Shown: positions 1-64,000, counted from the stretch's first letter. The stretch is 64,000 bases of DNA from Spirochaetia bacterium (GCA_965198005.1 CBDAOI010000004.1:2368001-2432000), one strand, 5' to 3'. A program made the numbers and translations. The notes: generated from the letters alone by a model not told the origin.

Positions 1-8
1 CGTACTGC

Positions 9-743
9 CTACCAGTGCTTGATCATCTCGAGCTCCGGATTGGTCGAGGTGTACAGCGACATCACCGGGGTGAACACCTTCGGCGACTGGGTGACGGCCA
101 GCATGATCAGGTCGGCTACGTCATCCGGCTGCCCCAGCTTGGCCAGGTCGTCGCGGTGACGGTCCCGGCGCATCCGGGAATCCACCGGCCCCGGCTCGAT
201 CAGGGTGGCCTTCACGCCGTGCCGGCCCCCCTCCGCGCGGGTGACGCCGGTGAACCCGCCCACCCCGAACTTGGCCGCGCAGTAGGCGCCGTAGTTGGCG
301 CCCGGGTGCCTGCCCGCCAGCGAGGAGACGTTGAGAATGTGGCCGCTTCCCTGCGCGCACATGTGGCTGAACACCGCCTGCGTGCACAGAAACACCCCCT
401 TGAGATTGACCGCCAGATTCAGGTCCCACAGCTCCTCGGTAATCGCCGGGATCGGTGAGGTGCCCCCCACTCCCGCGTTGTTCACCAGGATGTCGACCCG
501 CCCGAACCGGTCCAGCGTCTGCCGCACCAGCTCTTCGACCTCCGCCTTGCACGCGACGTCGGTCGGCACCGCCAGCGCTACCCCGTCGAGCGTGCGAATC
601 TCCTCGGCGACCGCGTCGATCTCCGCCGCGGTACGCGCCGCGAGCACCACGTTCGCCCCGGCGCGGGCAAACGCCAACGCCGTCGCGCGTCCTATGCCGC
701 GCCCGGCGCCGGTTACGATCGCCGTCTGTCCTTTCAAATCCAT
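9..743 (-). CDS. SDR family NAD(P)-dependent oxidoreductase
   Basis: TGAGRGIG Rossmann motif, NNAG, YCAAK catalytic motif. Confidence 0.93.
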   Translation of the reverse strand: MDLKGQTAIVTGAGRGIGRATALAFARAGANVVLAARTAAEIDAVAEEIRTLDGVALAVPTDVACKAEVEELVRQTLDRFGRVDILVNNAGVGGTSPIPAITEELWDLNLAVNLKGVFLCTQAVFSHMCAQGSGHILNVSSLAGRHPGANYGAYCAAKFGVGGFTGVTRAEGGRHGVKATLIEPGPVDSRMRRDRHRDDLAKLGQPDDVADLIMLAVTQSPKVFTPVMSLYTSTNPELEMIKHW

Positions 744-833
744 GTGTCGTCCTCCATTGTCATTGTGAATCTCGTGAATCTCATGTATCTCATACCTTTA
801 TCGACACCTTCGGCCCGACGGATCAGTACCGCA

Positions 834-1640
834 ATGAACCTACTGCGCCGACGCGGGTCACTTCAGCGGCGGCGGCCACACCGCCCCTCGGCAGCAGTGC
901 TGCATCAGCGGCTGCAGCGCTATCTGGCCGCAGGGGGCTTTCCCGAAGCGCAGGGGGCGGAGCCGAGAGACCGCGCGGCTTTGCTGACCGGTTATGTCGA
1001 CCTGGGCGTGCTGCGCGACGTCATCGAGCGGTACGAGGTGACCAATCCGCTCGCATTGCGTTGGTTGCAGCGGCAGTTGCTGGCCAATCCCGGAGGGGCG
1101 TTCTCGGTGAAGAAGCAGTACGACACCCTGCGCTCGCAGGGCGTGCGCGTGGGCAAGGACACCCTGCACGACTACCTTGGCTACCTGGAGGATGCCTTCC
1201 TGGTGCGGACGGTCTCCCTGCATGCCGCCTCCGAGCGGCGGCGCATGGTCAATCCCCGCAAGGCGTATCCGGTGGACCCCGGGTTGATCGCCCTGTTTGC
1301 GCGCAGCGGTCGCAGCCACCGCGGCCGTGCCCTGGAAACCGCCGTCCTGCTGGAGTTGGAACGACGCGGCTGGGAAGCCTCCTACGTGCGCACCAGCGAA
1401 GGCTGGGAGGTCGACTTCTTGGCTCACCGCGCCGGAGACCCTCCGATGCTGGTCCAGGTATGTCTCGAAACCGCTCAGGACGCGACCTGGGAGCGCGAAC
1501 TGCGTGCCCTCCAGGCGGCCGGTGAGGCGTACCCGGATGCGACCCGCTGGCTCGTCACTCTCGACCCGTCTCCTCCGCGAGGCCTGCCGGATAGCGTCAA
1601 CTGGGCGTCCGCCGCCAGTTGGCTGTTGGGAGACTGGTGA
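834..1640 (+). pseudogene. AAA-type ATP-binding protein with DUF4143, C-terminal part only
   Basis: YL..GGFPE, RD.IERY, NPRKAYPVDPGL, LETAV..EL, EVDF motifs; the N-terminal Walker A region is absent. Confidence 0.75.
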
Positions 1641-1788
1641 TCGCTCGGCGCGCTCGCTCCGGAACGCGCCAGCTCGTAGCCCCCTCCGTCGGTGGCCGCG
1701 CCGCCGTCATGACGCCCGGGTGCGCGGCGTGGACGATGCGCCGCCGGCGGCAATACACTTAGACGTAGAGACTGGAAAAAGGGACCGC

Positions 1789-3791
<2,003 letters not shown>

Positions 3792-3795
<4 letters not shown>

Positions 3796-5531
3796 GCGCC
3801 CACTGGAGCGGCGTCGAGGGCAACCTTACCGCCTACGGCGATCCCCGCTTCAGTTCCTTCCTGCGGCGCGCGTTCCTGGCTTCCGCCGGCTACGACCACA
3901 CCGACCTGGAGCGCCCGATCGTGGCGATCGTCGACACCGGCTCCGACTACACCACCTGCCACCGGGACCTGCCGGCGCTGGTCGCCGCGGTGCGCCGCGG
4001 TGTGCTCCAGGGCGGCGCCCTGCCGCTCACGCTGCCGACGCTGTCGCTGGGAGAGATCCTGATCTCGCCCACGTCGATGCTGTACCGCAACCTGCTGGCG
4101 ATGGAGACCGAGGAGGCGCTCACCGCCTACCCCATGGACGCGGCGGTGCTGGTCGGGGGCTGCGACAAGACCGTCCCGGCGCAACTGATGGCGGCGGCGT
4201 CGGCCGACGTGCCGGCGCTGGCGCTGGTCACCGGGCCGATGCGCACCGGCCGCTGGCGCGGCACGCGGCTGGGCGCCTGCACCGACTGCCGGGACCACTG
4301 GCTGCAGTACCGCGCCGGCACGCTGGCCGACGAGGAGCTGGCGCAGGTGCAGCAGGAGCTGTGCCCCACCGGCGGCACCTGCATGGTGATGGGCACCGCC
4401 TCGACCATGGCCTGCCTCACGGAGGCGCTGGGGCTGATGCTGCCGGGCGGCGCCACCCCGCCGTCCGGCTCGGCCGCGCGCCTGCGCCATGCGGTGGCCA
4501 CCGGCCGCCGCGCCGCCGTCCTGGCGCGGGCGCCGCTGCGCCCGCGCCAGGTGCTCACCGCCGCCGCCTTCGGCAACGCGGTGTGCGCGCTGATGGCGCT
4601 GGGCGGATCGACCAACGCGATCATTCACCTGCTGGCGATCGCCCGCCGGGCCGGGGTGCCGCTGAGCCTGGACAGCTTCGCCGAGGCGGCCGGGCGGGTC
4701 CCGCTGCTGGTCAACTGCAAGCCCAGCGGCGAGCTGTGGCTGGAGGATCTGGACCACGCCGGCGGCATGCCGGCCGTGCTGCGCGAGCTGCGCCCGCTGC
4801 TGGAGCTGGACGTGCGCGGGGTGGCCGGCACCACCCTGGCCGAGCAGCTCGCGGGCGTGCCGCCGGCCGCCACCGACCCGGCCAACACGCCGGCGGCCGG
4901 CAGGCCGGTGATTTCGCCGCTGGCGGAGCCGCTGGGGCCGCCGGGGGCGCTGACCATCCTGCGCGGCTCGCTCGCCCCGGACGGCGCCGTGCTCAAGACC
5001 GCGGCCGCCACCCCCGCCCTGCTGCGCCACCGCGGGCCGGCGCTGGTGTTCGACTCCTCCGAAGACCTGGCCGCGCGCATCGACGATCCCGCGCTCCCGG
5101 TCACCCCGCAGCACGTGCTGGTGCTGCGCAACTGCGGACCCGCCGCCGCCGGCATGCCGGAATCGGGCTCGGTGCCGATCCCGCGCAAGCTGGCCGGGGC
5201 CGGCGTGCGCGACCTGGTGCGCGTGTCCGACGCCCGCATGAGCGGCACCGCCGCCGGCACCTGCGTGCTGCACTGCTCGCCCGAGGCGGCGCGCGGCGGT
5301 CCCCTGGCGCTGGTGCAGGACGGCGATGCGATCGAGTTGGACGCGCCGGCCGGCCGCATCGACCTGCTGGTGCCGGCGGCCGAGCTGGAGCGCCGCCGCC
5401 GCGCGGGCGCCGCCGCCGCCCCGCCGCCGCTGCCCGCGCGCGGCTGGAAGCGGCTGCACGCCGAGCACGTGCTGCCCGCCCACCTCGGCGCCGACCTCGA
5501 CTTCCTCGCCCCCGATCCGGCGGACGCATAG
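3792..5531 (+). CDS. Dihydroxy-acid dehydratase family (IlvD/Edd), probably a sugar-acid dehydratase
   Basis: GGCDKTVP, GTCMVMGTASTM, GGSTNA, SDARMSGT motifs; GTG start overlaps the ftsH stop. Confidence 0.92.
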
Positions 5532-5598
5532 CGGATCCGGCTTCATGACGAAGCGACGATCGCGCAGGACCTGCGAGCGCCAGTTTCCTATCATGGTC

Positions 5599-5820
5599 CT
5601 ACCATCGCCGCCCGAACGCATCCTGGAACCGTTCGATGCGCGCGCCAACCAGTGCACGCCCATTCTCAGAGTTCTTCTCGACGAACAGATCCGCATCCTG
5701 GGTCGTGTCCGGGAACCCGAGCAGTATGGCACCGGATTTGTCAATGAAGAGGTAGCGAACGCCGTGGCGCCGGAGAGCGTCGCGTATCTCCTCAGCTTGC
5801 CGATACTCGAACGCGGCCAT
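5599..5820 (-). pseudogene. Nucleotidyltransferase-like protein, internally deleted
   Basis: GVRYLFI.KSGAILLGFPDTTQDADLF (DxD) N-terminus, then an abrupt jump to a short C-terminus. Confidence 0.55.
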
Positions 5821-6010
5821 AGCCCAGCCAGTCCGGCAGCACCCGCTCGCACCACTGACGATACTCCTCCATCGTGTCGAACGAGCGGTACGGCGCGTCG
5901 TCGAGCACCGGTTTGTAGGTGCTGATGAACGCATAGCGCCAGCGCAACTCCAGGGGGCGGCGCGCGGCGGCCTCGAATTCGGCGCGGAGCGCTTGGTCAA
6001 TGCGAGTCAC
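5792..6010 (-). CDS. Small hypothetical protein, partner of the nucleotidyltransferase
   Basis: 72-aa ORF with protein-like composition overlapping the downstream gene start. Confidence 0.6.
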   Translation of the reverse strand: MTRIDQALRAEFEAAARRPLELRWRYAFISTYKPVLDDAPYRSFDTMEEYRQWCERVLPDWLGYGRVRVSAS

Positions 6011-6127
6011 GCCGCCATTGCAGGACGGGTGCGGCCCGTGTACAACCTCCGCGGGCTACTCTGGAACCGCCAATGGCTTACCATTATGATTGCCAGATAC
6101 CATTAGTTGTGGTAGGATCAGGGTCCT

Positions 6128-6394
6128 ATGAAGACCCGAATCGATAGCTCCGGCCGACTCGTGATACCGAAGCCACTGCGCGAGCGATACCGGTTTGACG
6201 CGGGTGCCGAGATCGAGATCGTCACGATTCCCGATGGCATCACCCTGGTGGCCGCCGCGAGCGAACGCCGAATCGTCCGTCGCGGCCGGGTCGTGGCGGT
6301 CGCTACCGGCGGGGGCGCAGCCTCAGCGGAGATTTTCGCCGTCGACCGCGTCCGCACTGGCCACCTGGACGGGAAAGGCGGCTTGTTGACGTGA
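6128..6394 (+). CDS. AbrB/MazE/SpoVT family antitoxin
   Basis: MKTRIDSSGRLVIPKPLRERY AbrB signature; GTGA-coupled to a PIN gene. Confidence 0.9.
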   Translation: MKTRIDSSGRLVIPKPLRERYRFDAGAEIEIVTIPDGITLVAAASERRIVRRGRVVAVATGGGAASAEIFAVDRVRTGHLDGKGGLLT

Positions 6395-6645
6395 CGGTCG
6401 GGGTGGACACATCGGTGATCGTGGCGGCAGTTCACGCGAATCATCCGGTGCATCTCCCGTCGGCACGGTGGCTTGACACCGCGTTCGACGTGCATGAGGT
6501 GGTCGTCGCGCACCACTCCATCCTCGAGGCATACGCCGTGCTCACGCGACTCCCTGCCCAATACCGGGTATCCCCGTCCGAGGCCGAGATCGTCCTCCGC
6601 GAAACGTTGGAGAAAAACGCGCGCGTCGACACCGCGATTCTGGAA
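6391..6645 (+). pseudogene. PIN-domain (VapC-like) toxin, truncated
   Basis: VDTSVIVAA, LEAYAVLTRLP; PIN similarity is lost after ~85 aa; the end coordinate is approximate. Confidence 0.75.
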
Positions 6646-7158
6646 CATAGTAAGGACACAAGTACCCACCATGCACAGAGCGCGCGGCTGGCTAAGGGAG
6701 CACGGGCAGATCCTCGAGGAAGAGGTTTAGGCAGCGGGTTAGTGCACGGTTTCGATGTGGGAGTCATGCGCCAACAAGCGGCGGGCGCCCGGGCGGCCAA
6801 GCTCCATTGCCCTATCAACGTCATCTTCCAGAGTGACGTTCCAGTGCTATGGTTGGTGGCGTGTTCCTTGATGACATGACTTGGCCAAACAGAACTCCGT
6901 CTATCGATGGGTTGACCACGAGGGGTTGCCGGCTCACTTCTTCGGAGGTAGATGACTGGGTGGAGGTAACCACCCGTCTACTAGGGCTTCGGCAGCTTTC
7001 CATCCCTGCGCAGGCGCCAGATTGTCATGTTCGAGCAGCTGTAGGTGACGGTCAAAAACTGCGCTTATTTGCTGAAACGAGATGTGGCACTTGACAAGGG
7101 ATATCGCTGAGGTGGCAAGGTAGTGCGCAGTGTATCGATGGATAATAGCAGACGATCT

Positions 7159-7419
7159 TCAGGAGTACGTAGACTCCGAACGGCGGACGACCTTGAGGAT
7201 GACGATCAGCGATGTGACGGTGTGGATATCGTATACGACCCGGTAGGGACCGACCCTGATCCGCCACGTCTGCCGGGATCCTCGCAACTTGCGACATCCG
7301 ACCGGGCGAGGATTCCGGGCCAACTCGGTTATGGGGCCGGCAAGCCTGCGTCGCGCTGCAGCTGGTAAGCGCCGAAGCTCCCGCTGCGCGGCAGGAGCCA
7401 ACTCCACGCGATAGAGCAT
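7159..7419 (-). CDS. RelE/ParE family toxin
   Basis: YRVELAPAAQRELRRL...NPRPVG..KLRG...WRIRVGPYRVVYDI. Confidence 0.93.
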   Translation of the reverse strand: MLYRVELAPAAQRELRRLPAAARRRLAGPITELARNPRPVGCRKLRGSRQTWRIRVGPYRVVYDIHTVTSLIVILKVVRRSESTYS

Positions 7420-7422
7420 CCG

Positions 7423-7668
7423 TTATCCCGGCGGATCGGCGTCCAGTTCAGCAAAGAACTCACCGGCTTCCCGACCGCCGTCCCGTTCCCACTCGCGGCG
7501 CGACTCTGCCAAGGCGGCTTGCAACTCCTCGTCCTCTTGGGCCTGCAGCCAGTCACGAACAGCCTGGGCAACGATATCCTTGGCATGTTGCCCACTCCGA
7601 ACCGCAGCTACCTTGAGTGCGGTGTAAAGCCCTTCGTCGTCGAAAACAACGGTCATACGCTTGGACAT
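7423..7668 (-). CDS. Ribbon-helix-helix antitoxin
   Basis: KRMTVVFDDEGLYTALKVAA RHH-like, acidic C-terminus, SD AGGAGG, directly upstream of the RelE gene. Confidence 0.8.
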   Translation of the reverse strand: MSKRMTVVFDDEGLYTALKVAAVRSGQHAKDIVAQAVRDWLQAQEDEELQAALAESRREWERDGGREAGEFFAELDADPPG

Positions 7669-7744
7669 ACTGCCTCCTGAACGTCTGCACGTGTAAGCAT
7701 ACAGCCACTTGGCCCGGGCCGTATAGGCGCGGCGTTCCAGGGCA

Positions 7745-8285
7745 TCAGCGGATCAGGGCGAGCGCCTGCTGCAGCGAGACCTCGCTGAACGACTGCTTCG
7801 GAATCGAGCCGCCCGCGACGACGCGGAGCCAGTGGCTGCGCACGGCGCTATCGTCGGGTGGCACGGAGTCGATTACGGCGCGCGCCCACTCGGCCGGCTC
7901 GGCGCGGCCGCAGGCCACCGCCAGCGTAGGCTGCTCGGTCGACCCGGTTGCCGAGTAGGTGTAGCAGCGCCGGATGGTGCGACGGGCGCTGGCCATCTGC
8001 ACCGCTGTGAATTCGACGCGCTGCCGGGTCCGGCCGGGACCAGGAGCACGTTGATCGCCCGGTCCAGGATCGCGTCGAGCGTCTGGCCGGCATCCCCCGC
8101 GACCGCCACGTCCTTGTGCCCGGGCCAGACGTCGAGCATGCCGTAGGAAGCAGGCGGCGTGCGCCGCTGAAACGTATAGTGGTCGGGATAGGCGAAGAAC
8201 TCGTCGCCGGTCGCGCGATAGCGGTCGTAGAACGCGCTGGTGTAGGCCAGCAGCAGCAGACACGCGCCCAGGCCGTCGATGCCCC
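7745..8285 (-). pseudogene. Hypothetical protein fragment (frameshifted)
   Basis: Protein-like segments (AFYDRYRATGDEFFAYPDHYTF; RRTIRRCYTYS) split over frames, no clear start. Confidence 0.35.
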
Positions 8286-8794
8286 CCCGGGCTCGTTGTA
8301 CAGGTCCCACACCAGCACCCGGCGGTCGTTGCCGAAGCTCCCCACCAGGTCGCTGACGTACGCCTCGAGCTGCGGCCAGCGCGCCGGGTCGTCGGCGGTG
8401 GCGTAGCCGGGGCTCGGCGTCCAGCGGCTGTTGTGCACCCCCGGCTTGGGCTCGTCCTGGCGCCCCGGATAGGGGTCGCGGTCGTCAAAGCGGCAGTCGT
8501 CGAACAGGATCGGCATCATCGATGCGCCTGCGCCGTCAGCCAGCCTCAAAAAAATCTCCAGGCGCTCCTTGTGGCCCTCCGGGTCGGCCTCCCACACCAT
8601 GAACTGCAGGAACACGCGCACCGTGTTGTAGCCGAGCCCGGCCGCCAACTGCAGCTCGCGCTCGATGGTGGCGGGATCGAAGGTCTGCCACATCTCGGTG
8701 CTGTTCACCGCCGTGTTCGGAGGAAGTTGCAGCCGAACGCCCAGGGGATCGACGCGAACCACTCGTTGGCCCGCTCCGCGCTCCACTGTTCCAT
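8286..8794 (-). pseudogene. Glycoside hydrolase (GH5/GH-A clan), frameshifted and truncated
   Basis: MEQWSAERANEWF..WAFGCNFL then a 1-nt shift to NTAVNSTEMWQ, GYNTVRVFL, WDLYNEP acid/base motif; breaks off after NEP. Confidence 0.8.
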
Positions 8795-9063
8795 CACTTA
8801 CCCTCAGCCTCCGCGTCCGTCTCCGAGAACACGATCGGGTTCATGACGCTGGTGGCGAGCTGGCCGGGCAGCAGGCCGCCCACGAAGCGCAGCCCATCCG
8901 GCGAGCGCGACATCCACCGGTTAGGGGCAACGCAACCGGCGTGTCCTACCATTGCCCCCCCCGGAATCCTTTCGCGGCGGGGGTTGACAAATGGTGGGCC
9001 CCCCAGACTGTCTCTTCAGGCCATCGACTGCCGTTCACCGAGGATTGCTGGGGCGATTCGTGG

Positions 9064-9092
9064 TTGACGTCCTCGGGAGTGGAGGTTATTAT
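9064..9092 (+). promoter_or_regulatory. Sigma70-type promoter upstream of ABC module 1
   Basis: TTGACG-17 nt-TATTAT. Confidence 0.65.
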
Positions 9093-9166
9093 AGGGTGGG
9101 ATGCAGTCAATCGCGACTACATCTGGGTCTGGGTATAGCTGTGCCTCACCTGCGGAGGGCTTGAGT

Positions 9167-9229
9167 GACCTATAACACGTCAACCCTTATGACACTCTGT
9201 TCCCCTGACAGCCGCTCGCCGAGATTTGC
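9167..9229. repeat. 63-nt dispersed repeat, copy 1 (motif A)
   Basis: 61/63 identical to 24360-24422. Confidence 0.9.
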
Positions 9230-9495
9230 TGAAAATCAGCTCGCGGCGCGCTTGCTTAATGGTGAGGAGTGCCCCCCCCCCGGCGCCGGGCAACACACCT
9301 AACTTTTCATTCACCCCAGAAACAGCTAACCGCTCCGGCCGACCGGGCGGAGCACGCGCACCTGCGTGTGCTCCTGCGCACACCCGCGCCTTCGGCATCA
9401 CTCCGTCAACTACCGGGCCAGGCGATCCAGGCGACACCCTGCGCCTGCCGCGTGGCCGTGTGGATGGCGTCGAAATCCGGAACTCTGCGGAACAA

Positions 9496-9669
9496 GGAGG
9501 TGCAAGCTGATACTCAAAGAACCACACCAGGCGCGCGGCCTGAGCCCCTGAGTTCATGAGGCACACGCCGCGCGCTCCACGATTGGAGATTGCCGTTGCT
9601 GTCTGGCCGCCCGCGTTGCGGGCGCGAGAGTGGCAGCGAAAGGCAACTCGCCGGCAGAACTCTCAAAAT
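9496..9669 (+). promoter_or_regulatory. Conserved SBP leader (uORF + hairpins), copy 1
   Basis: GGAGGTG SD, CTG-ILKEPHQ..., GC-rich hairpin, CGCCCGC-GTT-GCGGGCG, GAGAGT/ACTCTC; homologous to 18371-18546 and 25797-25968. Confidence 0.8.
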
Positions 9670-9692
9670 CAGAGTATGGAGGAGAGATCATT

Positions 9693-11474
9693 ATGAATCT
9701 TCCAAGAATTGCACACCCCTTCGTGGTTGTGCTCGTGTTCGCCCTGGTCGCGACCGGCATCTGGGCCAGCGGCGAGAGCGACCAGCCGGCCGCGGCGGTG
9801 GAGAAGGAGATGGTGCTCGACCCGTCCACCGGCGAGATGGTGGAGGCGCCGCAGTATGGCGGGAGCGTCACCTATGCCCGGCCCAACCTGGGTGAGCATA
9901 CGGATGTATGGTACATCAGCGGCTGGGCCACCCACTGGATCAGCGAGGTGGTCGAGAAGCTCGTCATCGTAGATTGGGCGCTGGACAGGAAGATAAACAA
10001 CTTGCGGACCTATGACGTGCCCTGGTCTATCTTCCGCGGGGCGTTGGCGGAGAGCTGGGAAACGCCCGACGCTACCACGATCGTCGCCCACATCCGTCAG
10101 GGCGTTCGCTGGCACGACAAGGCACCGATGAACGGTCGGGAGCTGACCGCCAGCGATGTCGAGTTCAACTTTCATCGTCTCTGGGGGCTGGGCAGCGGCT
10201 TCAGCGAAGTCAGCCCAATGTCTGGTGGGGTACACGAAATCGTGGAATCGGTAACGGCCACCGACGCCAGCACGGTTGTCTTCAAGCTGACGAGGCCAGA
10301 CCTCAACGCCCTGCCCAAGATCTTCGACCAGTGGGTTTCGCAGATCTACCCTCCGGAGGTCATCCGGGAACACGGCGACATCAAGGACTGGAGGAACCTG
10401 GTCGGCACGGGCCCCATGGAGCTGACGGACGTGGTCGAAGACGCCTCTCTGAAGTGGACCAGGGTTCCCGACTACTGGGGGTTCGACGAGAAGTTTCCGC
10501 AGAACCGTTTGCCCTACGTCGACGAGATAAACGCCCTCAAAATGCCGGATGAAGCAGCACGTCTGGCGGCCCTGCGCTCGGGCAGGGTTGATCTGCTGGG
10601 GACCGCCGGCGACTCTCAACTGAGGTCAATCGATCAGCTAAAGAGCCTGCGCGAGATCAATCCCGAGATCAATATGTGGGAGTTCGAGTTTCGCTCCGAA
10701 AACGCAACTGCCTTCAACAATGTGAACAAACCGCCCTTTGATGATATCCGGGTGCGTCGGGCCATGCAGATGGCGGTGGATGGCGAGACGATCGCGGAGA
10801 CCTTCTTCAGCGGTATTGGCGATGCGACGCCGCAGGGAACGTTTGCCAATTCCAAGATGGGGGTTGGCACGCCATTCGAGGAGTGGCCCGAAGAGATCAA
10901 ACAGTACTACCGGTACGACCCGCAACGCGCGAAGCAGCTGATGGCTGAGGCGGGCTATCCCGATGGCTTCAAGACCACTCTGTATGCCGGGCAGCGGCGC
11001 GGTTCGAGCTACGAAGAGCTACTCGCCAACTACTGGCGTGAGATTGGCGTGGAAGTCGAGATACGGACGTTCGACTCTACGCAAGGCGTTGCGCTCCGTA
11101 GAGATAATCCAGGAGGATTGATCGCCAATATCGCGGCTATCACATATGACGCAGTCTCTACCCTTAATTGGCACACGTGTGCGAATACCGGGAACCCATT
11201 CGCAGGGTGCGACCCGGAAATTGACGCTCTCTATGAGGCCGCTAACACAGCTTCCACCGTCGAGGAGGCGAATCGGTTGGCCAAAGAAGCGAATCTGCGC
11301 CTCATAGAACTGCACTGGAAGGTCGTTGGTCCAGTTACCCCACAGTTCAACGTCGCCCAGCCGTGGGTCAAGGGCTATAACGGCGAGGTCAGTCTCTCCA
11401 TATCCGGTCATTATTCTACGGTCTTGACCCGTGTCTGGATCGACCAGGATCTGAAGCGGGAGATGGGCTTCTGA
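9693..11474 (+). CDS. ABC transporter substrate-binding protein, family 5 (DppA/OppA-like)
   Basis: Signal peptide, GALAESWE, RQGVRWHDKAPMNGRELTA.DV, VGTGP, PFDDIRVRRAM; SD GGAGG. Confidence 0.95.
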   Translation: MNLPRIAHPFVVVLVFALVATGIWASGESDQPAAAVEKEMVLDPSTGEMVEAPQYGGSVTYARPNLGEHTDVWYISGWATHWISEVVEKLVIVDWALDRKINNLRTYDVPWSIFRGALAESWETPDATTIVAHIRQGVRWHDKAPMNGRELTASDVEFNFHRLWGLGSGFSEVSPMSGGVHEIVESVTATDASTVVFKLTRPDLNALPKIFDQWVSQIYPPEVIREHGDIKDWRNLVGTGPMELTDVVEDASLKWTRVPDYWGFDEKFPQNRLPYVDEINALKMPDEAARLAALRSGRVDLLGTAGDSQLRSIDQLKSLREINPEINMWEFEFRSENATAFNNVNKPPFDDIRVRRAMQMAVDGETIAETFFSGIGDATPQGTFANSKMGVGTPFEEWPEEIKQYYRYDPQRAKQLMAEAGYPDGFKTTLYAGQRRGSSYEELLANYWREIGVEVEIRTFDSTQGVALRRDNPGGLIANIAAITYDAVSTLNWHTCANTGNPFAGCDPEIDALYEAANTASTVEEANRLAKEANLRLIELHWKVVGPVTPQFNVAQPWVKGYNGEVSLSISGHYSTVLTRVWIDQDLKREMGF

Positions 11475-11565
11475 GCCAACCGCTTCGCCGTTTGCTTAAG
11501 GAGTCGCTGCGCGACTCCACGAGCTAAGGACCCCGCCTAAAGGCGGGAGTCCTGCCTGCAGAGAG

Positions 11566-11606
11566 GGGCGCCGGGAGCCGCGCTCGGAAGCGTCTTCCCG
11601 GCGCCC
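11566..11606. repeat. Intercistronic REP-like hairpin (inverted copy)
   Basis: GGGCGCCGGGA/TCCCGGCGCCC stem; loop GCGCTCGGAAGCG is the reverse complement of the loops at 19770-19810 and 27827-27869. Confidence 0.7.
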
Positions 11607-11621
11607 ATTTACCACGAAGAT

Positions 11622-12578
11622 ATGAGAGCGTACATCATCCGCCGAGTTCTGCTCCTCATACCCACCTTCTTGCTCCTCACGATTCTGGTATTCCTGTCGG
11701 TGCGCTTCCTTCCGGGGGATGCAGTAGATGCGCTGATCAGTGATATGCAATATGTCGTAGGTGATATAGACCGTGAAGCGCTCGAGCGGATGATGGGACT
11801 GGACCAGCCGATCTACGTGCAGTATGGACGCTGGCTGGCGGGCATCTTCCTGCACGGCACGCTGGGCAATTCCCTCCTGAGCGACTGGCGGGTCGAGGAG
11901 AAGATACTCGGCAGGTTGCCGACGACCGTCGAGCTGGGAGTGATGGCGATCGTAATAGGTCTGCTGATCGGGCTGCCGGTCGGCATCTACTCGGCGATGC
12001 GCCGCAATACAGCCGCCGACTACGTCGGGCGGTCGGTCGCCATCATCGGCCTGGCAACGCCCAACTTCTGGCTGGCAACCTTGATATTGACCTTTCCTGC
12101 CATCTGGTGGGCCTGGTCGCCACCGTTGACGCTCGTTCCGTTCCGCACAGACCCGTGGGACAATCTGGCTGTCTTCATCGTGCCCAGCCTGATTCTGGGC
12201 ACCTATCTGGCGGCAGCCACCATGCGGATGACGCGCACCATGATGCTGGAGGTGCTCAGGCAGGACTACGTCAGGACCGCCTGGTCCAAGGGTCTCAAGG
12301 AGCGGGTCGTCATCGTCAGACACGCCATCAAGAACGCCCTGATCCCGGTGGTCACCCTGATCGGTCTGCAGATGCCGATCCTGATCGGCGGCTCGGTGAT
12401 CATGGAGAACATCTTCGGCCTGCCGGGGCTCGGTCGCCTGATGCTCGATGCCCTAACTGACAGAGACTACCCGGTGGTCGCCGGCATAAACTTGACGTTC
12501 GCGGCCGCGGTCATGGGAATCAACCTGATGGTCGACCTGATCTACGCTGTTCTGGATCCGCGGGTCCGGTACCGCTGA
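11622..12578 (+). CDS. ABC peptide transporter permease (DppB/OppB-like)
   Basis: YIIRR..PGD, GLDQP..VQY..WL, QDYVRTA.SKGL EAA loop, LDPRVRY. Confidence 0.95.
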   Translation: MRAYIIRRVLLLIPTFLLLTILVFLSVRFLPGDAVDALISDMQYVVGDIDREALERMMGLDQPIYVQYGRWLAGIFLHGTLGNSLLSDWRVEEKILGRLPTTVELGVMAIVIGLLIGLPVGIYSAMRRNTAADYVGRSVAIIGLATPNFWLATLILTFPAIWWAWSPPLTLVPFRTDPWDNLAVFIVPSLILGTYLAAATMRMTRTMMLEVLRQDYVRTAWSKGLKERVVIVRHAIKNALIPVVTLIGLQMPILIGGSVIMENIFGLPGLGRLMLDALTDRDYPVVAGINLTFAAAVMGINLMVDLIYAVLDPRVRYR

Positions 12579-13510
12579 TGGCCGAACGAGTGCCGGACGA
12601 ACGAGCCGCCGAACGGGCAGCCGCCGCCGCGACCAGGCGACCGGAGCGCCGGTTTTTTTTGGGTAAGTGGCTGAGACGACTGGTCAAGGAGCAGCCCCTG
12701 GGTGCGTTCGGGGGCGTGGTGCTGCTGGCGCTGGTCCTGGTCAGCATCTTTGCCGGTTTCCTGGCGGGGCACGATCCCAACCAGATGACGCTGGCCGACC
12801 GGCTGCAGGGCCCGTCGGGCGAGTATCCGCTGGGCACCGACCAGCTCGGGCGCGACTTCCTGAGCCGCCTGATCTACGGGGCGCGCATCTCGCTGTTCGT
12901 CGGTCTGGCGGCAACCACGCTGCACGTGGTGGTTGCGATGCTGATAGGCGGCACCGCGGGATTCATCGGCGGCAAACTGGACCTGTTGGTGCAGCGGTTC
13001 GTCGATGCCTGGATGTCGTTCCCGGGCCTGCTGCTGTTGCTCACGATCATGTCAATCGCCGGGCAGGGGCTGCTGCAGATAATCGTGATTCTGGGGGTAT
13101 CCTCGGGCATCAGCAATTCGCGGGTGGTGCGCGGCGCGGTGATCGGGATCAAGGAGAACGACTACTTCCAGGCCGCGCAGGCGATTGGCGAGGGCATCTC
13201 CGGGACCCTGCGGCGGCACGTGCTGCCCAACATCATGGCGCCGATCATCGTGATCTTCTCGATCACCATCGGCGGCATCATCGTGGCGGAGGCGTCGTTG
13301 AGCTTCTTAGGGTTTGGCCTGCCGCCCGGGGTGCCGAGCTGGGGCGGAATGCTGAGCCGGGAAGGGCGCCAGTACATGGAGATGGCGCCGCGGCTGGCGA
13401 TCTGGCCGGGCCTGTGCCTGACCATCGTGGTGTACAGCATCAACATGTTCGGCGACGCGCTGCGCGACCTGCTCGACCCCCGGCTGCGCGGCAGCGTCGG
13501 CAGCGTCTGA
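12578..13510 (+). CDS. ABC peptide transporter permease (DppC/OppC-like)
   Basis: LGTDQLGRD.LSRLIYGARISL, HVLPN, EASLSFLG.G, PSWG.ML, GDALRDLLDPR. Confidence 0.95.
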   Translation: MAERVPDERAAERAAAAATRRPERRFFLGKWLRRLVKEQPLGAFGGVVLLALVLVSIFAGFLAGHDPNQMTLADRLQGPSGEYPLGTDQLGRDFLSRLIYGARISLFVGLAATTLHVVVAMLIGGTAGFIGGKLDLLVQRFVDAWMSFPGLLLLLTIMSIAGQGLLQIIVILGVSSGISNSRVVRGAVIGIKENDYFQAAQAIGEGISGTLRRHVLPNIMAPIIVIFSITIGGIIVAEASLSFLGFGLPPGVPSWGGMLSREGRQYMEMAPRLAIWPGLCLTIVVYSINMFGDALRDLLDPRLRGSVGSV

Positions 13511-13532
13511 CCGCCACTGTCGGCAGCCATGC

Positions 13533-13811
13533 CTATTCGTCCACTCGCCGTAGAGCTTCGTCCATCACCTGTCGCGAGAGATGAAGACCAGCGATCATCA
13601 TTTCCTTGATGACGGGCCGAGCTTTCGGGATGAGCCCTCGTCCCTTAACTGCCTTCCCGTCCCTGGCAGACACCTCTGCTGTCGCTGGGACGGCCGTCGG
13701 GTGGATGCATGGTTGGTGTACGGAGAAGCAGACTGGCGCCCTCGGTGATCGGACGCCGCCGCTCCAGCTCGTGGGCCTGCTGTTCAGTATCTTTATGCCG
13801 ACCGACCTCAT
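13533..13811 (-). pseudogene. Fused TA remnants (Phd-like start, DUF3368-like end)
   Basis: MRSVGIKIL..R start resembles Phd antitoxins; KGRGLIPKARPVIKEM...GLHLSRQVMDEALRRVDE resembles the DUF3368 C-terminus. Confidence 0.45.
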
Positions 13812-13881
13812 GGGACGTGGGGTAGCTCCTAGTAGCTACTTCGTCAAGGTGTTTCGGCATCAAGGAGCACGGCTCCTTCGG

Positions 13882-13910
13882 TTGATCAGCGCGCCGTCTC
13901 GGGTTATACT
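13882..13910 (+). promoter_or_regulatory. Sigma70 promoter, probably giving a leaderless mRNA
   Basis: TTGATC-17-TATACT, 6 nt before ATG 13917. Confidence 0.65.
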
Positions 13911-13916
13911 GCTGGT

Positions 13917-14156
13917 ATGAAAACGGCTGTGTCCCTTCCTGATGAGCTCTTTCATGCCGCGGAACGGCACGCACGAAGGTCGAACAAGTCCCGCAGTCGG
14001 CTCTACACCGAGGCGATCGCCGAGTACCTCGACCGACATACCCCTGATGAGGTCACCAAAGCTATGGACCGGGTGGTCGACCGTCTCGGCGAAACGGAAA
14101 GCGACGATTTCGTATCGCGTGCAGCGCAGCACACACTGGAACGTGTCGAATGGTAG
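13917..14156 (+). CDS. RHH/CopG antitoxin (MazE partner)
   Basis: MKTAVSLPDELF..AE..A.....SRSRLY..AI..YL. Confidence 0.9.
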   Translation: MKTAVSLPDELFHAAERHARRSNKSRSRLYTEAIAEYLDRHTPDEVTKAMDRVVDRLGETESDDFVSRAAQHTLERVEW

Positions 14157-14497
14157 ACCTTGCTCAAGGAGAGGTGTGGTGGGCCGAGTTGCCGGAGCCG
14201 GTAGGTTCCGGCCCTGGTCTGAGGCGACCGATCGTGGTGGTTCAGGGGAACTCCTTGAACCGGAGCCGGATCTCGACGGTAGTGTGCGTTCCGCTGACGA
14301 GCAACCTGGCCTGGGCGGATGCGCCCGGCAACACGGTGCTGCCGGCGACAGTCACCGGCTTGCCGAAAGACTCGGTCGCGAACTCATCGCAGATCGTCGC
14401 GCTTGATCGGCGCGCTCTGGTAGAGCGCGTACGCCGGCTCGAGGATAGGCAGTTGGCGCTCATTATCCGCGGCATCGACATCGTCCTGGGTCGCTAA
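14150..14497 (+). CDS. PemK/MazF family toxin
   Basis: GEVWWAELPEPVGS.PG.RRP.VVVQ...N, VPLTSN, GLPKDSVAN.SQI. Confidence 0.94.
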   Translation: MVDLAQGEVWWAELPEPVGSGPGLRRPIVVVQGNSLNRSRISTVVCVPLTSNLAWADAPGNTVLPATVTGLPKDSVANSSQIVALDRRALVERVRRLEDRQLALIIRGIDIVLGR

Positions 14498-14519
14498 GCC
14501 CAGGCGCTGCATAAAGGAA

Positions 14520-15395
14520 ATGCAAGAATTCAAAGACAAAGTGGCGGTGGTCACGGGAGCCGCCAGCGGTATGGGGCGTGCATTAGTGGAACGTTTTGCG
14601 CTCGAAGGCATGAAAGTGGTGCTGGCTGATGTCGAGGAAAGGGCGCTGGACACCGCAGTGGAGGAACTGCAAGGGCGGGGGTTCGAGGTAATCGGTCAAT
14701 TGGCTGACGTCTCGCAGTTGGCACAGGTTGAAGCGGTGCGCGATCTGACCCTTGAGCAATACGGTAAGGTCCATATCCTCTGCAACAATGCCGGTGTTAC
14801 CTGTGCCTGGGGAGAGACCCCAACTTGGGAAGCCACTATCCATGATTGGGAATGGGTGCTGGGTGTCAACCTTTGGGGTGTCATCCATGGCGTGCGTACC
14901 TTTCTACCGGTCATGATCGAACAGGATGAGGAAGGGCATGTGGTTAACAATTCCTCCGTGGCCGGCCTCGTAACTGGCCCCGGCGCGACCTACGAAGTGA
15001 GTAAGGTTGGCGTGACCAGGATCACGGAGGCTTTGTACTATGAACTGGCGATGTGTGAAAGCAAAGTGAAGTGCACGTTGCTGTGCCCCGGCGAAGTTGC
15101 GACCAATCTGGACCTGGCAGGACGGAACCGTCCCCCAGCCCTGAGAGATGAACATGAGGCTGGGCGTCAAGCAGCACTCGCAGCGCAAAGCCAAGGGCGC
15201 CACGAGCGCCACCAAAGGGATGGGATGGCTCCATCAGAAGTGGCCGACCGCGTGTTGAATGCCATCAAGGAGGAAAAGTTCTACCTCATCACAGAGCCTA
15301 ATCCAGCCTCGCTGGTAAGAATCAAGGATAACGTACGCGTTCGCATGGAATCCATCATCGCTGAACGCAACCTCCCTCTACCCCGTCATCGTTGA
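14520..15395 (+). CDS. SDR family oxidoreductase
   Basis: TGAASGMG, NNAG, YEVSK. Confidence 0.92.
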   Translation: MQEFKDKVAVVTGAASGMGRALVERFALEGMKVVLADVEERALDTAVEELQGRGFEVIGQLADVSQLAQVEAVRDLTLEQYGKVHILCNNAGVTCAWGETPTWEATIHDWEWVLGVNLWGVIHGVRTFLPVMIEQDEEGHVVNNSSVAGLVTGPGATYEVSKVGVTRITEALYYELAMCESKVKCTLLCPGEVATNLDLAGRNRPPALRDEHEAGRQAALAAQSQGRHERHQRDGMAPSEVADRVLNAIKEEKFYLITEPNPASLVRIKDNVRVRMESIIAERNLPLPRHR

Positions 15396-15765
15396 TGCGG
15401 GAATAGAACGACAGGCATCGCCGCAGGGTCGCCTCTCGGGCAGCGCGTCCCGAATAGCGAGCGTCACGATTTTAAGTGTTGCGCCTTCAGGCCCGTCGAA
15501 ACGGGCTACTGTTGCGGTGCCACCATCTGGTAGGCCGGTCGGCGCCGCATCCCACGGCCGGCCATTCCGACCTTTGAATCGTTGGCGCCGCCACGGCGCT
15601 CACAGCCGCCGTGATTGCCTATTGACGTGTTTGCCACAGGTGTGCCATGGTAAGCGCCACGGGTTTTGAACGGATGCAAATGACACGTGGTTACACCACT
15701 CAGCACTGCCACCGGTTAGCGCCCCAAGACCGACGCCCGAGGCGCCGCCCCGCAGGACCGTAGCC

Positions 15766-16275
15766 ACATCAAGGATTGGCGGAACCTGGTCGGCACGGGG
15801 CCGATGGAGCTCACTGACGTGGTCGAAGGCGCCTCTCTGAAGTGGACCCGGGTGCCCGACTACTGGGGGTTCGACGAGAAGTTCCCCCAGAACCGCTTGC
15901 CCTACGTCGACGAGATAAGCGCCCTCGACATGTCGGATCCTGCGGCGCGTCTGGCGGCACTGCGCTCGGGCAAGGTGGATATGCTGGGGACTGTCGGCGA
16001 CTCTCAAGTGAGGTCAATCGATCAGATGAAAAGCCTGGACCAGACCAATCCCGAGATCAATACGTGGGGCTACCAGTTTCGGTCTGAACACGCATTTGCG
16101 CCCAACAACATCAGCACACCGCCATTCAATGACATCCGCGTGCGGCGGGCCATGCAGATGGCGCTGGATCTGGAGACGATCAGTGAGACCTACTTCAGCG
16201 GTTTGGCCGATCCGACTCCGCAGGGGTTCTTGAACAATGCCAAGCAGGGGATTGGCACGCCATTCGAAGAGTGGC
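15766..16275 (+). pseudogene. Family-5 SBP, internal fragment
   Basis: Paralogous to the SBP at 9693 (IKDWRNLVGTGP...GTPFEEW); both ends missing. Confidence 0.85.
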
Positions 16276-16368
16276 ATCAACCTGACGTTCGCGGCCGCGG
16301 TGATGGCAATCAACCTGATGGTCGACCTGATCTACGCCGTTCTGGATCCGCGGGTCCGGTACCGCTGA
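16273..16368 (+). pseudogene. DppB-like permease, C-terminal fragment
   Basis: Near-identical to 12483-12578 (GINLTFAAAVM...LDPRVRYR). Confidence 0.85.
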
Positions 16369-17245
16369 TGGCACTGATGGGTGAACGAGTGACGGCCGAA
16401 CGGGCAGCCGCCGCGGCGCCGAAGCGACCGGAGCGCCGGTTTTTTTGGGTAAGTGGCTGAGACGACTGGTCAAGGAGCAGCCCCTGGGTGCGTTCGGGGG
16501 CGTGGTGCTGCTGGCGCTGGTCCTGGTCAGCATCTTTGCCGGTTTCCTGGCGGGGCACGATCCCAACCAGATGACACTGGCCGACCGGCTGCAGGGCCCG
16601 TCGGGCGAGTACCCGCTGGGCACCGACCAGCTCGGGCGCGACTTCCTGAGCCGGCTGATCTACGGGGCGCGCATCTCGCTGTTCGTCGGTCTGGCAGCGA
16701 CCACGCTGCACGTGGTGGTTGCGATGCTGATAGGCGGCACCGCGGGGTTCATCGGCGGCAAACTGGACCTGTTGGTGCAGCGGTTCGTCGATGCCTGGAT
16801 GTCGTTCCCGGGCCTGCTGCTGTTGCTCACGATCATGTCGATCGCCGGGCAGGGGCTGCTGCAGATAATCGTGATTCTGGGGGTATCCTCCGGTATCAGC
16901 AATTCGCGGGTGGTGCGCGGCGCGGTGATCGGGATCAAGGAGAACGACTACTTCCAGGCCGCGCAGGCGATCGGCGAGCGCACCTCCGGGACCCTGCGGC
17001 GGCACGTGCTGCCCAACATCATGGCGCCGATCATCGTGATCTTCTCGATCACCATCGGCGGCATCATTGTGGCGGAGGCGTCGTTGAGCTTCTTAGGGTT
17101 TGGCCTGCCGCCCGGGGTGCCGAGCTGGGGCGGGATGCTGAGCCGGGAAGGGCGCCAGTACATGGAGATGGCGCCGCGCTTGGCGATCTGGCCGGGCCTG
17201 TGCCTGACCATCGTGGTCTACAGCATCAACATGTTCGGCGACGCC
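16368..17245 (+). pseudogene. DppC-like permease (frameshift in a T-run, 3' truncated)
   Basis: Near-identical to 12578-13460; T7 at 16440 versus T8 at 12653; cut off after MFGDA. Confidence 0.88.
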
Positions 17246-17592
17246 CATCCTTCGAGTTGAGCGTGTGCGCCGATGAAGAAATCTGGCAGCGGGACCAGGG
17301 GCGCCACCGTTCCTTGCTGCTTTCGGCGCCGCTCGCGGTACCGGCGATAGGCGGCCGCACATCCGGCTGATGCGGCCGCCGGAAGGTCGAGGGTCTGCAC
17401 GCCCCACGACCGCAGGCGACCGGCTGCCAACTCCGGCTGCCGGTCACCGACACCGACCTCGGCAATGCTGACCGCATTCGCGCCGGCGCCATCACCGACA
17501 ACACCTTCGGCGATCGTCGAAATCGCCCACTCGTGGAACGGTGAGCGCGGCTGAGACGCGTAGATCAGAACGTTGGTGTCGAGCAGGATCAC
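17246..17592 (-). CDS. PIN-domain (VapC-like) toxin, C-terminus probably truncated
   Basis: ILLDTNVLI, SIAEV, LPDFFIGAHA. Confidence 0.85.
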
Positions 17593-17822
17593 GGCTCGCG
17601 GGTCACCTCACGCAGTTCGTCCCAGGCGAGGGTGGGGCGAAGCGGAGCGGCCTCGATCGCGGCTCGACACTCATCGAAGCTCATTTGTCGCGTGGAGCCA
17701 ACCGGTTCAAGGCGGGTCAAGACGATCCGGCTATCGGACTCCTCCGCGACGCTGAACACCTCCCCGGGACGAGTAGCTCCGAGCACGATCCGTTTCTTCG
17801 AATCGATCACGCGCACCCTCAT
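17589..17822 (-). CDS. AbrB-like antitoxin
   Basis: MRVRVIDSKKRIVL...PGEVF; GTGA-coupled to the PIN gene; TTGACA promoter just upstream. Confidence 0.75.
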   Translation of the reverse strand: MRVRVIDSKKRIVLGATRPGEVFSVAEESDSRIVLTRLEPVGSTRQMSFDECRAAIEAAPLRPTLAWDELREVTREP

Positions 17823-18370
17823 AATGGGAATTTTCCACCCTTCGCCGCATCTGTCAAGCTGACCCGGGTGCGGCGTGCCAAGCAGCCGTTCCGTCCGACC
17901 GGGCGGCGCACGCCGTACCTGCGTGTGCTGTTCCAACAGGTCGACGAGGAACTCTGGCGCTGATGCGCATCTGTCCGGACATCTCCGGGTACAGCCACTT
18001 CAGGCGAGGGATGCCGGAGGCGGTGCGAACCGTGACCCGGGCCCGGTCGGTGTTGGTGGCGGCCATCCTCCTGGGCGAGTGGGTGCCGGGTTGGCGGCCA
18101 TCCGCCGTCGGCGCCGGTCGGGAGCGGCACACCACCCCGCATCGCGTTGGCACGCAGGTGCGGACGCCCGTCGAGCGGTCGGTGTTGGCCTGATGGGACG
18201 CACCCGCGCCACGCGCTGGGCACGCCACAACACCGCCGGCACCCAGACCAGACCCTATTCTGGTCCGAAAAAGCGGACCAGCGGGCGATGCCTGTGCATC
18301 GCTTTTCATGGTCTTCCGTATCACGCAGTGACCGTGCCGACTCTATCAATTGCCGAAACCTACAGAAAAT

Positions 18371-18546
18371 GGAGGTGCAAATGATACTCAAAGAACCGCA
18401 CGCGCGCGCGGCGTGAGCCCGGGTGAACCCGGTGAGTCACACGCCGCGCGCTTCAGGAAGTTGACTCTATCTGGCTGGTCGCCTGCGTTGCGGGCGCGAG
18501 AGTAGCCAGGAAGCGGCAATCCGCTTCGCAATACTCTCGAAAAATC
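18371..18546 (+). promoter_or_regulatory. Conserved SBP leader (uORF + hairpins), copy 2
   Basis: GGAGGTG SD; uORF 18381-18416 MILKEPHARAA; 12-bp stem GCGCGCGGCGTG/CACGCCGCGCGC; downstream multi-stem. Confidence 0.85.
18381..18416 (+). CDS. Putative leader peptide MILKEPHARAA
   Basis: Strong SD, conserved with a synonymous change in copy 3. Confidence 0.6.
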   Translation: MILKEPHARAA

Positions 18547-18563
18547 CACATACGGAGAAACGT

Positions 18564-19737
18564 ATGAACATTGTAAAAATCAGAATGACCTTCGCGATTG
18601 CGTTGGTCCTCGCCCTGACCGCAACCGGCCTCTGGGCCGCCGGCGCAGATGAGGAGCCGGCAGCCGCCGCCGACAAGAAGTATGTAACCGACCCCACAAC
18701 CGGCAAGGTGGTGACTGCGCCAGAGTATGGCGGGACAATAACCTTCGCCCGAAAAGAAGAGCCGGCGGGTCCTGACGCCGTGCTCAGTGGTTTATGGGTG
18801 CTAGACTACGTCGGTGGCGTTCTAGAGAAGCTGGCCATGGCGGACTGGGCAACGCCCAGAGACAAATTTGACTTCGTAGGTTATGCAGTGCCTCTATTCG
18901 CCTTAAAAGGGGCCCTGGCGGAAAGCTGGTCGCAGCCCGACCCACTGACGTATGTCGTCAAAGTCCGCCAGGGCGTTCACTGGCACGATAAGGCACCGAT
19001 GAACGGTCGGGAGCTGACTGCCGATGATATCGTATATAACTATCACCGAATCTTGGGACTCGGCAGCGGGTTCACCGAACCTAGCGAATTTGCCACCACT
19101 AGCTGGGCCGGTGTGCAAGTGGAATCGATAACGGCCACCGACAAATGGACGGTTGTTTTTAAGCTGAAGGAGCTAAACCTCCGTGCGCTGGCTGCTATCC
19201 TCGACGGCCACATCGTCTGGATATACCCCCCCGAGGTAATCAAGGAACACGGGGACGTTACGGATTGGAGGAACCTGGTCGGCACCGGACCCTTTATGCT
19301 GACTGACTGGACCGAGGGCAGCTCTGTCACCTGGGACAAGAACCCTGACTACTGGGGCTACGACGAAAAATACCCGGAGAACCGCCTGCCCTATGTCGAC
19401 CAATTAAGGGCTCTGCTTATGCCCGAGGTGGCAACAATGTTGGCGGCACTGCGCACAGGTAGGGTTGATCGTGGATACGAATTAAGGAGTCTCGACCAGG
19501 TAGAGAGCCTCCAGCGCACTAACCCCGAAATCGTGATATGGCCATTTTCCAATCGGTCGGATAATGCTTTCGGTATGAACGTTCAGTTGCCGCCCTTTGA
19601 CGACATCAGGGTGCGCAAGGCACTGCAGATGGCAATAAACCTCGAGGAAATTAACAATGCCTTCTACAAGGGTTATGCAGATGTGACACCCCCGCCTCTG
19701 GGTTGATAGTGAGCTGAAGGAGGCAATGGGTCGATAG
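18564..19737 (+). pseudogene. Family-5 SBP with internal deletion
   Basis: Intact N-terminal ~375 aa, then a jump at ~19690 to the C-terminal RLWVDSELKEAMGR in another frame. Confidence 0.88.
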
Positions 19738-19769
19738 AGGGAGCGAATCCCTACTGACCACGCAAAAAA

Positions 19770-19810
19770 GGGGGCTGGGGGGTTGCGCTTCCGAGCGCGT
19801 CCCAGCCCCT
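19770..19810. repeat. Intercistronic REP-like hairpin
   Basis: GGGGCTGGG/CCCAGCCCC stem, loop GCGCTTCCGAGCGCG. Confidence 0.7.
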
Positions 19811-19833
19811 CACTCCTCATTGATAGGTGTTTC

Positions 19834-20636
19834 GTGAGAGCCTATATTATCAGGCGATTATTGCTCATCATCCCCACCATGTTCATATTGAGCATCCTGG
19901 TCTTTCTCTCGGTCCGCTTCATCCCCGGAGATGTAGTAGACGTAATGATGGGTAGGATGGAATACCAAACGATGGGGGCGCAACCATTGAGCTTGGTTTG
20001 ATGGCAATCCTCATCGGGCTGGTGATCGCGTTGCCGGTCGGCATCTACTCGGCGATTCGCCAGGATACCGTCGCCGACTTCCTGGGGCGCTCGGTCGCCA
20101 TCGTCGGCCTGGCCACGCCGAACTTCTGGCTCGGCATAATGGTCATGATCTACCCAGCCATCTGGTGGGGCTGGGCGCCGCCGCTGGAGCTGGTTTCTTT
20201 CACAGAGGACCCGCTGGGGAATCTGGCGGTGTTCGTCATTCCCAGCCTGATTCTGGGAACGGCCGCTGCTGCCGCCACCATGCGGATGACGCGCGCCATG
20301 ATGCTGGAGGTGCTCCGGCAGGATTTTATCAGGACGGCCTGGGCGAAGGGCTTGCGGGAGCGGGCCGTGGTGATCCGACACGCGGTCAAGAATGCCCTGA
20401 TCCCGGTGGTGTCCCTGATCGGCCTGCAGTTGCCGATTCTGGTGGGGGGCGCCGTGATCATGGAGAACATCTTCAACCTGCCGGGCCTCGGCCGCCTCCT
20501 GCTGAATGCCCTCAATGAGAGAGATTACCCGATGGTCTCCGGCATCAACCTGTTCTTCGCCACCGGGGTGGTGCTGATCAACCTGCTCATCGACTTGGTC
20601 TACGCCGTCTTGGACCCCAGGGTCCGCTATGACTGA
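19834..20636 (+). pseudogene. DppB-like permease with internal deletion/frameshift
   Basis: Paralog of 27894-28853; the segment between ..YQTMG and IELGLMA is missing at ~19985. Confidence 0.87.
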
Positions 20637-20837
20637 CACGGCGGTGCTGCGCCGGGTGGAGCGGGCGCCGGGTGGAGCGGGCGCCCGGTGCGGCGGAGGC
20701 AACGAAGCCGGCGGCGTGGCCAAAGCCGGGTCGCAGTCGGTCGTCCGGGTAAGGAAGCCGCGGCGGGAATTGACATTTACGGCACTTGTTGCATTCGTGA
20801 CGTTTGTTGGTTACCGTTGGAAAGCAAGTACGGGAGG

Positions 20838-21305
20838 ATGTTGATGGATGATCACGGGCCGGTCAGTTTCATGGAAACGACGTTGCCAGATGATCGGGAC
20901 GTGGCGCTCGCTGCGCGCTCGAGCCGGAAGCTGGCGGCGCTGAACGACAGCTCCGAGCCGGTGCCGGCACGGTTCGGGATGGTCGAGACGGAAACCGTAC
21001 AGCTTCCCGCTCCGGCGATGCGGCTTCTCCGCGAGATCCTGGACCAGATGGCACGCGGCCATGCGGTAACGCTGGCGCCCGTCCATGCCGAGTTGACCAC
21101 GCGGCAGGCTGCCGATCTCCTGCAAGTGTCCCGGACTCATCTGGTGCAACTGCTCAAGGACGGAAAAATCCCCTGCCGCAAGGTCGGGTCGCACCGGCGC
21201 GTGCGAACGGAGGATATCATCGCCTATCGTCGTGCCACCCAGTCTCGCCGGCGGGACGCGCTGAACGAGTTGACTGCCTACGATCAAGAGCTTGGGCTGC
21301 AGTAG
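20838..21305 (+). CDS. Excisionase-like HTH DNA-binding protein (antitoxin)
   Basis: ELTTRQAADLLQVSR.HLV.LL..G.IP..KVGSHRRV; SD GGGAGG. Confidence 0.9.
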   Translation: MLMDDHGPVSFMETTLPDDRDVALAARSSRKLAALNDSSEPVPARFGMVETETVQLPAPAMRLLREILDQMARGHAVTLAPVHAELTTRQAADLLQVSRTHLVQLLKDGKIPCRKVGSHRRVRTEDIIAYRRATQSRRRDALNELTAYDQELGLQ

Positions 21306-21308
21306 CGA

Positions 21309-21878
21309 ATGCAGCACCGGGCGGCGCTGCTCGACGCCAATGTATTGTATCCGGCGGGCGTCCGGGACATCTTGTTGCGTCTGGCGGATCGGGGCCTGTT
21401 CAGACCGTTGTGGACGGCACAGATCCATGACGAGTGGATCCAAAACCTTCTCTCTGACCGCCCTGAACTGACGGCCGACAAGCTGCAGCGGACAAGGTCG
21501 ACGATGGACGAACACTTTCCCGAGGCCATGGTCATCAGCTACGAAAGCCTCATACCAGGGCTTGATCTCCCCGACCCGAGAGACCGCCACGTCCTGGCGG
21601 CAGCGATCTGCGCCCGAGCGGATGTGATTGTAACCCGGAACCTGCGTGACTTTCCGGCGGACAGATTGACGCCGCACGGGCTGGCGGCGCAGCATCCCGA
21701 TGAGTTCATATTGGGTCTCCTTGATGCACACCATGGAGACGTGCTCGCAGCGGTTCGCGATCATCGCACCGCGTTGAGGAATCCACCACGATCGCCTGAG
21801 GAGCATTTGGCGGCCCTCGAGAGCGGCGGCTTGGTGCAATCCGCCTCCATACTCCGCGATTACATGGACACAATATAG
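21309..21878 (+). CDS. PIN-domain protein (toxin partner of the HTH protein)
   Basis: LLDANVLYP, LPDPRDRHVLAAAI, IVTRNLRDFP. Confidence 0.92.
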   Translation: MQHRAALLDANVLYPAGVRDILLRLADRGLFRPLWTAQIHDEWIQNLLSDRPELTADKLQRTRSTMDEHFPEAMVISYESLIPGLDLPDPRDRHVLAAAICARADVIVTRNLRDFPADRLTPHGLAAQHPDEFILGLLDAHHGDVLAAVRDHRTALRNPPRSPEEHLAALESGGLVQSASILRDYMDTI

Positions 21879-22010
21879 CTCGACATGCGCCGAGGTCGAG
21901 TGGATCAGCGCCAGCGCCAAGCACCAACTCGACGACGCCGTTGACAGTTTGCCGCGGGCGTGCGACCGTCCACCGCTCGCACGGCCCACGGTCAGCGCAG
22001 TGACCGGTTG

Positions 22011-22153
22011 CCGGTGACGCCGGTGACGTCCGAGCGCTTGACCGCTGTTGCAGCGTCGGCTAGGGTGACCACCGTGGGAGCCTCACCGATGCGGCTGATG
22101 CCTGACGTGCCTGACGACACGCGCTTGACGGCTGTCGCAGCGTCGGCTATGGT
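22011..22153 (+). repeat. Tandem duplicated promoter-like units (period ~87 nt)
   Basis: TTGACC-17-TAGGGT (22038-22066) and TTGACG-17-TATGGT (22125-22153) with near-identical spacers. Confidence 0.65.
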
Positions 22154-22304
22154 GCCTGCCTTGGGGATTGTGAGCGATGCGCATGATGCATGACGATACC
22201 TACCCGCACAGCCACTGGTTAGCCTCGAAGCGGCCGGTGATACGTCTGTCTACCCCCCCCGTACCCCCCTGTACCCTTTAGAGATTAGAAAGTTCGTCAG
22301 GGAC

Positions 22305-22588
22305 TGCTAGAATCCCAGGCGGGCAAGGCAGCCTACCGGGAGCAACCTTGAGCCCCCCGCGCCGTAGAGCGCCCGGGGGGGACGTGTGCCCCGGTAGGAG
22401 TGCCGCGATGGATACCCAGTGAGGAGCTTCCCACCGGGCGGGGCCCGGCGTGGTCATGTAAGAAACTGTTGTTTCTTAGGAGTAGTGCCAGGTGGGAAGG
22501 TGCCAGGAGCACCGGAGCACCGGAGCACCAGTACAGGGGTGGAACGACATCGTGGCAGCCGAGCTCCACAATCTCTGGAGGTGACAGG
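22305..22588 (+). ncRNA. Putative IS110 bridge-RNA-like noncoding end
   Basis: Extended -10 TGcTAGAAT, then two stem/internal-loop/stem structures upstream of the IS110 transposase. Confidence 0.55.
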
Positions 22589-23280
22589 ATGTCAACCGAA
22601 CAGACCGAACAGACCGAACAGTGGTTCGTGGGTATCGATTGGGCGACCCAGCAACATCAGATTTGTGTGCTTGAGGATGACGGCGCGGTGGTCGCGGAAC
22701 GGCAGGTGGCCCATAGCGGCGCCGGCATCGCCGACTTGTGCGCATGGTTGCACGAGCTATCCGGCGGGCACCCGGAGCGCGTGCACGCGGGGATCGAGGT
22801 GCCGCATGGCGCGGTGGTCGAGATGCTGCTGGAGCGGGAGGTGCAGGTGTACGCGATCAATCCCAAGCAGCTGGATCGATTTCGTGACCGGTTTACGGTG
22901 GCCGGCGCCAAGGATGACCGGCGCGACGCGCGGGTGTTGGCAGACTCGCTGCGCACCGACCGACGCAGCTTTCGTCAGTTGCAGGTGCAGGCACCGCCGG
23001 TGATCGAGTTGCGGGAATGGTCGCGCCTGACTGCCGAGTTGCAGGAGGAACGCAACGGGCTGATCAATCGCATGCGCGAGCAACTGCGCCGCTACTACCC
23101 GCAGCTGATCGAGCTGGGCGGTGACCTCGGCGCGGGCTGGGTTCTGGAGTTGTGGGAGAAGGCTTCGACGCCGGCGGAGGCAGCGCGGGTCCGGAAGGCG
23201 TCGGTCGCGGCCATCCTGAAGCGCAACCGCATCCGGCGCCATGATGCTGTCAGTGTGCTGCGCATCCTGCGGCTACCGGC
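22589..23280 (+). mobile_element. IS110 family transposase, truncated (DEDD RuvC domain + part of coiled coil)
   Basis: FVGIDWA...H, GIEVPHG, INPKQLDRFR, AKDDRRDARVLA; the C-terminal Tnp_20 domain is absent. Confidence 0.9.
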
Positions 23281-23284
23281 GGCA

Positions 23285-23712
23285 TCGGCGGCTCGCGCAT
23301 CGCGCGCAGTGCCGTCATCGGCATCAGGGAGAACATGTATCTGCAGGCGGCGGAGGCGTTTGGCGCGAGCGCGACCAGGACCATCTTCCGTCACGTACTG
23401 CCCAACATCATGGCGCCCATGATCATCACCTTCACCGTGACCATTGGCGGCGTCATCATGGCCGAGGCTTCGCTGAGCTTCCTCGGTTTCGGCCTTCCCC
23501 CGAATGTCGCCACCTGGGGAGGCATGCTCAGCAACGACGGGCGCCGCTTCATGGAGTTGGCGCCATGGCTGGCCATCTGGCCGGGCCTCTCCCTGACCAT
23601 CGTGGTTTACAGTCTGAATATGCTCGGTGATGCGCTGCGAGACCTGCTCGATCCCCGGCTGAAGGGCGGTGTGGGTCGTCTGGGTGCCAATAGTCGCGCC
23701 AAGTCGGGCTAG
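23285..23712 (+). pseudogene. DppC-like permease, C-terminal half
   Basis: SRIARSAVIGIRENMYLQAA..., HVLPN, EASLSFLGFG, GDALRDLLDPR. Confidence 0.87.
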
Positions 23713-23799
23713 TAGCTAGCTAGTAGTCGCCAGGTAACGTCGCTGTGGTACGGCTTGGGCGCTGTTGGCGGGGCATGCTCCCACGCGTATCATGGTGGC

Positions 23800-24186
23800 A
23801 TGGGTGCGTTCATGGTCGAGTGTAAGCTGTGGGATGTCGCCAAGAGCGGTCCTGAGAAGACGATCGCCGCGGTGCTGGTGGACACCGATTCGGAGTACAC
23901 CTGGCTTCCGGAGGACGTTCTCCTGGCGGCGGGCGTCACAGTCGCAAAGAAGGACCTCGCGTTCGTGATGGCCAACGGCATGACCATCACGCGAGATGTT
24001 GGCTATGCCTTCCTTTCCAGTGGGGAGTTCGAGACGGTGGACGAGGTTGTGTTCGCCCGCTCGGAAGATCTGAGTTTGCTCGGCGCCAGAACGCTGGAGG
24101 GATTCGCCGCGCGGGTGGATTCGCGCGAGAAGCGTTTGGTCGCCGCAGGGCCGATTCCTGTCGCAGGTACTGTCGCGGTCCACTGA
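23800..24186 (+). CDS. Clan AA aspartyl-protease-like protein
   Basis: VLVDTDSEYTWLP (DTG-like), LLGARTLEG; promoter TTGGCG-17-TATCAT ends 6 nt before the ATG. Confidence 0.75.
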   Translation: MGAFMVECKLWDVAKSGPEKTIAAVLVDTDSEYTWLPEDVLLAAGVTVAKKDLAFVMANGMTITRDVGYAFLSSGEFETVDEVVFARSEDLSLLGARTLEGFAARVDSREKRLVAAGPIPVAGTVAVH

Positions 24187-24224
24187 CTCCACCGTGGGGC
24201 GACACAAGTGTCGCGGGGGCGTGG

Positions 24225-24358
24225 TTTGCCGCCGCCGTCAGGATGGTGGTCAGGCCATGGAATCCGGCGGGCAGGCGGAACAGGCGGTTGGCGGCGCCGA
24301 ACAGGCCCTCGCGGAGCAGCATCGGCAGTGCCGCAAGGACGCCGCCGTAGGCGACCGC
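24225..24358 (-). mobile_element. Probable transposase remnant
   Basis: VAYGGVLAALPMLLREGL...F.LP.GFHGLTTIL resembles a putative transposase segment (from memory of the family, not searched). Confidence 0.4.
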
Positions 24359-24359
24359 G

Positions 24360-24422
24360 GACCTATAACACGTCAACGCTTATGACACTCTGTTCCCCTG
24401 ACAGCCGCTCGCCGAGAATTGC
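24360..24422. repeat. 63-nt dispersed repeat, copy 2 (motif A)
   Basis: 61/63 identical to 9167-9229. Confidence 0.9.
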
Positions 24423-24480
24423 CGCGGACTGAACCGATTGTACGGGGCGTGGTATGCTGTGGTGGAATGGAGGATAGCCC

Positions 24481-25287
24481 ATGGCCAGTTCGCTGCTCGC
24501 TCCCGCCAAGGTCCACTACCCCTCATCCGACGGCCGGCCGATGGCGGAAAGCGACTTTCAGCGCACGCCGCTGACCTACGCCGTCGACCGGCTGCGATAC
24601 CACTTTCGCAACCGCCGGGACGTGTACGTCTCCGGCAACCTGTTGCTCTACTACCAGGAGGGGAATCCGCGGGCGGTAGTGGCGCCCGACGTGTTCGTGG
24701 TGCGAGGCGTGGCCAACGCCGACCGCTCCAGCTATCGGCTGTGGGAGGAGCGCAAGGTGCCTGACTTCGTGCTGGAGATTACCTCGCGCACGACGCACCG
24801 CGAGGACCAGGGACGCAAGCGCGAGTTGTACCGTGCGCTTGGGGTGCGGGAGTACTGGCAGTACGACCCGACGGGCGACTATCTGGAGCCTCCGCTGCAG
24901 GGATTGGAGTTGCGCGCGGGGGAGTACCGGCGGCTGCCGGGGCGGGAGTTGGCGGACGGCACGCTGGCGCTGGCGAGCGGCGTGCTGGGGCTGGAGTTGC
25001 GGCTGACGGAGCGGGGGCTGCGGTTCCACGATCCGGACACCGGGCAGGACCTGCCGAACCTTGGGGAGACCGACGAGGCGCGGGAGCGCGAGCGGCAGGC
25101 GCGGGAGCGCGAGCAGCAGGCGCGGGAGCGCGAGCAGCAGGCGCGGCAAGCGGCGGAGACGCGCCTCGCGCAGGAAGCGGCAGCCCGCGCAGCCGCGGAA
25201 GCACGGGTAGCGGAGCTGGAGGCGGTGTTGCGCCGGGAGCGCGGTAGCGATTCCGGTCAGGACGGCAATCCAGCGGCACCTCGGTAG
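24481..25287 (+). CDS. Uma2 family (PD-(D/E)XK) endonuclease-like protein with coiled-coil repeats
   Basis: YPSSDGRPMAES, VAPDVFVV, PDFVLEITS, GVREYWQYDP; REREQQA repeats. Confidence 0.93.
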   Translation: MASSLLAPAKVHYPSSDGRPMAESDFQRTPLTYAVDRLRYHFRNRRDVYVSGNLLLYYQEGNPRAVVAPDVFVVRGVANADRSSYRLWEERKVPDFVLEITSRTTHREDQGRKRELYRALGVREYWQYDPTGDYLEPPLQGLELRAGEYRRLPGRELADGTLALASGVLGLELRLTERGLRFHDPDTGQDLPNLGETDEARERERQAREREQQAREREQQARQAAETRLAQEAAARAAAEARVAELEAVLRRERGSDSGQDGNPAAPR

Positions 25288-25321
25288 GTGGTAGGGTGTG
25301 GTCGGGTAAGCACCGTTCTGG

Positions 25322-25452
25322 TTGACCCGTGTCACGGGTCCGTGCTACGGTCACACTGTAGAGCCATGAGCTGTCAGATTTCTTCGACTTCTTCGACGCA
25401 GGTGATTGCCCCGAGTCGCGGGTCCGTGCTACAGTCGCACGGTAGAGCCATG
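25322..25452 (+). repeat. Tandem 38-nt direct repeat with promoter-like boxes
   Basis: 25331-25368 versus 25415-25452; TTGACC-18-TACGGT and TTGCCC-18-TACAGT; palindrome GACCCGTG-T-CACGGGTC. Confidence 0.65.
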
Positions 25453-25796
25453 GACGGTCCCTGTAGCGCCCACAACAAGTTAGCGCTTATGCCTGTACCC
25501 CCCCCCCCCCCCGACTTTTCGAACCGAGAAACAACTAACCGCTCCGGCTGATCGCCCTGTACGCGACCGCGCGCGCGCCGTCGCCTTCACCACCGCCGTA
25601 GCTATCGGTGGCGCCGGCTCGGTCCATCGCCGAACCGGCATGCGGGCCGCTCGCGCCGTTCCCAGCGGCCGCAACGGTCCCGGATCCCCGCCCGCGACCG
25701 ACTGCCAGCAAAACCCACCGCCGACGTTGCCGGTCATTCGGACTCGCTGCTTCGCCGACTACGACCCCGCGTGGCGTTGTGACGTGAGGAAGAAGA

Positions 25797-25968
25797 GGAG
25801 GTGAAGATGATACTGAAAGAACCGCACCCGCGCGCGGCGTGAGCCCGGGTGAATCCGTTGAGTCACACGCCGCGCGCTTTTAGTGAATTTGACTCAGACT
25901 GGCCGTCCGCGTTGCGGGCGTGAGAGTAGCCAGGGAGCGGCAAGTCGCTCCGCAATACTCTCAAAATC
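25797..25968 (+). promoter_or_regulatory. Conserved SBP leader (uORF + hairpins), copy 3
   Basis: GGAGGTG SD; uORF 25807-25842 MILKEPHPRAA; 12-bp stem followed by TTTT; downstream multi-stem. Confidence 0.85.
25807..25842 (+). CDS. Putative leader peptide MILKEPHPRAA
   Basis: Strong SD, matches the copy 2 peptide at 10 of 11 residues. Confidence 0.6.
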   Translation: MILKEPHPRAA

Positions 25969-25986
25969 CAAGCAAGGATACTAACG

Positions 25987-27795
25987 ATGACGAAAATCCT
26001 ATTTCGAATGACCTTCGCGATTGCGTTGGTCCTGGTCATGGCCGCAACCGGCCTGTGGGCCGGCGGCGCAGAAGAGGCACCGGCAGCCGCTGCCGACAAG
26101 GAGATGGTGACCGATCCCACCACCGGAAAGGTGGTGGTGGCACCACGGTACGGCGGGACAATAACCTACGCCCTATCAACAGACCTTCCGGGACCTGACA
26201 CCGTGCTCACTGGTGGAGCGGCGGCTCACTCCGCCGGTCCCGTTGTAGAGAAGCTGGGCGCCGCGGACTGGGCAGCTCCCAGGGACAAGTTTTCCTTCAA
26301 CATCTATGAACTCAATATTCCTGCTAACACGAAAGGGGTGCTGGCGGAAAGCTGGTCGCAACCCGACCCACTGACGTATATCATCAAAGTCCGCCAGGGC
26401 GTCCATTGGCATGATAAGGCACCGATGAACGGCCGGGAGCTGACTGCCCAGGATGTCGAGTACAACTTTCACCGTATGGTGGGTATAGGTAGCGGTTTCA
26501 CCGAAAAAAGCCCTATGGCTTATAGCTTCCAAGCTGGGGAATTCGAATCGATAACGGCCACCGACCAGTCGACGGTTGTTTTTAAGATGAACAAGCCCCG
26601 CCTCAGTGCGCTGGCTTCTATCCTCGACGACTGGTCTGCCTGGATATATCCCCCCGAGGTGATCAAGGAACACGGGGATGTTTCGGATTGGAGAAACCTG
26701 GTCGGAACCGGACCCATGATGATGACTGACTGGACCAAAGGCAGCTCTCGCACCTATGAGAGGAATCCTGACTACTGGGGATACGACGAGAAATACCCGG
26801 AGAACCGTCTGCCCTATATTGACCGGCTGAGGGGCCTGGTTATGCCCGAAGTCGCGACACGCACGGCTGCACTGCGCACGGGTCAGGTTGATTATGTAGG
26901 TGCGCTCGGCCTAACTTCATTGAGGAATCTCGACCAGGTAGAGAGCCTCCAGCGCACCAACCCCGAAATCGTGATATCGTCGTATACTTTTCGGAATGAT
27001 GGTGCTGTTAGCTTGAACGTTCAGATAGAGTCCTTTGACGACATCAGAGTGCGCAAGGCCATGCAGATGGCAATAAACATCGAAGAAATTAACAATTCCT
27101 ACTTTGGAGGTTTGGGAGATACGACACCTCAGGGGAAGATAAGCAGGTCTTATGCAGGGGTTGTCACCCAATTCGAAGATTGGCCCGAAGATGTCAAGAA
27201 GGTCTTTGATTACGACCCGGAAGGTGCCGAAGCGTTGCTTGATGAGGCCGGATATCCTCGCGGCGCCGACGGTATCAGATTCAAGACCAAGTTCTTGCAT
27301 CTCGAGCGGTACGATTTGAACTATACACAATTGATCACTTCATACTGGAACGAGATTGGCATCGATGTAGTAGACATTGAAGTATTGCCATTTGCTGGCT
27401 TTGCCGCGAAAAGAACTGACAAGGATCACGAAATGATCAGTAGCGAGTTGGCCAACTATGGGGATCCCATAAGCTACATGAGGTCCTATTCGAATCACCC
27501 GAGCAACCCATATGGGGCGGATTCCAATGTCAACGACCCTGTTTATGACGCCATGCTTGAGGCTGCCGAAGCCGCTACCACTATTGAGGAGCAGCACAGG
27601 TTAGTTCGAGAGTTGAATCAATATGGGATTGAGAAGTTCTGGATGATATGGACTCCTAATGGTCCACAATTCAACGCGATCAAACCGTGGATCATGGGTT
27701 TCAACAACGAAAACTGGATGGGTAACGGTCAAGTCCTGGTAGTGTTCACCCGCCTGTGGATTGACCAGGATCTGAAGACGGAAATGGGCTATTAG
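25987..27795 (+). CDS. ABC transporter substrate-binding protein, family 5
   Basis: Signal peptide, GVLAESWS, RQGVHWHDKAPMNGRELTA, DDIRVRKAMQMAIN, YDPEGAEALLDEAGY. Confidence 0.95.
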   Translation: MTKILFRMTFAIALVLVMAATGLWAGGAEEAPAAAADKEMVTDPTTGKVVVAPRYGGTITYALSTDLPGPDTVLTGGAAAHSAGPVVEKLGAADWAAPRDKFSFNIYELNIPANTKGVLAESWSQPDPLTYIIKVRQGVHWHDKAPMNGRELTAQDVEYNFHRMVGIGSGFTEKSPMAYSFQAGEFESITATDQSTVVFKMNKPRLSALASILDDWSAWIYPPEVIKEHGDVSDWRNLVGTGPMMMTDWTKGSSRTYERNPDYWGYDEKYPENRLPYIDRLRGLVMPEVATRTAALRTGQVDYVGALGLTSLRNLDQVESLQRTNPEIVISSYTFRNDGAVSLNVQIESFDDIRVRKAMQMAINIEEINNSYFGGLGDTTPQGKISRSYAGVVTQFEDWPEDVKKVFDYDPEGAEALLDEAGYPRGADGIRFKTKFLHLERYDLNYTQLITSYWNEIGIDVVDIEVLPFAGFAAKRTDKDHEMISSELANYGDPISYMRSYSNHPSNPYGADSNVNDPVYDAMLEAAEAATTIEEQHRLVRELNQYGIEKFWMIWTPNGPQFNAIKPWIMGFNNENWMGNGQVLVVFTRLWIDQDLKTEMGY

Positions 27796-27826
27796 GGAAT
27801 TCTTCCCTTCTGATCTCAGATTGAGT

Positions 27827-27869
27827 GGAGCTGGGATGGTTTGCGCTTCCGAGCGCGCTTCCCGGCTCC
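27827..27869. repeat. Intercistronic REP-like hairpin
   Basis: GGAGCTGGGA/TCCCGGCTCC stem, loop GCGCTTCCGAGCGCG. Confidence 0.7.
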
Positions 27870-27893
27870 CATTTCATTGCGTAAGGTGTCCGC

Positions 27894-28853
27894 ATGAAAG
27901 CCTATATCATTAGGCGGTTGTTGCTGATCGTGCCGACACTGTTCATTTTGAGCATCCTGGTCTTTCTCTCGGTACGCTTCATCCCCGGCGATGTCATCGA
28001 CGTCATGATCGGCAGGATGGCATTCTATGTGCAATTTGATGTAGACCGTGAAGCTCTCGAGCGTACGCTGGGGTTGGACGTGCCTGTCTACGTGCAGTAT
28101 GGACGCTGGATAGGAGATATCTTCAGGCACGGTACGCTTGGCGAATCCCTGTTTACCAGAGAATTGGTGGAACAGGCGATATTAGAGAGACTGCCGGTCA
28201 CCCTTGAGCTCGGTTTCATGGCAATCTTCATCGGGCTGGTGATCGCGTTGCCGGTGGGCATCTACTCGGCGATGCGCCAGGATACGGTCGCCGACTTCCT
28301 GGGGCGCTCTGTTGCCATCATCGGCCTGGCCACGCCCAACTTCTGGCTGGGCATCATGGTCATGATCTACCCGGCCATCTGGTGGGGCTGGGCGCCGCCG
28401 CTGGAGCTGGTTGCTTTTCCGGAAGACCCGCTGGGCAATCTGGCGGTGTTCATCATTCCCAGCCTGATTCTGGGCACCGCCTCGGCTGCCGCCACCATGC
28501 GGATGACGCGCACCATGATGCTGGAGGTGCTGAGGCAGGACTATATCCGCACCGCCTGGGCCAAGGGTCTCAAGGAGCGGGCCGTGGTAATCCGACACGC
28601 CGTCAAGAACGCACTCATCCCGGTGGTGACCCTGATCGGCCTGCAGTTGCCGATTCTGGTGGGGGGCGCCGTGATCATGGAGAACATCTTCAACCTGCCG
28701 GGCCTCGGCCGTCTCTTGCTGACTGCCCTCAATGAGAGAGACTACCCGATGGTCTCCGGCATCAACCTGTTCTTCGCCACTGGGGTAGTGGGGATCAATC
28801 TGCTCATCGACCTGGTCTACGCTGTCCTGGACCCCAGGGTCCGCTATGACTGA
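27894..28853 (+). CDS. ABC peptide transporter permease (DppB-like)
   Basis: Full-length paralog; QDYIRTAWAKGL, LDPRVRYD. Confidence 0.95.
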   Translation: MKAYIIRRLLLIVPTLFILSILVFLSVRFIPGDVIDVMIGRMAFYVQFDVDREALERTLGLDVPVYVQYGRWIGDIFRHGTLGESLFTRELVEQAILERLPVTLELGFMAIFIGLVIALPVGIYSAMRQDTVADFLGRSVAIIGLATPNFWLGIMVMIYPAIWWGWAPPLELVAFPEDPLGNLAVFIIPSLILGTASAAATMRMTRTMMLEVLRQDYIRTAWAKGLKERAVVIRHAVKNALIPVVTLIGLQLPILVGGAVIMENIFNLPGLGRLLLTALNERDYPMVSGINLFFATGVVGINLLIDLVYAVLDPRVRYD

Positions 28854-28905
28854 TTTCTTTCGCAGGCTGGTGAAAGAGAAGCCACTGAGCATCATCGCCG
28901 GGGTC
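28846..28905 (+). pseudogene. DppC-like permease, first ~20 codons only
   Basis: MTDFFRRLVKEKPLSI matches the RRLVKEQPLG of the other DppC copies, then breaks. Confidence 0.65.
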
Positions 28906-29185
28906 GGCGGCAGCGACATGGAGAATGTCCAGCGACCGGCAGCCAGTGGTCGGCGTGCGCAAGGTCAGCTCGATCGCACGCTCGTGCAGTGCAACCGGGT
29001 CGAGAAAGGGCACGTGATACTGGCCGGCGCGCTTGCGTGTGCGATAGGTGGACAGGAGACCGTCCACCTCCTGCTCGGTCAGCTCATCGATGAACACCTT
29101 GAACCGCAACGCGTTGTACAGTTCCAACTCGAGCACACTCCAGACCGGCAGCGGCTCCCGCTGGGAGACCACCGCTTCTACCCGT
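28905..29185 (-). pseudogene. PIN-domain (VapC-like) toxin fragment
   Basis: LELELYNALR, GCRSLDILHVAAA. Confidence 0.75.
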
Positions 29186-29333
29186 CGGTGGCCAAGGCCG
29201 CGGGGGTGAGCCGGCCAGCGAATTGGTCCATCAGGTTGTCGGTTGTCGATTCGCGGTGGCATCTTCAGGTCGGGTGCGGTCACCGCAATAATGCGCGGCG
29301 CGTGGCGGCGTGCTACCCTTGGAGCAGACGCCG

Positions 29334-30920
29334 ATGGCAGTGCGCTTCTCCCTCGAACAGTACGGCATCCACGTCGCCCGGATCGTCCGCAACCCGGCGC
29401 CGGCGCTGCTCTACGAGTCCGCGTTGCAGAACGAGCACGGCACCGCGATCGCGGCCAGCGGCGCGCTGGTGGCGATGAGCGGCGCGCGCACCGGCCGCAG
29501 CCCCGCGGACAAGCGGATCGTGGCCGAACCCGCCACCGAGCGCGACATCTGGTGGGGCGACGTCAACATCAAGCTGGACGAGCATACGTTCGAGATCAAT
29601 CGCGAACGCGCCATCGACTATCTGAACACGCGCGAACTGGTGTACGTGATCGACGGCTTCGCCGGCTGGGACCCGGCCCACCGGATCAAGGTGCGGGTGG
29701 TGTGCGCGCGCGCCTATCACGCGCTGTTCATGCACAACATGCTGATCCGGCCGCGGCCGCACCAGTTGGCGCGGTTCGGCGAGCCCGATCTGCTGATCAT
29801 CAACGCCGGCGCGTTTCCCGCCAACCGCTACACCACCGGCATGACCTCCACCACCTCGATCGACGTCAACCTGGCGCGAGGCGAGCTGGTCATTCTCGGC
29901 ACCGAATACGCCGGCGAGATGAAGAAGGGGCTGTTCACGATCATGAACTACCTGATGCCCAAGGCGGGCATCCTCTCCATGCACTGCTCGGCCACCTGCG
30001 ACAGCCGCGGCGGGTCGGCGATCCTGTTCGGGCTGTCGGGCACCGGCAAGACCACTCTCAGCCACGACCCCAAGCGCCGCCTGGTCGGCGACGACGAGCA
30101 CTGCTGGAGCGACCGCGGCATCTTCAATCTCGAGGGCGGCTGCTACGCCAAGGTGATCCAGCTCGACGAGGAAGCCGAACCGGTCATCTACCGCGCGCTG
30201 CGGTTCGGGGCGGTCCTGGAGAACGTGGCCTACGACCCGCGCACGCGGGAGGTGGCGTTCGGCGACGGCAGCCTGACCGAGAACACGCGCGGCGCCTATC
30301 CGATCGAGTACATCCCGCAGGCCAGCGTGCCGTGCGTGGCGGGCCACCCGCGCCACGTGGTGTTTCTGGCCTGTGACGCGTTCGGGGTGCTGCCGCCGGT
30401 GGCGCGCCTGACCCCGGCGCAGGCGGAGTACCACTTCCTCAGCGGCTACAGCGCCAAGGTGGCGGGTACCGAGGTGGGGGTCACCGAGCCGCAGGCCACC
30501 TTCTCCCCCTGCTTCGGCGGCCCGTTCCTGGTCTGGCATCCCACCGTGTACAGCCGCCTGCTGAGCGACCGGCTGCGCCGCCACGGCAGCCAGGCGTGGC
30601 TGGTCAACACCGGCTGGGCCGGCGGCCCCGCAGGCCGCACCGACCGGATTCCGCTGGCCTGGACGCGGGCCATCCTGGACGCGATCTACGCCGGGTCCCT
30701 GACCGGCGTGGCGGCCGAACGCGACCCGGTCTTCGGGCTGGACGTGCCCCGCGCCTGTCCCGGCGTGCCGGCGCGCGTACTGCTGCCGCGCGCGGCGTGG
30801 AGCAACCCGGCGGCGTACGACACCGCCGCGGCGCGGTTGGCGCGGCTGTTCCGGGACAATTTCACGCGCTACGCGGCGGCCGGCACGGGGCACGCGGCGA
30901 CCGCGGCGGCGCGCGCCTGA
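29334..30920 (+). CDS. pckA: Phosphoenolpyruvate carboxykinase (ATP)
   Basis: TGRSP.DK, GTEYAGEMKK, MHCSA, GLSGTGKTTLS, GDDEHCW, NLEGGCYAK. Confidence 0.97.
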   Translation: MAVRFSLEQYGIHVARIVRNPAPALLYESALQNEHGTAIAASGALVAMSGARTGRSPADKRIVAEPATERDIWWGDVNIKLDEHTFEINRERAIDYLNTRELVYVIDGFAGWDPAHRIKVRVVCARAYHALFMHNMLIRPRPHQLARFGEPDLLIINAGAFPANRYTTGMTSTTSIDVNLARGELVILGTEYAGEMKKGLFTIMNYLMPKAGILSMHCSATCDSRGGSAILFGLSGTGKTTLSHDPKRRLVGDDEHCWSDRGIFNLEGGCYAKVIQLDEEAEPVIYRALRFGAVLENVAYDPRTREVAFGDGSLTENTRGAYPIEYIPQASVPCVAGHPRHVVFLACDAFGVLPPVARLTPAQAEYHFLSGYSAKVAGTEVGVTEPQATFSPCFGGPFLVWHPTVYSRLLSDRLRRHGSQAWLVNTGWAGGPAGRTDRIPLAWTRAILDAIYAGSLTGVAAERDPVFGLDVPRACPGVPARVLLPRAAWSNPAAYDTAAARLARLFRDNFTRYAAAGTGHAATAAARA

Positions 30921-30964
30921 CCGCGAGCTGCCGCGGCCTGACCTGACCGGGCCTGACCGCGGCC

Positions 30965-31744
30965 TTACCCGCGGCCGACGTAGGGCATCTGGTTGGCCAT
31001 CACGGTCACGAACAGGACGTTGGTGTCCAGCGGCAGATTGGCCATGTACAGCACCGTGTCCGCGACGTTCCGCACGTCCATGGTGGGTTCCACCATGCGC
31101 GTGCCGTTGGGCTGCGCCGGCCCTTCGGCGGCGCGCGCCGTCATCGGCGTCAGCGCGTTGCCGACGTCGATCTGGCCGCAGCAGATGTCGTAGGCGCGCC
31201 CGTCCAGCGAGGCGGCCCGGGTCAGCCCGGTAACCGCGTGCTTGGTCGCCGTGTAGGGCGCCGACGACGGGCGCGGCACGTGCGCGGAAATCGATCCGTT
31301 GTTGATGATGCGGCCGCCGCGCGGTTGCTGCGCCTTCATGATCGCGAACGCCTGCTGCGTGCACAGGAACGGGCCGGTGAGGTTGGTGTCGACCACCCGC
31401 TGCCAATTCTCCAGGCTGAGCTCCTCCAGCGGGACGCCGGGGGCGCCGATGCCGGCATTGTTGAACAGCACGTCCACCCGGCCGAAGGCGTCGGTCGCGG
31501 CCGTGAACAGGGCGCGCACCGACTCGGCGTCGCAGACGTCGGTGGGCACCGCCAGCGCGCGCCGGGCCGTGTCCGCGGACCCGCCGGCCTCGTGCGCGGC
31601 CATGATCGCAACCGTCTCCTGCAGGGCGTCGGCCCGCCGTCCGGCGAGCACCACGCAGTATCCGTTGGCGTGCAGGGTAACCGCCGCCGCCCGGCCGATG
31701 CCGCTGCCGGCGCCGGTCACTACCGCCACTTTGTCGTGTTCCAT
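30965..31744 (-). CDS. SDR family oxidoreductase
   Basis: [17 protein letters not shown]. Confidence 0.93.
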
Positions 31745-31778
31745 CGTTGTACAGGCTCCCTGATCTCAGTATCTGGTG

Positions 31779-32470
31779 TCAGTTGTCGAGCGGGTCCGCC
31801 GGTTCCTCTACCCGAATGAAGCGGGCCAGCTCCTGCGAGATCAGCACGGGGCCGTGTCCCCCCTCACGTTCGAGCTCGATTTCCGTGTCGCTCACCCGCA
31901 GCAGCTTGATCGCCGCGCCCGGCATCAGGCGATGACCGAGCAGCAGGTTCATCAGATCGGTGTTCTCTTCGGCCTCTTCGGTTACCCGCAGGATCGTGGT
32001 GGCCTCCCCCGCCTGCACCTCGGTCAACCGCCGCGCCTCCAGCAACCGGCGCTCGTCGCGCGAGCCGGGAAACGGATTGCCGTGCGGGCAGGTGGTGGGC
32101 CGCCCGAGGCGCTCGAACAGGTGTTCCTCGAGCCGGGGTGACAGCGAGTGCTCCAGCCGGTCGGCCTCCTCGTCGACGTCCGCCCAGTCGAACCCCAACT
32201 CGTCGACCAGCAACCGCTCCAGCAGATAGTGGCGGCGGATGGTGCGTTCGGCCTGAGTCCGCCCCTGGCGCGTCAAGCGCACGCCGTCTCGAGCACCGCC
32301 AGACCGTGTTGCTCCAGCCGCTTGATCGCCTGCGTCACGGCCGGCGGCGACACTCCCATGCGCTCGGCGATGCGCGCCCCCACCACTGGCCGTCCCTCAC
32401 GCAGCAGCATGTAGAGCTGGATGAGGTATTCATTCTCCGTGGCGGAGGACTTTGCGGCGCTGGCAGTCAC
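31779..32470 (-). CDS. DtxR/MntR family metal-dependent repressor with FeoA-like domain (1-nt frameshift near 32283)
   Basis: ENEYL..LY, IAERMGVSPPAVT, RRH.LLE..L, EEADRLEH, CPHGNP; promoter TTGACC-17-TACTCT upstream. Confidence 0.88.
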
Positions 32471-32539
32471 GAACCTAACCGATTTCCGCAGAGTACCCGC
32501 CGGGGGGCGCCCGGTCAAGCGAGGGCGCATTTCGTCCCG

Positions 32540-32860
32540 TCGCTGCATGAGCCGGCGGCGTGGCAGCAGAACCGCCTTCCATGGGACCCGCCGGCGACCA
32601 CCCCCATGCGCTCGGCGATGCGCTGGCCCGCCACCACCGGCCGCGTTTCGGCCTCACGTGCAGCAGCATGTAGAGCTGCCCGATCCAGGTACTGGCGTCC
32701 GCGGATGGGCTGATGATCGCCTCGCCCGAGTACAATTTCGCAGCACTGGCAGTCATCTGGGTGCGCCCTAAAGGGCTGCAGGTGCTCCGCTTGGTCGGCC
32801 ACATCCGGTCGACCGGCAATTCACCCAGGGTACCCGCCGGGCGGCGTCCGGTCAAGCCGG
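32540..32860 (-). repeat. Degenerate, insertion-laden duplicate of the DtxR gene 5' region
   Basis: Collinear blocks shared with 32325-32520 (CCCATGCGCTCGGCGATGCGC, GCAGCAGCATGTAGAGCTG, GTACCCGCCGGG, CCGGTCAAGC). Confidence 0.75.
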
Positions 32861-32893
32861 CCGGGGTCCGCGGCAGGCTGTGCCGTTGCGGCG

Positions 32894-35023
32894 TCAGAAC
32901 CGGTAGCTGGCGCAGGCGACCTCGATGCCCGGCCCCACGGCCAGGACCAGGGCGAGGCTGCCCGGCTTGGCGCCGGCGGCGTGCGCCTCCCAGCCGGCGG
33001 CCAGCGACGAGGTGAACAGGTTGCCGCCGGCATCCGCCGCCAGCCGCTCCGGCTCGACCCGCAACCTGGCGGCCAGCTCCGCCCGGAACTGCGGCGACAC
33101 CTGCGGAGGGAGAATCAGGGCGTAGTCGTCCAGACTGCGCCCTTCGTGCTCCGGCAGGCCGGCCACCGTGGCGGCGATCGCCTCGAGGTAGCGCTCCTGA
33201 ATGGCCGCGTCCCGGAAGACCGAAAGCCGGGGAGGTCCCGCGCTGTCGGTGCGGGCGTAGGAGTGGTACAACTCCAGATGCTCGGGGTGGCTGTCGAAGT
33301 AGAAGCTGCAGAACCCCTCTTCGCCGCGCCCGGGTTCCAGCAGCAGGGCGGAGCCCATGTTGGCGATCCCCAGCGGCTGCTGGCCGGTCACCGGCGTTTC
33401 GTCGTACTCGGAGGCCGCCACCACCGCCACCTCGCCGCGGCCGTCGAGCAGGCGGGCGGTGATCTGACACGCCATCAGCACGCCGGGGGGGCCGTTCATC
33501 AGGTCGAACGCCAGCATCCGCCGCGTTCCGGGGCGCCGGTTGGAGCCTTTGATGCCCATCTCGTGCGCGACCAGGGCGCCGAGCGCCGGCTCGGAAACGA
33601 ACGACTCGCGGTAGATCCCGGTGTATACCAGCAGCCCCAGATGGCGCTCGGCGGCCGCGCCCGCGCTCAGGGCGCGCTCCGCCGCGCGCGCCGCGAGCTG
33701 CACGTTGCCGCGGTCGCATCCGGCGCCGGCGGTGCAAGTGGCGGCGGCCGCGATCCGGACGCGGTCACCGGGGGCGATGGCGCAGTAGCGGCCGTGGCCG
33801 GTGGCGGCCGCCCGGCGGACGGCGGGCGTGCCGCGTGCGGACCCGTTGGGGGCCGGATGGTCCGCCGTGCCCGCGGAACTGCCCGCCGCGGCCCCGTTGA
33901 GCTCACCGTGGCCGTTTACCACCACCGGCCCCTTGGCCGCCAGATGCCGCATCGCGTCCACCCGGTACTGGGCCAGCCCGATCGTGACCCCGGAGGCGGT
34001 GATGCTGAACAACACCTTCCGGCCGGGCGGCACGCCGGCGCCGCTGATCAGGTCGCTCAACGCCACCCAGTGGGAGGTGGTGGCGGTGTTGCCGCGCCGG
34101 CTCAGGTTGTCGACGATGTTGCCGGAATGGAACACCGGCTTGCCGAACCAGCGGTTGGTCGCGCGCACTGCGGCGCGAATGGCGACCGAGGAGGTCTGGT
34201 GCGGGATGAACAGGTCGGGGTCGAGATCGACGTGGCCGCCGGCCACCAGCTCGCCATAGTGCGGCACGGCGTCGTTCAACGCCGCCCGCGCCAACCCTTC
34301 CGAATCGGTGAACATGATCGCGCCGTGCGACTCCGCCGAGTGGGCGACGCACAGCTGCGCGTACTCCGGGGCGGTGTACAGCTCGATGTAGTCGAACCCG
34401 GTGGCGCCGTTTCCCTGCTCCAGCAGCAGGCAGACGCCGGCGTCTCCCAGCGTCAGACAGGCCAAGCGCGGGTCGCGGGTGCTCTGCAGCTCGCGTTGGG
34501 CGGTCTTGGTGAGATGGGTGATGTACTCCCCGCTCACCACCAGGGCGCGGCGCACGTCGCCGCGGCGGATCAGCTCGTCGACCACCAGGATCGCGGTGAA
34601 GATCCCGGCGCAGGCGTTGCTCAGGTCGAACGCCATCGCGTGGCGCATCCCGAACCGCTTGCGCAGCACGGCCGCGGTCGTCGGCTCGATGTTGTAGGTC
34701 AGCCGGGAGTCCTGCTTCGAGATGTTGGCGGCGATGATCAGATCGATGTCGCCGGGCTCGTAGCGCGAGGCGCCGAGACAGCGGGCCACCGCCGCGCGCG
34801 CCAGATCGACCGAGAACTCCGTCTCGCCGGCCACGTGGCGGCTGCGAATACCGGTTATGCGCTCCAGCCGCACGCGCAGGCGCTGGCGGCACGCGCGCAC
34901 GATGGCCCCGGTCGTGACCTCCCGCTCGGGAAGGTACACGCCCAGACTCTCCACCGTGGTCTTGCCGGTCCGGGCCCCCCGGCCGGCGGCGGACCTGGAC
35001 TCAAGTGTCGCCCGTGACGTCAT
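32894..35023 (-). CDS. Tandem 3-oxoacyl-ACP synthase III (FabH-like) two-domain protein
   Basis: Domain 1: DLSNACAG, PHQ, GNT triad; Ala/Gly/Pro linker; domain 2 has the KASIII fold with FDLMNGPPG (no Cys). Confidence 0.85.
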   Translation of the reverse strand: MTSRATLESRSAAGRGARTGKTTVESLGVYLPEREVTTGAIVRACRQRLRVRLERITGIRSRHVAGETEFSVDLARAAVARCLGASRYEPGDIDLIIAANISKQDSRLTYNIEPTTAAVLRKRFGMRHAMAFDLSNACAGIFTAILVVDELIRRGDVRRALVVSGEYITHLTKTAQRELQSTRDPRLACLTLGDAGVCLLLEQGNGATGFDYIELYTAPEYAQLCVAHSAESHGAIMFTDSEGLARAALNDAVPHYGELVAGGHVDLDPDLFIPHQTSSVAIRAAVRATNRWFGKPVFHSGNIVDNLSRRGNTATTSHWVALSDLISGAGVPPGRKVLFSITASGVTIGLAQYRVDAMRHLAAKGPVVVNGHGELNGAAAGSSAGTADHPAPNGSARGTPAVRRAAATGHGRYCAIAPGDRVRIAAAATCTAGAGCDRGNVQLAARAAERALSAGAAAERHLGLLVYTGIYRESFVSEPALGALVAHEMGIKGSNRRPGTRRMLAFDLMNGPPGVLMACQITARLLDGRGEVAVVAASEYDETPVTGQQPLGIANMGSALLLEPGRGEEGFCSFYFDSHPEHLELYHSYARTDSAGPPRLSVFRDAAIQERYLEAIAATVAGLPEHEGRSLDDYALILPPQVSPQFRAELAARLRVEPERLAADAGGNLFTSSLAAGWEAHAAGAKPGSLALVLAVGPGIEVACASYRF

Positions 35024-35128
35024 CTCCGGTTACTTACCATACCATCAGCCGCGGCCGTGCACCAGTTGTCCGGTCTCATGTGTCGGCGGGCGTTTTCCGA
35101 TTGCGGCAGGCCGTGCCATAATGCGCGC

Positions 35129-35824
35129 ATGGCCTGTTGCTGCGGCGCCGGCTCGGGGCAGAACGCGGGTGGCCGCCGGCGGCGCGGCGCCTGTCCCGGC
35201 ACCGACCGGTTCTTTACGCGCGAGGCGCCGAAGCTGGCCCGGCGGTTCTGCCGGCGCGGTCCCGAGCCGGTCCAGCGCAAGCTGCTTGCAGCCTTGGCGG
35301 CCGCCGGCGTCGGCGGCGCGTCGGTGCTGGAGCTCGGCTGCGGCACCGGCTACCTGCATCGCCGCCTGCTCGCGGCCGGCGCCGCCACCGCGGTCGGGGT
35401 GGACGTGGCGCACGGCATGATCGCCGCGGCCGCGGCCGCGGCGCGCAGGGCCGGGCTGGGCGAGCGGGTGACCCTGCTGACCGGCGACGCCGTAGAGCGG
35501 GCCTCCGACCTGCCGCCGGCCGAGCTGGTCCTGCTGGACAAGGTGCTGTGCTGCTACCCCGACCTGGGCCCGCTGCTGGCGACCGCCCTGCCCCGCTGCC
35601 GGCGCCTGCTGGCCGTGGTGATCCCGCGCCCCAACCTGGTGGTGGCCGCCCTCTGGCGCGTTGCGATCAGCCTGTTCACACTGTTCGGCGCGAACTTCCA
35701 TCCCTTCTATCACGACTGGCGCCAAGCACGGGCGACCATCACCGCGGCCGGTTTCCGGCGCGTGTTCGCGGACCGCACGCTGGCCTGGGAGACGTGGGTA
35801 TTCCAGCGCCGTCCGGCAGGCTGA
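35129..35824 (+). CDS. Class I SAM-dependent methyltransferase
   Basis: VLELGCGTG, GVDV, GDA, LDKVLCCYPD. Confidence 0.85.
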   Translation: MACCCGAGSGQNAGGRRRRGACPGTDRFFTREAPKLARRFCRRGPEPVQRKLLAALAAAGVGGASVLELGCGTGYLHRRLLAAGAATAVGVDVAHGMIAAAAAAARRAGLGERVTLLTGDAVERASDLPPAELVLLDKVLCCYPDLGPLLATALPRCRRLLAVVIPRPNLVVAALWRVAISLFTLFGANFHPFYHDWRQARATITAAGFRRVFADRTLAWETWVFQRRPAG

Positions 35825-35904
35825 CGCTGCGGCTCCGAGGCCAATCCGCGGCCGTGGCGCCGCCGAAGCCGGGTCACTCAAACTGCACGTCAGCGGACAG
35901 CACG

Positions 35905-36035
35905 ACTACGTGGACTCGTCGATGCTCTCGAAATCTTCCGGAGCGCGATCCATCTCTTCTGCTTGCTGACGCGTCCAGCTACCGATGACCCTACGGCCAG
36001 TTCGGCGTCGAACCCCCGTACAGTCAACTGGCGCA
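35905..36035 (-). pseudogene. RHH antitoxin remnant
   Basis: VRQLTVRGFDAEL start and AEEMDRA..DFESIDES end, middle missing. Confidence 0.35.
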
Positions 36036-36224
36036 CCGCCTCCGACCCCTTCCGTGATGCACCTGACGATTCATAATGACTCATTGGATGCCGCCTACCG
36101 ATGCGTGTCAATCCCGCGTAGGCGCAGCAGGCGCAGCGACGGTCCGGTCAGGCGGCGCCCTGGCGCGCCTGACTGCCTACGGATCTTGACCCGGCAACCG
36201 CGTGGGCGATAGGTTCGGCGCACC

Positions 36225-39200
36225 ATGGCCACCGATACCCGTGCGGGGTGGGTGTTTTCCCCCGTGTCGCCGCGCGTCGACTTCGTCGCCCTGGAGCATG
36301 AGCAGCTCCGGTGGTGGCGGGACGCCGGCATCGTCGAACGCTACCTGCAGCGCAACGCCGCCGCCGAGCGCCGCCACTCCTTCATCGACGGGCCGATCAC
36401 GGCCAACAACCCGATGGGAGTCCACCACGCCTGGGGGCGCACCTACAAGGACCTGTTCCTGCGCTGGCGCACCATGCAGGGGTACCGCCAGCGCTACCAG
36501 AACGGCTTCGACGGCCAGGGCCTGTGGGTCGAGGTCGAGGTCGAGAAGGAGAAAGGGTTCTCCTCGAAGCGCGACATCGAGGCCTACGGCATCGGGCGCT
36601 TCGTCGAGGACTGCAAGGAGCGGGTGCGCACGTACGCGGCCATCCAGACCAGCCAGTCGCAGCGGCTCGGCTACTGGATGGACTGGGACGACTCCTACCA
36701 CACCATGTCGGACGAGAACAACTACACCATCTGGCATTTCCTCAAGCGCTGCCACGAGAAGGGCTGGCTCTACCGGGGCACCGACTCGATGCCGTGGTGC
36801 GCGCGCTGCGGCACCGGCCTGTCGCAGCACGAGATCGTCACCGAGGGGTATCAGGAGGTCACCCACACCGCGGTGTACGTGCGCCTGCCGCTGACCGACG
36901 CCGAGGGCGAGTCGCTGCTGATCTGGACCACCACCCCGTGGACGCTGACCGCCAACGTGGCCGCCGCCGTGCACCCCGAGCATCGCTACGTGCGCGTCCG
37001 CGTCGGCGACGAGATCTTCTACCTGGGGCGGAAGCGGATTGACCTTCTGACGGAGATGTCGGGCGATTCGAAGGCTCGGGTGGAGGGCACGGAGTCGATC
37101 AATCCGCTGGAACAAATCGGCTTGTCGAAACCCCTGGGCGTGTTGACGATGCGGGAGCTGCTTCGCACTGGAGTCGAGTTACTCGAGGAGCTGCCCGGCA
37201 GCGCGCTGGTGGGCCGCCCCTACCGCGGTCCCTTCGACGACCTGGACGCTCAGCGCGGGGTCGAGCATCGCGTCATCCCGTGGAACGAGGTGGGCGAGGA
37301 CGAGGGCACGGCGATCGTGCACATCGCCCCCGGCGCGGGCCCCGAGGACTTCGCCCTGGGCAGGGAGCACGGTCTGGCGGTGGTCGCCCCGCTGGACGAG
37401 AACGGCTACTACGTCGACGGCTTCGGCTGGCTCACCGGGAACAGCGTATTCGACGTGCGCGACCGCATCTTCGCCGATCTGGAGCGCAAGGGGCTGCTGT
37501 ACTGCACCGAGGAGCATCGGCACCGCTATCCCTTCTGCTGGCGTTGCAACAGCGAGCTGGTGTTCCGCGTGGTCGACGAGTGGTTCATCTCCATGGACGA
37601 ACTGCGCCACACCATGATGGAAATCACCCGCAAGGTGCGCTGGATCCCGGCGTTCGGGCTGGAGCGCGAGCTGGACTGGCTGCGCAACATGCACGACTGG
37701 ATGATCTCCAAGAAACGCTACTGGGGCCTGGCGCTGCCGATCTGGGCCTGCGACGGGTGCGGCAGCTTCGAGGTGATCGGCAGCGAGCACGAGCTGCAGG
37801 AGCGCGCGGTGGAGGGCTGGCAGGAGTTCGCCGGCCATTCGCCGCACCGGCCCTGGATCGACGCCGTCAAGATCGAGTGCTCCTCCTGCGGCGAGAGGAG
37901 CTCCCGCATCCGCGACGTGGGCAACCCGTGGCTGGACGCCGGCATCGTGCCGTTTTCCACCATCAAGTACCGCAGCGACCGGGAATACTGGCGCGACTGG
38001 TTCCCTGCGGACTGGATCTCGGAATCGTTCCCCGGACAGTTCCGCAACTGGTTCTACTCCCTGCTCGCCATGAGCGCCACCCTGGAGGGGACCGAGCCGT
38101 TCAAGGCGTGCTTCACCTACGCGTTGCTGCGCGACGAGCACGGCGCCGAGATGCACAAGAGCAAGGGCAACGCCATCTGGTTCGAGGACGCCGCGGACAA
38201 GATGGGGGTCGACGTGATGCGCTGGATGTACCTGCGCCACACCCCGGCCAACAACCTCAACTTCGGCTACGCCCCCGGCGACGAGGTGCGGCGCCGGTTC
38301 CACATTCCGATCTGGAACGTCTACTCCTTCTTCGTCAATTACGCCAACATCGACGGCTGGCAGCCGGTGGCCGGCGCCGGCGGCTACCAGGACGTTGCGG
38401 AGTTCACCGAACTGGATCGCTGGATCCGGTCGGAGTTGCACCGGACGATTCAGGCGGTCACCACCGCGCTCGAAACCTGGCGTCCCGAGACTGCCGCCGC
38501 GGTGCTGGAGCGGTTCGTGGACGCGCTCTCCAACTGGTACGTACGCCGCAGCCGGCGCCGCTTCTGGCGCGGCCAGCAGGGCCGGCCGGCGGCCGCCGCG
38601 ACCACGTCGATCGTGGAGACCTTCCTGACCTTGTACGGCGCCGACAAGTGCGCTGCCTACCAGACCCTGTACGAGTGCCTGACCACGCTGGCAAAGCTGC
38701 TCGCGCCCTTCACCCCGTTCATCGCCGAGGCGATCTACCGCAACCTGGTGGCGGAACGGGTGTCCGGCGCGCCGCCGAGCGTGCACCTGTGCGACTGGCC
38801 GCAGGCCGACGCGGCGCTGATCGACGAGGAACTGTCGGCCGCCACCCACCTGGCGATGCGGCTGGCGCGTCTCGGGCGCTCCGCCCGCGCCAGCGCCAAC
38901 CTGCGGGTTCGCCAGCCGCTGGCCGAGCTGGTGGTCGACCTGGACAGTGAGCAGGAGCAGGCGCGTCTGTCGGTGATCCGGGCGCAGCTTCTCGACGAGC
39001 TGAACGTGAAGCGGGTGCGGCTGGCGGACGAGGTGGGCGGCCTGACCGCGGCCACGGTAAAGCCCAACTTCAAGGCCCTGGGCCCCCGCTTTGGGCGCCG
39101 AATGAAGGAGGTGACGGCGGCCATCGCCACCGCCGATCCGTCCGCCGTGGCTGCCCAGGTGGCATCGGGAGCACCGGTGCAGGTCGGTGAATTCGAGTTG

Positions 39201-40145
39201 CAGCCGGACGACCTGGTGGTCGAGACGGTGCCGCGCGAGGCCTACGCCATCGCCGCCGAACCCGGCTCCCAAGTCGGCGTGCTCAAGGAACTGACCCCCG
39301 AGCTGCGCGCCGAGGGCATGGTGCGCGAGGCGGTGCACGTGATCAACAACCTGCGCCGCGAGTCAGGCTTCGAGATCACCGACCGAATCGTCCTCTTCAT
39401 CAATGTTGATCGCGCTTCGGACGGTCCCGAATCGCACGTGGAGGAGACCTATCAGACGTTGGTTCGCATGGCCCACAGATTGCGCCACACGCAGGGCCGC
39501 ATGGTCGACCGCATCAATCTCCCGTTCGACGCTTTCGACCGGCCCGATCCTCTGAAGCTAGCGCTTCTTGCCAACGAAACGCAGTTCAAGGATGACGTGC
39601 TGGCGACCGAGGTCCACTACGATGCGGAGCTGCCCCGTGACGCACCGGCGAAGGAGTGCGTCATTGACGGGCATCGCGCCACCGTCGCGGTCCAGCTCTC
39701 CTGGGTCAGCCAACTGCGCGCTACAACCGATCCCGAGCACGTCGACGCGCTATTGCGTGAGCACGATCTGGTCCCGGTCGTAGAACGTCTCCGCTATCTT
39801 CGACAACTTGCCGCCGACGACCCGGACGAGCCACGGATGAAGGAAGACTCACTGCGAGAGTTGGCTCGCTTCCTCTTGAGCGAGCGATGGCTCCCGTGTC
39901 CACAGATCGGTGTCAGTCCCGATGGACTCGCGCATGCCGAGTGGGTGCTCGCGGGCGCTGACGGCGACACGGTCGGTAACGGGATTCTGGCGATGGAGTT
40001 TCTTGGCTCCGGCTTGATCCGGTTCGCGGCTGTCTCGCCACCGTCAACCCTGGGAGATGCGCAGCGGAAGAGGGTCAACGGTACCTTGCCGAAGGCCGAG
40101 GCGGTACAGGCGGTGCAGCCGTTCACCTCCATCCTGTGCCCATGA
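36225..40145 (+). CDS. ileS: Isoleucine--tRNA ligase, type 2, with insertions and a C-terminal extension
   Basis: DGPITANN.MGVHH, GFDGQGL.VE, WTTTPWTL, GTAIVHIAP, DWMISKKRYWG, EMHKSKGN, SNWYVRRSRRRFW. Confidence 0.96.
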   Translation: MATDTRAGWVFSPVSPRVDFVALEHEQLRWWRDAGIVERYLQRNAAAERRHSFIDGPITANNPMGVHHAWGRTYKDLFLRWRTMQGYRQRYQNGFDGQGLWVEVEVEKEKGFSSKRDIEAYGIGRFVEDCKERVRTYAAIQTSQSQRLGYWMDWDDSYHTMSDENNYTIWHFLKRCHEKGWLYRGTDSMPWCARCGTGLSQHEIVTEGYQEVTHTAVYVRLPLTDAEGESLLIWTTTPWTLTANVAAAVHPEHRYVRVRVGDEIFYLGRKRIDLLTEMSGDSKARVEGTESINPLEQIGLSKPLGVLTMRELLRTGVELLEELPGSALVGRPYRGPFDDLDAQRGVEHRVIPWNEVGEDEGTAIVHIAPGAGPEDFALGREHGLAVVAPLDENGYYVDGFGWLTGNSVFDVRDRIFADLERKGLLYCTEEHRHRYPFCWRCNSELVFRVVDEWFISMDELRHTMMEITRKVRWIPAFGLERELDWLRNMHDWMISKKRYWGLALPIWACDGCGSFEVIGSEHELQERAVEGWQEFAGHSPHRPWIDAVKIECSSCGERSSRIRDVGNPWLDAGIVPFSTIKYRSDREYWRDWFPADWISESFPGQFRNWFYSLLAMSATLEGTEPFKACFTYALLRDEHGAEMHKSKGNAIWFEDAADKMGVDVMRWMYLRHTPANNLNFGYAPGDEVRRRFHIPIWNVYSFFVNYANIDGWQPVAGAGGYQDVAEFTELDRWIRSELHRTIQAVTTALETWRPETAAAVLERFVDALSNWYVRRSRRRFWRGQQGRPAAAATTSIVETFLTLYGADKCAAYQTLYECLTTLAKLLAPFTPFIAEAIYRNLVAERVSGAPPSVHLCDWPQADAALIDEELSAATHLAMRLARLGRSARASANLRVRQPLAELVVDLDSEQEQARLSVIRAQLLDELNVKRVRLADEVGGLTAATVKPNFKALGPRFGRRMKEVTAAIATADPSAVAAQVASGAPVQVGEFELQPDDLVVETVPREAYAIAAEPGSQVGVLKELTPELRAEGMVREAVHVINNLRRESGFEITDRIVLFINVDRASDGPESHVEETYQTLVRMAHRLRHTQGRMVDRINLPFDAFDRPDPLKLALLANETQFKDDVLATEVHYDAELPRDAPAKECVIDGHRATVAVQLSWVSQLRATTDPEHVDALLREHDLVPVVERLRYLRQLAADDPDEPRMKEDSLRELARFLLSERWLPCPQIGVSPDGLAHAEWVLAGADGDTVGNGILAMEFLGSGLIRFAAVSPPSTLGDAQRKRVNGTLPKAEAVQAVQPFTSILCP

Positions 40146-40220
40146 CCGGCGACGAACTGGCGGTCGCGGTCTCAAGACGAGCCGAGCATCCCGCGGTACC
40201 GTAGCGGCGCTGAGGCTCAC

Positions 40221-40959
40221 TTACAGCGACACGCCGCACCTGGCGGCGATCGCGATCGCGAGGCCCTTGAAATCGTCGTAGCAGTCCTGCACTGCGTGAA
40301 TGTGTCCGCCAAGGGCACCGTCCGCCGCTCTCAGGTGGAACATCGGCTTGCGTGCTTCCTGCGCCATCAGCATCAGGCTGCGGTAGTGCTTCAGCGTGGC
40401 CAGGCAGTTCACGTCGTCATCAGTCGACGCGGCCGACGCGGCGCTTGAACTCACGTCATCGAGGGCTTCCGCACGATAGACTTCGGGAATCCTGCGCATC
40501 CACTTCTGGTAGGCTTGGACCGGACGCCCCGCGCGGACGGCATGCTGCATCACGATATAGCCGGCGGGTATGATGTCGGTCGATCCGAAACGCCGCTTCG
40601 TCGCCGCCCAGACAATCGGGCCAAGCGGAGGAGAGTCTCGCCTCGAACCGAGACAGCCCGAGATCGCCGACGATCAGGCCGAGGTTGTCATTCACTTCCT
40701 CGACGTGTGGCGGAGAAATATCACCAAGACCGCGCAGGATCGGTGAGACCGAGCCGAGGATGCTGTGCGGATGGTCGCCGTCGGGCCACAGCTCTTCCAG
40801 CCGATCTTCGCTGAGGAACATCGTGGTCAGCTTCGCTTGGGGGTCGAGATCGGCGGCAACCACCGATACGCCGAGCTCCGCGTACATCCACGAGAGGTGG
40901 TACCCCAGCGTGGTCTTGCCTACCCCTCCCTTGTTGTTGAAGAACGCTATCGTGGTCAC
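40221..40959 (-). pseudogene. ParA/Soj family ATPase, internal deletion
   Basis: FFNNKGGVGKTT, DLDPQA.LT; C-terminal KHYRSL..MAQEARKPMF in another frame. Confidence 0.85.
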
Positions 40960-41534
40960 GGTTTCCTCCGTATCGTAGCCAACACGTGGGAGGGATCGAA
41001 CGTGAATTCTGCAGGGAGATTGCCGTTCCTGCGCAGTGCTTCCTGTGCGCGGATGACGCCGCGCCCGAAGTGGTTGACGTAGCCCAGCGTCGCCATGGCC
41101 TCGGCGATCACGGGGTTGCGGTAGTCGGTCTGACGCGGAAAGTTCTCGGGCGATGCCATCCCATACAAGCCGCCCGGATTCTGGATATCGATGCGGTCCT
41201 GGTACCAGTAGAATTGGACCTCGACCACGGCGATCTCGCCGCCCGGCAGCGTGTGTTTCTGTACGGTGATGGCCGGGAGCGGCTCAAGGTTCACGTTGGA
41301 TCGCAGCTCACCGAGACTGCGCAGGAGCGGATCGGTGACCGTCAGTCCGCTGGCGGTGCCGTCGTCGTTGACTCCGACGAGCAGGTACCCCGGTCGACGG
41401 CGATTGGGAAAGTCGTTGGCGAAAGCGCAGATTGCTTCGCAGAACTTGTCCGTATTGCGCTTGGAGGTAGTGAACTCCACTGCATCGGACTCATGATCCG
41501 CGAGCAAGGTGAGCAGTTGATCGGTGGTCAGCAT
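40956..41534 (-). pseudogene. Schlafen/AlbA_2 domain protein with RecG C-terminal-like ATPase tail, internal deletion
   Basis: ESDAVEF, AICAFAND, GYLLVGVNDDG; joined directly to DRIDIQNPGGL...YRNPVIA..GRG. Confidence 0.8.
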
Positions 41535-41680
41535 GCCGGGGTAGCATGATAGCCGATCCTGCCAACTCGTAGGAAACGCCGCAGGCATCGGGCTGCTCGG
41601 CTATTGTGCTCTTCGGCGGTGAACCCTGCGCGTCGCCGAGCTGTTGGCGCAACTGGGTGCGGCGACTTGCGTGACCATGT

Positions 41681-43735
41681 TTACTCCAGCAACGCCTTCA
41701 ACAGAGCGTCCGGCGTGTCCGAGTAGAACTGCACGTTGACCCTCGTTGCCATTTCGTCTGACAGCTCGAAGAGCTGCTTGCGAGCCGATACCGGGATCAG
41801 CACGGTATCCGCGCTCTTCTCGACCGCGGCTTCCACGATGCCGACGGCGTTTGCCAGTTGCTCCACCGATCCGCCGAGGTTCAGTGCTCCGACCACGATC
41901 AAGCCCCCCTTCAGGCTTTTCTCGAGGAGGGCTCCGCAGAGGGCAAGGAGTACCGGAAGGCCCAGTGACTCCCCTGCACGGTCGTTGTCCATGGCCCGCA
42001 GTTGTACCGAGAACTCCCGGGAGCGCGGCTCGCGATCGCCCACCAGCTCCCGCACCCGCGTGTAGAGGTTCTGTTCCGCGTACCTGGTGCTCTCGCGGAA
42101 CGTCGGCGGCACGGGCGCATTGAGAATCTTGACGCCGCTGCCGGGGCCCGCCGTAGCTTCGATGCGGTAGAGCGAGGGACCGGTCTCGGGGCCGCCGGGG
42201 CCGATGCCCCAAACCTGACCCGGTGGCAACGGATCCGGATCGATGGCGTCATCGCTGCGCAACTCGGGCGTGGCGACGAACTTCTCGATACCGTCTTCGC
42301 CCATGGCGTAGCTGAAGTGAGTATTGCGGAACTCGCTCTTGAATACCCGTTTCTGCTGTTCCTTGACCCGGCGGCGGACTTCGAGAGCAACGCGCACCAG
42401 CTCCTCCAAGTCCTCGTCCGGAATTTCCATCTTGGGGTCCGGGTAGAGCAGCTTGAGCAGGCCGCTTACCGTCTTGTTGACCGCCGTGATATCCCGTCCG
42501 CTGAGAGCGCCGCCGTAGTTGACCCTGCCCTGGAGCGTCTGCAACCGGGAGCCGATACGCAGTCGGCTCCAGCACTCCGCCAGAAAATCGCTGACCAAGC
42601 CGAAGTGGCCGGTGAAGTGCTCGTTCGGATTGAGCTTCGGAAACTCCCAGCCTGGGACGTAAGCGTGGATCCGATCCATGAACGCGGTGTCGTCGCGCAT
42701 ATCTGCAGACAATGGGCTGAACAGGTGTCCAACACGCTGCTGGTGCTCTACCTCCACGTCGAGGTTGCCCACCATGGCGATGCCGCCGTCGGCGCGGATG
42801 CTCTCCTTGCCGCGCGAGAACTCACCGGACTCCATATAGCCCTTGAGGATGTTCACGCCGTCCTTCTGGTCGAAGGAGACGCCGGAGATCTCATCGAAAC
42901 ACACCACGTCGTACTGGCACACGAGGCCGCGCTGACCGTTGGCGTTGTTGACGAACATCTTCGCCACGGTTGCCCTGCCGCCGGAGATCAGGTGGGCGTA
43001 GGGGGAAATCTGTTGAAACAGGTGGCTCTTGCCGGTGCCTCGTGGCCCCAGTTCGACCAGGTTGTAGTTGCGCTCGACGAACGGCGCCATGCGGATCAGC
43101 GCGATCATCTGCGCACGCTCGGAGAGCGCCGCCGGCTCCAGTCCGATGCTGCGCAGCAGAAGCCGCTTCCACTCTGCGCAGGTAAATTCATTGCGCCCCC
43201 GCAGCAGCGTACCCAACACGTCGGCCTTCGAGAGCTGAATGGCGCGGAGCCCTTCTATGGCGAACGGGCGCCCGTTCTTTTCTTGAGCGATGACGGCGTC
43301 ATAGCTGAGCGTGACCTCGGCGTAAAAGCCATCGGTCAACATACGCTCGTGCTTTTTCACCAGGTAGTCGTCGATACGGACGTCCCGCAACCCTAGGCTG
43401 GGGAGTTCGGCGATCAGCGAATCGGTCTTGGCGTCGAGCCTCGCCTTGACGATGTCGATCAGCTTGATGGAGCCTCGATCCCTGGCCCGCGCCTTGAACA
43501 GCTCTTCCTCGCCGGTGCGGACGGCTCGATCGGCGAGTTGCCGTTCGACGATCGCCAGCCCGTCCTCGATCTCCTGCTCGTCGGTCGTGGCGCAGTAACG
43601 TCCGAGCAGAAACTCGACGACGTAGGTGGGAACCGGGTATTGGCGGCTGTACTTGCGAACCAGGTCCTTGCGGACCAGATAGCCGTCGAACGCAGTGGCC
43701 GCTCGCTGGTCCAAGTCATCCAGTTGCAGACTCAC
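41681..43735 (-). CDS. brxL: BREX system Lon-like protein BrxL
   Basis: VRKDLV, VPTYVVEFLLGRYC, ELGPRGTGKSH, FDEI, DTAFMDRIH.Y.PGWE, C-terminal Lon-like domain. Confidence 0.93.
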   Translation of the reverse strand: MSLQLDDLDQRAATAFDGYLVRKDLVRKYSRQYPVPTYVVEFLLGRYCATTDEQEIEDGLAIVERQLADRAVRTGEEELFKARARDRGSIKLIDIVKARLDAKTDSLIAELPSLGLRDVRIDDYLVKKHERMLTDGFYAEVTLSYDAVIAQEKNGRPFAIEGLRAIQLSKADVLGTLLRGRNEFTCAEWKRLLLRSIGLEPAALSERAQMIALIRMAPFVERNYNLVELGPRGTGKSHLFQQISPYAHLISGGRATVAKMFVNNANGQRGLVCQYDVVCFDEISGVSFDQKDGVNILKGYMESGEFSRGKESIRADGGIAMVGNLDVEVEHQQRVGHLFSPLSADMRDDTAFMDRIHAYVPGWEFPKLNPNEHFTGHFGLVSDFLAECWSRLRIGSRLQTLQGRVNYGGALSGRDITAVNKTVSGLLKLLYPDPKMEIPDEDLEELVRVALEVRRRVKEQQKRVFKSEFRNTHFSYAMGEDGIEKFVATPELRSDDAIDPDPLPPGQVWGIGPGGPETGPSLYRIEATAGPGSGVKILNAPVPPTFRESTRYAEQNLYTRVRELVGDREPRSREFSVQLRAMDNDRAGESLGLPVLLALCGALLEKSLKGGLIVVGALNLGGSVEQLANAVGIVEAAVEKSADTVLIPVSARKQLFELSDEMATRVNVQFYSDTPDALLKALLE

Positions 43736-45897
43736 TCCTCACCTCCGATGATCGTCGATTGCTTGGCGATGACCCGGCCCTCAGCGTCCAGAACGACGAC
43801 GACGGCTGATGCGCCTTCAAGGTCGTCGTCAGCCACCAGCAGGCTGGCCGCTCCGGCGTCGTCGACCGGCCGCGACGTGCTGACGCTGCTCGTCGCGTCG
43901 CCCACTCGCCCGCGCAGATCAACGTGTAGCTGCCCCTCCGCACCATCGACCCGCACGCGGCAACGCAATCCAACCCAGACGACGTCCGTGATTTTCGGGT
44001 GGGTCACGGGAGAACGCCTGGCGGCAGTGACCCGAACGCTCGGGATCAGGCTCTCCTGCAGGCTCACCCCGCCGTGAGCGTATTCGTGGCCGGCACCGAA
44101 GCAGGCGATACCGCGTGCGACCGCGACCTGCGCCTGGGCGTTCCAGTGCCAACTGACGACCGGCGTCTCCACCGTGGATTCGCCGGCGATGGCCGCGCAC
44201 CGCGCCCAACGGCTCCTGGTGAGGTACTTGGGAAGATCGACCTTCGGCAGCCCGCCCGGGAGCCACAGCCAGCCGTGATCGGTTACCACCCGCACCTCAC
44301 GCCAGCCGGCGGCGCAGAGCGATTCGACGCGTTCGACGAGCAACTCGATCTGACTGTCGATCGCGGCAGCGAGGGCACCCTTCAGCGAGTGTCCGAGGCG
44401 GTCGATCTGTCCGCTTTCGGTCCACGCGCGCCCGGCCGGGTCTCCCGTGTCCGTCGCGCCAAGGTATGCGAAGCCGGCTTCGGCCAGGAGCCTACGGAAT
44501 CGGTCGGGGGTGAGCGGGCGCCGGTCAGCCGCCGTCACGGGCCGGAAATCGTCGCCCGGCGATACGCCGGTGATCCCGGCTCTTACTGGCGAAACAGCCG
44601 GCTTCGCAGTTGCCGTCACCGTGGGGAGTCCCGACCACCGAGTGGTCGCCGTCACCGAGAGCCCGCGTGTGCGCAACCGCTCGATCAGGCGCTGGGCAAG
44701 ATCGAAGCGGAGACCGTCGGCGAACAGCATGACGGTCCCCGACTCGACGTTCGTATCGTAATCGTACGACGCCTCACCGTCACGGATGGCGCCCGAATCG
44801 GTTGCCTCCAGCGACTGCAGATGAATGGCCGCAGCCTCCAACCAGGGCCGGTAGATCGCATCCAGGGCGCGGCTCACCGCACGCGTGTCGGCCGTTGTCT
44901 TCACCGCGGCCATGCTGGACAGGGCCGCGGCATCGATTTCCCAGGCGCCGGCCGCGTATGACCGGGCCATCTCCGCCGCGTTCCTGCCACCGAGTTCCTT
45001 CGACGCTCGCTCCGCGATCACCGCCAAGTGGGCAATGGCGTGGGCCAGCGGCGCCTCGTGGAGCTTCGCCCACACCCAGTCGCGCCGCTCTGCGTGCCGG
45101 TGCTCGAGTTCGATTACCCGCGCGCGCGCAGCCGGAGGCGGCTGGCCTTCAAGTTCGAGGAGAGCCCGCCGTAACTCGTCTTCATCCGTCTTGTTGTCCT
45201 GGGGCCAGGAAGATCGCTCCACGAACAGCTCGTCCGGCTTTGCGCGGCGCAGCAGTTCCGAGATGCCCCCATACAACGCCGGCGACTCTACGAAGCGGTT
45301 CCAGATCGACACCCATGCCCCTTCGCGACGGCCGAGCCGCTCCGCCGCGGCGAGCTCCCCGTCCTTCTCCGGATCGAAACCGAGAACGGCCTTGCACCGC
45401 GACCGGAACGCACTCCAGCGTGCGGCTTCCCATCCGTCCCTCACGCCCGCAGCATCGTTCAGCCATACCAGGAGGTCCCGGTCCGGATCCGAGGAAAACA
45501 GCCGGTCGAAGTCCTCGGCTTCGATGCGCCGCCCCCTGAGTGCGCGCACCGGTGTCGTCGCCAACTCCGTCAGTGCACGCAGCATCGACCGTCGCGTATC
45601 CGCGTCGCGAGCGACATCCAGTCCGAGACCGCCGTCGTTGGACACCAGAAACGCCTCCACCGTCCAGTCTCGCCCGCTCTTCTGTGTCCAGCAGACGCCG
45701 CGGTACTGGAGTTCGACCAGCGGTTTCAGGTGGTCGGGACAGGTGTCCGCGGCGCCGAGTACCTGCCGGCTTACGGCGGGCAGGTAAATGGTCGGCGTTA
45801 CATCGTCGGGAATCAGGGGAGACTCCAAGGTTCGTTCGATCATGCAACGCAGCCAGATTGCCGGTCCCGTACGAAGCTCGGGATCGAACTCGCGTAG
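43732..45897 (-). CDS. pglZ: BREX-1 phosphatase PglZ type B, 5' truncated
   Basis: FDPELRTGPAIWLRC upstream in frame, LVELQYRG, LFADGLRFD, LPTVTATAKPAVSP, VVTDHGW, YAHGG. Confidence 0.9.
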   Translation of the reverse strand, partial: LREFDPELRTGPAIWLRCMIERTLESPLIPDDVTPTIYLPAVSRQVLGAADTCPDHLKPLVELQYRGVCWTQKSGRDWTVEAFLVSNDGGLGLDVARDADTRRSMLRALTELATTPVRALRGRRIEAEDFDRLFSSDPDRDLLVWLNDAAGVRDGWEAARWSAFRSRCKAVLGFDPEKDGELAAAERLGRREGAWVSIWNRFVESPALYGGISELLRRAKPDELFVERSSWPQDNKTDEDELRRALLELEGQPPPAARARVIELEHRHAERRDWVWAKLHEAPLAHAIAHLAVIAERASKELGGRNAAEMARSYAAGAWEIDAAALSSMAAVKTTADTRAVSRALDAIYRPWLEAAAIHLQSLEATDSGAIRDGEASYDYDTNVESGTVMLFADGLRFDLAQRLIERLRTRGLSVTATTRWSGLPTVTATAKPAVSPVRAGITGVSPGDDFRPVTAADRRPLTPDRFRRLLAEAGFAYLGATDTGDPAGRAWTESGQIDRLGHSLKGALAAAIDSQIELLVERVESLCAAGWREVRVVTDHGWLWLPGGLPKVDLPKYLTRSRWARCAAIAGESTVETPVVSWHWNAQAQVAVARGIACFGAGHEYAHGGVSLQESLIPSVRVTAARRSPVTHPKITDVVWVGLRCRVRVDGAEGQLHVDLRGRVGDATSSVSTSRPVDDAGAASLLVADDDLEGASAVVVVLDAEGRVIAKQSTIIGGEE

Positions 45898-45904
45898 CTA
45901 TGCC

Positions 45905-46370
45905 GATATCGGCATAGCTGCTCGAGTTCGACCGCCGCCACGGCTGGGAAGGCTTCCGCTCGTGCGCCCACTGGCTCAACTGGCGCACCGGCCTCGACCT
46001 CGGCGCCGCGCGCGAGAAGCTGCGCGTGGCCGCCGCCCTGGCCGACCTCAACCACGTGAGCGCCGCCATGGCCTGCGGCGTGCTGTCCTATTCGAAGGTA
46101 CGGGCGCTTTCTCGGGTGGCGACCCCGCGCACCGAGGCGCGGCTGCTGGCGGTGGCGTGCGGCGCGACCGCCGAGCAGGTGGAGCGGCTGGTGCGCGGCT
46201 GGCGGCGGGTGGACCGGGAGCAAGCGGCGGCCGGCGACGATGGCGCGCAGGTACGCTTGGCGCGGCGCGGGTTGAGCCTGCGGGTGGACGAAGACGGGAT
46301 GGTGGTGCTGCGCGGGCGGTTGCTGCCGGAGGTGGGGGCGGTGGTGCTGCGGGCGCTGGAGGCTGGGCAC
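45905..46370 (+). pseudogene. DUF222 (HNH-associated) protein fragment
   Basis: EFDRR.GWEGFRSCAHWLNWRTGLDLGAAREKLRVAAAL, G.LSYSKVRAL.RVAT. Confidence 0.8.
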
Positions 46371-46374
46371 GACC

Positions 46375-47286
46375 CGCGGTACCGTCGGCAAGTGGCGGCG
46401 ACGTTTTCTGCGCGACGGTTGCGATGGCTTACTGGACGAGCCGCGACCGGGAGCGCCGCGCACGATTGGGGACGACGACGTGGAGCGGGTGGTGGTGCAA
46501 ACCTTGGAGACGATCCCGGCAGGTGCTACGCATTGGAGCACGCGCTCGATGGCCAAGGCGTGTGGGCTGAGCGCGGCGACGATAAGCCGCATCTGGCGTG
46601 CGTTCGGTCTGAAGCCGCATCGCTGCGAGACCTTCAAGCTGTCGCGCGATCCGCTGTTCAGCGAGAAGGTACGCGACATCGTGGGTCTGTACCTGCATCC
46701 GCCCGAGCGTGCGGTGGTGTTGTGCGTCGACGAGAAGCCGCAGATTCAAGCGTTGGAGCGCAGCCAGCCGGTGCTGCCGATGCGTCCAGGGCTCCCGGAG
46801 CGGCGCACCCACGACTACCGCCGGCACGGAACCACATCGTTGTTTGCGGCCCTGGACGTAGCCACCGGTGAGGTGCTCGGCAGATGCTTCCCGCGCCACC
46901 GGGCGGTGGAGTTCCGCAGGTTCCTCGACGACATCGCCAAAGCCGTCCCGGAGGATCTCGACATTCATCTGGTGCTGGACAACTACGGCACTCACAAGAC
47001 GGCGATGATTCACGATTGGCTGGTTGGCCAGCCGCGCTTCCACCTGCACTTCACACCCACGAGCGCATCGTGGATCAACCAGGTCGAACGGTGGTTCGCG
47101 GCGATCACCGAACGGCAGATCCGGCGCGGCACGCACCGCAGCACCACGGAGCTGGAACAGGCGATAGAGGAGTACCTGAGGGTCCACAACGAGAACTCAA
47201 AGCCGTTCATCTGGACCAAGAGCGCCGACCATATCCTCGAATCACTCAAGATTTACTGCGAACGGATTTCTGAGACAGGACACTAG
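46375..47286 (+). mobile_element. IS630 family transposase (5' truncated/frameshifted)
   Basis: [63 protein letters not shown]. Confidence 0.93.
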
Positions 47287-47316
47287 CTGATCGTCACCTG
47301 GGCAGTGCGTGCTTGC

Positions 47317-47760
47317 TTACAACAGCTTATCTACGGCAACCAGGATCGCCACGGCAGCAGCGATAGCGGCTCCCAGACGGATGGTCAGCCGCTCCTGGAC
47401 CTTGCTGATCTCGCCGCGCAGGCTGGCCGCCATCTCATTCATATCGCCGCGCAGGCTGGCCGCCATCTCATGCATCTCGCCCCGCAGGCTGGCACCCATC
47501 TCATTCATATCGCCGCGCAGGGTTGCGAGCTCTTCCTTGGTCGCAAGGGTTGCGAGCTCGCGGCGCAGGGTTGCGAGCTCTTCCTTGGTCGCAAGGGTTG
47601 CGAGCTCGCGGCGGATGCCGGCGATGTCGTCCTTGGTGGCGAGGTTCTCGACCATGCCCTCGGCAAAGGTCGAGACCAGCACGCGCGCCTTGGTCTCGTC
47701 GAAGCCCGCTTCTTCCTGCAGCCGAGTCGCCGCCTTGAGCGTATCGAAGGCTACCGCCAC
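47317..47760 (-). CDS. DUF1640/CCDC90-like coiled-coil protein with tandem repeats
   Basis: AFDTLK...L.EAGF, LATKDDI, ELATLATKE repeats, 11-aa repeats, C-terminal TM; GTG start after TAGGAT. Confidence 0.85.
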   Translation of the reverse strand: MAVAFDTLKAATRLQEEAGFDETKARVLVSTFAEGMVENLATKDDIAGIRRELATLATKEELATLRRELATLATKEELATLRGDMNEMGASLRGEMHEMAASLRGDMNEMAASLRGEISKVQERLTIRLGAAIAAAVAILVAVDKLL

Positions 47761-48275
47761 GCCGGCCATCCTACCCCCTCGGCGGCGCCCTGTACACCAC
47801 GATTCGTCACGTCGCTCATGTCAATGTACAACAGGCCACGCGCGCTGGCGCTTCAACCCGCGGCGGCGGGTGGCTCGAGGGCGCTCCGGCGGCGGCACAT
47901 GGCGCGCTCGATGCTGACGCGGGAGATCTGGCGACGATACGCGCCGCTGGGGAGCGGCCTGCAAGGGACGGTCTCGACCGACTGACGGCGCGCTTGGATG
48001 GCGCTGGCGCCGGTGCCTGACGGCACCCGTTGCGGCGGCGCCGACTTGAGCCAAGGGGTTCGGCGCCGGCCCGGCTGGCGCGCGTGCCGAAGGTGCCGAA
48101 GGTCGCCGGCGGCGGCGTGGCCCCAGCAGATCGCGCTCTCGCGGCCGTTGGCGAACACCGGCCGGTACTGATCCCTAACACGCCGCCGCGGGCCGCGCGC
48201 CGACAATGAAGGTGAGTCGTCCGCTCCGGGTGCCGCTCGTCTCGCTCTGCCGGCACGAGCGGAAACCATCACTAC

Positions 48276-48722
48276 ATGAGGGAGAATGCATTGGACCATT
48301 TGAACAAGAAACCGATCTGCACCGTCCCGCTGGTGCTGATGCTGGCCGTGATGCTGGCCGGAATCGCGCTGCCGGCCGGCGCCGACGACCAGCCGGCCAG
48401 CGCCGCCGCGAGTATCTTCAAGCCTCCCCCGGATCAACGCTGGGAGTACCTGATCCTGGCAATCGAACCCGAGTCGGAGAATATCTTCTTTGGCAACTAC
48501 CTCACGTCGCAAGCGGAAGACGACATGGTTCAAGCCGAGATCACGCACTTGAGGTCGCACGTCGACTGGGCCAACACCGACTGGGGCGGCCGCATCCTGC
48601 TGTACATGACCGTCCTCGGCCAGTGGGGCTGGGAAGCGATGTCGTTCGACACGTCGTACATGTCCTCCTCCCAGTACATCCTCATGTTCAAGCGCCAGAT
48701 CGGCAGAGACTACGACCACTAG
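48276..48722 (+). CDS. Secreted hypothetical protein, DUF4177-like
   Basis: Signal peptide; WEYLIL ... LGQWGWEAMSF ... LMFKR. Confidence 0.65.
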   Translation: MRENALDHLNKKPICTVPLVLMLAVMLAGIALPAGADDQPASAAASIFKPPPDQRWEYLILAIEPESENIFFGNYLTSQAEDDMVQAEITHLRSHVDWANTDWGGRILLYMTVLGQWGWEAMSFDTSYMSSSQYILMFKRQIGRDYDH

Positions 48723-48878
48723 CCGCAGAAGGGCCTCATGCTGGGACTGTCGCTCGGCGACAACGAGAGCGCCGGCAATGGAATCCGAAAAGCGCGCTCG
48801 GTGGGCAATGAATGACTCTCATGCCATTCAATGAGCATCCGTTGACACAGCCACCTGTATGGATTACGCTCATGCGTC

Positions 48879-49589
48879 ATGATCACGACTCGAAAGCTAT
48901 CCATTGCGCTCTGCGCTACTCTGTTGCTGGCCCCGCTCGGCCTCCTGACGGCCCAGACCCACGGCGACACCGGCGGATTCTATCTCGGCGCCAGCTACGG
49001 CGTGGCGCTCCCCGCGGAGAGAGATATTTCCGATCATTCGAAGACGAGCACGTTCGCCATTCAGAGCGACTTCGGTTTCTTCGGGGGCCAGATTGAGGTC
49101 GGCTACGCGATCAGTGGGTTCCGGCCGGGGATCTCGGTCGGCTACCACCGCGCGTCCATTCCGTCCATCAGATTCAAGAAACTTGTCGGCGCATCCGAAG
49201 AGGATCTGAAAACCGTGAACGACCGAATCAACGAGGCCGACATCGACGGTTCGGTCAGCTCCCTGGAGTTGGCGGCAAGCGTCTACTACGACATTGACAC
49301 TGGCACGCCGATCACCCCCTACATCGGCATCGGCGGGGGGATTTCGAACGTCTCCGTGAAACTGACGGTACCGGATCTCCCTCCAATCTCGGTCGTAGTG
49401 GGCGATGCGCTGTGGGCGGTCGCATTCAAGGGGGCCGCCGGTATCGGTTACGCGGTCACCGAGCAGATGACCTGCTTCCTAGGCTACCGGTTGACCGGCA
49501 CGTTCGAGGGCGAATTCAGCAAGGACAAAACAATTCTGTTGACGGCACTGATCCACAACGTCGAGGCGGGGCTCCGCTTCCGCTTCTGA
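48879..49589 (+). CDS. Outer-membrane beta-barrel protein (OmpA-like/porin family)
   Basis: Signal peptide, GFYLGASYG, VYYDI, ITPYIGIGGG, GYR, C-terminal GLRFRF. Confidence 0.85.
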   Translation: MITTRKLSIALCATLLLAPLGLLTAQTHGDTGGFYLGASYGVALPAERDISDHSKTSTFAIQSDFGFFGGQIEVGYAISGFRPGISVGYHRASIPSIRFKKLVGASEEDLKTVNDRINEADIDGSVSSLELAASVYYDIDTGTPITPYIGIGGGISNVSVKLTVPDLPPISVVVGDALWAVAFKGAAGIGYAVTEQMTCFLGYRLTGTFEGEFSKDKTILLTALIHNVEAGLRFRF

Positions 49590-49629
49590 GTCGACCGCGG
49601 CGCGGGCCAGAGCAGAGACCCCAGCCGGT

Positions 49630-49825
49630 CGCTGAGGAACTCCGATTTTCGCGCAGGACGATGGTGCCGGTGTCGATCAGGAGGTCGTTGGGGCGTTGCG
49701 GATCGAGGCGGATGCTGCCCTGGCTTTCGGTCAGCAGGCGCATCACCTGGTCCACCGGCACCTGCTGCATGCGGGCGAACTCGACCCGCACCACGCCGCG
49801 CTGCTCGCGCAGGCAGGAAGGTATT
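49630..49825 (-). pseudogene. Transcription-repair coupling factor (Mfd/TRCF) C-terminal fragment
   Basis: LREQRGVVRVEFAR...VPVDQVMRLL.ES.GSIRLDP.RPN resembles the TRCF tail. Confidence 0.45.
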
Positions 49826-50024
49826 CCGGGGGGTTCGGGAGCAGACCAAAGTGCCCGCAAGGACGTCACAGCGCGCCTCTCAACCGTCTGGGCAGGATGA
49901 CACGGACCTCTCCGGCCGCGCCCTCGCGATCCTCGAAGTGCTGGTCCGCTACAAGACGCAGCCGATCATCGATTCGTTGCTCGACACCGCCGACCGACCC
50001 GAGCTCCCGTACATCTTCAGCCTG

Positions 50025-50160
50025 CGCAAGGATCAGGAAGTTGGGGATGGTCGCGCACACGTGCAGGCGGGCGGTCGTGGCCACCGGACCCTTGGGGTTG
50101 TGCGGGGGCCACGGTGATTCCGTACATCTCCGCCAGCGCGGCGATGCGGCGCAGCTTGAG
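50025..50160 (-). pseudogene. Mandelate racemase/galactonate dehydratase family fragment
   Basis: LRRIAALAEMYGITVA / PHNPKGPVAT.A.LHV..TIPNFLI. Confidence 0.7.
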
Positions 50161-50199
50161 CCCCGGCGACGGAGGGCAGGGCAACGAGCCTGTCGCTGG

Positions 50200-51211
50200 T
50201 CACCAGCTTCGGGTGCCTTGCAGGGAGATGGTGTGCTGCGGGTCGGCGCCAAGCGTGGTCTCGTGGCGGGTGCCCTCGAGGCTGAGGGTGAGGCCGCGGC
50301 CTCGGGGCGGTGGTGATGGTGAGGCGGTAGCCGAGGCGGTAGTCGCGGCTGCCGTCGGCCAGACCCAGCCCGAGGTAGGGGGTGCCGACCCCCGCGGCGC
50401 CGAACAGCGGCAGGCCGTAGGCGGCCTCGGCGGTCAGCCGGGCGCCGGGATCGGCGCGGGCGGCGTCCGCGGTCAGGCCGGCCATGGTGGGCCGGCTGTG
50501 GAGCGCGTGCGCGCCGCTGGTCGCGGTCCCGCCCCAGGCGGGGGCGAGGGCCAGCGACAGGCCGAGGTCGGAGGCGGGGTCGGGATCGTAGCTGAGCGAG
50601 CCGGCCACGCCCCAGTCGGGGAAGACGGCCTTGTGCACCAGCAGCCCATGACCGCTGACCTGCGCGGCGAGCCCAAGCGCCGGGGCGGTCCAGCGCAGGC
50701 TGCCGCTGAGGTCCAGGCCGAGGCCGGTGCCCGCCGTCGTGGCGCACGGCCAATTCCGCGGTGGGCGTGAGCCGTCCGCCGGCGCCCACGGCCAGCGCGT
50801 AGCTGCCTTCCAGGCCCAGCCGCAGCCGGCTCACGTCCGCCGCCGCCGCCGCCAGGCCGGGCGTTGCCTTCAGGCTGGTGCGTAGCACCAGCGCGTCCAG
50901 GTTCAGCGCCGGCCCGGCGCCGCCCGCGGAGTCGGGCGCCAGCACCTCGCCACGCGCGCCGCCCGCGCCCAGCAGCAGCCGGATACCCGGATTCCGCTCT
51001 CCAGCGGCTCGTCGCCGGGCGCGGTCAGCGTCAGCACGCCCTGGCCGTAGCCGGCGGCGCCCCACAGCGCCAGCGGCCCCGCGGCGTAGCCGACGTAGGG
51101 ATAGCCGCCCACCAGCCACGAGCGCAGCGCGCCGTCCGCCGCCAGCGACCGGTAGCTGCCGCCGCCGCTCTCGTGGTAGGCCAGCGCCAGCCCCGCCAGC
51201 CAGCCGCCGCC
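50200..51211 (-). repeat. Duplicated, frameshifted 3' part of the autotransporter beta-barrel
   Basis: Highly similar and collinear to 52748-53755, with several small indels. Confidence 0.9.
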
Positions 51212-51799
51212 CAGACCTGGAGCGACGTGCCGCCCGAGAATGGCCGGCTGCTGCAGATCGCCTGGCTGCGCCGGCAGATGCCGGGGATGCCGTTCGGCCA
51301 GTGCATGACCATTCCGCACAGCCTGGGGCTGCAGCGACGCGGCGACCAAATGGTGTTGACTGCTGCCCTGGTACGCGAGCTGGAGAGCCTGCGGGTGGAG
51401 CGCTGGGAGATCGCGGACACGGAGATCACGCCGGCGCGGCCGCTCGAGGCCGAGGTGAGCGGCGAGCTGCTGGACGTCGAGGCGGAGCTGGATCTGGGCA
51501 CCGCCGATTGCGTGGGCGTGGTGGTGCGCGGCGTGCCGGTGTTCTAAGACCGGCGCCTGGACGCGCTGTGCTGCGGCGGCTACACGGTGCCGCTGCCGGC
51601 TCCGGAAGGCCCCTTCAGGTGGCGGATTCTGGTGGATCGTGCCTCGCTGGAGCTGTACGCGGATGACGGCGCGTTGACCATCGCCGCGGGCATCATCCTG
51701 CCGGAGTGGGAATCAGCCGTGCGGCTGGTGGCTGCCGGCGGTAGCGCCGTGGCGCGACGGGTGACGGTGGCGCGCCTGCGGTCAGCGTGGCCGGTATGA
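51212..51799 (+). pseudogene. GH32 (levanase/invertase) C-terminal fragment with an internal stop
   Basis: QTWSD..GR..QIAW...MPGMPF.Q.MT.P, RILVDRASLELY.DDG; TAA at 51545. Confidence 0.75.
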
Positions 51800-51875
51800 G
51801 TCTCTCCGTGACCCCGATCGCGGGGGCCCTTGGCGCAGAAGTCGCCGGCGTGGATCTCAGCCGCTGGCTGGACAC
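51796..51875 (+). pseudogene. TauD-like dioxygenase, N-terminal fragment
   Basis: MSLSVTPIAGALGAEVAGVDLS. Confidence 0.65.
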
Positions 51876-52276
51876 TCGCTGCGGTAGCCGGCGGGTGGCA
51901 GCGGGGAGGCGCCGGCGGCATGTTCGCGCTTGCCGGCGTACAGGGCCGGGTCGGGCGGTGACTGAAAGCTGATCAAACGCGCCGGAGCGCCGGAGTCGTT
52001 GACCGTGCCGTGCACTTCCCCCACCGGCACGAAGATCCCCTCGCCGGCCTCGATTGGCGTGTAGACATCTCCCTGGCGGACGGAGCCGCCGCCCTCCAGC
52101 ACGACGATCATGTCTTCCGATTCGTCGTGCAGGTGCTGGGTGAACTCCTGGCCCGGCTCGTGCAGGCCGTGGTTGAGGGTGAGCCGGCGGGCACCCATCT
52201 CCGGGTGCGCGATGCGCCAGTTGCTGCCCTTGCCCATGCGGAAGGCGCGGCCCGCGTACAGGTCGAGGAATTGCAT
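51857..52276 (-). CDS. Cupin-domain protein (probably 3' truncated)
   Basis: HLHDESED.IVVLEG, G.GIFVP.GEVHG. Confidence 0.75.
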   Translation of the reverse strand: MQFLDLYAGRAFRMGKGSNWRIAHPEMGARRLTLNHGLHEPGQEFTQHLHDESEDMIVVLEGGGSVRQGDVYTPIEAGEGIFVPVGEVHGTVNDSGAPARLISFQSPPDPALYAGKREHAAGASPLPPAGYRSECPASG

Positions 52277-52746
52277 CAAGCCGGGTTGGCCGCGGTCTCG
52301 GCAAACAGCGAGGTGGTCCAAGTGCCGGGGTTGGCCGGCTCTTGAAAGAGAAGCTGCTGGCGCGGGGTGAGCGGCACCGAGGCGGGCGCCTGCACGCGGC
52401 GCGCCGACCAGGCGAGGTGCGACTGGCAGTACTTGTAGAGCAGAGTGCGGCGCTGGTGCGCTCCGTTCCAGGGCGCGGTGCCGTGGGTCAACGCCTCGGA
52501 AAACAGCACCACGGATCCCGCCGGTGCCTCGGGTACCACGACGCCGGGCGCCAGGGAATCGCCGTCCATCATCTCCCGGATCTCGTGGTCGCCGACCAGC
52601 ACCTGGAACGCATGCCCGGTCATCACCTCCGGGCATCGCACCGGCTGCGCGTCGGGCACCGGTCCCCGGAAATCCAGCTCGAACGCCCCGTCCGCGCTGG
52701 TCTCGTAGCCGCCCCTCATCGTCACCACCGCCGGCCGCTTGTCATT
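52276..52746 (-). pseudogene. Phytanoyl-CoA dioxygenase (PhyH) family C-terminal fragment
   Basis: PAGSVVLFSEALTHGTAPW...RRTLLYKY. Confidence 0.7.
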
Positions 52747-52747
52747 G

Positions 52748-55700
52748 TCACCAGCTTCGGGTGCCTTGCAGGGTGACGGTGTGCTGCGGGTCGGCGCCAA
52801 GCGTGGTCTCGTGGCGGGTGCCCTCGAGGCTGAGGGTGAGGCCGCGGCCTGGGGCGGTGGTGATGGTGAAGCGGTAGCCGAGGCGATAGTCGCGGCTGCC
52901 GTCGGCCAGACCCAGCCCGAGGTAGGGGGTGCCGACGCCCGCGGCGCCGAACAGCGGCAGGCCGTAGGCGGCCTCGGCGGTCAGCCGGGCGCCGGGGTCG
53001 GCGCGGGCGGCGTCCGCGGTCAGGCCGGCCATGGTGGGCCGGCTGTGGAGCGCGTGCGCGCCGCTGGTCGCGGTCCCGCCCCAGGCGGGGGCGAGGGCCA
53101 GCGACAGGCCGAGGTCGGAGGCGGGGTCGGGGTCGTAGCTGAGCGAGCCGGCCACGCCCCAGTCGGGGAAGCCGGCCTCGTGCACCAGCAGCCCATGACC
53201 GCTGACCTGCGCGGCCAGCCCAAGCGCCGGGGCGGCCCAGCGCAGGCTGCCGCTGACGTCGAGGCCGAAGCCGGTCTCCGCGTGCCCGCCGTCGTGGCGC
53301 ACGGCCAATTCCACGGTGGGCGTGAGCCGTCCGCCGGCGCCCAAGGCCAGCGCGTAGCTGCCTTCCAGGCCCAGCCGCAGCCGGCTCACGTCCGCCGCCG
53401 CCGCCGCCAGGCCGCGCGTTGCCTCCAGGCTGGTGCGCAGCACCAGCGCGTCCAGGTTCACCGCCAGTCCGGCGCCGCCCGCGGAGTCGGGCGCCAGCAG
53501 CTCGCCACGGGCGCCGCCTGCGCCCAGCAGCAGCCGGATACCGCTCTCCAGCGGCTCGTCGCCGGGCGCGGTCAGCGTCAGCACGCCCTGGCCGTAGCCG
53601 GCGGCGCCCCACAGCGCCAGCGGCCCCGCGGCGTAGCCGACGTAGGGGTAGCCGCCCACCAGCCACGAGTGCAGCGCGCCGTCCGCCGCCGGCGACCGGT
53701 AGCTGCCGCCGCCGCTCTCGTGGTAGGCCAGCGCCAGCCCCGCCAGCCAGCCGCCATGCGCGTAGTCGGCGCCCAGCAGCCCGGCCCACACGTCGCCGTC
53801 CAGCTCCACGGCACCGTCGCGACCGCCGAAGCGTGAGAACGCGCCGCCGCCCCACAGCGTGAGGGTGCCGCCGTCCGCCGCCGGCACCCCGACCTGGAAC
53901 GCGCTTTCGCTCAGCAGCTCGCGCGCGGGCAGGATCCGCGCCCCGGTGGTGTCCTGCTCGCCACGTACCCACGCGGCCAGTTCCGCCAAACCTGCGGCCG
54001 GCGACGCATGGCCGCCGAGCGCCGCTACCGCACCATCGATCCCCGCCGGGGCAGCCGCGGGTGCGGCATGCGGGACCCGGTGCCCCGCGAGCGTCACCTG
54101 AGCCCCCGCCGACTGCGACGCCCGCAGCCGCTCCTCGACCGCGTTCAGCACCTGTTCCGCCACGGTGCGCCCGAAGCGCGCCAGCCACGCTCGCGGCAGC
54201 GGATCGGCGTTCGTCGATGGTCCCGGTTGCCTCCGCGTCGGACAGCCGTGCGCCGAACGGACGCGACAGCGTCAACGTCAGCGTCTCGGCGCCCTCCTCA
54301 TGGGCGTCGTCGAGCACCGCCACCGCGACCGTCTTGGCGGTCTCGCCCGGCGCGAAGCGCAGCGCGCCCCGCACGGCCACGTAATCCGCGCCCGCCACCG
54401 CCGTCCCGTCGGCGCTCGCATAGCGCACCGAGACCGCGGTGGCCTGCGGCTGCTCCAGCGTCACCCGGAAGCGGAGCGCCGCGCCCGCGGCTTCACGTAC
54501 CGCGGCGTCCGCCACCGACACGCCCGGGCCGGGGGCCGGCGCCGCGCCCCGGCGATTCAGACGCACCGCAACGGTCATGCCCGGCTCCCAGTCGAGCTCG
54601 ACGCTCCAGGCGTAGGTCGTGCCGCTGCCTGCGCCCGCCAGGGCCAGCTCGACCTCGCCGAAGTGCAGGGTCAGCCCGTCGATCTCCTCCGGCGCTCGGG
54701 TGAAGCCGACCAGCAGCTCGCCCGGCACGTAGATGACGTAGTCGAGCGCGTAGTCGACCCCGTCCTCGGTCCAGCCGTTGTCGTCCACGGCGTCGCCGAG
54801 GGCGCCGATCCAGCCGCCGTAGGTCCCCACCTCCAGCTCGCCCGACCACAGCGTCACGGCCGCCGATGACGGCGCCTGCTCGTCGTCGAACACGTCCACC
54901 CCGGCTGCCGCGGCAGCCGCAGCCACCCGGTAGCCGGCACCGGCCGCTACCGTCGCCGTCACCCGCGCGTCCGCCTCCGCCGCGGCGTCGTCCTCGGTGG
55001 CGATCCTGAGCCGCGCCTCGGCGGTGTTTTCCGCGAAGGTGACCGATGACGGCGCCGCGCCGTCGAGCACGTCGCCGGCCTCGGTCACCGAGACCGTGAC
55101 GGTGAGCGCCGAGGTCGTAGCGCCGCTGCGGCGCAGCACGAACACCGCGGCACTGCCCTCGGTCACCGGCGAGGCCGCCGCCGCGATCGAGACCTCGGGC
55201 AGCGGCGCCGAGACGGTGGCCGTCGCCGCGCTGAGCAGCGTTTCCTCCGTGCCCCCGTCATCGGTGAAGGTGACGCGCACCTTGACCGTCTTGCCGGCCT
55301 CGGCGGCGGTCAGCGTGTAGCTCGCCTCCGTCGCGCCCGCGATGTCCGCGTCCCCGCTCCCGTCATTGACAATCCATTGCCAAGCGAAGACCGCACCGGC
55401 GAGCCCGTCCGCGTCTTCGATTCCGTGCGCGGAGGCCGTCAACGTCGCGCCCACCAGCGGCGTGCCCGCAATCGCCGGCCGGCCCGCCGGCAGCGTGTTG
55501 GCCACGGGGGTGGCATTCGTCACCGCCTGGCGGGAGAACCCGGCCGCGGCATTGCCGGCCGGGTCGCGGATGCGGGCCGATGCCTCCGCCGGCACGCTGT
55601 AGGTCACCGCGACCGTATCGTCCGCCGTCACCGCGGAGGCCAACGTCAGGAGCGTCGCGCTGCCGTCCACCGACACGCCGGAGACTCCGCGCGAGGCCGT

Positions 55701-58700
55701 CCCGACGGTGACCGCGAAGGCGCCTGCGGGCGGCACCGAGCTCTCGTCCAGCGCCTCATCGAAGGTCAGTGTCACGGTCGCACCGTCCACCGAGGCGCCG
55801 GTCAGCACCGGCGCGTCGTCGTCGACATCGGTGAGCCGCACCGTCAGCTCGGCCGCGACCGGATTGGCGCCATCGGTGACGGCGACCGTCACCTCGTACT
55901 CGCCGTCCGCACCGGCATCGTCGGGCGCCTCGAAGTCGGGAGCCGCCTTGAACGCCAGCACCCCCGCCGCCGTCAGCGTGAACTTGTCCGCGTCCGCGCC
56001 CCCCGCGATGGACCACGCGAGGTCCGCCGCCGGCGTATCCGTGTCCGTGGCCACGAGCGTCGCGACTGTCGTGCCGTTCTCCGGCGCAGCGATCGGCGTT
56101 GCCGTCGTGACGACCGGCGCCGCATCGTCGTCCGCCACCGTCACCGACGCGGAGGCCGCGTCCGCGTCGACCGCATAGCCGTCGCCGCCCTCGAGCGTCG
56201 CGGTCACCGTGCTCGCGGACTCGGCCGTCTCGTCGTCATCCGTGGCCACCGCGAGCTCGGCGGTGCCGGCGCCCGCCGCGAAGGTCACGTTGGCGGGGGG
56301 CGCGCCCATGAGCGCCGCGCCGTCTTCCGCCACCACCACCGCGACCGTCAGCGCCGCCGCCGTATCGCCGCTGCGGCTCAGCGTGAACGCCGCCGCCGTG
56401 CCCTCCGCGACCGCGCTCGCCCCGGCCGCGATCGAGATCGCCGGCAGCGGCCCGGCGATGGTCGCCTGCGGCCGGTTCGACAGCCGCCCGCCATCCGCCG
56501 TGCAGAGCGCGCCCGCCGCATCGCAGGCCCGGTCCGCCGGCAGCGCGAGCGTGACCTCGGCATCCGAGGCGGGTTCGACGCTGAGCTCCCACAGGTCGCT
56601 GCGCCCGTCGATGCGCCGTGCCCCTGTTACCGAGCCGTCCGTGACCTCGGCGGCGTGATCGCCGAACGCCGCGACGCCGGTCGTCACCGCCTCGCTGAAC
56701 GCGATCCGCACGGCGAAAGCCGTGGCGCCGTCATGGCGCTCCGGGACGTTCTCGAAACGCGCCATCAGCGCCGCCGACACCTGCCCCGTGGCCGCGCTGA
56801 CCAGTGTCTCCTGCGTGCCGCCGTCATCGGTGAACGTCACCTGTACCTTGACCGTCTTGCCTAGCTCGGCCGCGGTCAGCGTGCAGGTCGCGCCGGTCGC
56901 TCCCGCGATCTCGGCATCCGCGCTCCCGTCGTTGGCGATCCACTGCCAGGCGTACGTCGCGCCGCTCAGGCCGTCCGCGTCCGCGATCCCGATCTCCGAC
57001 GCCGTCAGCGTCTCGCCCACGCGCGCGGTGCCGGAAACCGCCGGCAGCCCGGTCGGTGGCGTGTTCACAGAGTCAGAGGTGTTGTTCGTCACCCGGCGCA
57101 GCGACACCGCGACCCGGACGCCGTCCGACGCCCCGTCCTCGTAGCGCGAATATTCAGGACTCGGCTGTGGCGTGCGGCCCGCCAGCATCGGCAACGTGCC
57201 GCGCTTCACTTGTACCGCTTCCAGCCCCGAGATCCGGTATCCGTTCCAGTACGCCACCAAGCCCGATGCGTCGGGCAGCGTCGAACCCGTCGCCAGCGCG
57301 AACACGCCTCTCGAATTCACGAGGAACGCATCCACTACGTAAGTCGTACCGCCGTCCTCGAACGAGGTGACGTCCATCTCTCCGAACGACTCGCCCAGCA
57401 CCCGCCCGTACCCCGCGACCCAATAGGGGAACTGATGCGAACCCAGTGTCACCGTCGCCGACAGCAGCTCCTCCTCGCCGTCCGCGAGCGGCGGATTGGC
57501 GGGTGCCGACCACACCGGCGCCGTCGGCGCGCTCGTCAGCGTCTCACCGTCGCGCTCGACCCGCACCGAGAGCCGTGCGCCCACGTCAGCCACCGTCGGG
57601 ACATAGGTGCTCGCCGTCGCTCCCGCGATCACTTCCGATCCGCGCAGCCACTGATATGCCAAAGCACCACTCGGCGGTTCCGCGAACGACGCCTCCAAGG
57701 TGTTCCCGACCTGCGGTACCCCGTCGATCTGCGGCATCGACACAAACGGCGATTCCTCGTCGGAAATCGTGCCGGTCGCCTCGGCGTCGGCAAGTGTCGC
57801 ACCCGAGGGGTTGCTGAGCTGCAGCGTCAAGGTCTCCCCGCTGTCTTCTACCGTGTCGTCGAGAATGACGACGCTTACCGTCTTGCTCGTCTCCCCGGGT
57901 CCGAAGGTGAGCGTCCCGTTGGCCGCGGTGTAGTCCTCGCCCGCGGTCGCAGTGCCGTCCGCTGTGACCCAATCCACCGTCACCGTCTCGCAGTCGTCCC
58001 GCGCGTTGAGCGTCACCTCGAAGTCGATTGTTCCGTCGGTGCCCTCCGTGGCGCTCGCGTCCGCGGCCGATACCTTCCAGTTGTGTGCGAAATACAGCGA
58101 GTTGGCGGACGCGGTATTGAGGTTGCCGGACCTGTCTTGCCACCCGCCGGCAGGAACGGTGATCACGACGCCATTGACGTCCGAGACCGCACCGCGATTT
58201 TCCAGCGACACCACTGGCGTCGTGAAGTAGCGATAGTGCAGGTGGCTACCTGCGAGGCCCCCTATCGCCAACCAACTGAAGTCGGTGTCATCCTGGCCGG
58301 CTATCTCAAACGGGCGAGCGCTGGTGTCATCGGCATTCGTGACCCGCTCGCTAAAATGTAACTCCCACGACAGCGAGTGGTTACCTCCCACCTGTGGACC
58401 GAGGGATTCGCTTCCAGGTCGACGCATTGCACCGACACGGTCGGCGAAACGGTGTCCTCCGGTTCGTCGTCGTTGATCGTGCCTGTCGCCGTCGCGTCGC
58501 CCAGCGTCGCGTTGGTCGGACTCGACAAGGTGAGCGTGAAGGTCTCGTTGTCCTCGTCTGCCGCGTCAGCCGTCGTCGCAACGCTCACCGTCTTCGATGT
58601 CTCGTTCGCCGCGAACGTCAGCATCCCCGACGCCGCCGTGAAGTCGGTCCCGCTCTCCGCTGTGCCGCCCGAAGTCGCATACTGGACCGTCACCTGCTGA

Positions 58701-61700
58701 CTGCTCGCCGCCGACAGCGACACCGTGAACTCCACCAAGGCGCCCTCGGTCGCACGTGCGTCCGACACGCTCAGCGTCAGTGAATCCTGCACCACCGCCG
58801 TCGCCGCACTGGTCAGCGCTTCCTCGGTGCCGCCGTCGTCGATGAAGGTGGCCCGCACCTTGATGGTCTTGCCTTGGTCGGCGGCGACCAGTGTGTAGCT
58901 GACCTGCGTCGCATCCGCGATATCCGTGTCTGTGGTCCCGTCGGATCTCATCCACTGGTAAGTGAACGTCGCCCCGCCCAGGCCGTCCGCGTCCGCAATC
59001 TCCGTCACCGAAGCCGTCAGCGTCTCGCCGACGCGCGCGGTGCCGGAAACGGTCGGCAGCCCGGTCGGTGGCGTGTTCACAGGGTCAGAGGTGTTGTTTG
59101 TCACCGCCGCGCCGGAGAACGCCGCCGCGTCGTTGCCAGCCGTGTCCTCGATGCGCGGCGCGTCGGGCGCCGCTGGAACCGTATAGCTCACCGTCACCAC
59201 GTCGTCCGCCGCCACCGCCGAAGCGAGCGTCAGCGCCACCGTGCTCCCCGCGACCGATACTTCGGTGACTCCGCGGGCAACTCCTGCGACCGACACCGCG
59301 AACGCATCCGCCGCCGGCTCCGAGCTCTCGTCCAGCGCTTCGCTCCAGGTCAAGGTCAGCGTCTCGCCGGCCACGACCGCCGCCGACAGCTCCGGCCGGA
59401 CCCGGTCGCCCGGCGTGGCGATCCTGGACGACCAGGCGCCGCCGCCCACGCCGTTGATCGCTCTGACTCTCACCCGGTACGAGACGCCATTGGTCAATCC
59501 GGTAATGGTGTAGGTCAGGTTCGCGAGATCGGTCACCGTGGCCCCGGACAAGGGTCCTGAGTATTCGATCCGCCAGTACACACTGTATGCGGTGATCGCA
59601 GAGCCGCCGTCGCTGAGAGGGGCATCCCAAGACACCTGCAGCACCCCTTCCCGGCCAACGACCGGGGCGACCACGAGATTCCGGGGCTCCTGGGGCGGCT
59701 GTGCGATGTCCGCTACGGCCTGACCGCTGAACGCCGCCGCCGTATTGCCGTACAAGTCACGGACCGGGCTCGCATCCGGTCCCGTGGGAACCTCGTAGGC
59801 CAGCGTGATGCCCGTCTCGCCATGCTCGATCCGAGGCGTGATGTTCAACTCCAGTCGCGAATCTCCGATTTTCCACACCTCGGCTACCGACCGGGACACC
59901 GCGCCCCCGGCAATCGTGAAGGCACCCGCCTCAGGCACCGAACCAAAGTGCAGCGACTCGCTCCAGTTCAGGTGCAGATTGCCAGCGCTACTCACCGTCA
60001 CACCGTTGGTGGCGGTCAGAGCCGGCCTGACGCCGTCCACAAGGATACGGTGCGTCGTGCCCTGCTCCGGAAGCGTGAGCACCGCGTCATTGCCGGAGCC
60101 GTCCCTGATCGTTCCGCCGTTGGCGACGATGTCTCCCGGCTCGACGCGCACCCCGTCCGTGTCTTCGTCGTTCTCCTCCACCGTGTAGCGGAACGTCAGC
60201 ACCGCCGTGCCCGTACCGCTGTGATAGACGGCCTGCTTCACAACGTCCCCGACGTTGAGACCAAGCGACGGGCTGCCGTTGGTCGCATCGACCGTCACGC
60301 TCTCGTTGAACGTGACCGCCACGTCGAACGACTCGCCGATGACGTAGGTCGAGCTGTGTCCGGAGGCCCGGAGCAGGTCGACCCTGGTCGCCCGCGGCGC
60401 CATCGTATCGTCGGTGAGGACCGTGACCGCGTGGTCGTAGAAATTGCCGGCGAGATTCCCCACCGCGTCGCGGATGGCGTCCGAAAAACGGTAATACGGT
60501 ACGGTGTAGCGAACGTAGACTTCGTCACCGGGCGAGACCGGCACGTTCAGCGCCAGCGTTACCACGGCGCCGTCCACCCAGATGCCAGTGACGGTTCGCC
60601 CAGTCACCGAAAACCCGTATCCGGGGGTGGGCACCGAGTCCTCGGCCAATGGCTCGTCAAAGGTGAGCGTCAGCGTGGTTCCGTTCGCCACCGCGCCGCC
60701 GGCTATGGGGGCGGGTCTGACGCCGTCTACCTTGTGCCCGGGTTGCGCCGCCAGTCCCGAGTGCGTCAGCACCGCGTTCTTGTTCGCGCCGTCCTTGATC
60801 GTTCCCCCGTACAGTTGGGGCGACCAGCGGCGGGCGGGGACGGACACGCCGTCGGGCTTGTGGTCGCCTTCGCTCGCGGTGTAGCGGAACGTCAACGTCG
60901 CCGTGCCCGAACCCCCGTGGTACCCGGCAGGACTGTAGGGGCTCTGGAACGTAATCGCCCCCAAGAAACTGTCCGCGTCGGCGGGCGGCTTGCCTGCGTC
61001 CAGAGGAAGTACGGGAGCTCCGGTAACCGTCACGCGTTCGCTGAAGGTCAGCGTCACTTCGATGACCTCCGGCTCGCCCCAGGTGCCAAGCATGGCGGTG
61101 TAGGTCCGGTCCGGCCCGGGATCCGAGGTGATCGCGATCGAGATCACCTCGGCGATCGTGTCGTTCCGCACCGTCCGGCCGAACAGTGGGGCCGCGTTGT
61201 TGCCTGTCACGTCCCGGATCGGTTTCGCCCCCGGCCCCTCCGGCACGACGTAGTGCACCGTGACCTCGTCACTCGAGATCACCGCCGAGGCCAGCGTCAA
61301 CGTCACCGCGTTGCCGGATACCACGACCTGGGCGACCTCGCGAGAAGCGACGCCCGCCTGCACCGCGAACGCGCTCGCCCCCGGTTGGGAGGCTTCGTCC
61401 AGCGCCTCATCGTAGGTGAGCACGAGCGTGGCTCCGGTCACCGTCGCCATCGACAACTCGGGCGCAATCGTTTCCGCCGCGACCGGTGTCCCCGCCGCCT
61501 CAGCCGCGGCACCGTCGCCGTTCTGGTTGTAGGCGACCATCCGAACCGCGTATTCGATGCCGTTGGTCAGTCCGTCGATCGTGTGCAGCCAAGCTTCGGG
61601 TCCGATTGTCGCCGCGCGCCCCGACGAGTCGTAGTCCTGGGAGCCGGACTTCCACTGGACCTGGTAACCTTCGATCGGCGAACCGCCGTCATGCGCAGGC

Positions 61701-64000
61701 GGATCCCAGACCACGTTCAGTTTCCCGCTGCCGACGGCGGTGGCGGTCAGGCCGCCGGGCGCCGCCGGCACGCATCCGCCGTCTCGCCACGGGTTCCTGG
61801 TAACCGCGCCGCTCCAGAGGGCTGCGGATGGCAGGTTTTCGCAGTAGCCGCCGAATGCATTGCGGAGCTGGTAGGTGACCGCGTGTCGCGCAAATGACTC
61901 AGGCCCGACATCGGCCCAGAATGCCTCCAGATCCGGATCGCCGTCAGCATCGTGGTAGGTAGCGGCGAACCACTGCGGCATCTGGCCGCCGAGCGCGCTC
62001 CGCGCTACGCTCAGGGCTTCCTGCGTCTGACCGGCGGCGCCGCAGCCATGCCCATCCCAATACGACGTACGGACGTCGCCCAGTACGAGTTTCGTCAAGA
62101 TGTCGGCGTAAATTTCCCTCCCCGAGCAAACGAGCCGATTACCGCTTCGCAAACCGATCTGTTCGAAATACACATGGGCTACGCCTAGAGGAATCGGGTC
62201 TGACGACAGTTCGTTCGACGCTGTATAGATATGAGCCATCTCATGTACCAGCGTAAGCGGTGAATCAATTTCTGCGTCGCGTATGCCCATGTCGGTGGAT
62301 CTGCACCGACGAAGCGGTGAATAGGGGACGTCGCGGCACGGGGAGAGCACGTAACCGTTGGCGTCATCGGGGACGTTATGCACGCCGGGTCCTTCAAGGG
62401 AATCGAAAACTCGCAATCGAAATCCGGGCCCGTTCATATGGCGCCAAGCCGCACGCAGCCACGGGTGGGCGGCTCCATGCACCGCTACGATATCGTTCTC
62501 GATGAAATGGCGAAGCTGGGACACCAGCGAGAGCGGTGTGCCGGTCGTCTCCCCCGACGCGGTGCCGTCGCCGGCATCGTTCACCGCGATGACCCGTACC
62601 GTGTATGCCACGCCGTTGGTCAGCCCGGTGATCGTGTACCTCAGGTTGGCCGGATCGGTCACGGTCGCCTGCCGGGTCGACGAGTCCGTCGCGTCGTAGT
62701 CCTCGGAGCCGGACTTCCATTGCACCGTGTAGTCGGTCACGGCCGCGCCGCCGGCAGGCGCAGCCCAGGACACCTGCAGCGCCCCTTCCGCCCTATTGGG
62801 GACAGCGAGCGTCAGGTTGCGGGGCGCATCGGGTACCGCGGCCTCCACCTCCGCCGTGGCCGCGCTGGTGAGCGTCTCTTCCGTGCCGCCGTCGTCGGTG
62901 AAGGTCACCTGCACCTTGATGGTCTTGCCTGCGTCGGCGACGGCGAGCGTGTAGACGGCCTGCGTCGCGCCCGCGATATCCGTGTCCCCGGCTCCGTCGT
63001 TCGAGATCCACTGCCAGGCGAAGGTCGCGCCGCTCAGGCCGTCCACGTCCGCGATCCCGGACGCGGACGTGGTCAGCGTCTCGCCCACCCGCGCCGGGCC
63101 GGAGATCATCGGCAGCCCGGTTGGCGGCGTGTTGACCGGCGCCGGGGTGTTGTTCGTCACCGACTCGCTCAAGAACGACAAAGCCTCGTTGCCCGCCGCA
63201 TCCTTGATGCGGTCGTCCGGCGACGGGGCCACGTAGAGCACCGTGACCGGGTCGCCCGCCGCCACCGCGGAGGCCAGCGTCAGCGACACCGTGCTGCCGG
63301 ATACGGAGACTGCCGTGATCCCTCGCGCGGCGCCCCGGACCGACACGTCGAAGGAGTACCACCACGGCGTCGAGCCTTCGTCCAGCGCTTCGTTCCAGGT
63401 CAACGTCAGCGTGTCGCCGTCCACCGCCGCCGCCGCAAGCTGCGGGCGAACCCGGTCGCGCGGCGTGCCGGTGACAGCGGCCGTCGCGGCGCCGTCGCCC
63501 ACGCCATTGGTCGCAATTACCCGCACCGTGTACGCCACGCCGTTGGTCAGCCCGGTGATCGTATGCGTCAGACCGGCGAGGTCGGTCACCACGGCCTGCC
63601 GGGTGGACGCCGCCGTCCCGTCGTAGTCCTCGGAGCCGGACCGCCACTGCACCTTGTAGCCGGCGACCGCCGAGCCGCCGTCGCTGTCTGGCGCCTGCCA
63701 GGACACCTCCAGCAGGCCTTCCTTGCCGTCGGGGGCGGCGATGCTCAGGTTGCGAGGCGCATCGGGGACCGTGGCCTCCACCGCAGCGGTCGCCACGCTG
63801 GTGAGCGTCTCCTCGGTGCCGCGGTCGTCGGTGAAGCTCACACGCACCTTGATCGTGTTGCCTGCGTCGGAAGCGGCGAGCGTGTAGACGGCCTGGGTTG
63901 CGCCCGGGATAGCCGTGTCCGCGGTCCCGTCGTGCGAGAGCCACTGGTAGCGGAAGGCCGCGCCGCTCAGGCCGTCCGCGTCCGCGATTCCCGACACCGA
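52748..64000 (-). CDS. Giant surface adhesin/autotransporter (FN3, SwmB-like, Calx-beta, cadherin-like repeats, HEXXH domain, C-terminal beta-barrel); 5' end outside the window; two 1-nt frameshifts (~58410, ~54217)
   Basis: Three consecutive ORFs join into continuous domains (..TGTI/NADPLPRAWLARFGRTVAEQV..); recurring TGLP.ISG.ARVGETL, LTLTW.EALDESS, GLTNGV.Y.VRV.A.N, TSKTVSV motifs; terminal W. Confidence 0.9.

Follow-up and report, generated by a model that had tools for sequence, protein, structure and literature searches.

A candidate translation-coupled leader with a micro-uORF, a hairpin and a pseudoknot heads paralogous binding-protein operons of sponge-associated spirochaetes

Control by leader peptides is known chiefly from single operons of model bacteria. 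In the ampC and pyrBI attenuators of E. coli, a ribosome standing beside a hairpin blocks its formation; the hairpins are U-tract terminators, and the leader frame of ampC is an ATG followed by a stop. The tnaC-tna leader of E. coli combines an arrest peptide of 24 residues with an adjacent Rho site. The upstream homology box of the Borrelia ospE/ospF/erp genes is a promoter/operator region, and we know of no translated uORF or RNA pseudoknot described for it. According to the accessible part of the report on toiL-topAI of E. coli, a short uORF lies in a long 5′ region where ribosome occupancy remodels the RNA; the main ribosome-binding site is hidden by the structure, early Rho-dependent termination contributes to the output, and the element senses translation status in general, not a particular amino acid (Baniulyte and Wade, eLife 2025, PMC12121999). 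Start–stop sites of E. coli, as the accessible part of a preprint describes them, are single cases inside coding regions with no associated RNA fold (Meydan et al., bioRxiv 10.1101/520783).

The leader considered here occurs solely in one genus of uncultured, sponge-associated spirochaetes. It was noticed in a stretch of 64,000 nt (the window) of a Spirochaetia bacterium (GCA_965198005.1, CBDAOI010000004.1:2368001-2432000), where three flagged stretches are copies of one control region of about 190 bases, with a micro-uORF followed by a strong hairpin (P1) and a pseudoknot. The first-pass annotation had placed the three copies correctly and had seen only the first of the two modules; the second is the pseudoknot, shared with a sister leader family. 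Nor is the number three: a BLASTN search gives 86 HSPs in the own genome (80 including the 5′ end) and a covariance model (R1) gives 93 own-genome matches, hence about 80–93 copies, far beyond chance; seven congeners have dozens more. The genes headed form about 140 paralogous operons for peptide-type (family 5) binding proteins (SBP), about half of them with the uORF–P1 leader, so that the idea of a leader common to a large paralogous transporter family is borne out. Its stricter form, a copy upstream of every intact family 5 SBP gene, fits the window (all three SBP genes, including the truncated 18564–19706) but not the genome, with the leader upstream of 70 of 143 SBP paralogues. Roughly 3% of the genes of the own genome are preceded by this leader design. 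Both leader families (uORF–P1 and sister) are found in the same genomes as the SBP expansion; two near-complete congeners lack leaders, and each of them has a single close SBP homologue, whose 5′ region is short and plain.

As had been supposed, no known RNA family is recognized: Rfam 15 (4227 models, riboswitches included) has no match at gathering score in the whole window, and the best of four matches in 18300–18600 at E up to 10 reaches 14.3 bits against a cut-off of 37. A literature search found no paper describing the leader. Contigs from the RNA libraries of four studies map on the leader, and one spans module 2 to the SBP start of a paralogue, a weak indication in both cases; DNA carry-over may be included.

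The features listed below all lie on the + strand. In the reference copy (copy 2), the SD GGAGGTG is read directly at 18371–18377 and the uORF at 18381–18416 (eleven codons and TGA) translates as MILKEPHARAA. P1 folds between 18404 and 18451, with its 5′ arm at 18404–18415, its 3′ arm at 18440–18451 and an apical stem CCGGG/CCCGG. Directly 5′ of the 3′ arm is GAGTCA (18434–18439; constrained folding, pair counts), and its partner TGACTC (18462–18467; folding, pair counts) follows an A/T-rich linker (mean 70% A+T). Module 2 (18475–18538), delimited by folds and by homology to the sister family, folds into an outer stem CTGGT (18475–18479)/GCCAG (18505–18509), an inner hairpin (18480–18496), a hairpin P3 (18510–18527) and the pairing of strand E, GAGAGTA (18498–18504), with E′, TACTCTC (18532–18538). 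The SBP start (18554–18566) comprises an SD (GGAG) and the ATG at 18564 of the truncated gene, of 380 aa. In copy 3 (25797–25962), the SD is at 25797–25803, the uORF at 25807–25842 (translated as MILKEPHPRAA-TGA), P1 at 25830–25877, then TTTT; E′ ends at 25962 and the SBP gene is 25987–27795. Copy 1 (9496–9664) is diverged, with the SD at 9496–9502, a 14-codon frame at 9507–9551, the 3′ arm of P1 at 9564–9575, E′ ending at 9664 and the SBP gene read at 9693–11474. Its frame opens on CTG instead of ATG and contains one extra base, so that it reads LILKEPHQARGLSP-TGA; the same changes are present in one sister copy elsewhere in the genome. The 12-bp stem GCGCGCGGCGTG/CACGCCGCGCGC occurs in all three copies. 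The stem, the SDs, the uORFs of copies 2 and 3, the TTTT of copy 3 and the altered frame at 9507 all read as first annotated.

That the uORF is coding, another early proposal, agrees with the alignment of 140 copies. A purine-rich block is conserved at −10 to −4 before the start, with the SD 5–6 nt upstream. The start is ATG in 116 copies, GTG in 12 and TTG in 4 (132/140); 124 copies have both a start and a stop at codon 7 or 12, and two with a 6-nt deletion keep the frame. The comparison of synonymous with non-synonymous changes also comes out for coding: variant codons at codons 3–6 (L-K-E-P) are synonymous in 89 cases and non-synonymous in 13, and at codons 2–6 the numbers are 93 and 34, where the possible single changes are 10 and 35. 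The entropy at the third positions of codons 3–6 is 0.77, 0.26, 0.85 and 0.93, at first and second positions at most 0.19; of the 3003 possible sets of five sites, only 15 reach the third-position sum. The variation repeats every three bases, and synonymous variants attain high frequency. On this pattern, the uORF is under peptide-level selection. The peptide is Met-Ile/Val-Leu-Lys-Glu-Pro, then a stop or His-Ala-Arg-Ala-Ala-stop. Codon 7 is hypervariable (His, stop, Tyr, Trp, Glu, Gln or Leu; TAG in 21/140), which leaves a peptide of 6 or 11 residues with no conserved C-terminal context. There is no run of codons for one regulating amino acid, and the conserved part of the peptide has no repeated residue. 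The early codons are A-rich and non-preferred (ATA is 11% of Ile codons, AAA 22% of Lys). Eight of the 140 copies have no start; in the species G005 counterpart of the copy 3 gene, GTC replaces the ATG, and the gene body is 93%–100% identical per 100-nt bin from +400. Judged from such copies, the uORF is dispensable in some leaders.

The final codons of the uORF, with bases one and two of its stop, make up the 5′ arm of P1, and the stop thus lies inside a very stable hairpin, as originally described. Each of the 12 pairs of this GC stem is kept in 131–136 of the 140 copies, indels occur only at the tip, and the fold z-score of copy 2 is −4.99. Because the ribosome must melt P1, uORF translation and P1 folding are mutually exclusive, as geometry and constrained folding show. 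When the uORF and 14 nt are blocked in 63 copies, the mean MFE goes from −86.2 to −53.8 kcal/mol and P1 melts; the GAGUCA/UGACUC hairpin forms only with the P1 5′ arm blocked. The central four pairs of that hairpin are kept in 134–137/140, and a terminal A–U becomes G–C in three. The two pairings had been taken as mutually exclusive. The second is indeed predicted to form when P1 is blocked, but GAGTCA adjoins the 3′ arm of P1 without overlap, so that the pairings cross like a pseudoknot and could coexist. Likewise, the compensatory GGCA/TGCC of copy 1 is present but is a single case among 140 copies. Within the uORF–P1 family, 7 pairs show double changes against 2.4 expected, with none beyond G–U in P1; such covariation is thin because the copies are 80%–95% alike.

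From module 2 to the SBP start, the median distance is 25 nt. The homology of the two leader families, found by comparison, resides in this module, and copies with domain 2 only are also present in the genome (blastn). In the sister family, the same pseudoknot lies downstream from micro-uORFs of 1, 3 or 8 codons, unrelated in sequence and reduced to a start–stop, ATG-TAG, in 4 of 26 leaders. There the loop-to-tail helix E–E′ has both-side compensatory changes in 4 of its 8 pairs, 93.8% of cells are paired, and none of 500 shuffles reaches the score. Loops and joining strands are near-invariant (GTT, GAGAGTAG and GGCAA). With its covariation, the pseudoknot is a new structured RNA of no known family. 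Pairing of E′ with the SBP ribosome site is predicted in 7 of 56 copies only.

The reading as a classical transcription attenuator did not hold. After P1, 29 of 101 copies have at least four U in the next 8 nt, whereas 60 have two or fewer; no U-tract was found after module 2 in the copies aligned and folded, and a scan of 25200–26100 gave no + strand terminator. A classical trp/his/leu attenuator was rejected for want of a consistent U-tract and of a regulating-codon run. Predicted folds also speak against unmasking of the SBP ribosome site by the uORF (toiL or erm type): over 63 copies, the mean unpaired probability of that site is 0.49 in the free leader, 0.49 when a ribosome occupies the uORF stop and 0.48 when it occupies the start. 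Blocking strand E in 56 copies likewise leaves the predicted access at 0.52 versus 0.52. A Rho gene is present in the genome (698 bits). Upstream of the uORF, a stretch of 250 nt is rich in C (C 0.39–0.42, G 0.26–0.31), and C exceeds G only at 100–350 nt upstream. No rut-like stretch follows the uORF in the uORF–P1 family, where the stop is followed by the GC hairpin and not by a C-rich single strand.

Among 58 intact paralogues, the mean pairwise identity is 0.82–0.90 in the leader, 0.53–0.67 upstream of it, 0.62 in the spacer and mostly 0.45–0.75 in the SBP body; the SBP proteins have a median identity of 47%. Within the signal-peptide region, synonymous sites show the same degree of conservation as the others. 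Of 25 foreign copies, a single one has its best own leader and its best own SBP body in one and the same gene. In orthologous pairs with bodies about 90%–100% identical per 100-nt bin from about +300/+400, the leaders are 66%–89% identical, and in most such pairs the upstream DNA is unalignable and a break occurs near +200 to +300. A conserved block on diverged genes, with disagreeing histories of block and body, is what a 5′ homology cassette would give, and to judge by these comparisons the 5′ modules are shuffled between paralogues. Part of the leader conservation may thus be due to recombination, since the signal-peptide region is equally conserved and the 5′ modules recombine.

The explanation that we find best as a whole, and hold with slightly less than even confidence, is that the leader would be a translation-coupled cis-regulatory element acting on the elongation or fate of the transcript. 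Module 1 supplies a strong ribosome-binding site, a translated micro-gene and P1, the 5′ arm of which is made of the last uORF codons. A ribosome translating the uORF, or terminating on it, must melt P1, and the freed 3′ side would pair its GAGUCA with UGACUC, as predicted. The leader could in this way report how well ribosomes start and proceed on the leader RNA as it emerges, and could set how much of the transcript extends into the SBP gene or survives that far. As the output, an intrinsic terminator or a masked SBP site seems less likely than early Rho-dependent termination, or processing, at P1 or beyond it. A wider version, which is conceivable and rather doubtful, is a "regulon in cis": nearly all of the about 140 uptake operons would stand under one leader design, with the uORF reading ribosome status, the pseudoknot possibly binding a global signal, and the 5′ modules being reshuffled.

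The same elements could instead serve constant expression. The leader would then be a cassette that shields and boosts very highly expressed SBP messages by loading ribosomes, stabilising the 5′ end or keeping out nucleases or Rho, with no switching. The unrelated uORFs of the sister family, down to ATG-TAG in the same place, suggest that the binding of a ribosome counts for more than the peptide does; the A-rich, non-preferred first codons are as for an open initiation region, neither a terminator nor a change in SBP-site access is predicted, and leader-bearing contigs of the RNA libraries have high summed depth (weak). We nevertheless consider it unlikely: the L-K-E-P residues are selected in the uORF–P1 family, and not just a start; RNase J, on which a Bacillus-type 5′ stabiliser relies, was not found in the 90% complete genome; with a transcription start upstream of the poly-C tract, the uORF may be 200–500 nt away from the 5′ end; and the pseudoknot has conserved unpaired bases that point to a partner. 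In another reading, module 2 would be the real sensor, as a riboswitch or protein site, and the uORF–hairpin an accessory or lineage-specific addition. Its presence in both families with a covarying helix, its near-invariant loops and joining strands, its place close before the SBP start and the domain-2-only copies are in keeping with this. It appears quite unlikely, given the lack of an Rfam match, the predicted SBP access that ignores strand E, the few copies where E′ pairs with the SBP site, and a genome where no CsrA gene and a single NusG gene were found; moreover, about 140 transporters presumably have different substrates, so that one ligand would have to be a global signal.

Recombination could also account for the conserved block, if the leader and signal-peptide block is a homology patch for exchange of 5′ ends and the uORF incidental. 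The discordance of leaders and bodies (1/25), the leaders of 66%–89% on near-identical bodies with their break, and the conserved synonymous sites of the signal peptide all point that way. It leaves unaccounted for the three-base periodicity and synonymous excess of the uORF, the restriction of indels to the hairpin tip and the compensatory changes of the pseudoknot, and as the main explanation we regard it as improbable; a regulatory role and shuffling are compatible. Least of all do we expect the arrest peptide raised in the first-pass annotation, a very improbable reading in which MILKEPHARAA would stall the ribosome on a small molecule, as in tnaC or erm. Conservation of residues 2–6 at the protein level stands; Pro at position 6 precedes a stop in 21/140 (in E. 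coli, termination at Pro-stop is slow), and the stop adjoins an RNA structure. Codon 7 is hypervariable, eight copies are start-less, six residues are too short to reach the constriction of the exit tunnel, and the homologous sister leaders have unrelated uORFs of 1, 3 and 8 codons.

If the preferred reading, the translation-coupled element, is true, global translation-linked control of nutrient uptake by a symbiont would be possible, through one leader design copied before about 3% of the genes in a lineage not in culture. With the wider regulon in cis, translation status would adjust uptake capacity for all operons together, and module swapping, along with the upstream poly-C tracts, would do so operon by operon. 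The natural variants (intact, start-less, early-stop, start–stop), some on near-identical genes, constitute a ready mutant series that can be read in sponge metatranscriptomes. Module shuffling shows that regulatory DNA can evolve apart from the genes it heads.

Among the described systems, the Borrelia box shares with the present leader a 5′ block common to exported paralogues of a spirochaete, with recombination reported, to judge from titles cited in PMC10016077, whereas the organisms and proteins are unrelated. The start–stop sites, as far as the accessible part of 10.1101/520783 describes them, resemble 4 of the 26 sister-family leaders, the uORF–P1 family having 6 or 11 codons instead. 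With ampC and pyrBI, the leader has in common a ribosome site and a very short frame that touches or runs into the 5′ side of a GC hairpin and would read ribosome availability, and the sister family even shares the ATG-stop form of ampC; the hairpins there are U-tract terminators, whereas here at least four U follow in 29/101. The comparison with tnaC rests on a short conserved leader peptide, Pro-stop in some copies, no intrinsic terminator and a Rho gene; in contrast, the spirochaete peptide has 6 or 11 residues with no conserved C-terminus, and after its stop comes a GC hairpin, not a C-rich, G-poor stretch. From toiL, as the accessible part of its report presents it, the leader differs in the predicted SBP-site access, which stays unchanged, in heading about 140 operons instead of one, and in the additional pseudoknot module; the two are alike in a short uORF and a structure tied to ribosome occupancy, Rho being part of the output in toiL and only a candidate participant here.

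The three leader copies claimed in the first-pass annotation are all present on the forward strand (copy 1, 9496–9664; copy 2, the reference copy, 18371–18538; copy 3, 25797–25962) and align with each other over ~190 nt, from a GGAGGTG Shine–Dalgarno sequence (SD) to an ACTCTC located ~25 nt before the start of a family-5 binding protein (SBP). The SD is followed by a short upstream frame (uORF) that reads, in copy 2, ATG ATA CTC AAA GAA CCG CAC GCG CGC GCG GCG TGA. Copy 3 differs by a CTG substitution and by CCG at codon 8; in copy 1, CTG replaces ATG and one extra base leads to a frame of 14 codons. The genes behind the three copies belong to PF00496 (E = 1e-64, 8e-64, and 1e-49), that of copy 2 (18564–19706) being truncated, with 380 aa and a Pfam match that stops at position 246 of the 368 in the profile. 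Downstream from this truncated gene, at a distance of 2.7 kb, lies a transposase gene of the IS110 type (22400–23422). After the SBP genes of copies 1 and 3 come OppB/OppC-type permease genes. In both cases, a GC-rich hairpin without U-tract (27796–27893 and 11475–11621) separates the SBP stop from the first of these; its outline is conserved across paralogues, and it could determine the SBP-to-permease ratio.

In the same genome (4.89 Mb, 66% G + C), the BLAST check proposed earlier extends the family well beyond the window: blastn with copy 2 gives 86 HSPs, of which 80 contain the 5′ end, and the covariance model R1, built on the full leader (190 positions), gives 93 matches. With the copy-3 protein, tblastn yields 143 HSPs of 350 aa or more (median identity 47%). 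The leader (hereafter type 1) had been proposed to precede every intact family-5 SBP; genome-wide, it does so in 70 of these 143 HSPs but is absent in the other 73. Matches to R1 and to R2 (which models only the second half) are confined to eight genomes of one genus, the present one and seven of its ten congeners (G001–G010), with R1 counts of 93 in the genome itself, 63 in G005, 43 in G001, 36 in G006, 33 in G003, 5 in G007, 2 in G008, and 1 in G004. R1 has no match in 13 genomes of the sister genus; R2, run with stricter filters and only 54 candidates scored per genome, has none in another 81 genomes of the order. An exact-pattern scan of genome contigs gives at least 72 loci; about one third, chance matches in unrelated GC-rich genomes, were left out. 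The RNA libraries containing the stretch carry the label sponge metagenome. In each of the near-complete congeners G009 and G010, which lack the leader, the only close SBP homologue (47% and 44% identity, respectively) sits behind a short, ordinary 5′ region; leader and expansion of the gene family therefore go together. Among 58 intact paralogues, the mean pairwise identity per column is 0.82–0.90 in the leader, 0.53–0.67 in the 288 nt upstream of it, 0.62 in the spacer ahead of the SBP start, 0.88 in the signal-peptide core, and 0.37–0.82 (mostly 0.45–0.75) in the SBP body.

The uORF statistics pool 140 distinct copies (76 from the genome itself and 64 from congeners), which are related, so that events are not independent. 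At the aligned start, 116 copies have ATG, 12 have GTG, and 4 have TTG (132/140), and 124 copies combine a start with a stop at codon 7 (TAG, 21 copies) or at codon 12 (TGA, 103 copies). The third-position entropies of codons 3–6 are 0.77, 0.26, 0.85, and 0.93, with all first and second positions at 0.19 or less; the third-position total is reached by only 15 of the 3003 possible choices of five sites. In codons 2–6, variant codons are synonymous in 93 cases versus 34 non-synonymous, whereas the 45 possible single changes include just 10 synonymous ones, of which eight are found. The synonymous/non-synonymous comparison suggested at the outset thus returns an excess of synonymous changes, clearest in codons 3–6 (89 vs. 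13). Synonymous variants occur in the genome itself and in others, with frequencies up to 20%–25%, and non-synonymous ones are rare. This is the pattern expected under purifying selection for Leu-Lys-Glu-Pro. At codon 2, 134/140 copies have ATA and none has ATC, although in long ORFs ATA represents 11% of the Ile codons and ATC 73%; this codon is also under a constraint beyond the amino acid. Codon 7 is free (CAC, TAG, TAC, TGG, GAG, CAA, and TTG are all present), and a covariation between it and the GTG of the SD was dropped, the association being absent on inspection of blastn-matched copies. Against a translated uORF stand the missing start in 8/140 copies, window copy 1 included, the frame-shifting 2-nt deletions in the GC repeat of three copies, and the loss of TGA in one copy.

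For the second half of the leader the two folding programs differ: RNAalifold pairs CUGGC with GCCAG and RNAfold pairs GAGAGUA (strand E) with UACUCUC (strand E′). The two pairings cross and would form a pseudoknot, with an outer stem and an inner hairpin. In type 1, the pairs of this predicted pseudoknot are nearly invariant (94.6% of cells paired), with double changes at 7 pairs versus 2.4 expected. Competition of the uORF bases AUACUC for strand E was considered and rejected, with a maximum of 5 bp and no conservation of the match in the sister family described below.

In 59 SBP paralogues devoid of the type-1 leader and with the N-terminus covered, the upstream regions cluster as 34, 11, and 5 plus singletons. 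The cluster of 34 carries a second type of leader (type 2; e.g., G000:C2:465290–465392 and G000:C4:944672–944774 in the same genome, among loci L204–L223), with the strand pair GAGAGUAG ... UACUCUC in common with type 1, a similar inner hairpin, and an outer stem that is longer (UGUCG-CCCUCGC with GCGAGGG-CGGCA). Across 18 aligned type-2 leaders, 4 of the 8 pairs in the loop-to-tail helix have changes in both strands (A–U to G–C at one position in 3 sequences and at another in 7; U–A to C–G once; C–G to U–A once), one-sided variation is absent, and 93.8% of cells are paired. The covariation score of the whole type-2 structure is reached by 0/500 shuffles, and slid controls are paired in 36%–47% of cells. 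A strong SD and a micro-uORF occur 13–97 nt before the knot in 19 of 26 type-2 leaders: ATG-TAG (4), M-(R/Q/E)-N (3), V-K-(L/P) (4), M-x-P-K-T-G-Y-D (6), MKSPYD (1), and a frame of 49 codons (1). The joint alignment of both types shows in common AGGAGGTGC-N3-ATG, the inner hairpin, and strands E and E′. From this alignment, type 1 looks like type 2 with a longer uORF and a 12-bp GC hairpin (P1) inserted between the start codon and GACUC.

R3, a covariance model of the type-2 leader, matches the genome itself (57 matches, a few of them weak and on type-1 domains) and six of the seven type-1-bearing congeners (52, 28, 17, 14, 7, and 4 matches), G004 being unmatched. On the counts of both types, nearly every SBP paralogue therefore bears a leader of such design. 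In the sister genus, R3 has one marginal match (E = 2e-4). Because matches to R1–R3 beyond the genus are zero or marginal, no deep covariation is obtainable for the SD–uORF–P1 module. The upstream regions of the cluster of 11 SBP paralogues follow a third, unrelated design (e.g., ahead of G000:C4:2246518 and G000:C1:231218), with two small hairpins, CCGGAGTATCCGG and GGGTACCGGGA...TCCCGA, and then GAGGAGGAG.

The 12-bp stem of P1 takes its 5′ arm from uORF bases 24–35, and every pair is kept in 131–136 of the 140 copies; changes in length occur at the tip alone, where the apical stem is lost or 22 nt are inserted. Since one-sided changes give G–U roughly as often as mismatches, the support for P1 comes from sequence conservation and stability, not from covariation. 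The fold z-scores of the whole leader are −4.99 for copy 2, −2.55 for copy 3, and −1.95 for copy 1. A terminating ribosome was imitated by forcing the SD, the uORF, and 14 more bases to be single-stranded. In 63 copies folded in this way, P1 is lost, the mean MFE goes from −86.2 to −53.8 kcal/mol, GAGUCA pairs with UGACUC, and the second domain is unaffected. The competing pairing put forward earlier as part of a switch thus does form in predicted folds when the uORF region is blocked, but it leaves access to the SBP ribosome site unaltered: the unpaired probability is 0.49 in both the free and the constrained folds, with changes of more than 0.1 upward in 3 and downward in 1 of the 63 copies.

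How such a change could be read out is narrowed by several results. Masking of the SBP ribosome site is disfavored, predicted access being unchanged in two constrained-fold tests, and a role of E′ as an anti-SD was rejected, E′ pairing with the SBP site in only 7/56 copies when E is blocked. The first-pass annotation proposed an attenuator and noted TTTT after the stem in copy 3. The linker after P1 is 70% A + T, but at least four U within its first 8 nt are seen in 29/101 copies; with so inconsistent a U-tract, P1 was rejected as an intrinsic terminator, and an intrinsic terminator as output is not supported. A scan for sigma-70 promoters in 25200–26100 returns no site. The genome, 90% complete, encodes Rho (698 bits), RNase Y (658 bits), and a single NusG, and no RNase J, RNase E/G, or CsrA gene was detected in it. 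An RNase J-type 5′ stabilizer was discarded on this gene content, as were CsrA or a second NusG paralogue as partners of the leader. The 100–350 nt upstream of the uORF are C-rich (C 0.39–0.42 vs. G 0.26–0.31), and a run of 8–28 C lies 200–600 nt upstream on the same strand in 43/80 leader copies; G runs never do. Such C runs are present at 25498–25512 (15 C, 299 nt upstream of the copy-3 leader) and, upstream of copy 1, at 9272–9281 and 8955–8962. With ribosome-site masking and intrinsic termination unsupported, Rho present, and the upstream region C-rich, an effect of the leader on elongation or survival of the transcript is favored. In one version, a ribosome bound at the uORF would prevent P1, shield the nascent RNA from Rho, or both. 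RNA-library contigs from four studies map to the leader, although starts, ends, and levels are not readable from contigs; their upstream extension has a median of up to 72 nt in another subfamily, and a single contig connects the pseudoknot domain with the SBP start of a paralogue. Bins without cover were left uninterpreted. These contigs fit co-transcription of leader and SBP, with the proviso that DNA may be present in the libraries.

Leaders and SBP bodies have different histories. Among 25 copies from other species, the most similar body and the most similar leader in the present genome belong to the same gene in one case. In nine pairs with bodies ~90%–100% identical per 100-nt bin from about +300/+400, the first 300 nt are 66%–89% identical, and in seven of the nine the DNA upstream of the leader is unalignable. 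In the alignments inspected, one pair displays collinear, locally patched divergence and two display a clear switch in similarity inside the signal-peptide/linker region; in one of the latter, the G005 counterpart of the copy-3 gene, the leader has GTC versus ATG in the window. Thus, the 5′ block swaps between paralogues faster than species diverge. This exchange helps to explain the uniformity of the block, including the conservation of the signal peptide at synonymous sites; codon periodicity and compensatory pairs are left unexplained by it. The signal-peptide coding region itself (26010–26080 and equivalents) has ~0.88–0.9 identity among paralogues even at synonymous sites, and contains a possible hairpin, GGTTGCG ... 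CGCAACC; recombination breakpoints fall directly after it. In the pair L148 (a locus of G007) and G000:C1:4929, the bodies share 95%–100% identity in each 100-nt bin between +300 and +1500, the leaders share 72%–79%, and the upstream DNA is unalignable, which suggests that only the gene body was recently transferred or converted.

As to known systems, the Rfam check finds no family for this leader, neither over the whole window at gathering score nor for copy 2 at E up to 10, where the best score is 14.3 bits against a cut-off of 37. Nothing on the element turned up in full-text searches on sponge spirochaete binding proteins, on uORFs combined with a pseudoknot and a binding protein, or on the peptide string. 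In logic, toiL–topAI (PMC12121999) and the bacterial start–stops (10.1101/520783) are among the nearest systems. In evolutionary behavior, the leader resembles the upstream homology box of the Borrelia erp genes. The tnaC leader and the ampC and pyrBI attenuators are also among the nearest in logic. The leader fails defining features of each of these systems; it is therefore classed as a variant of leader-uORF control and as a member of none of them.
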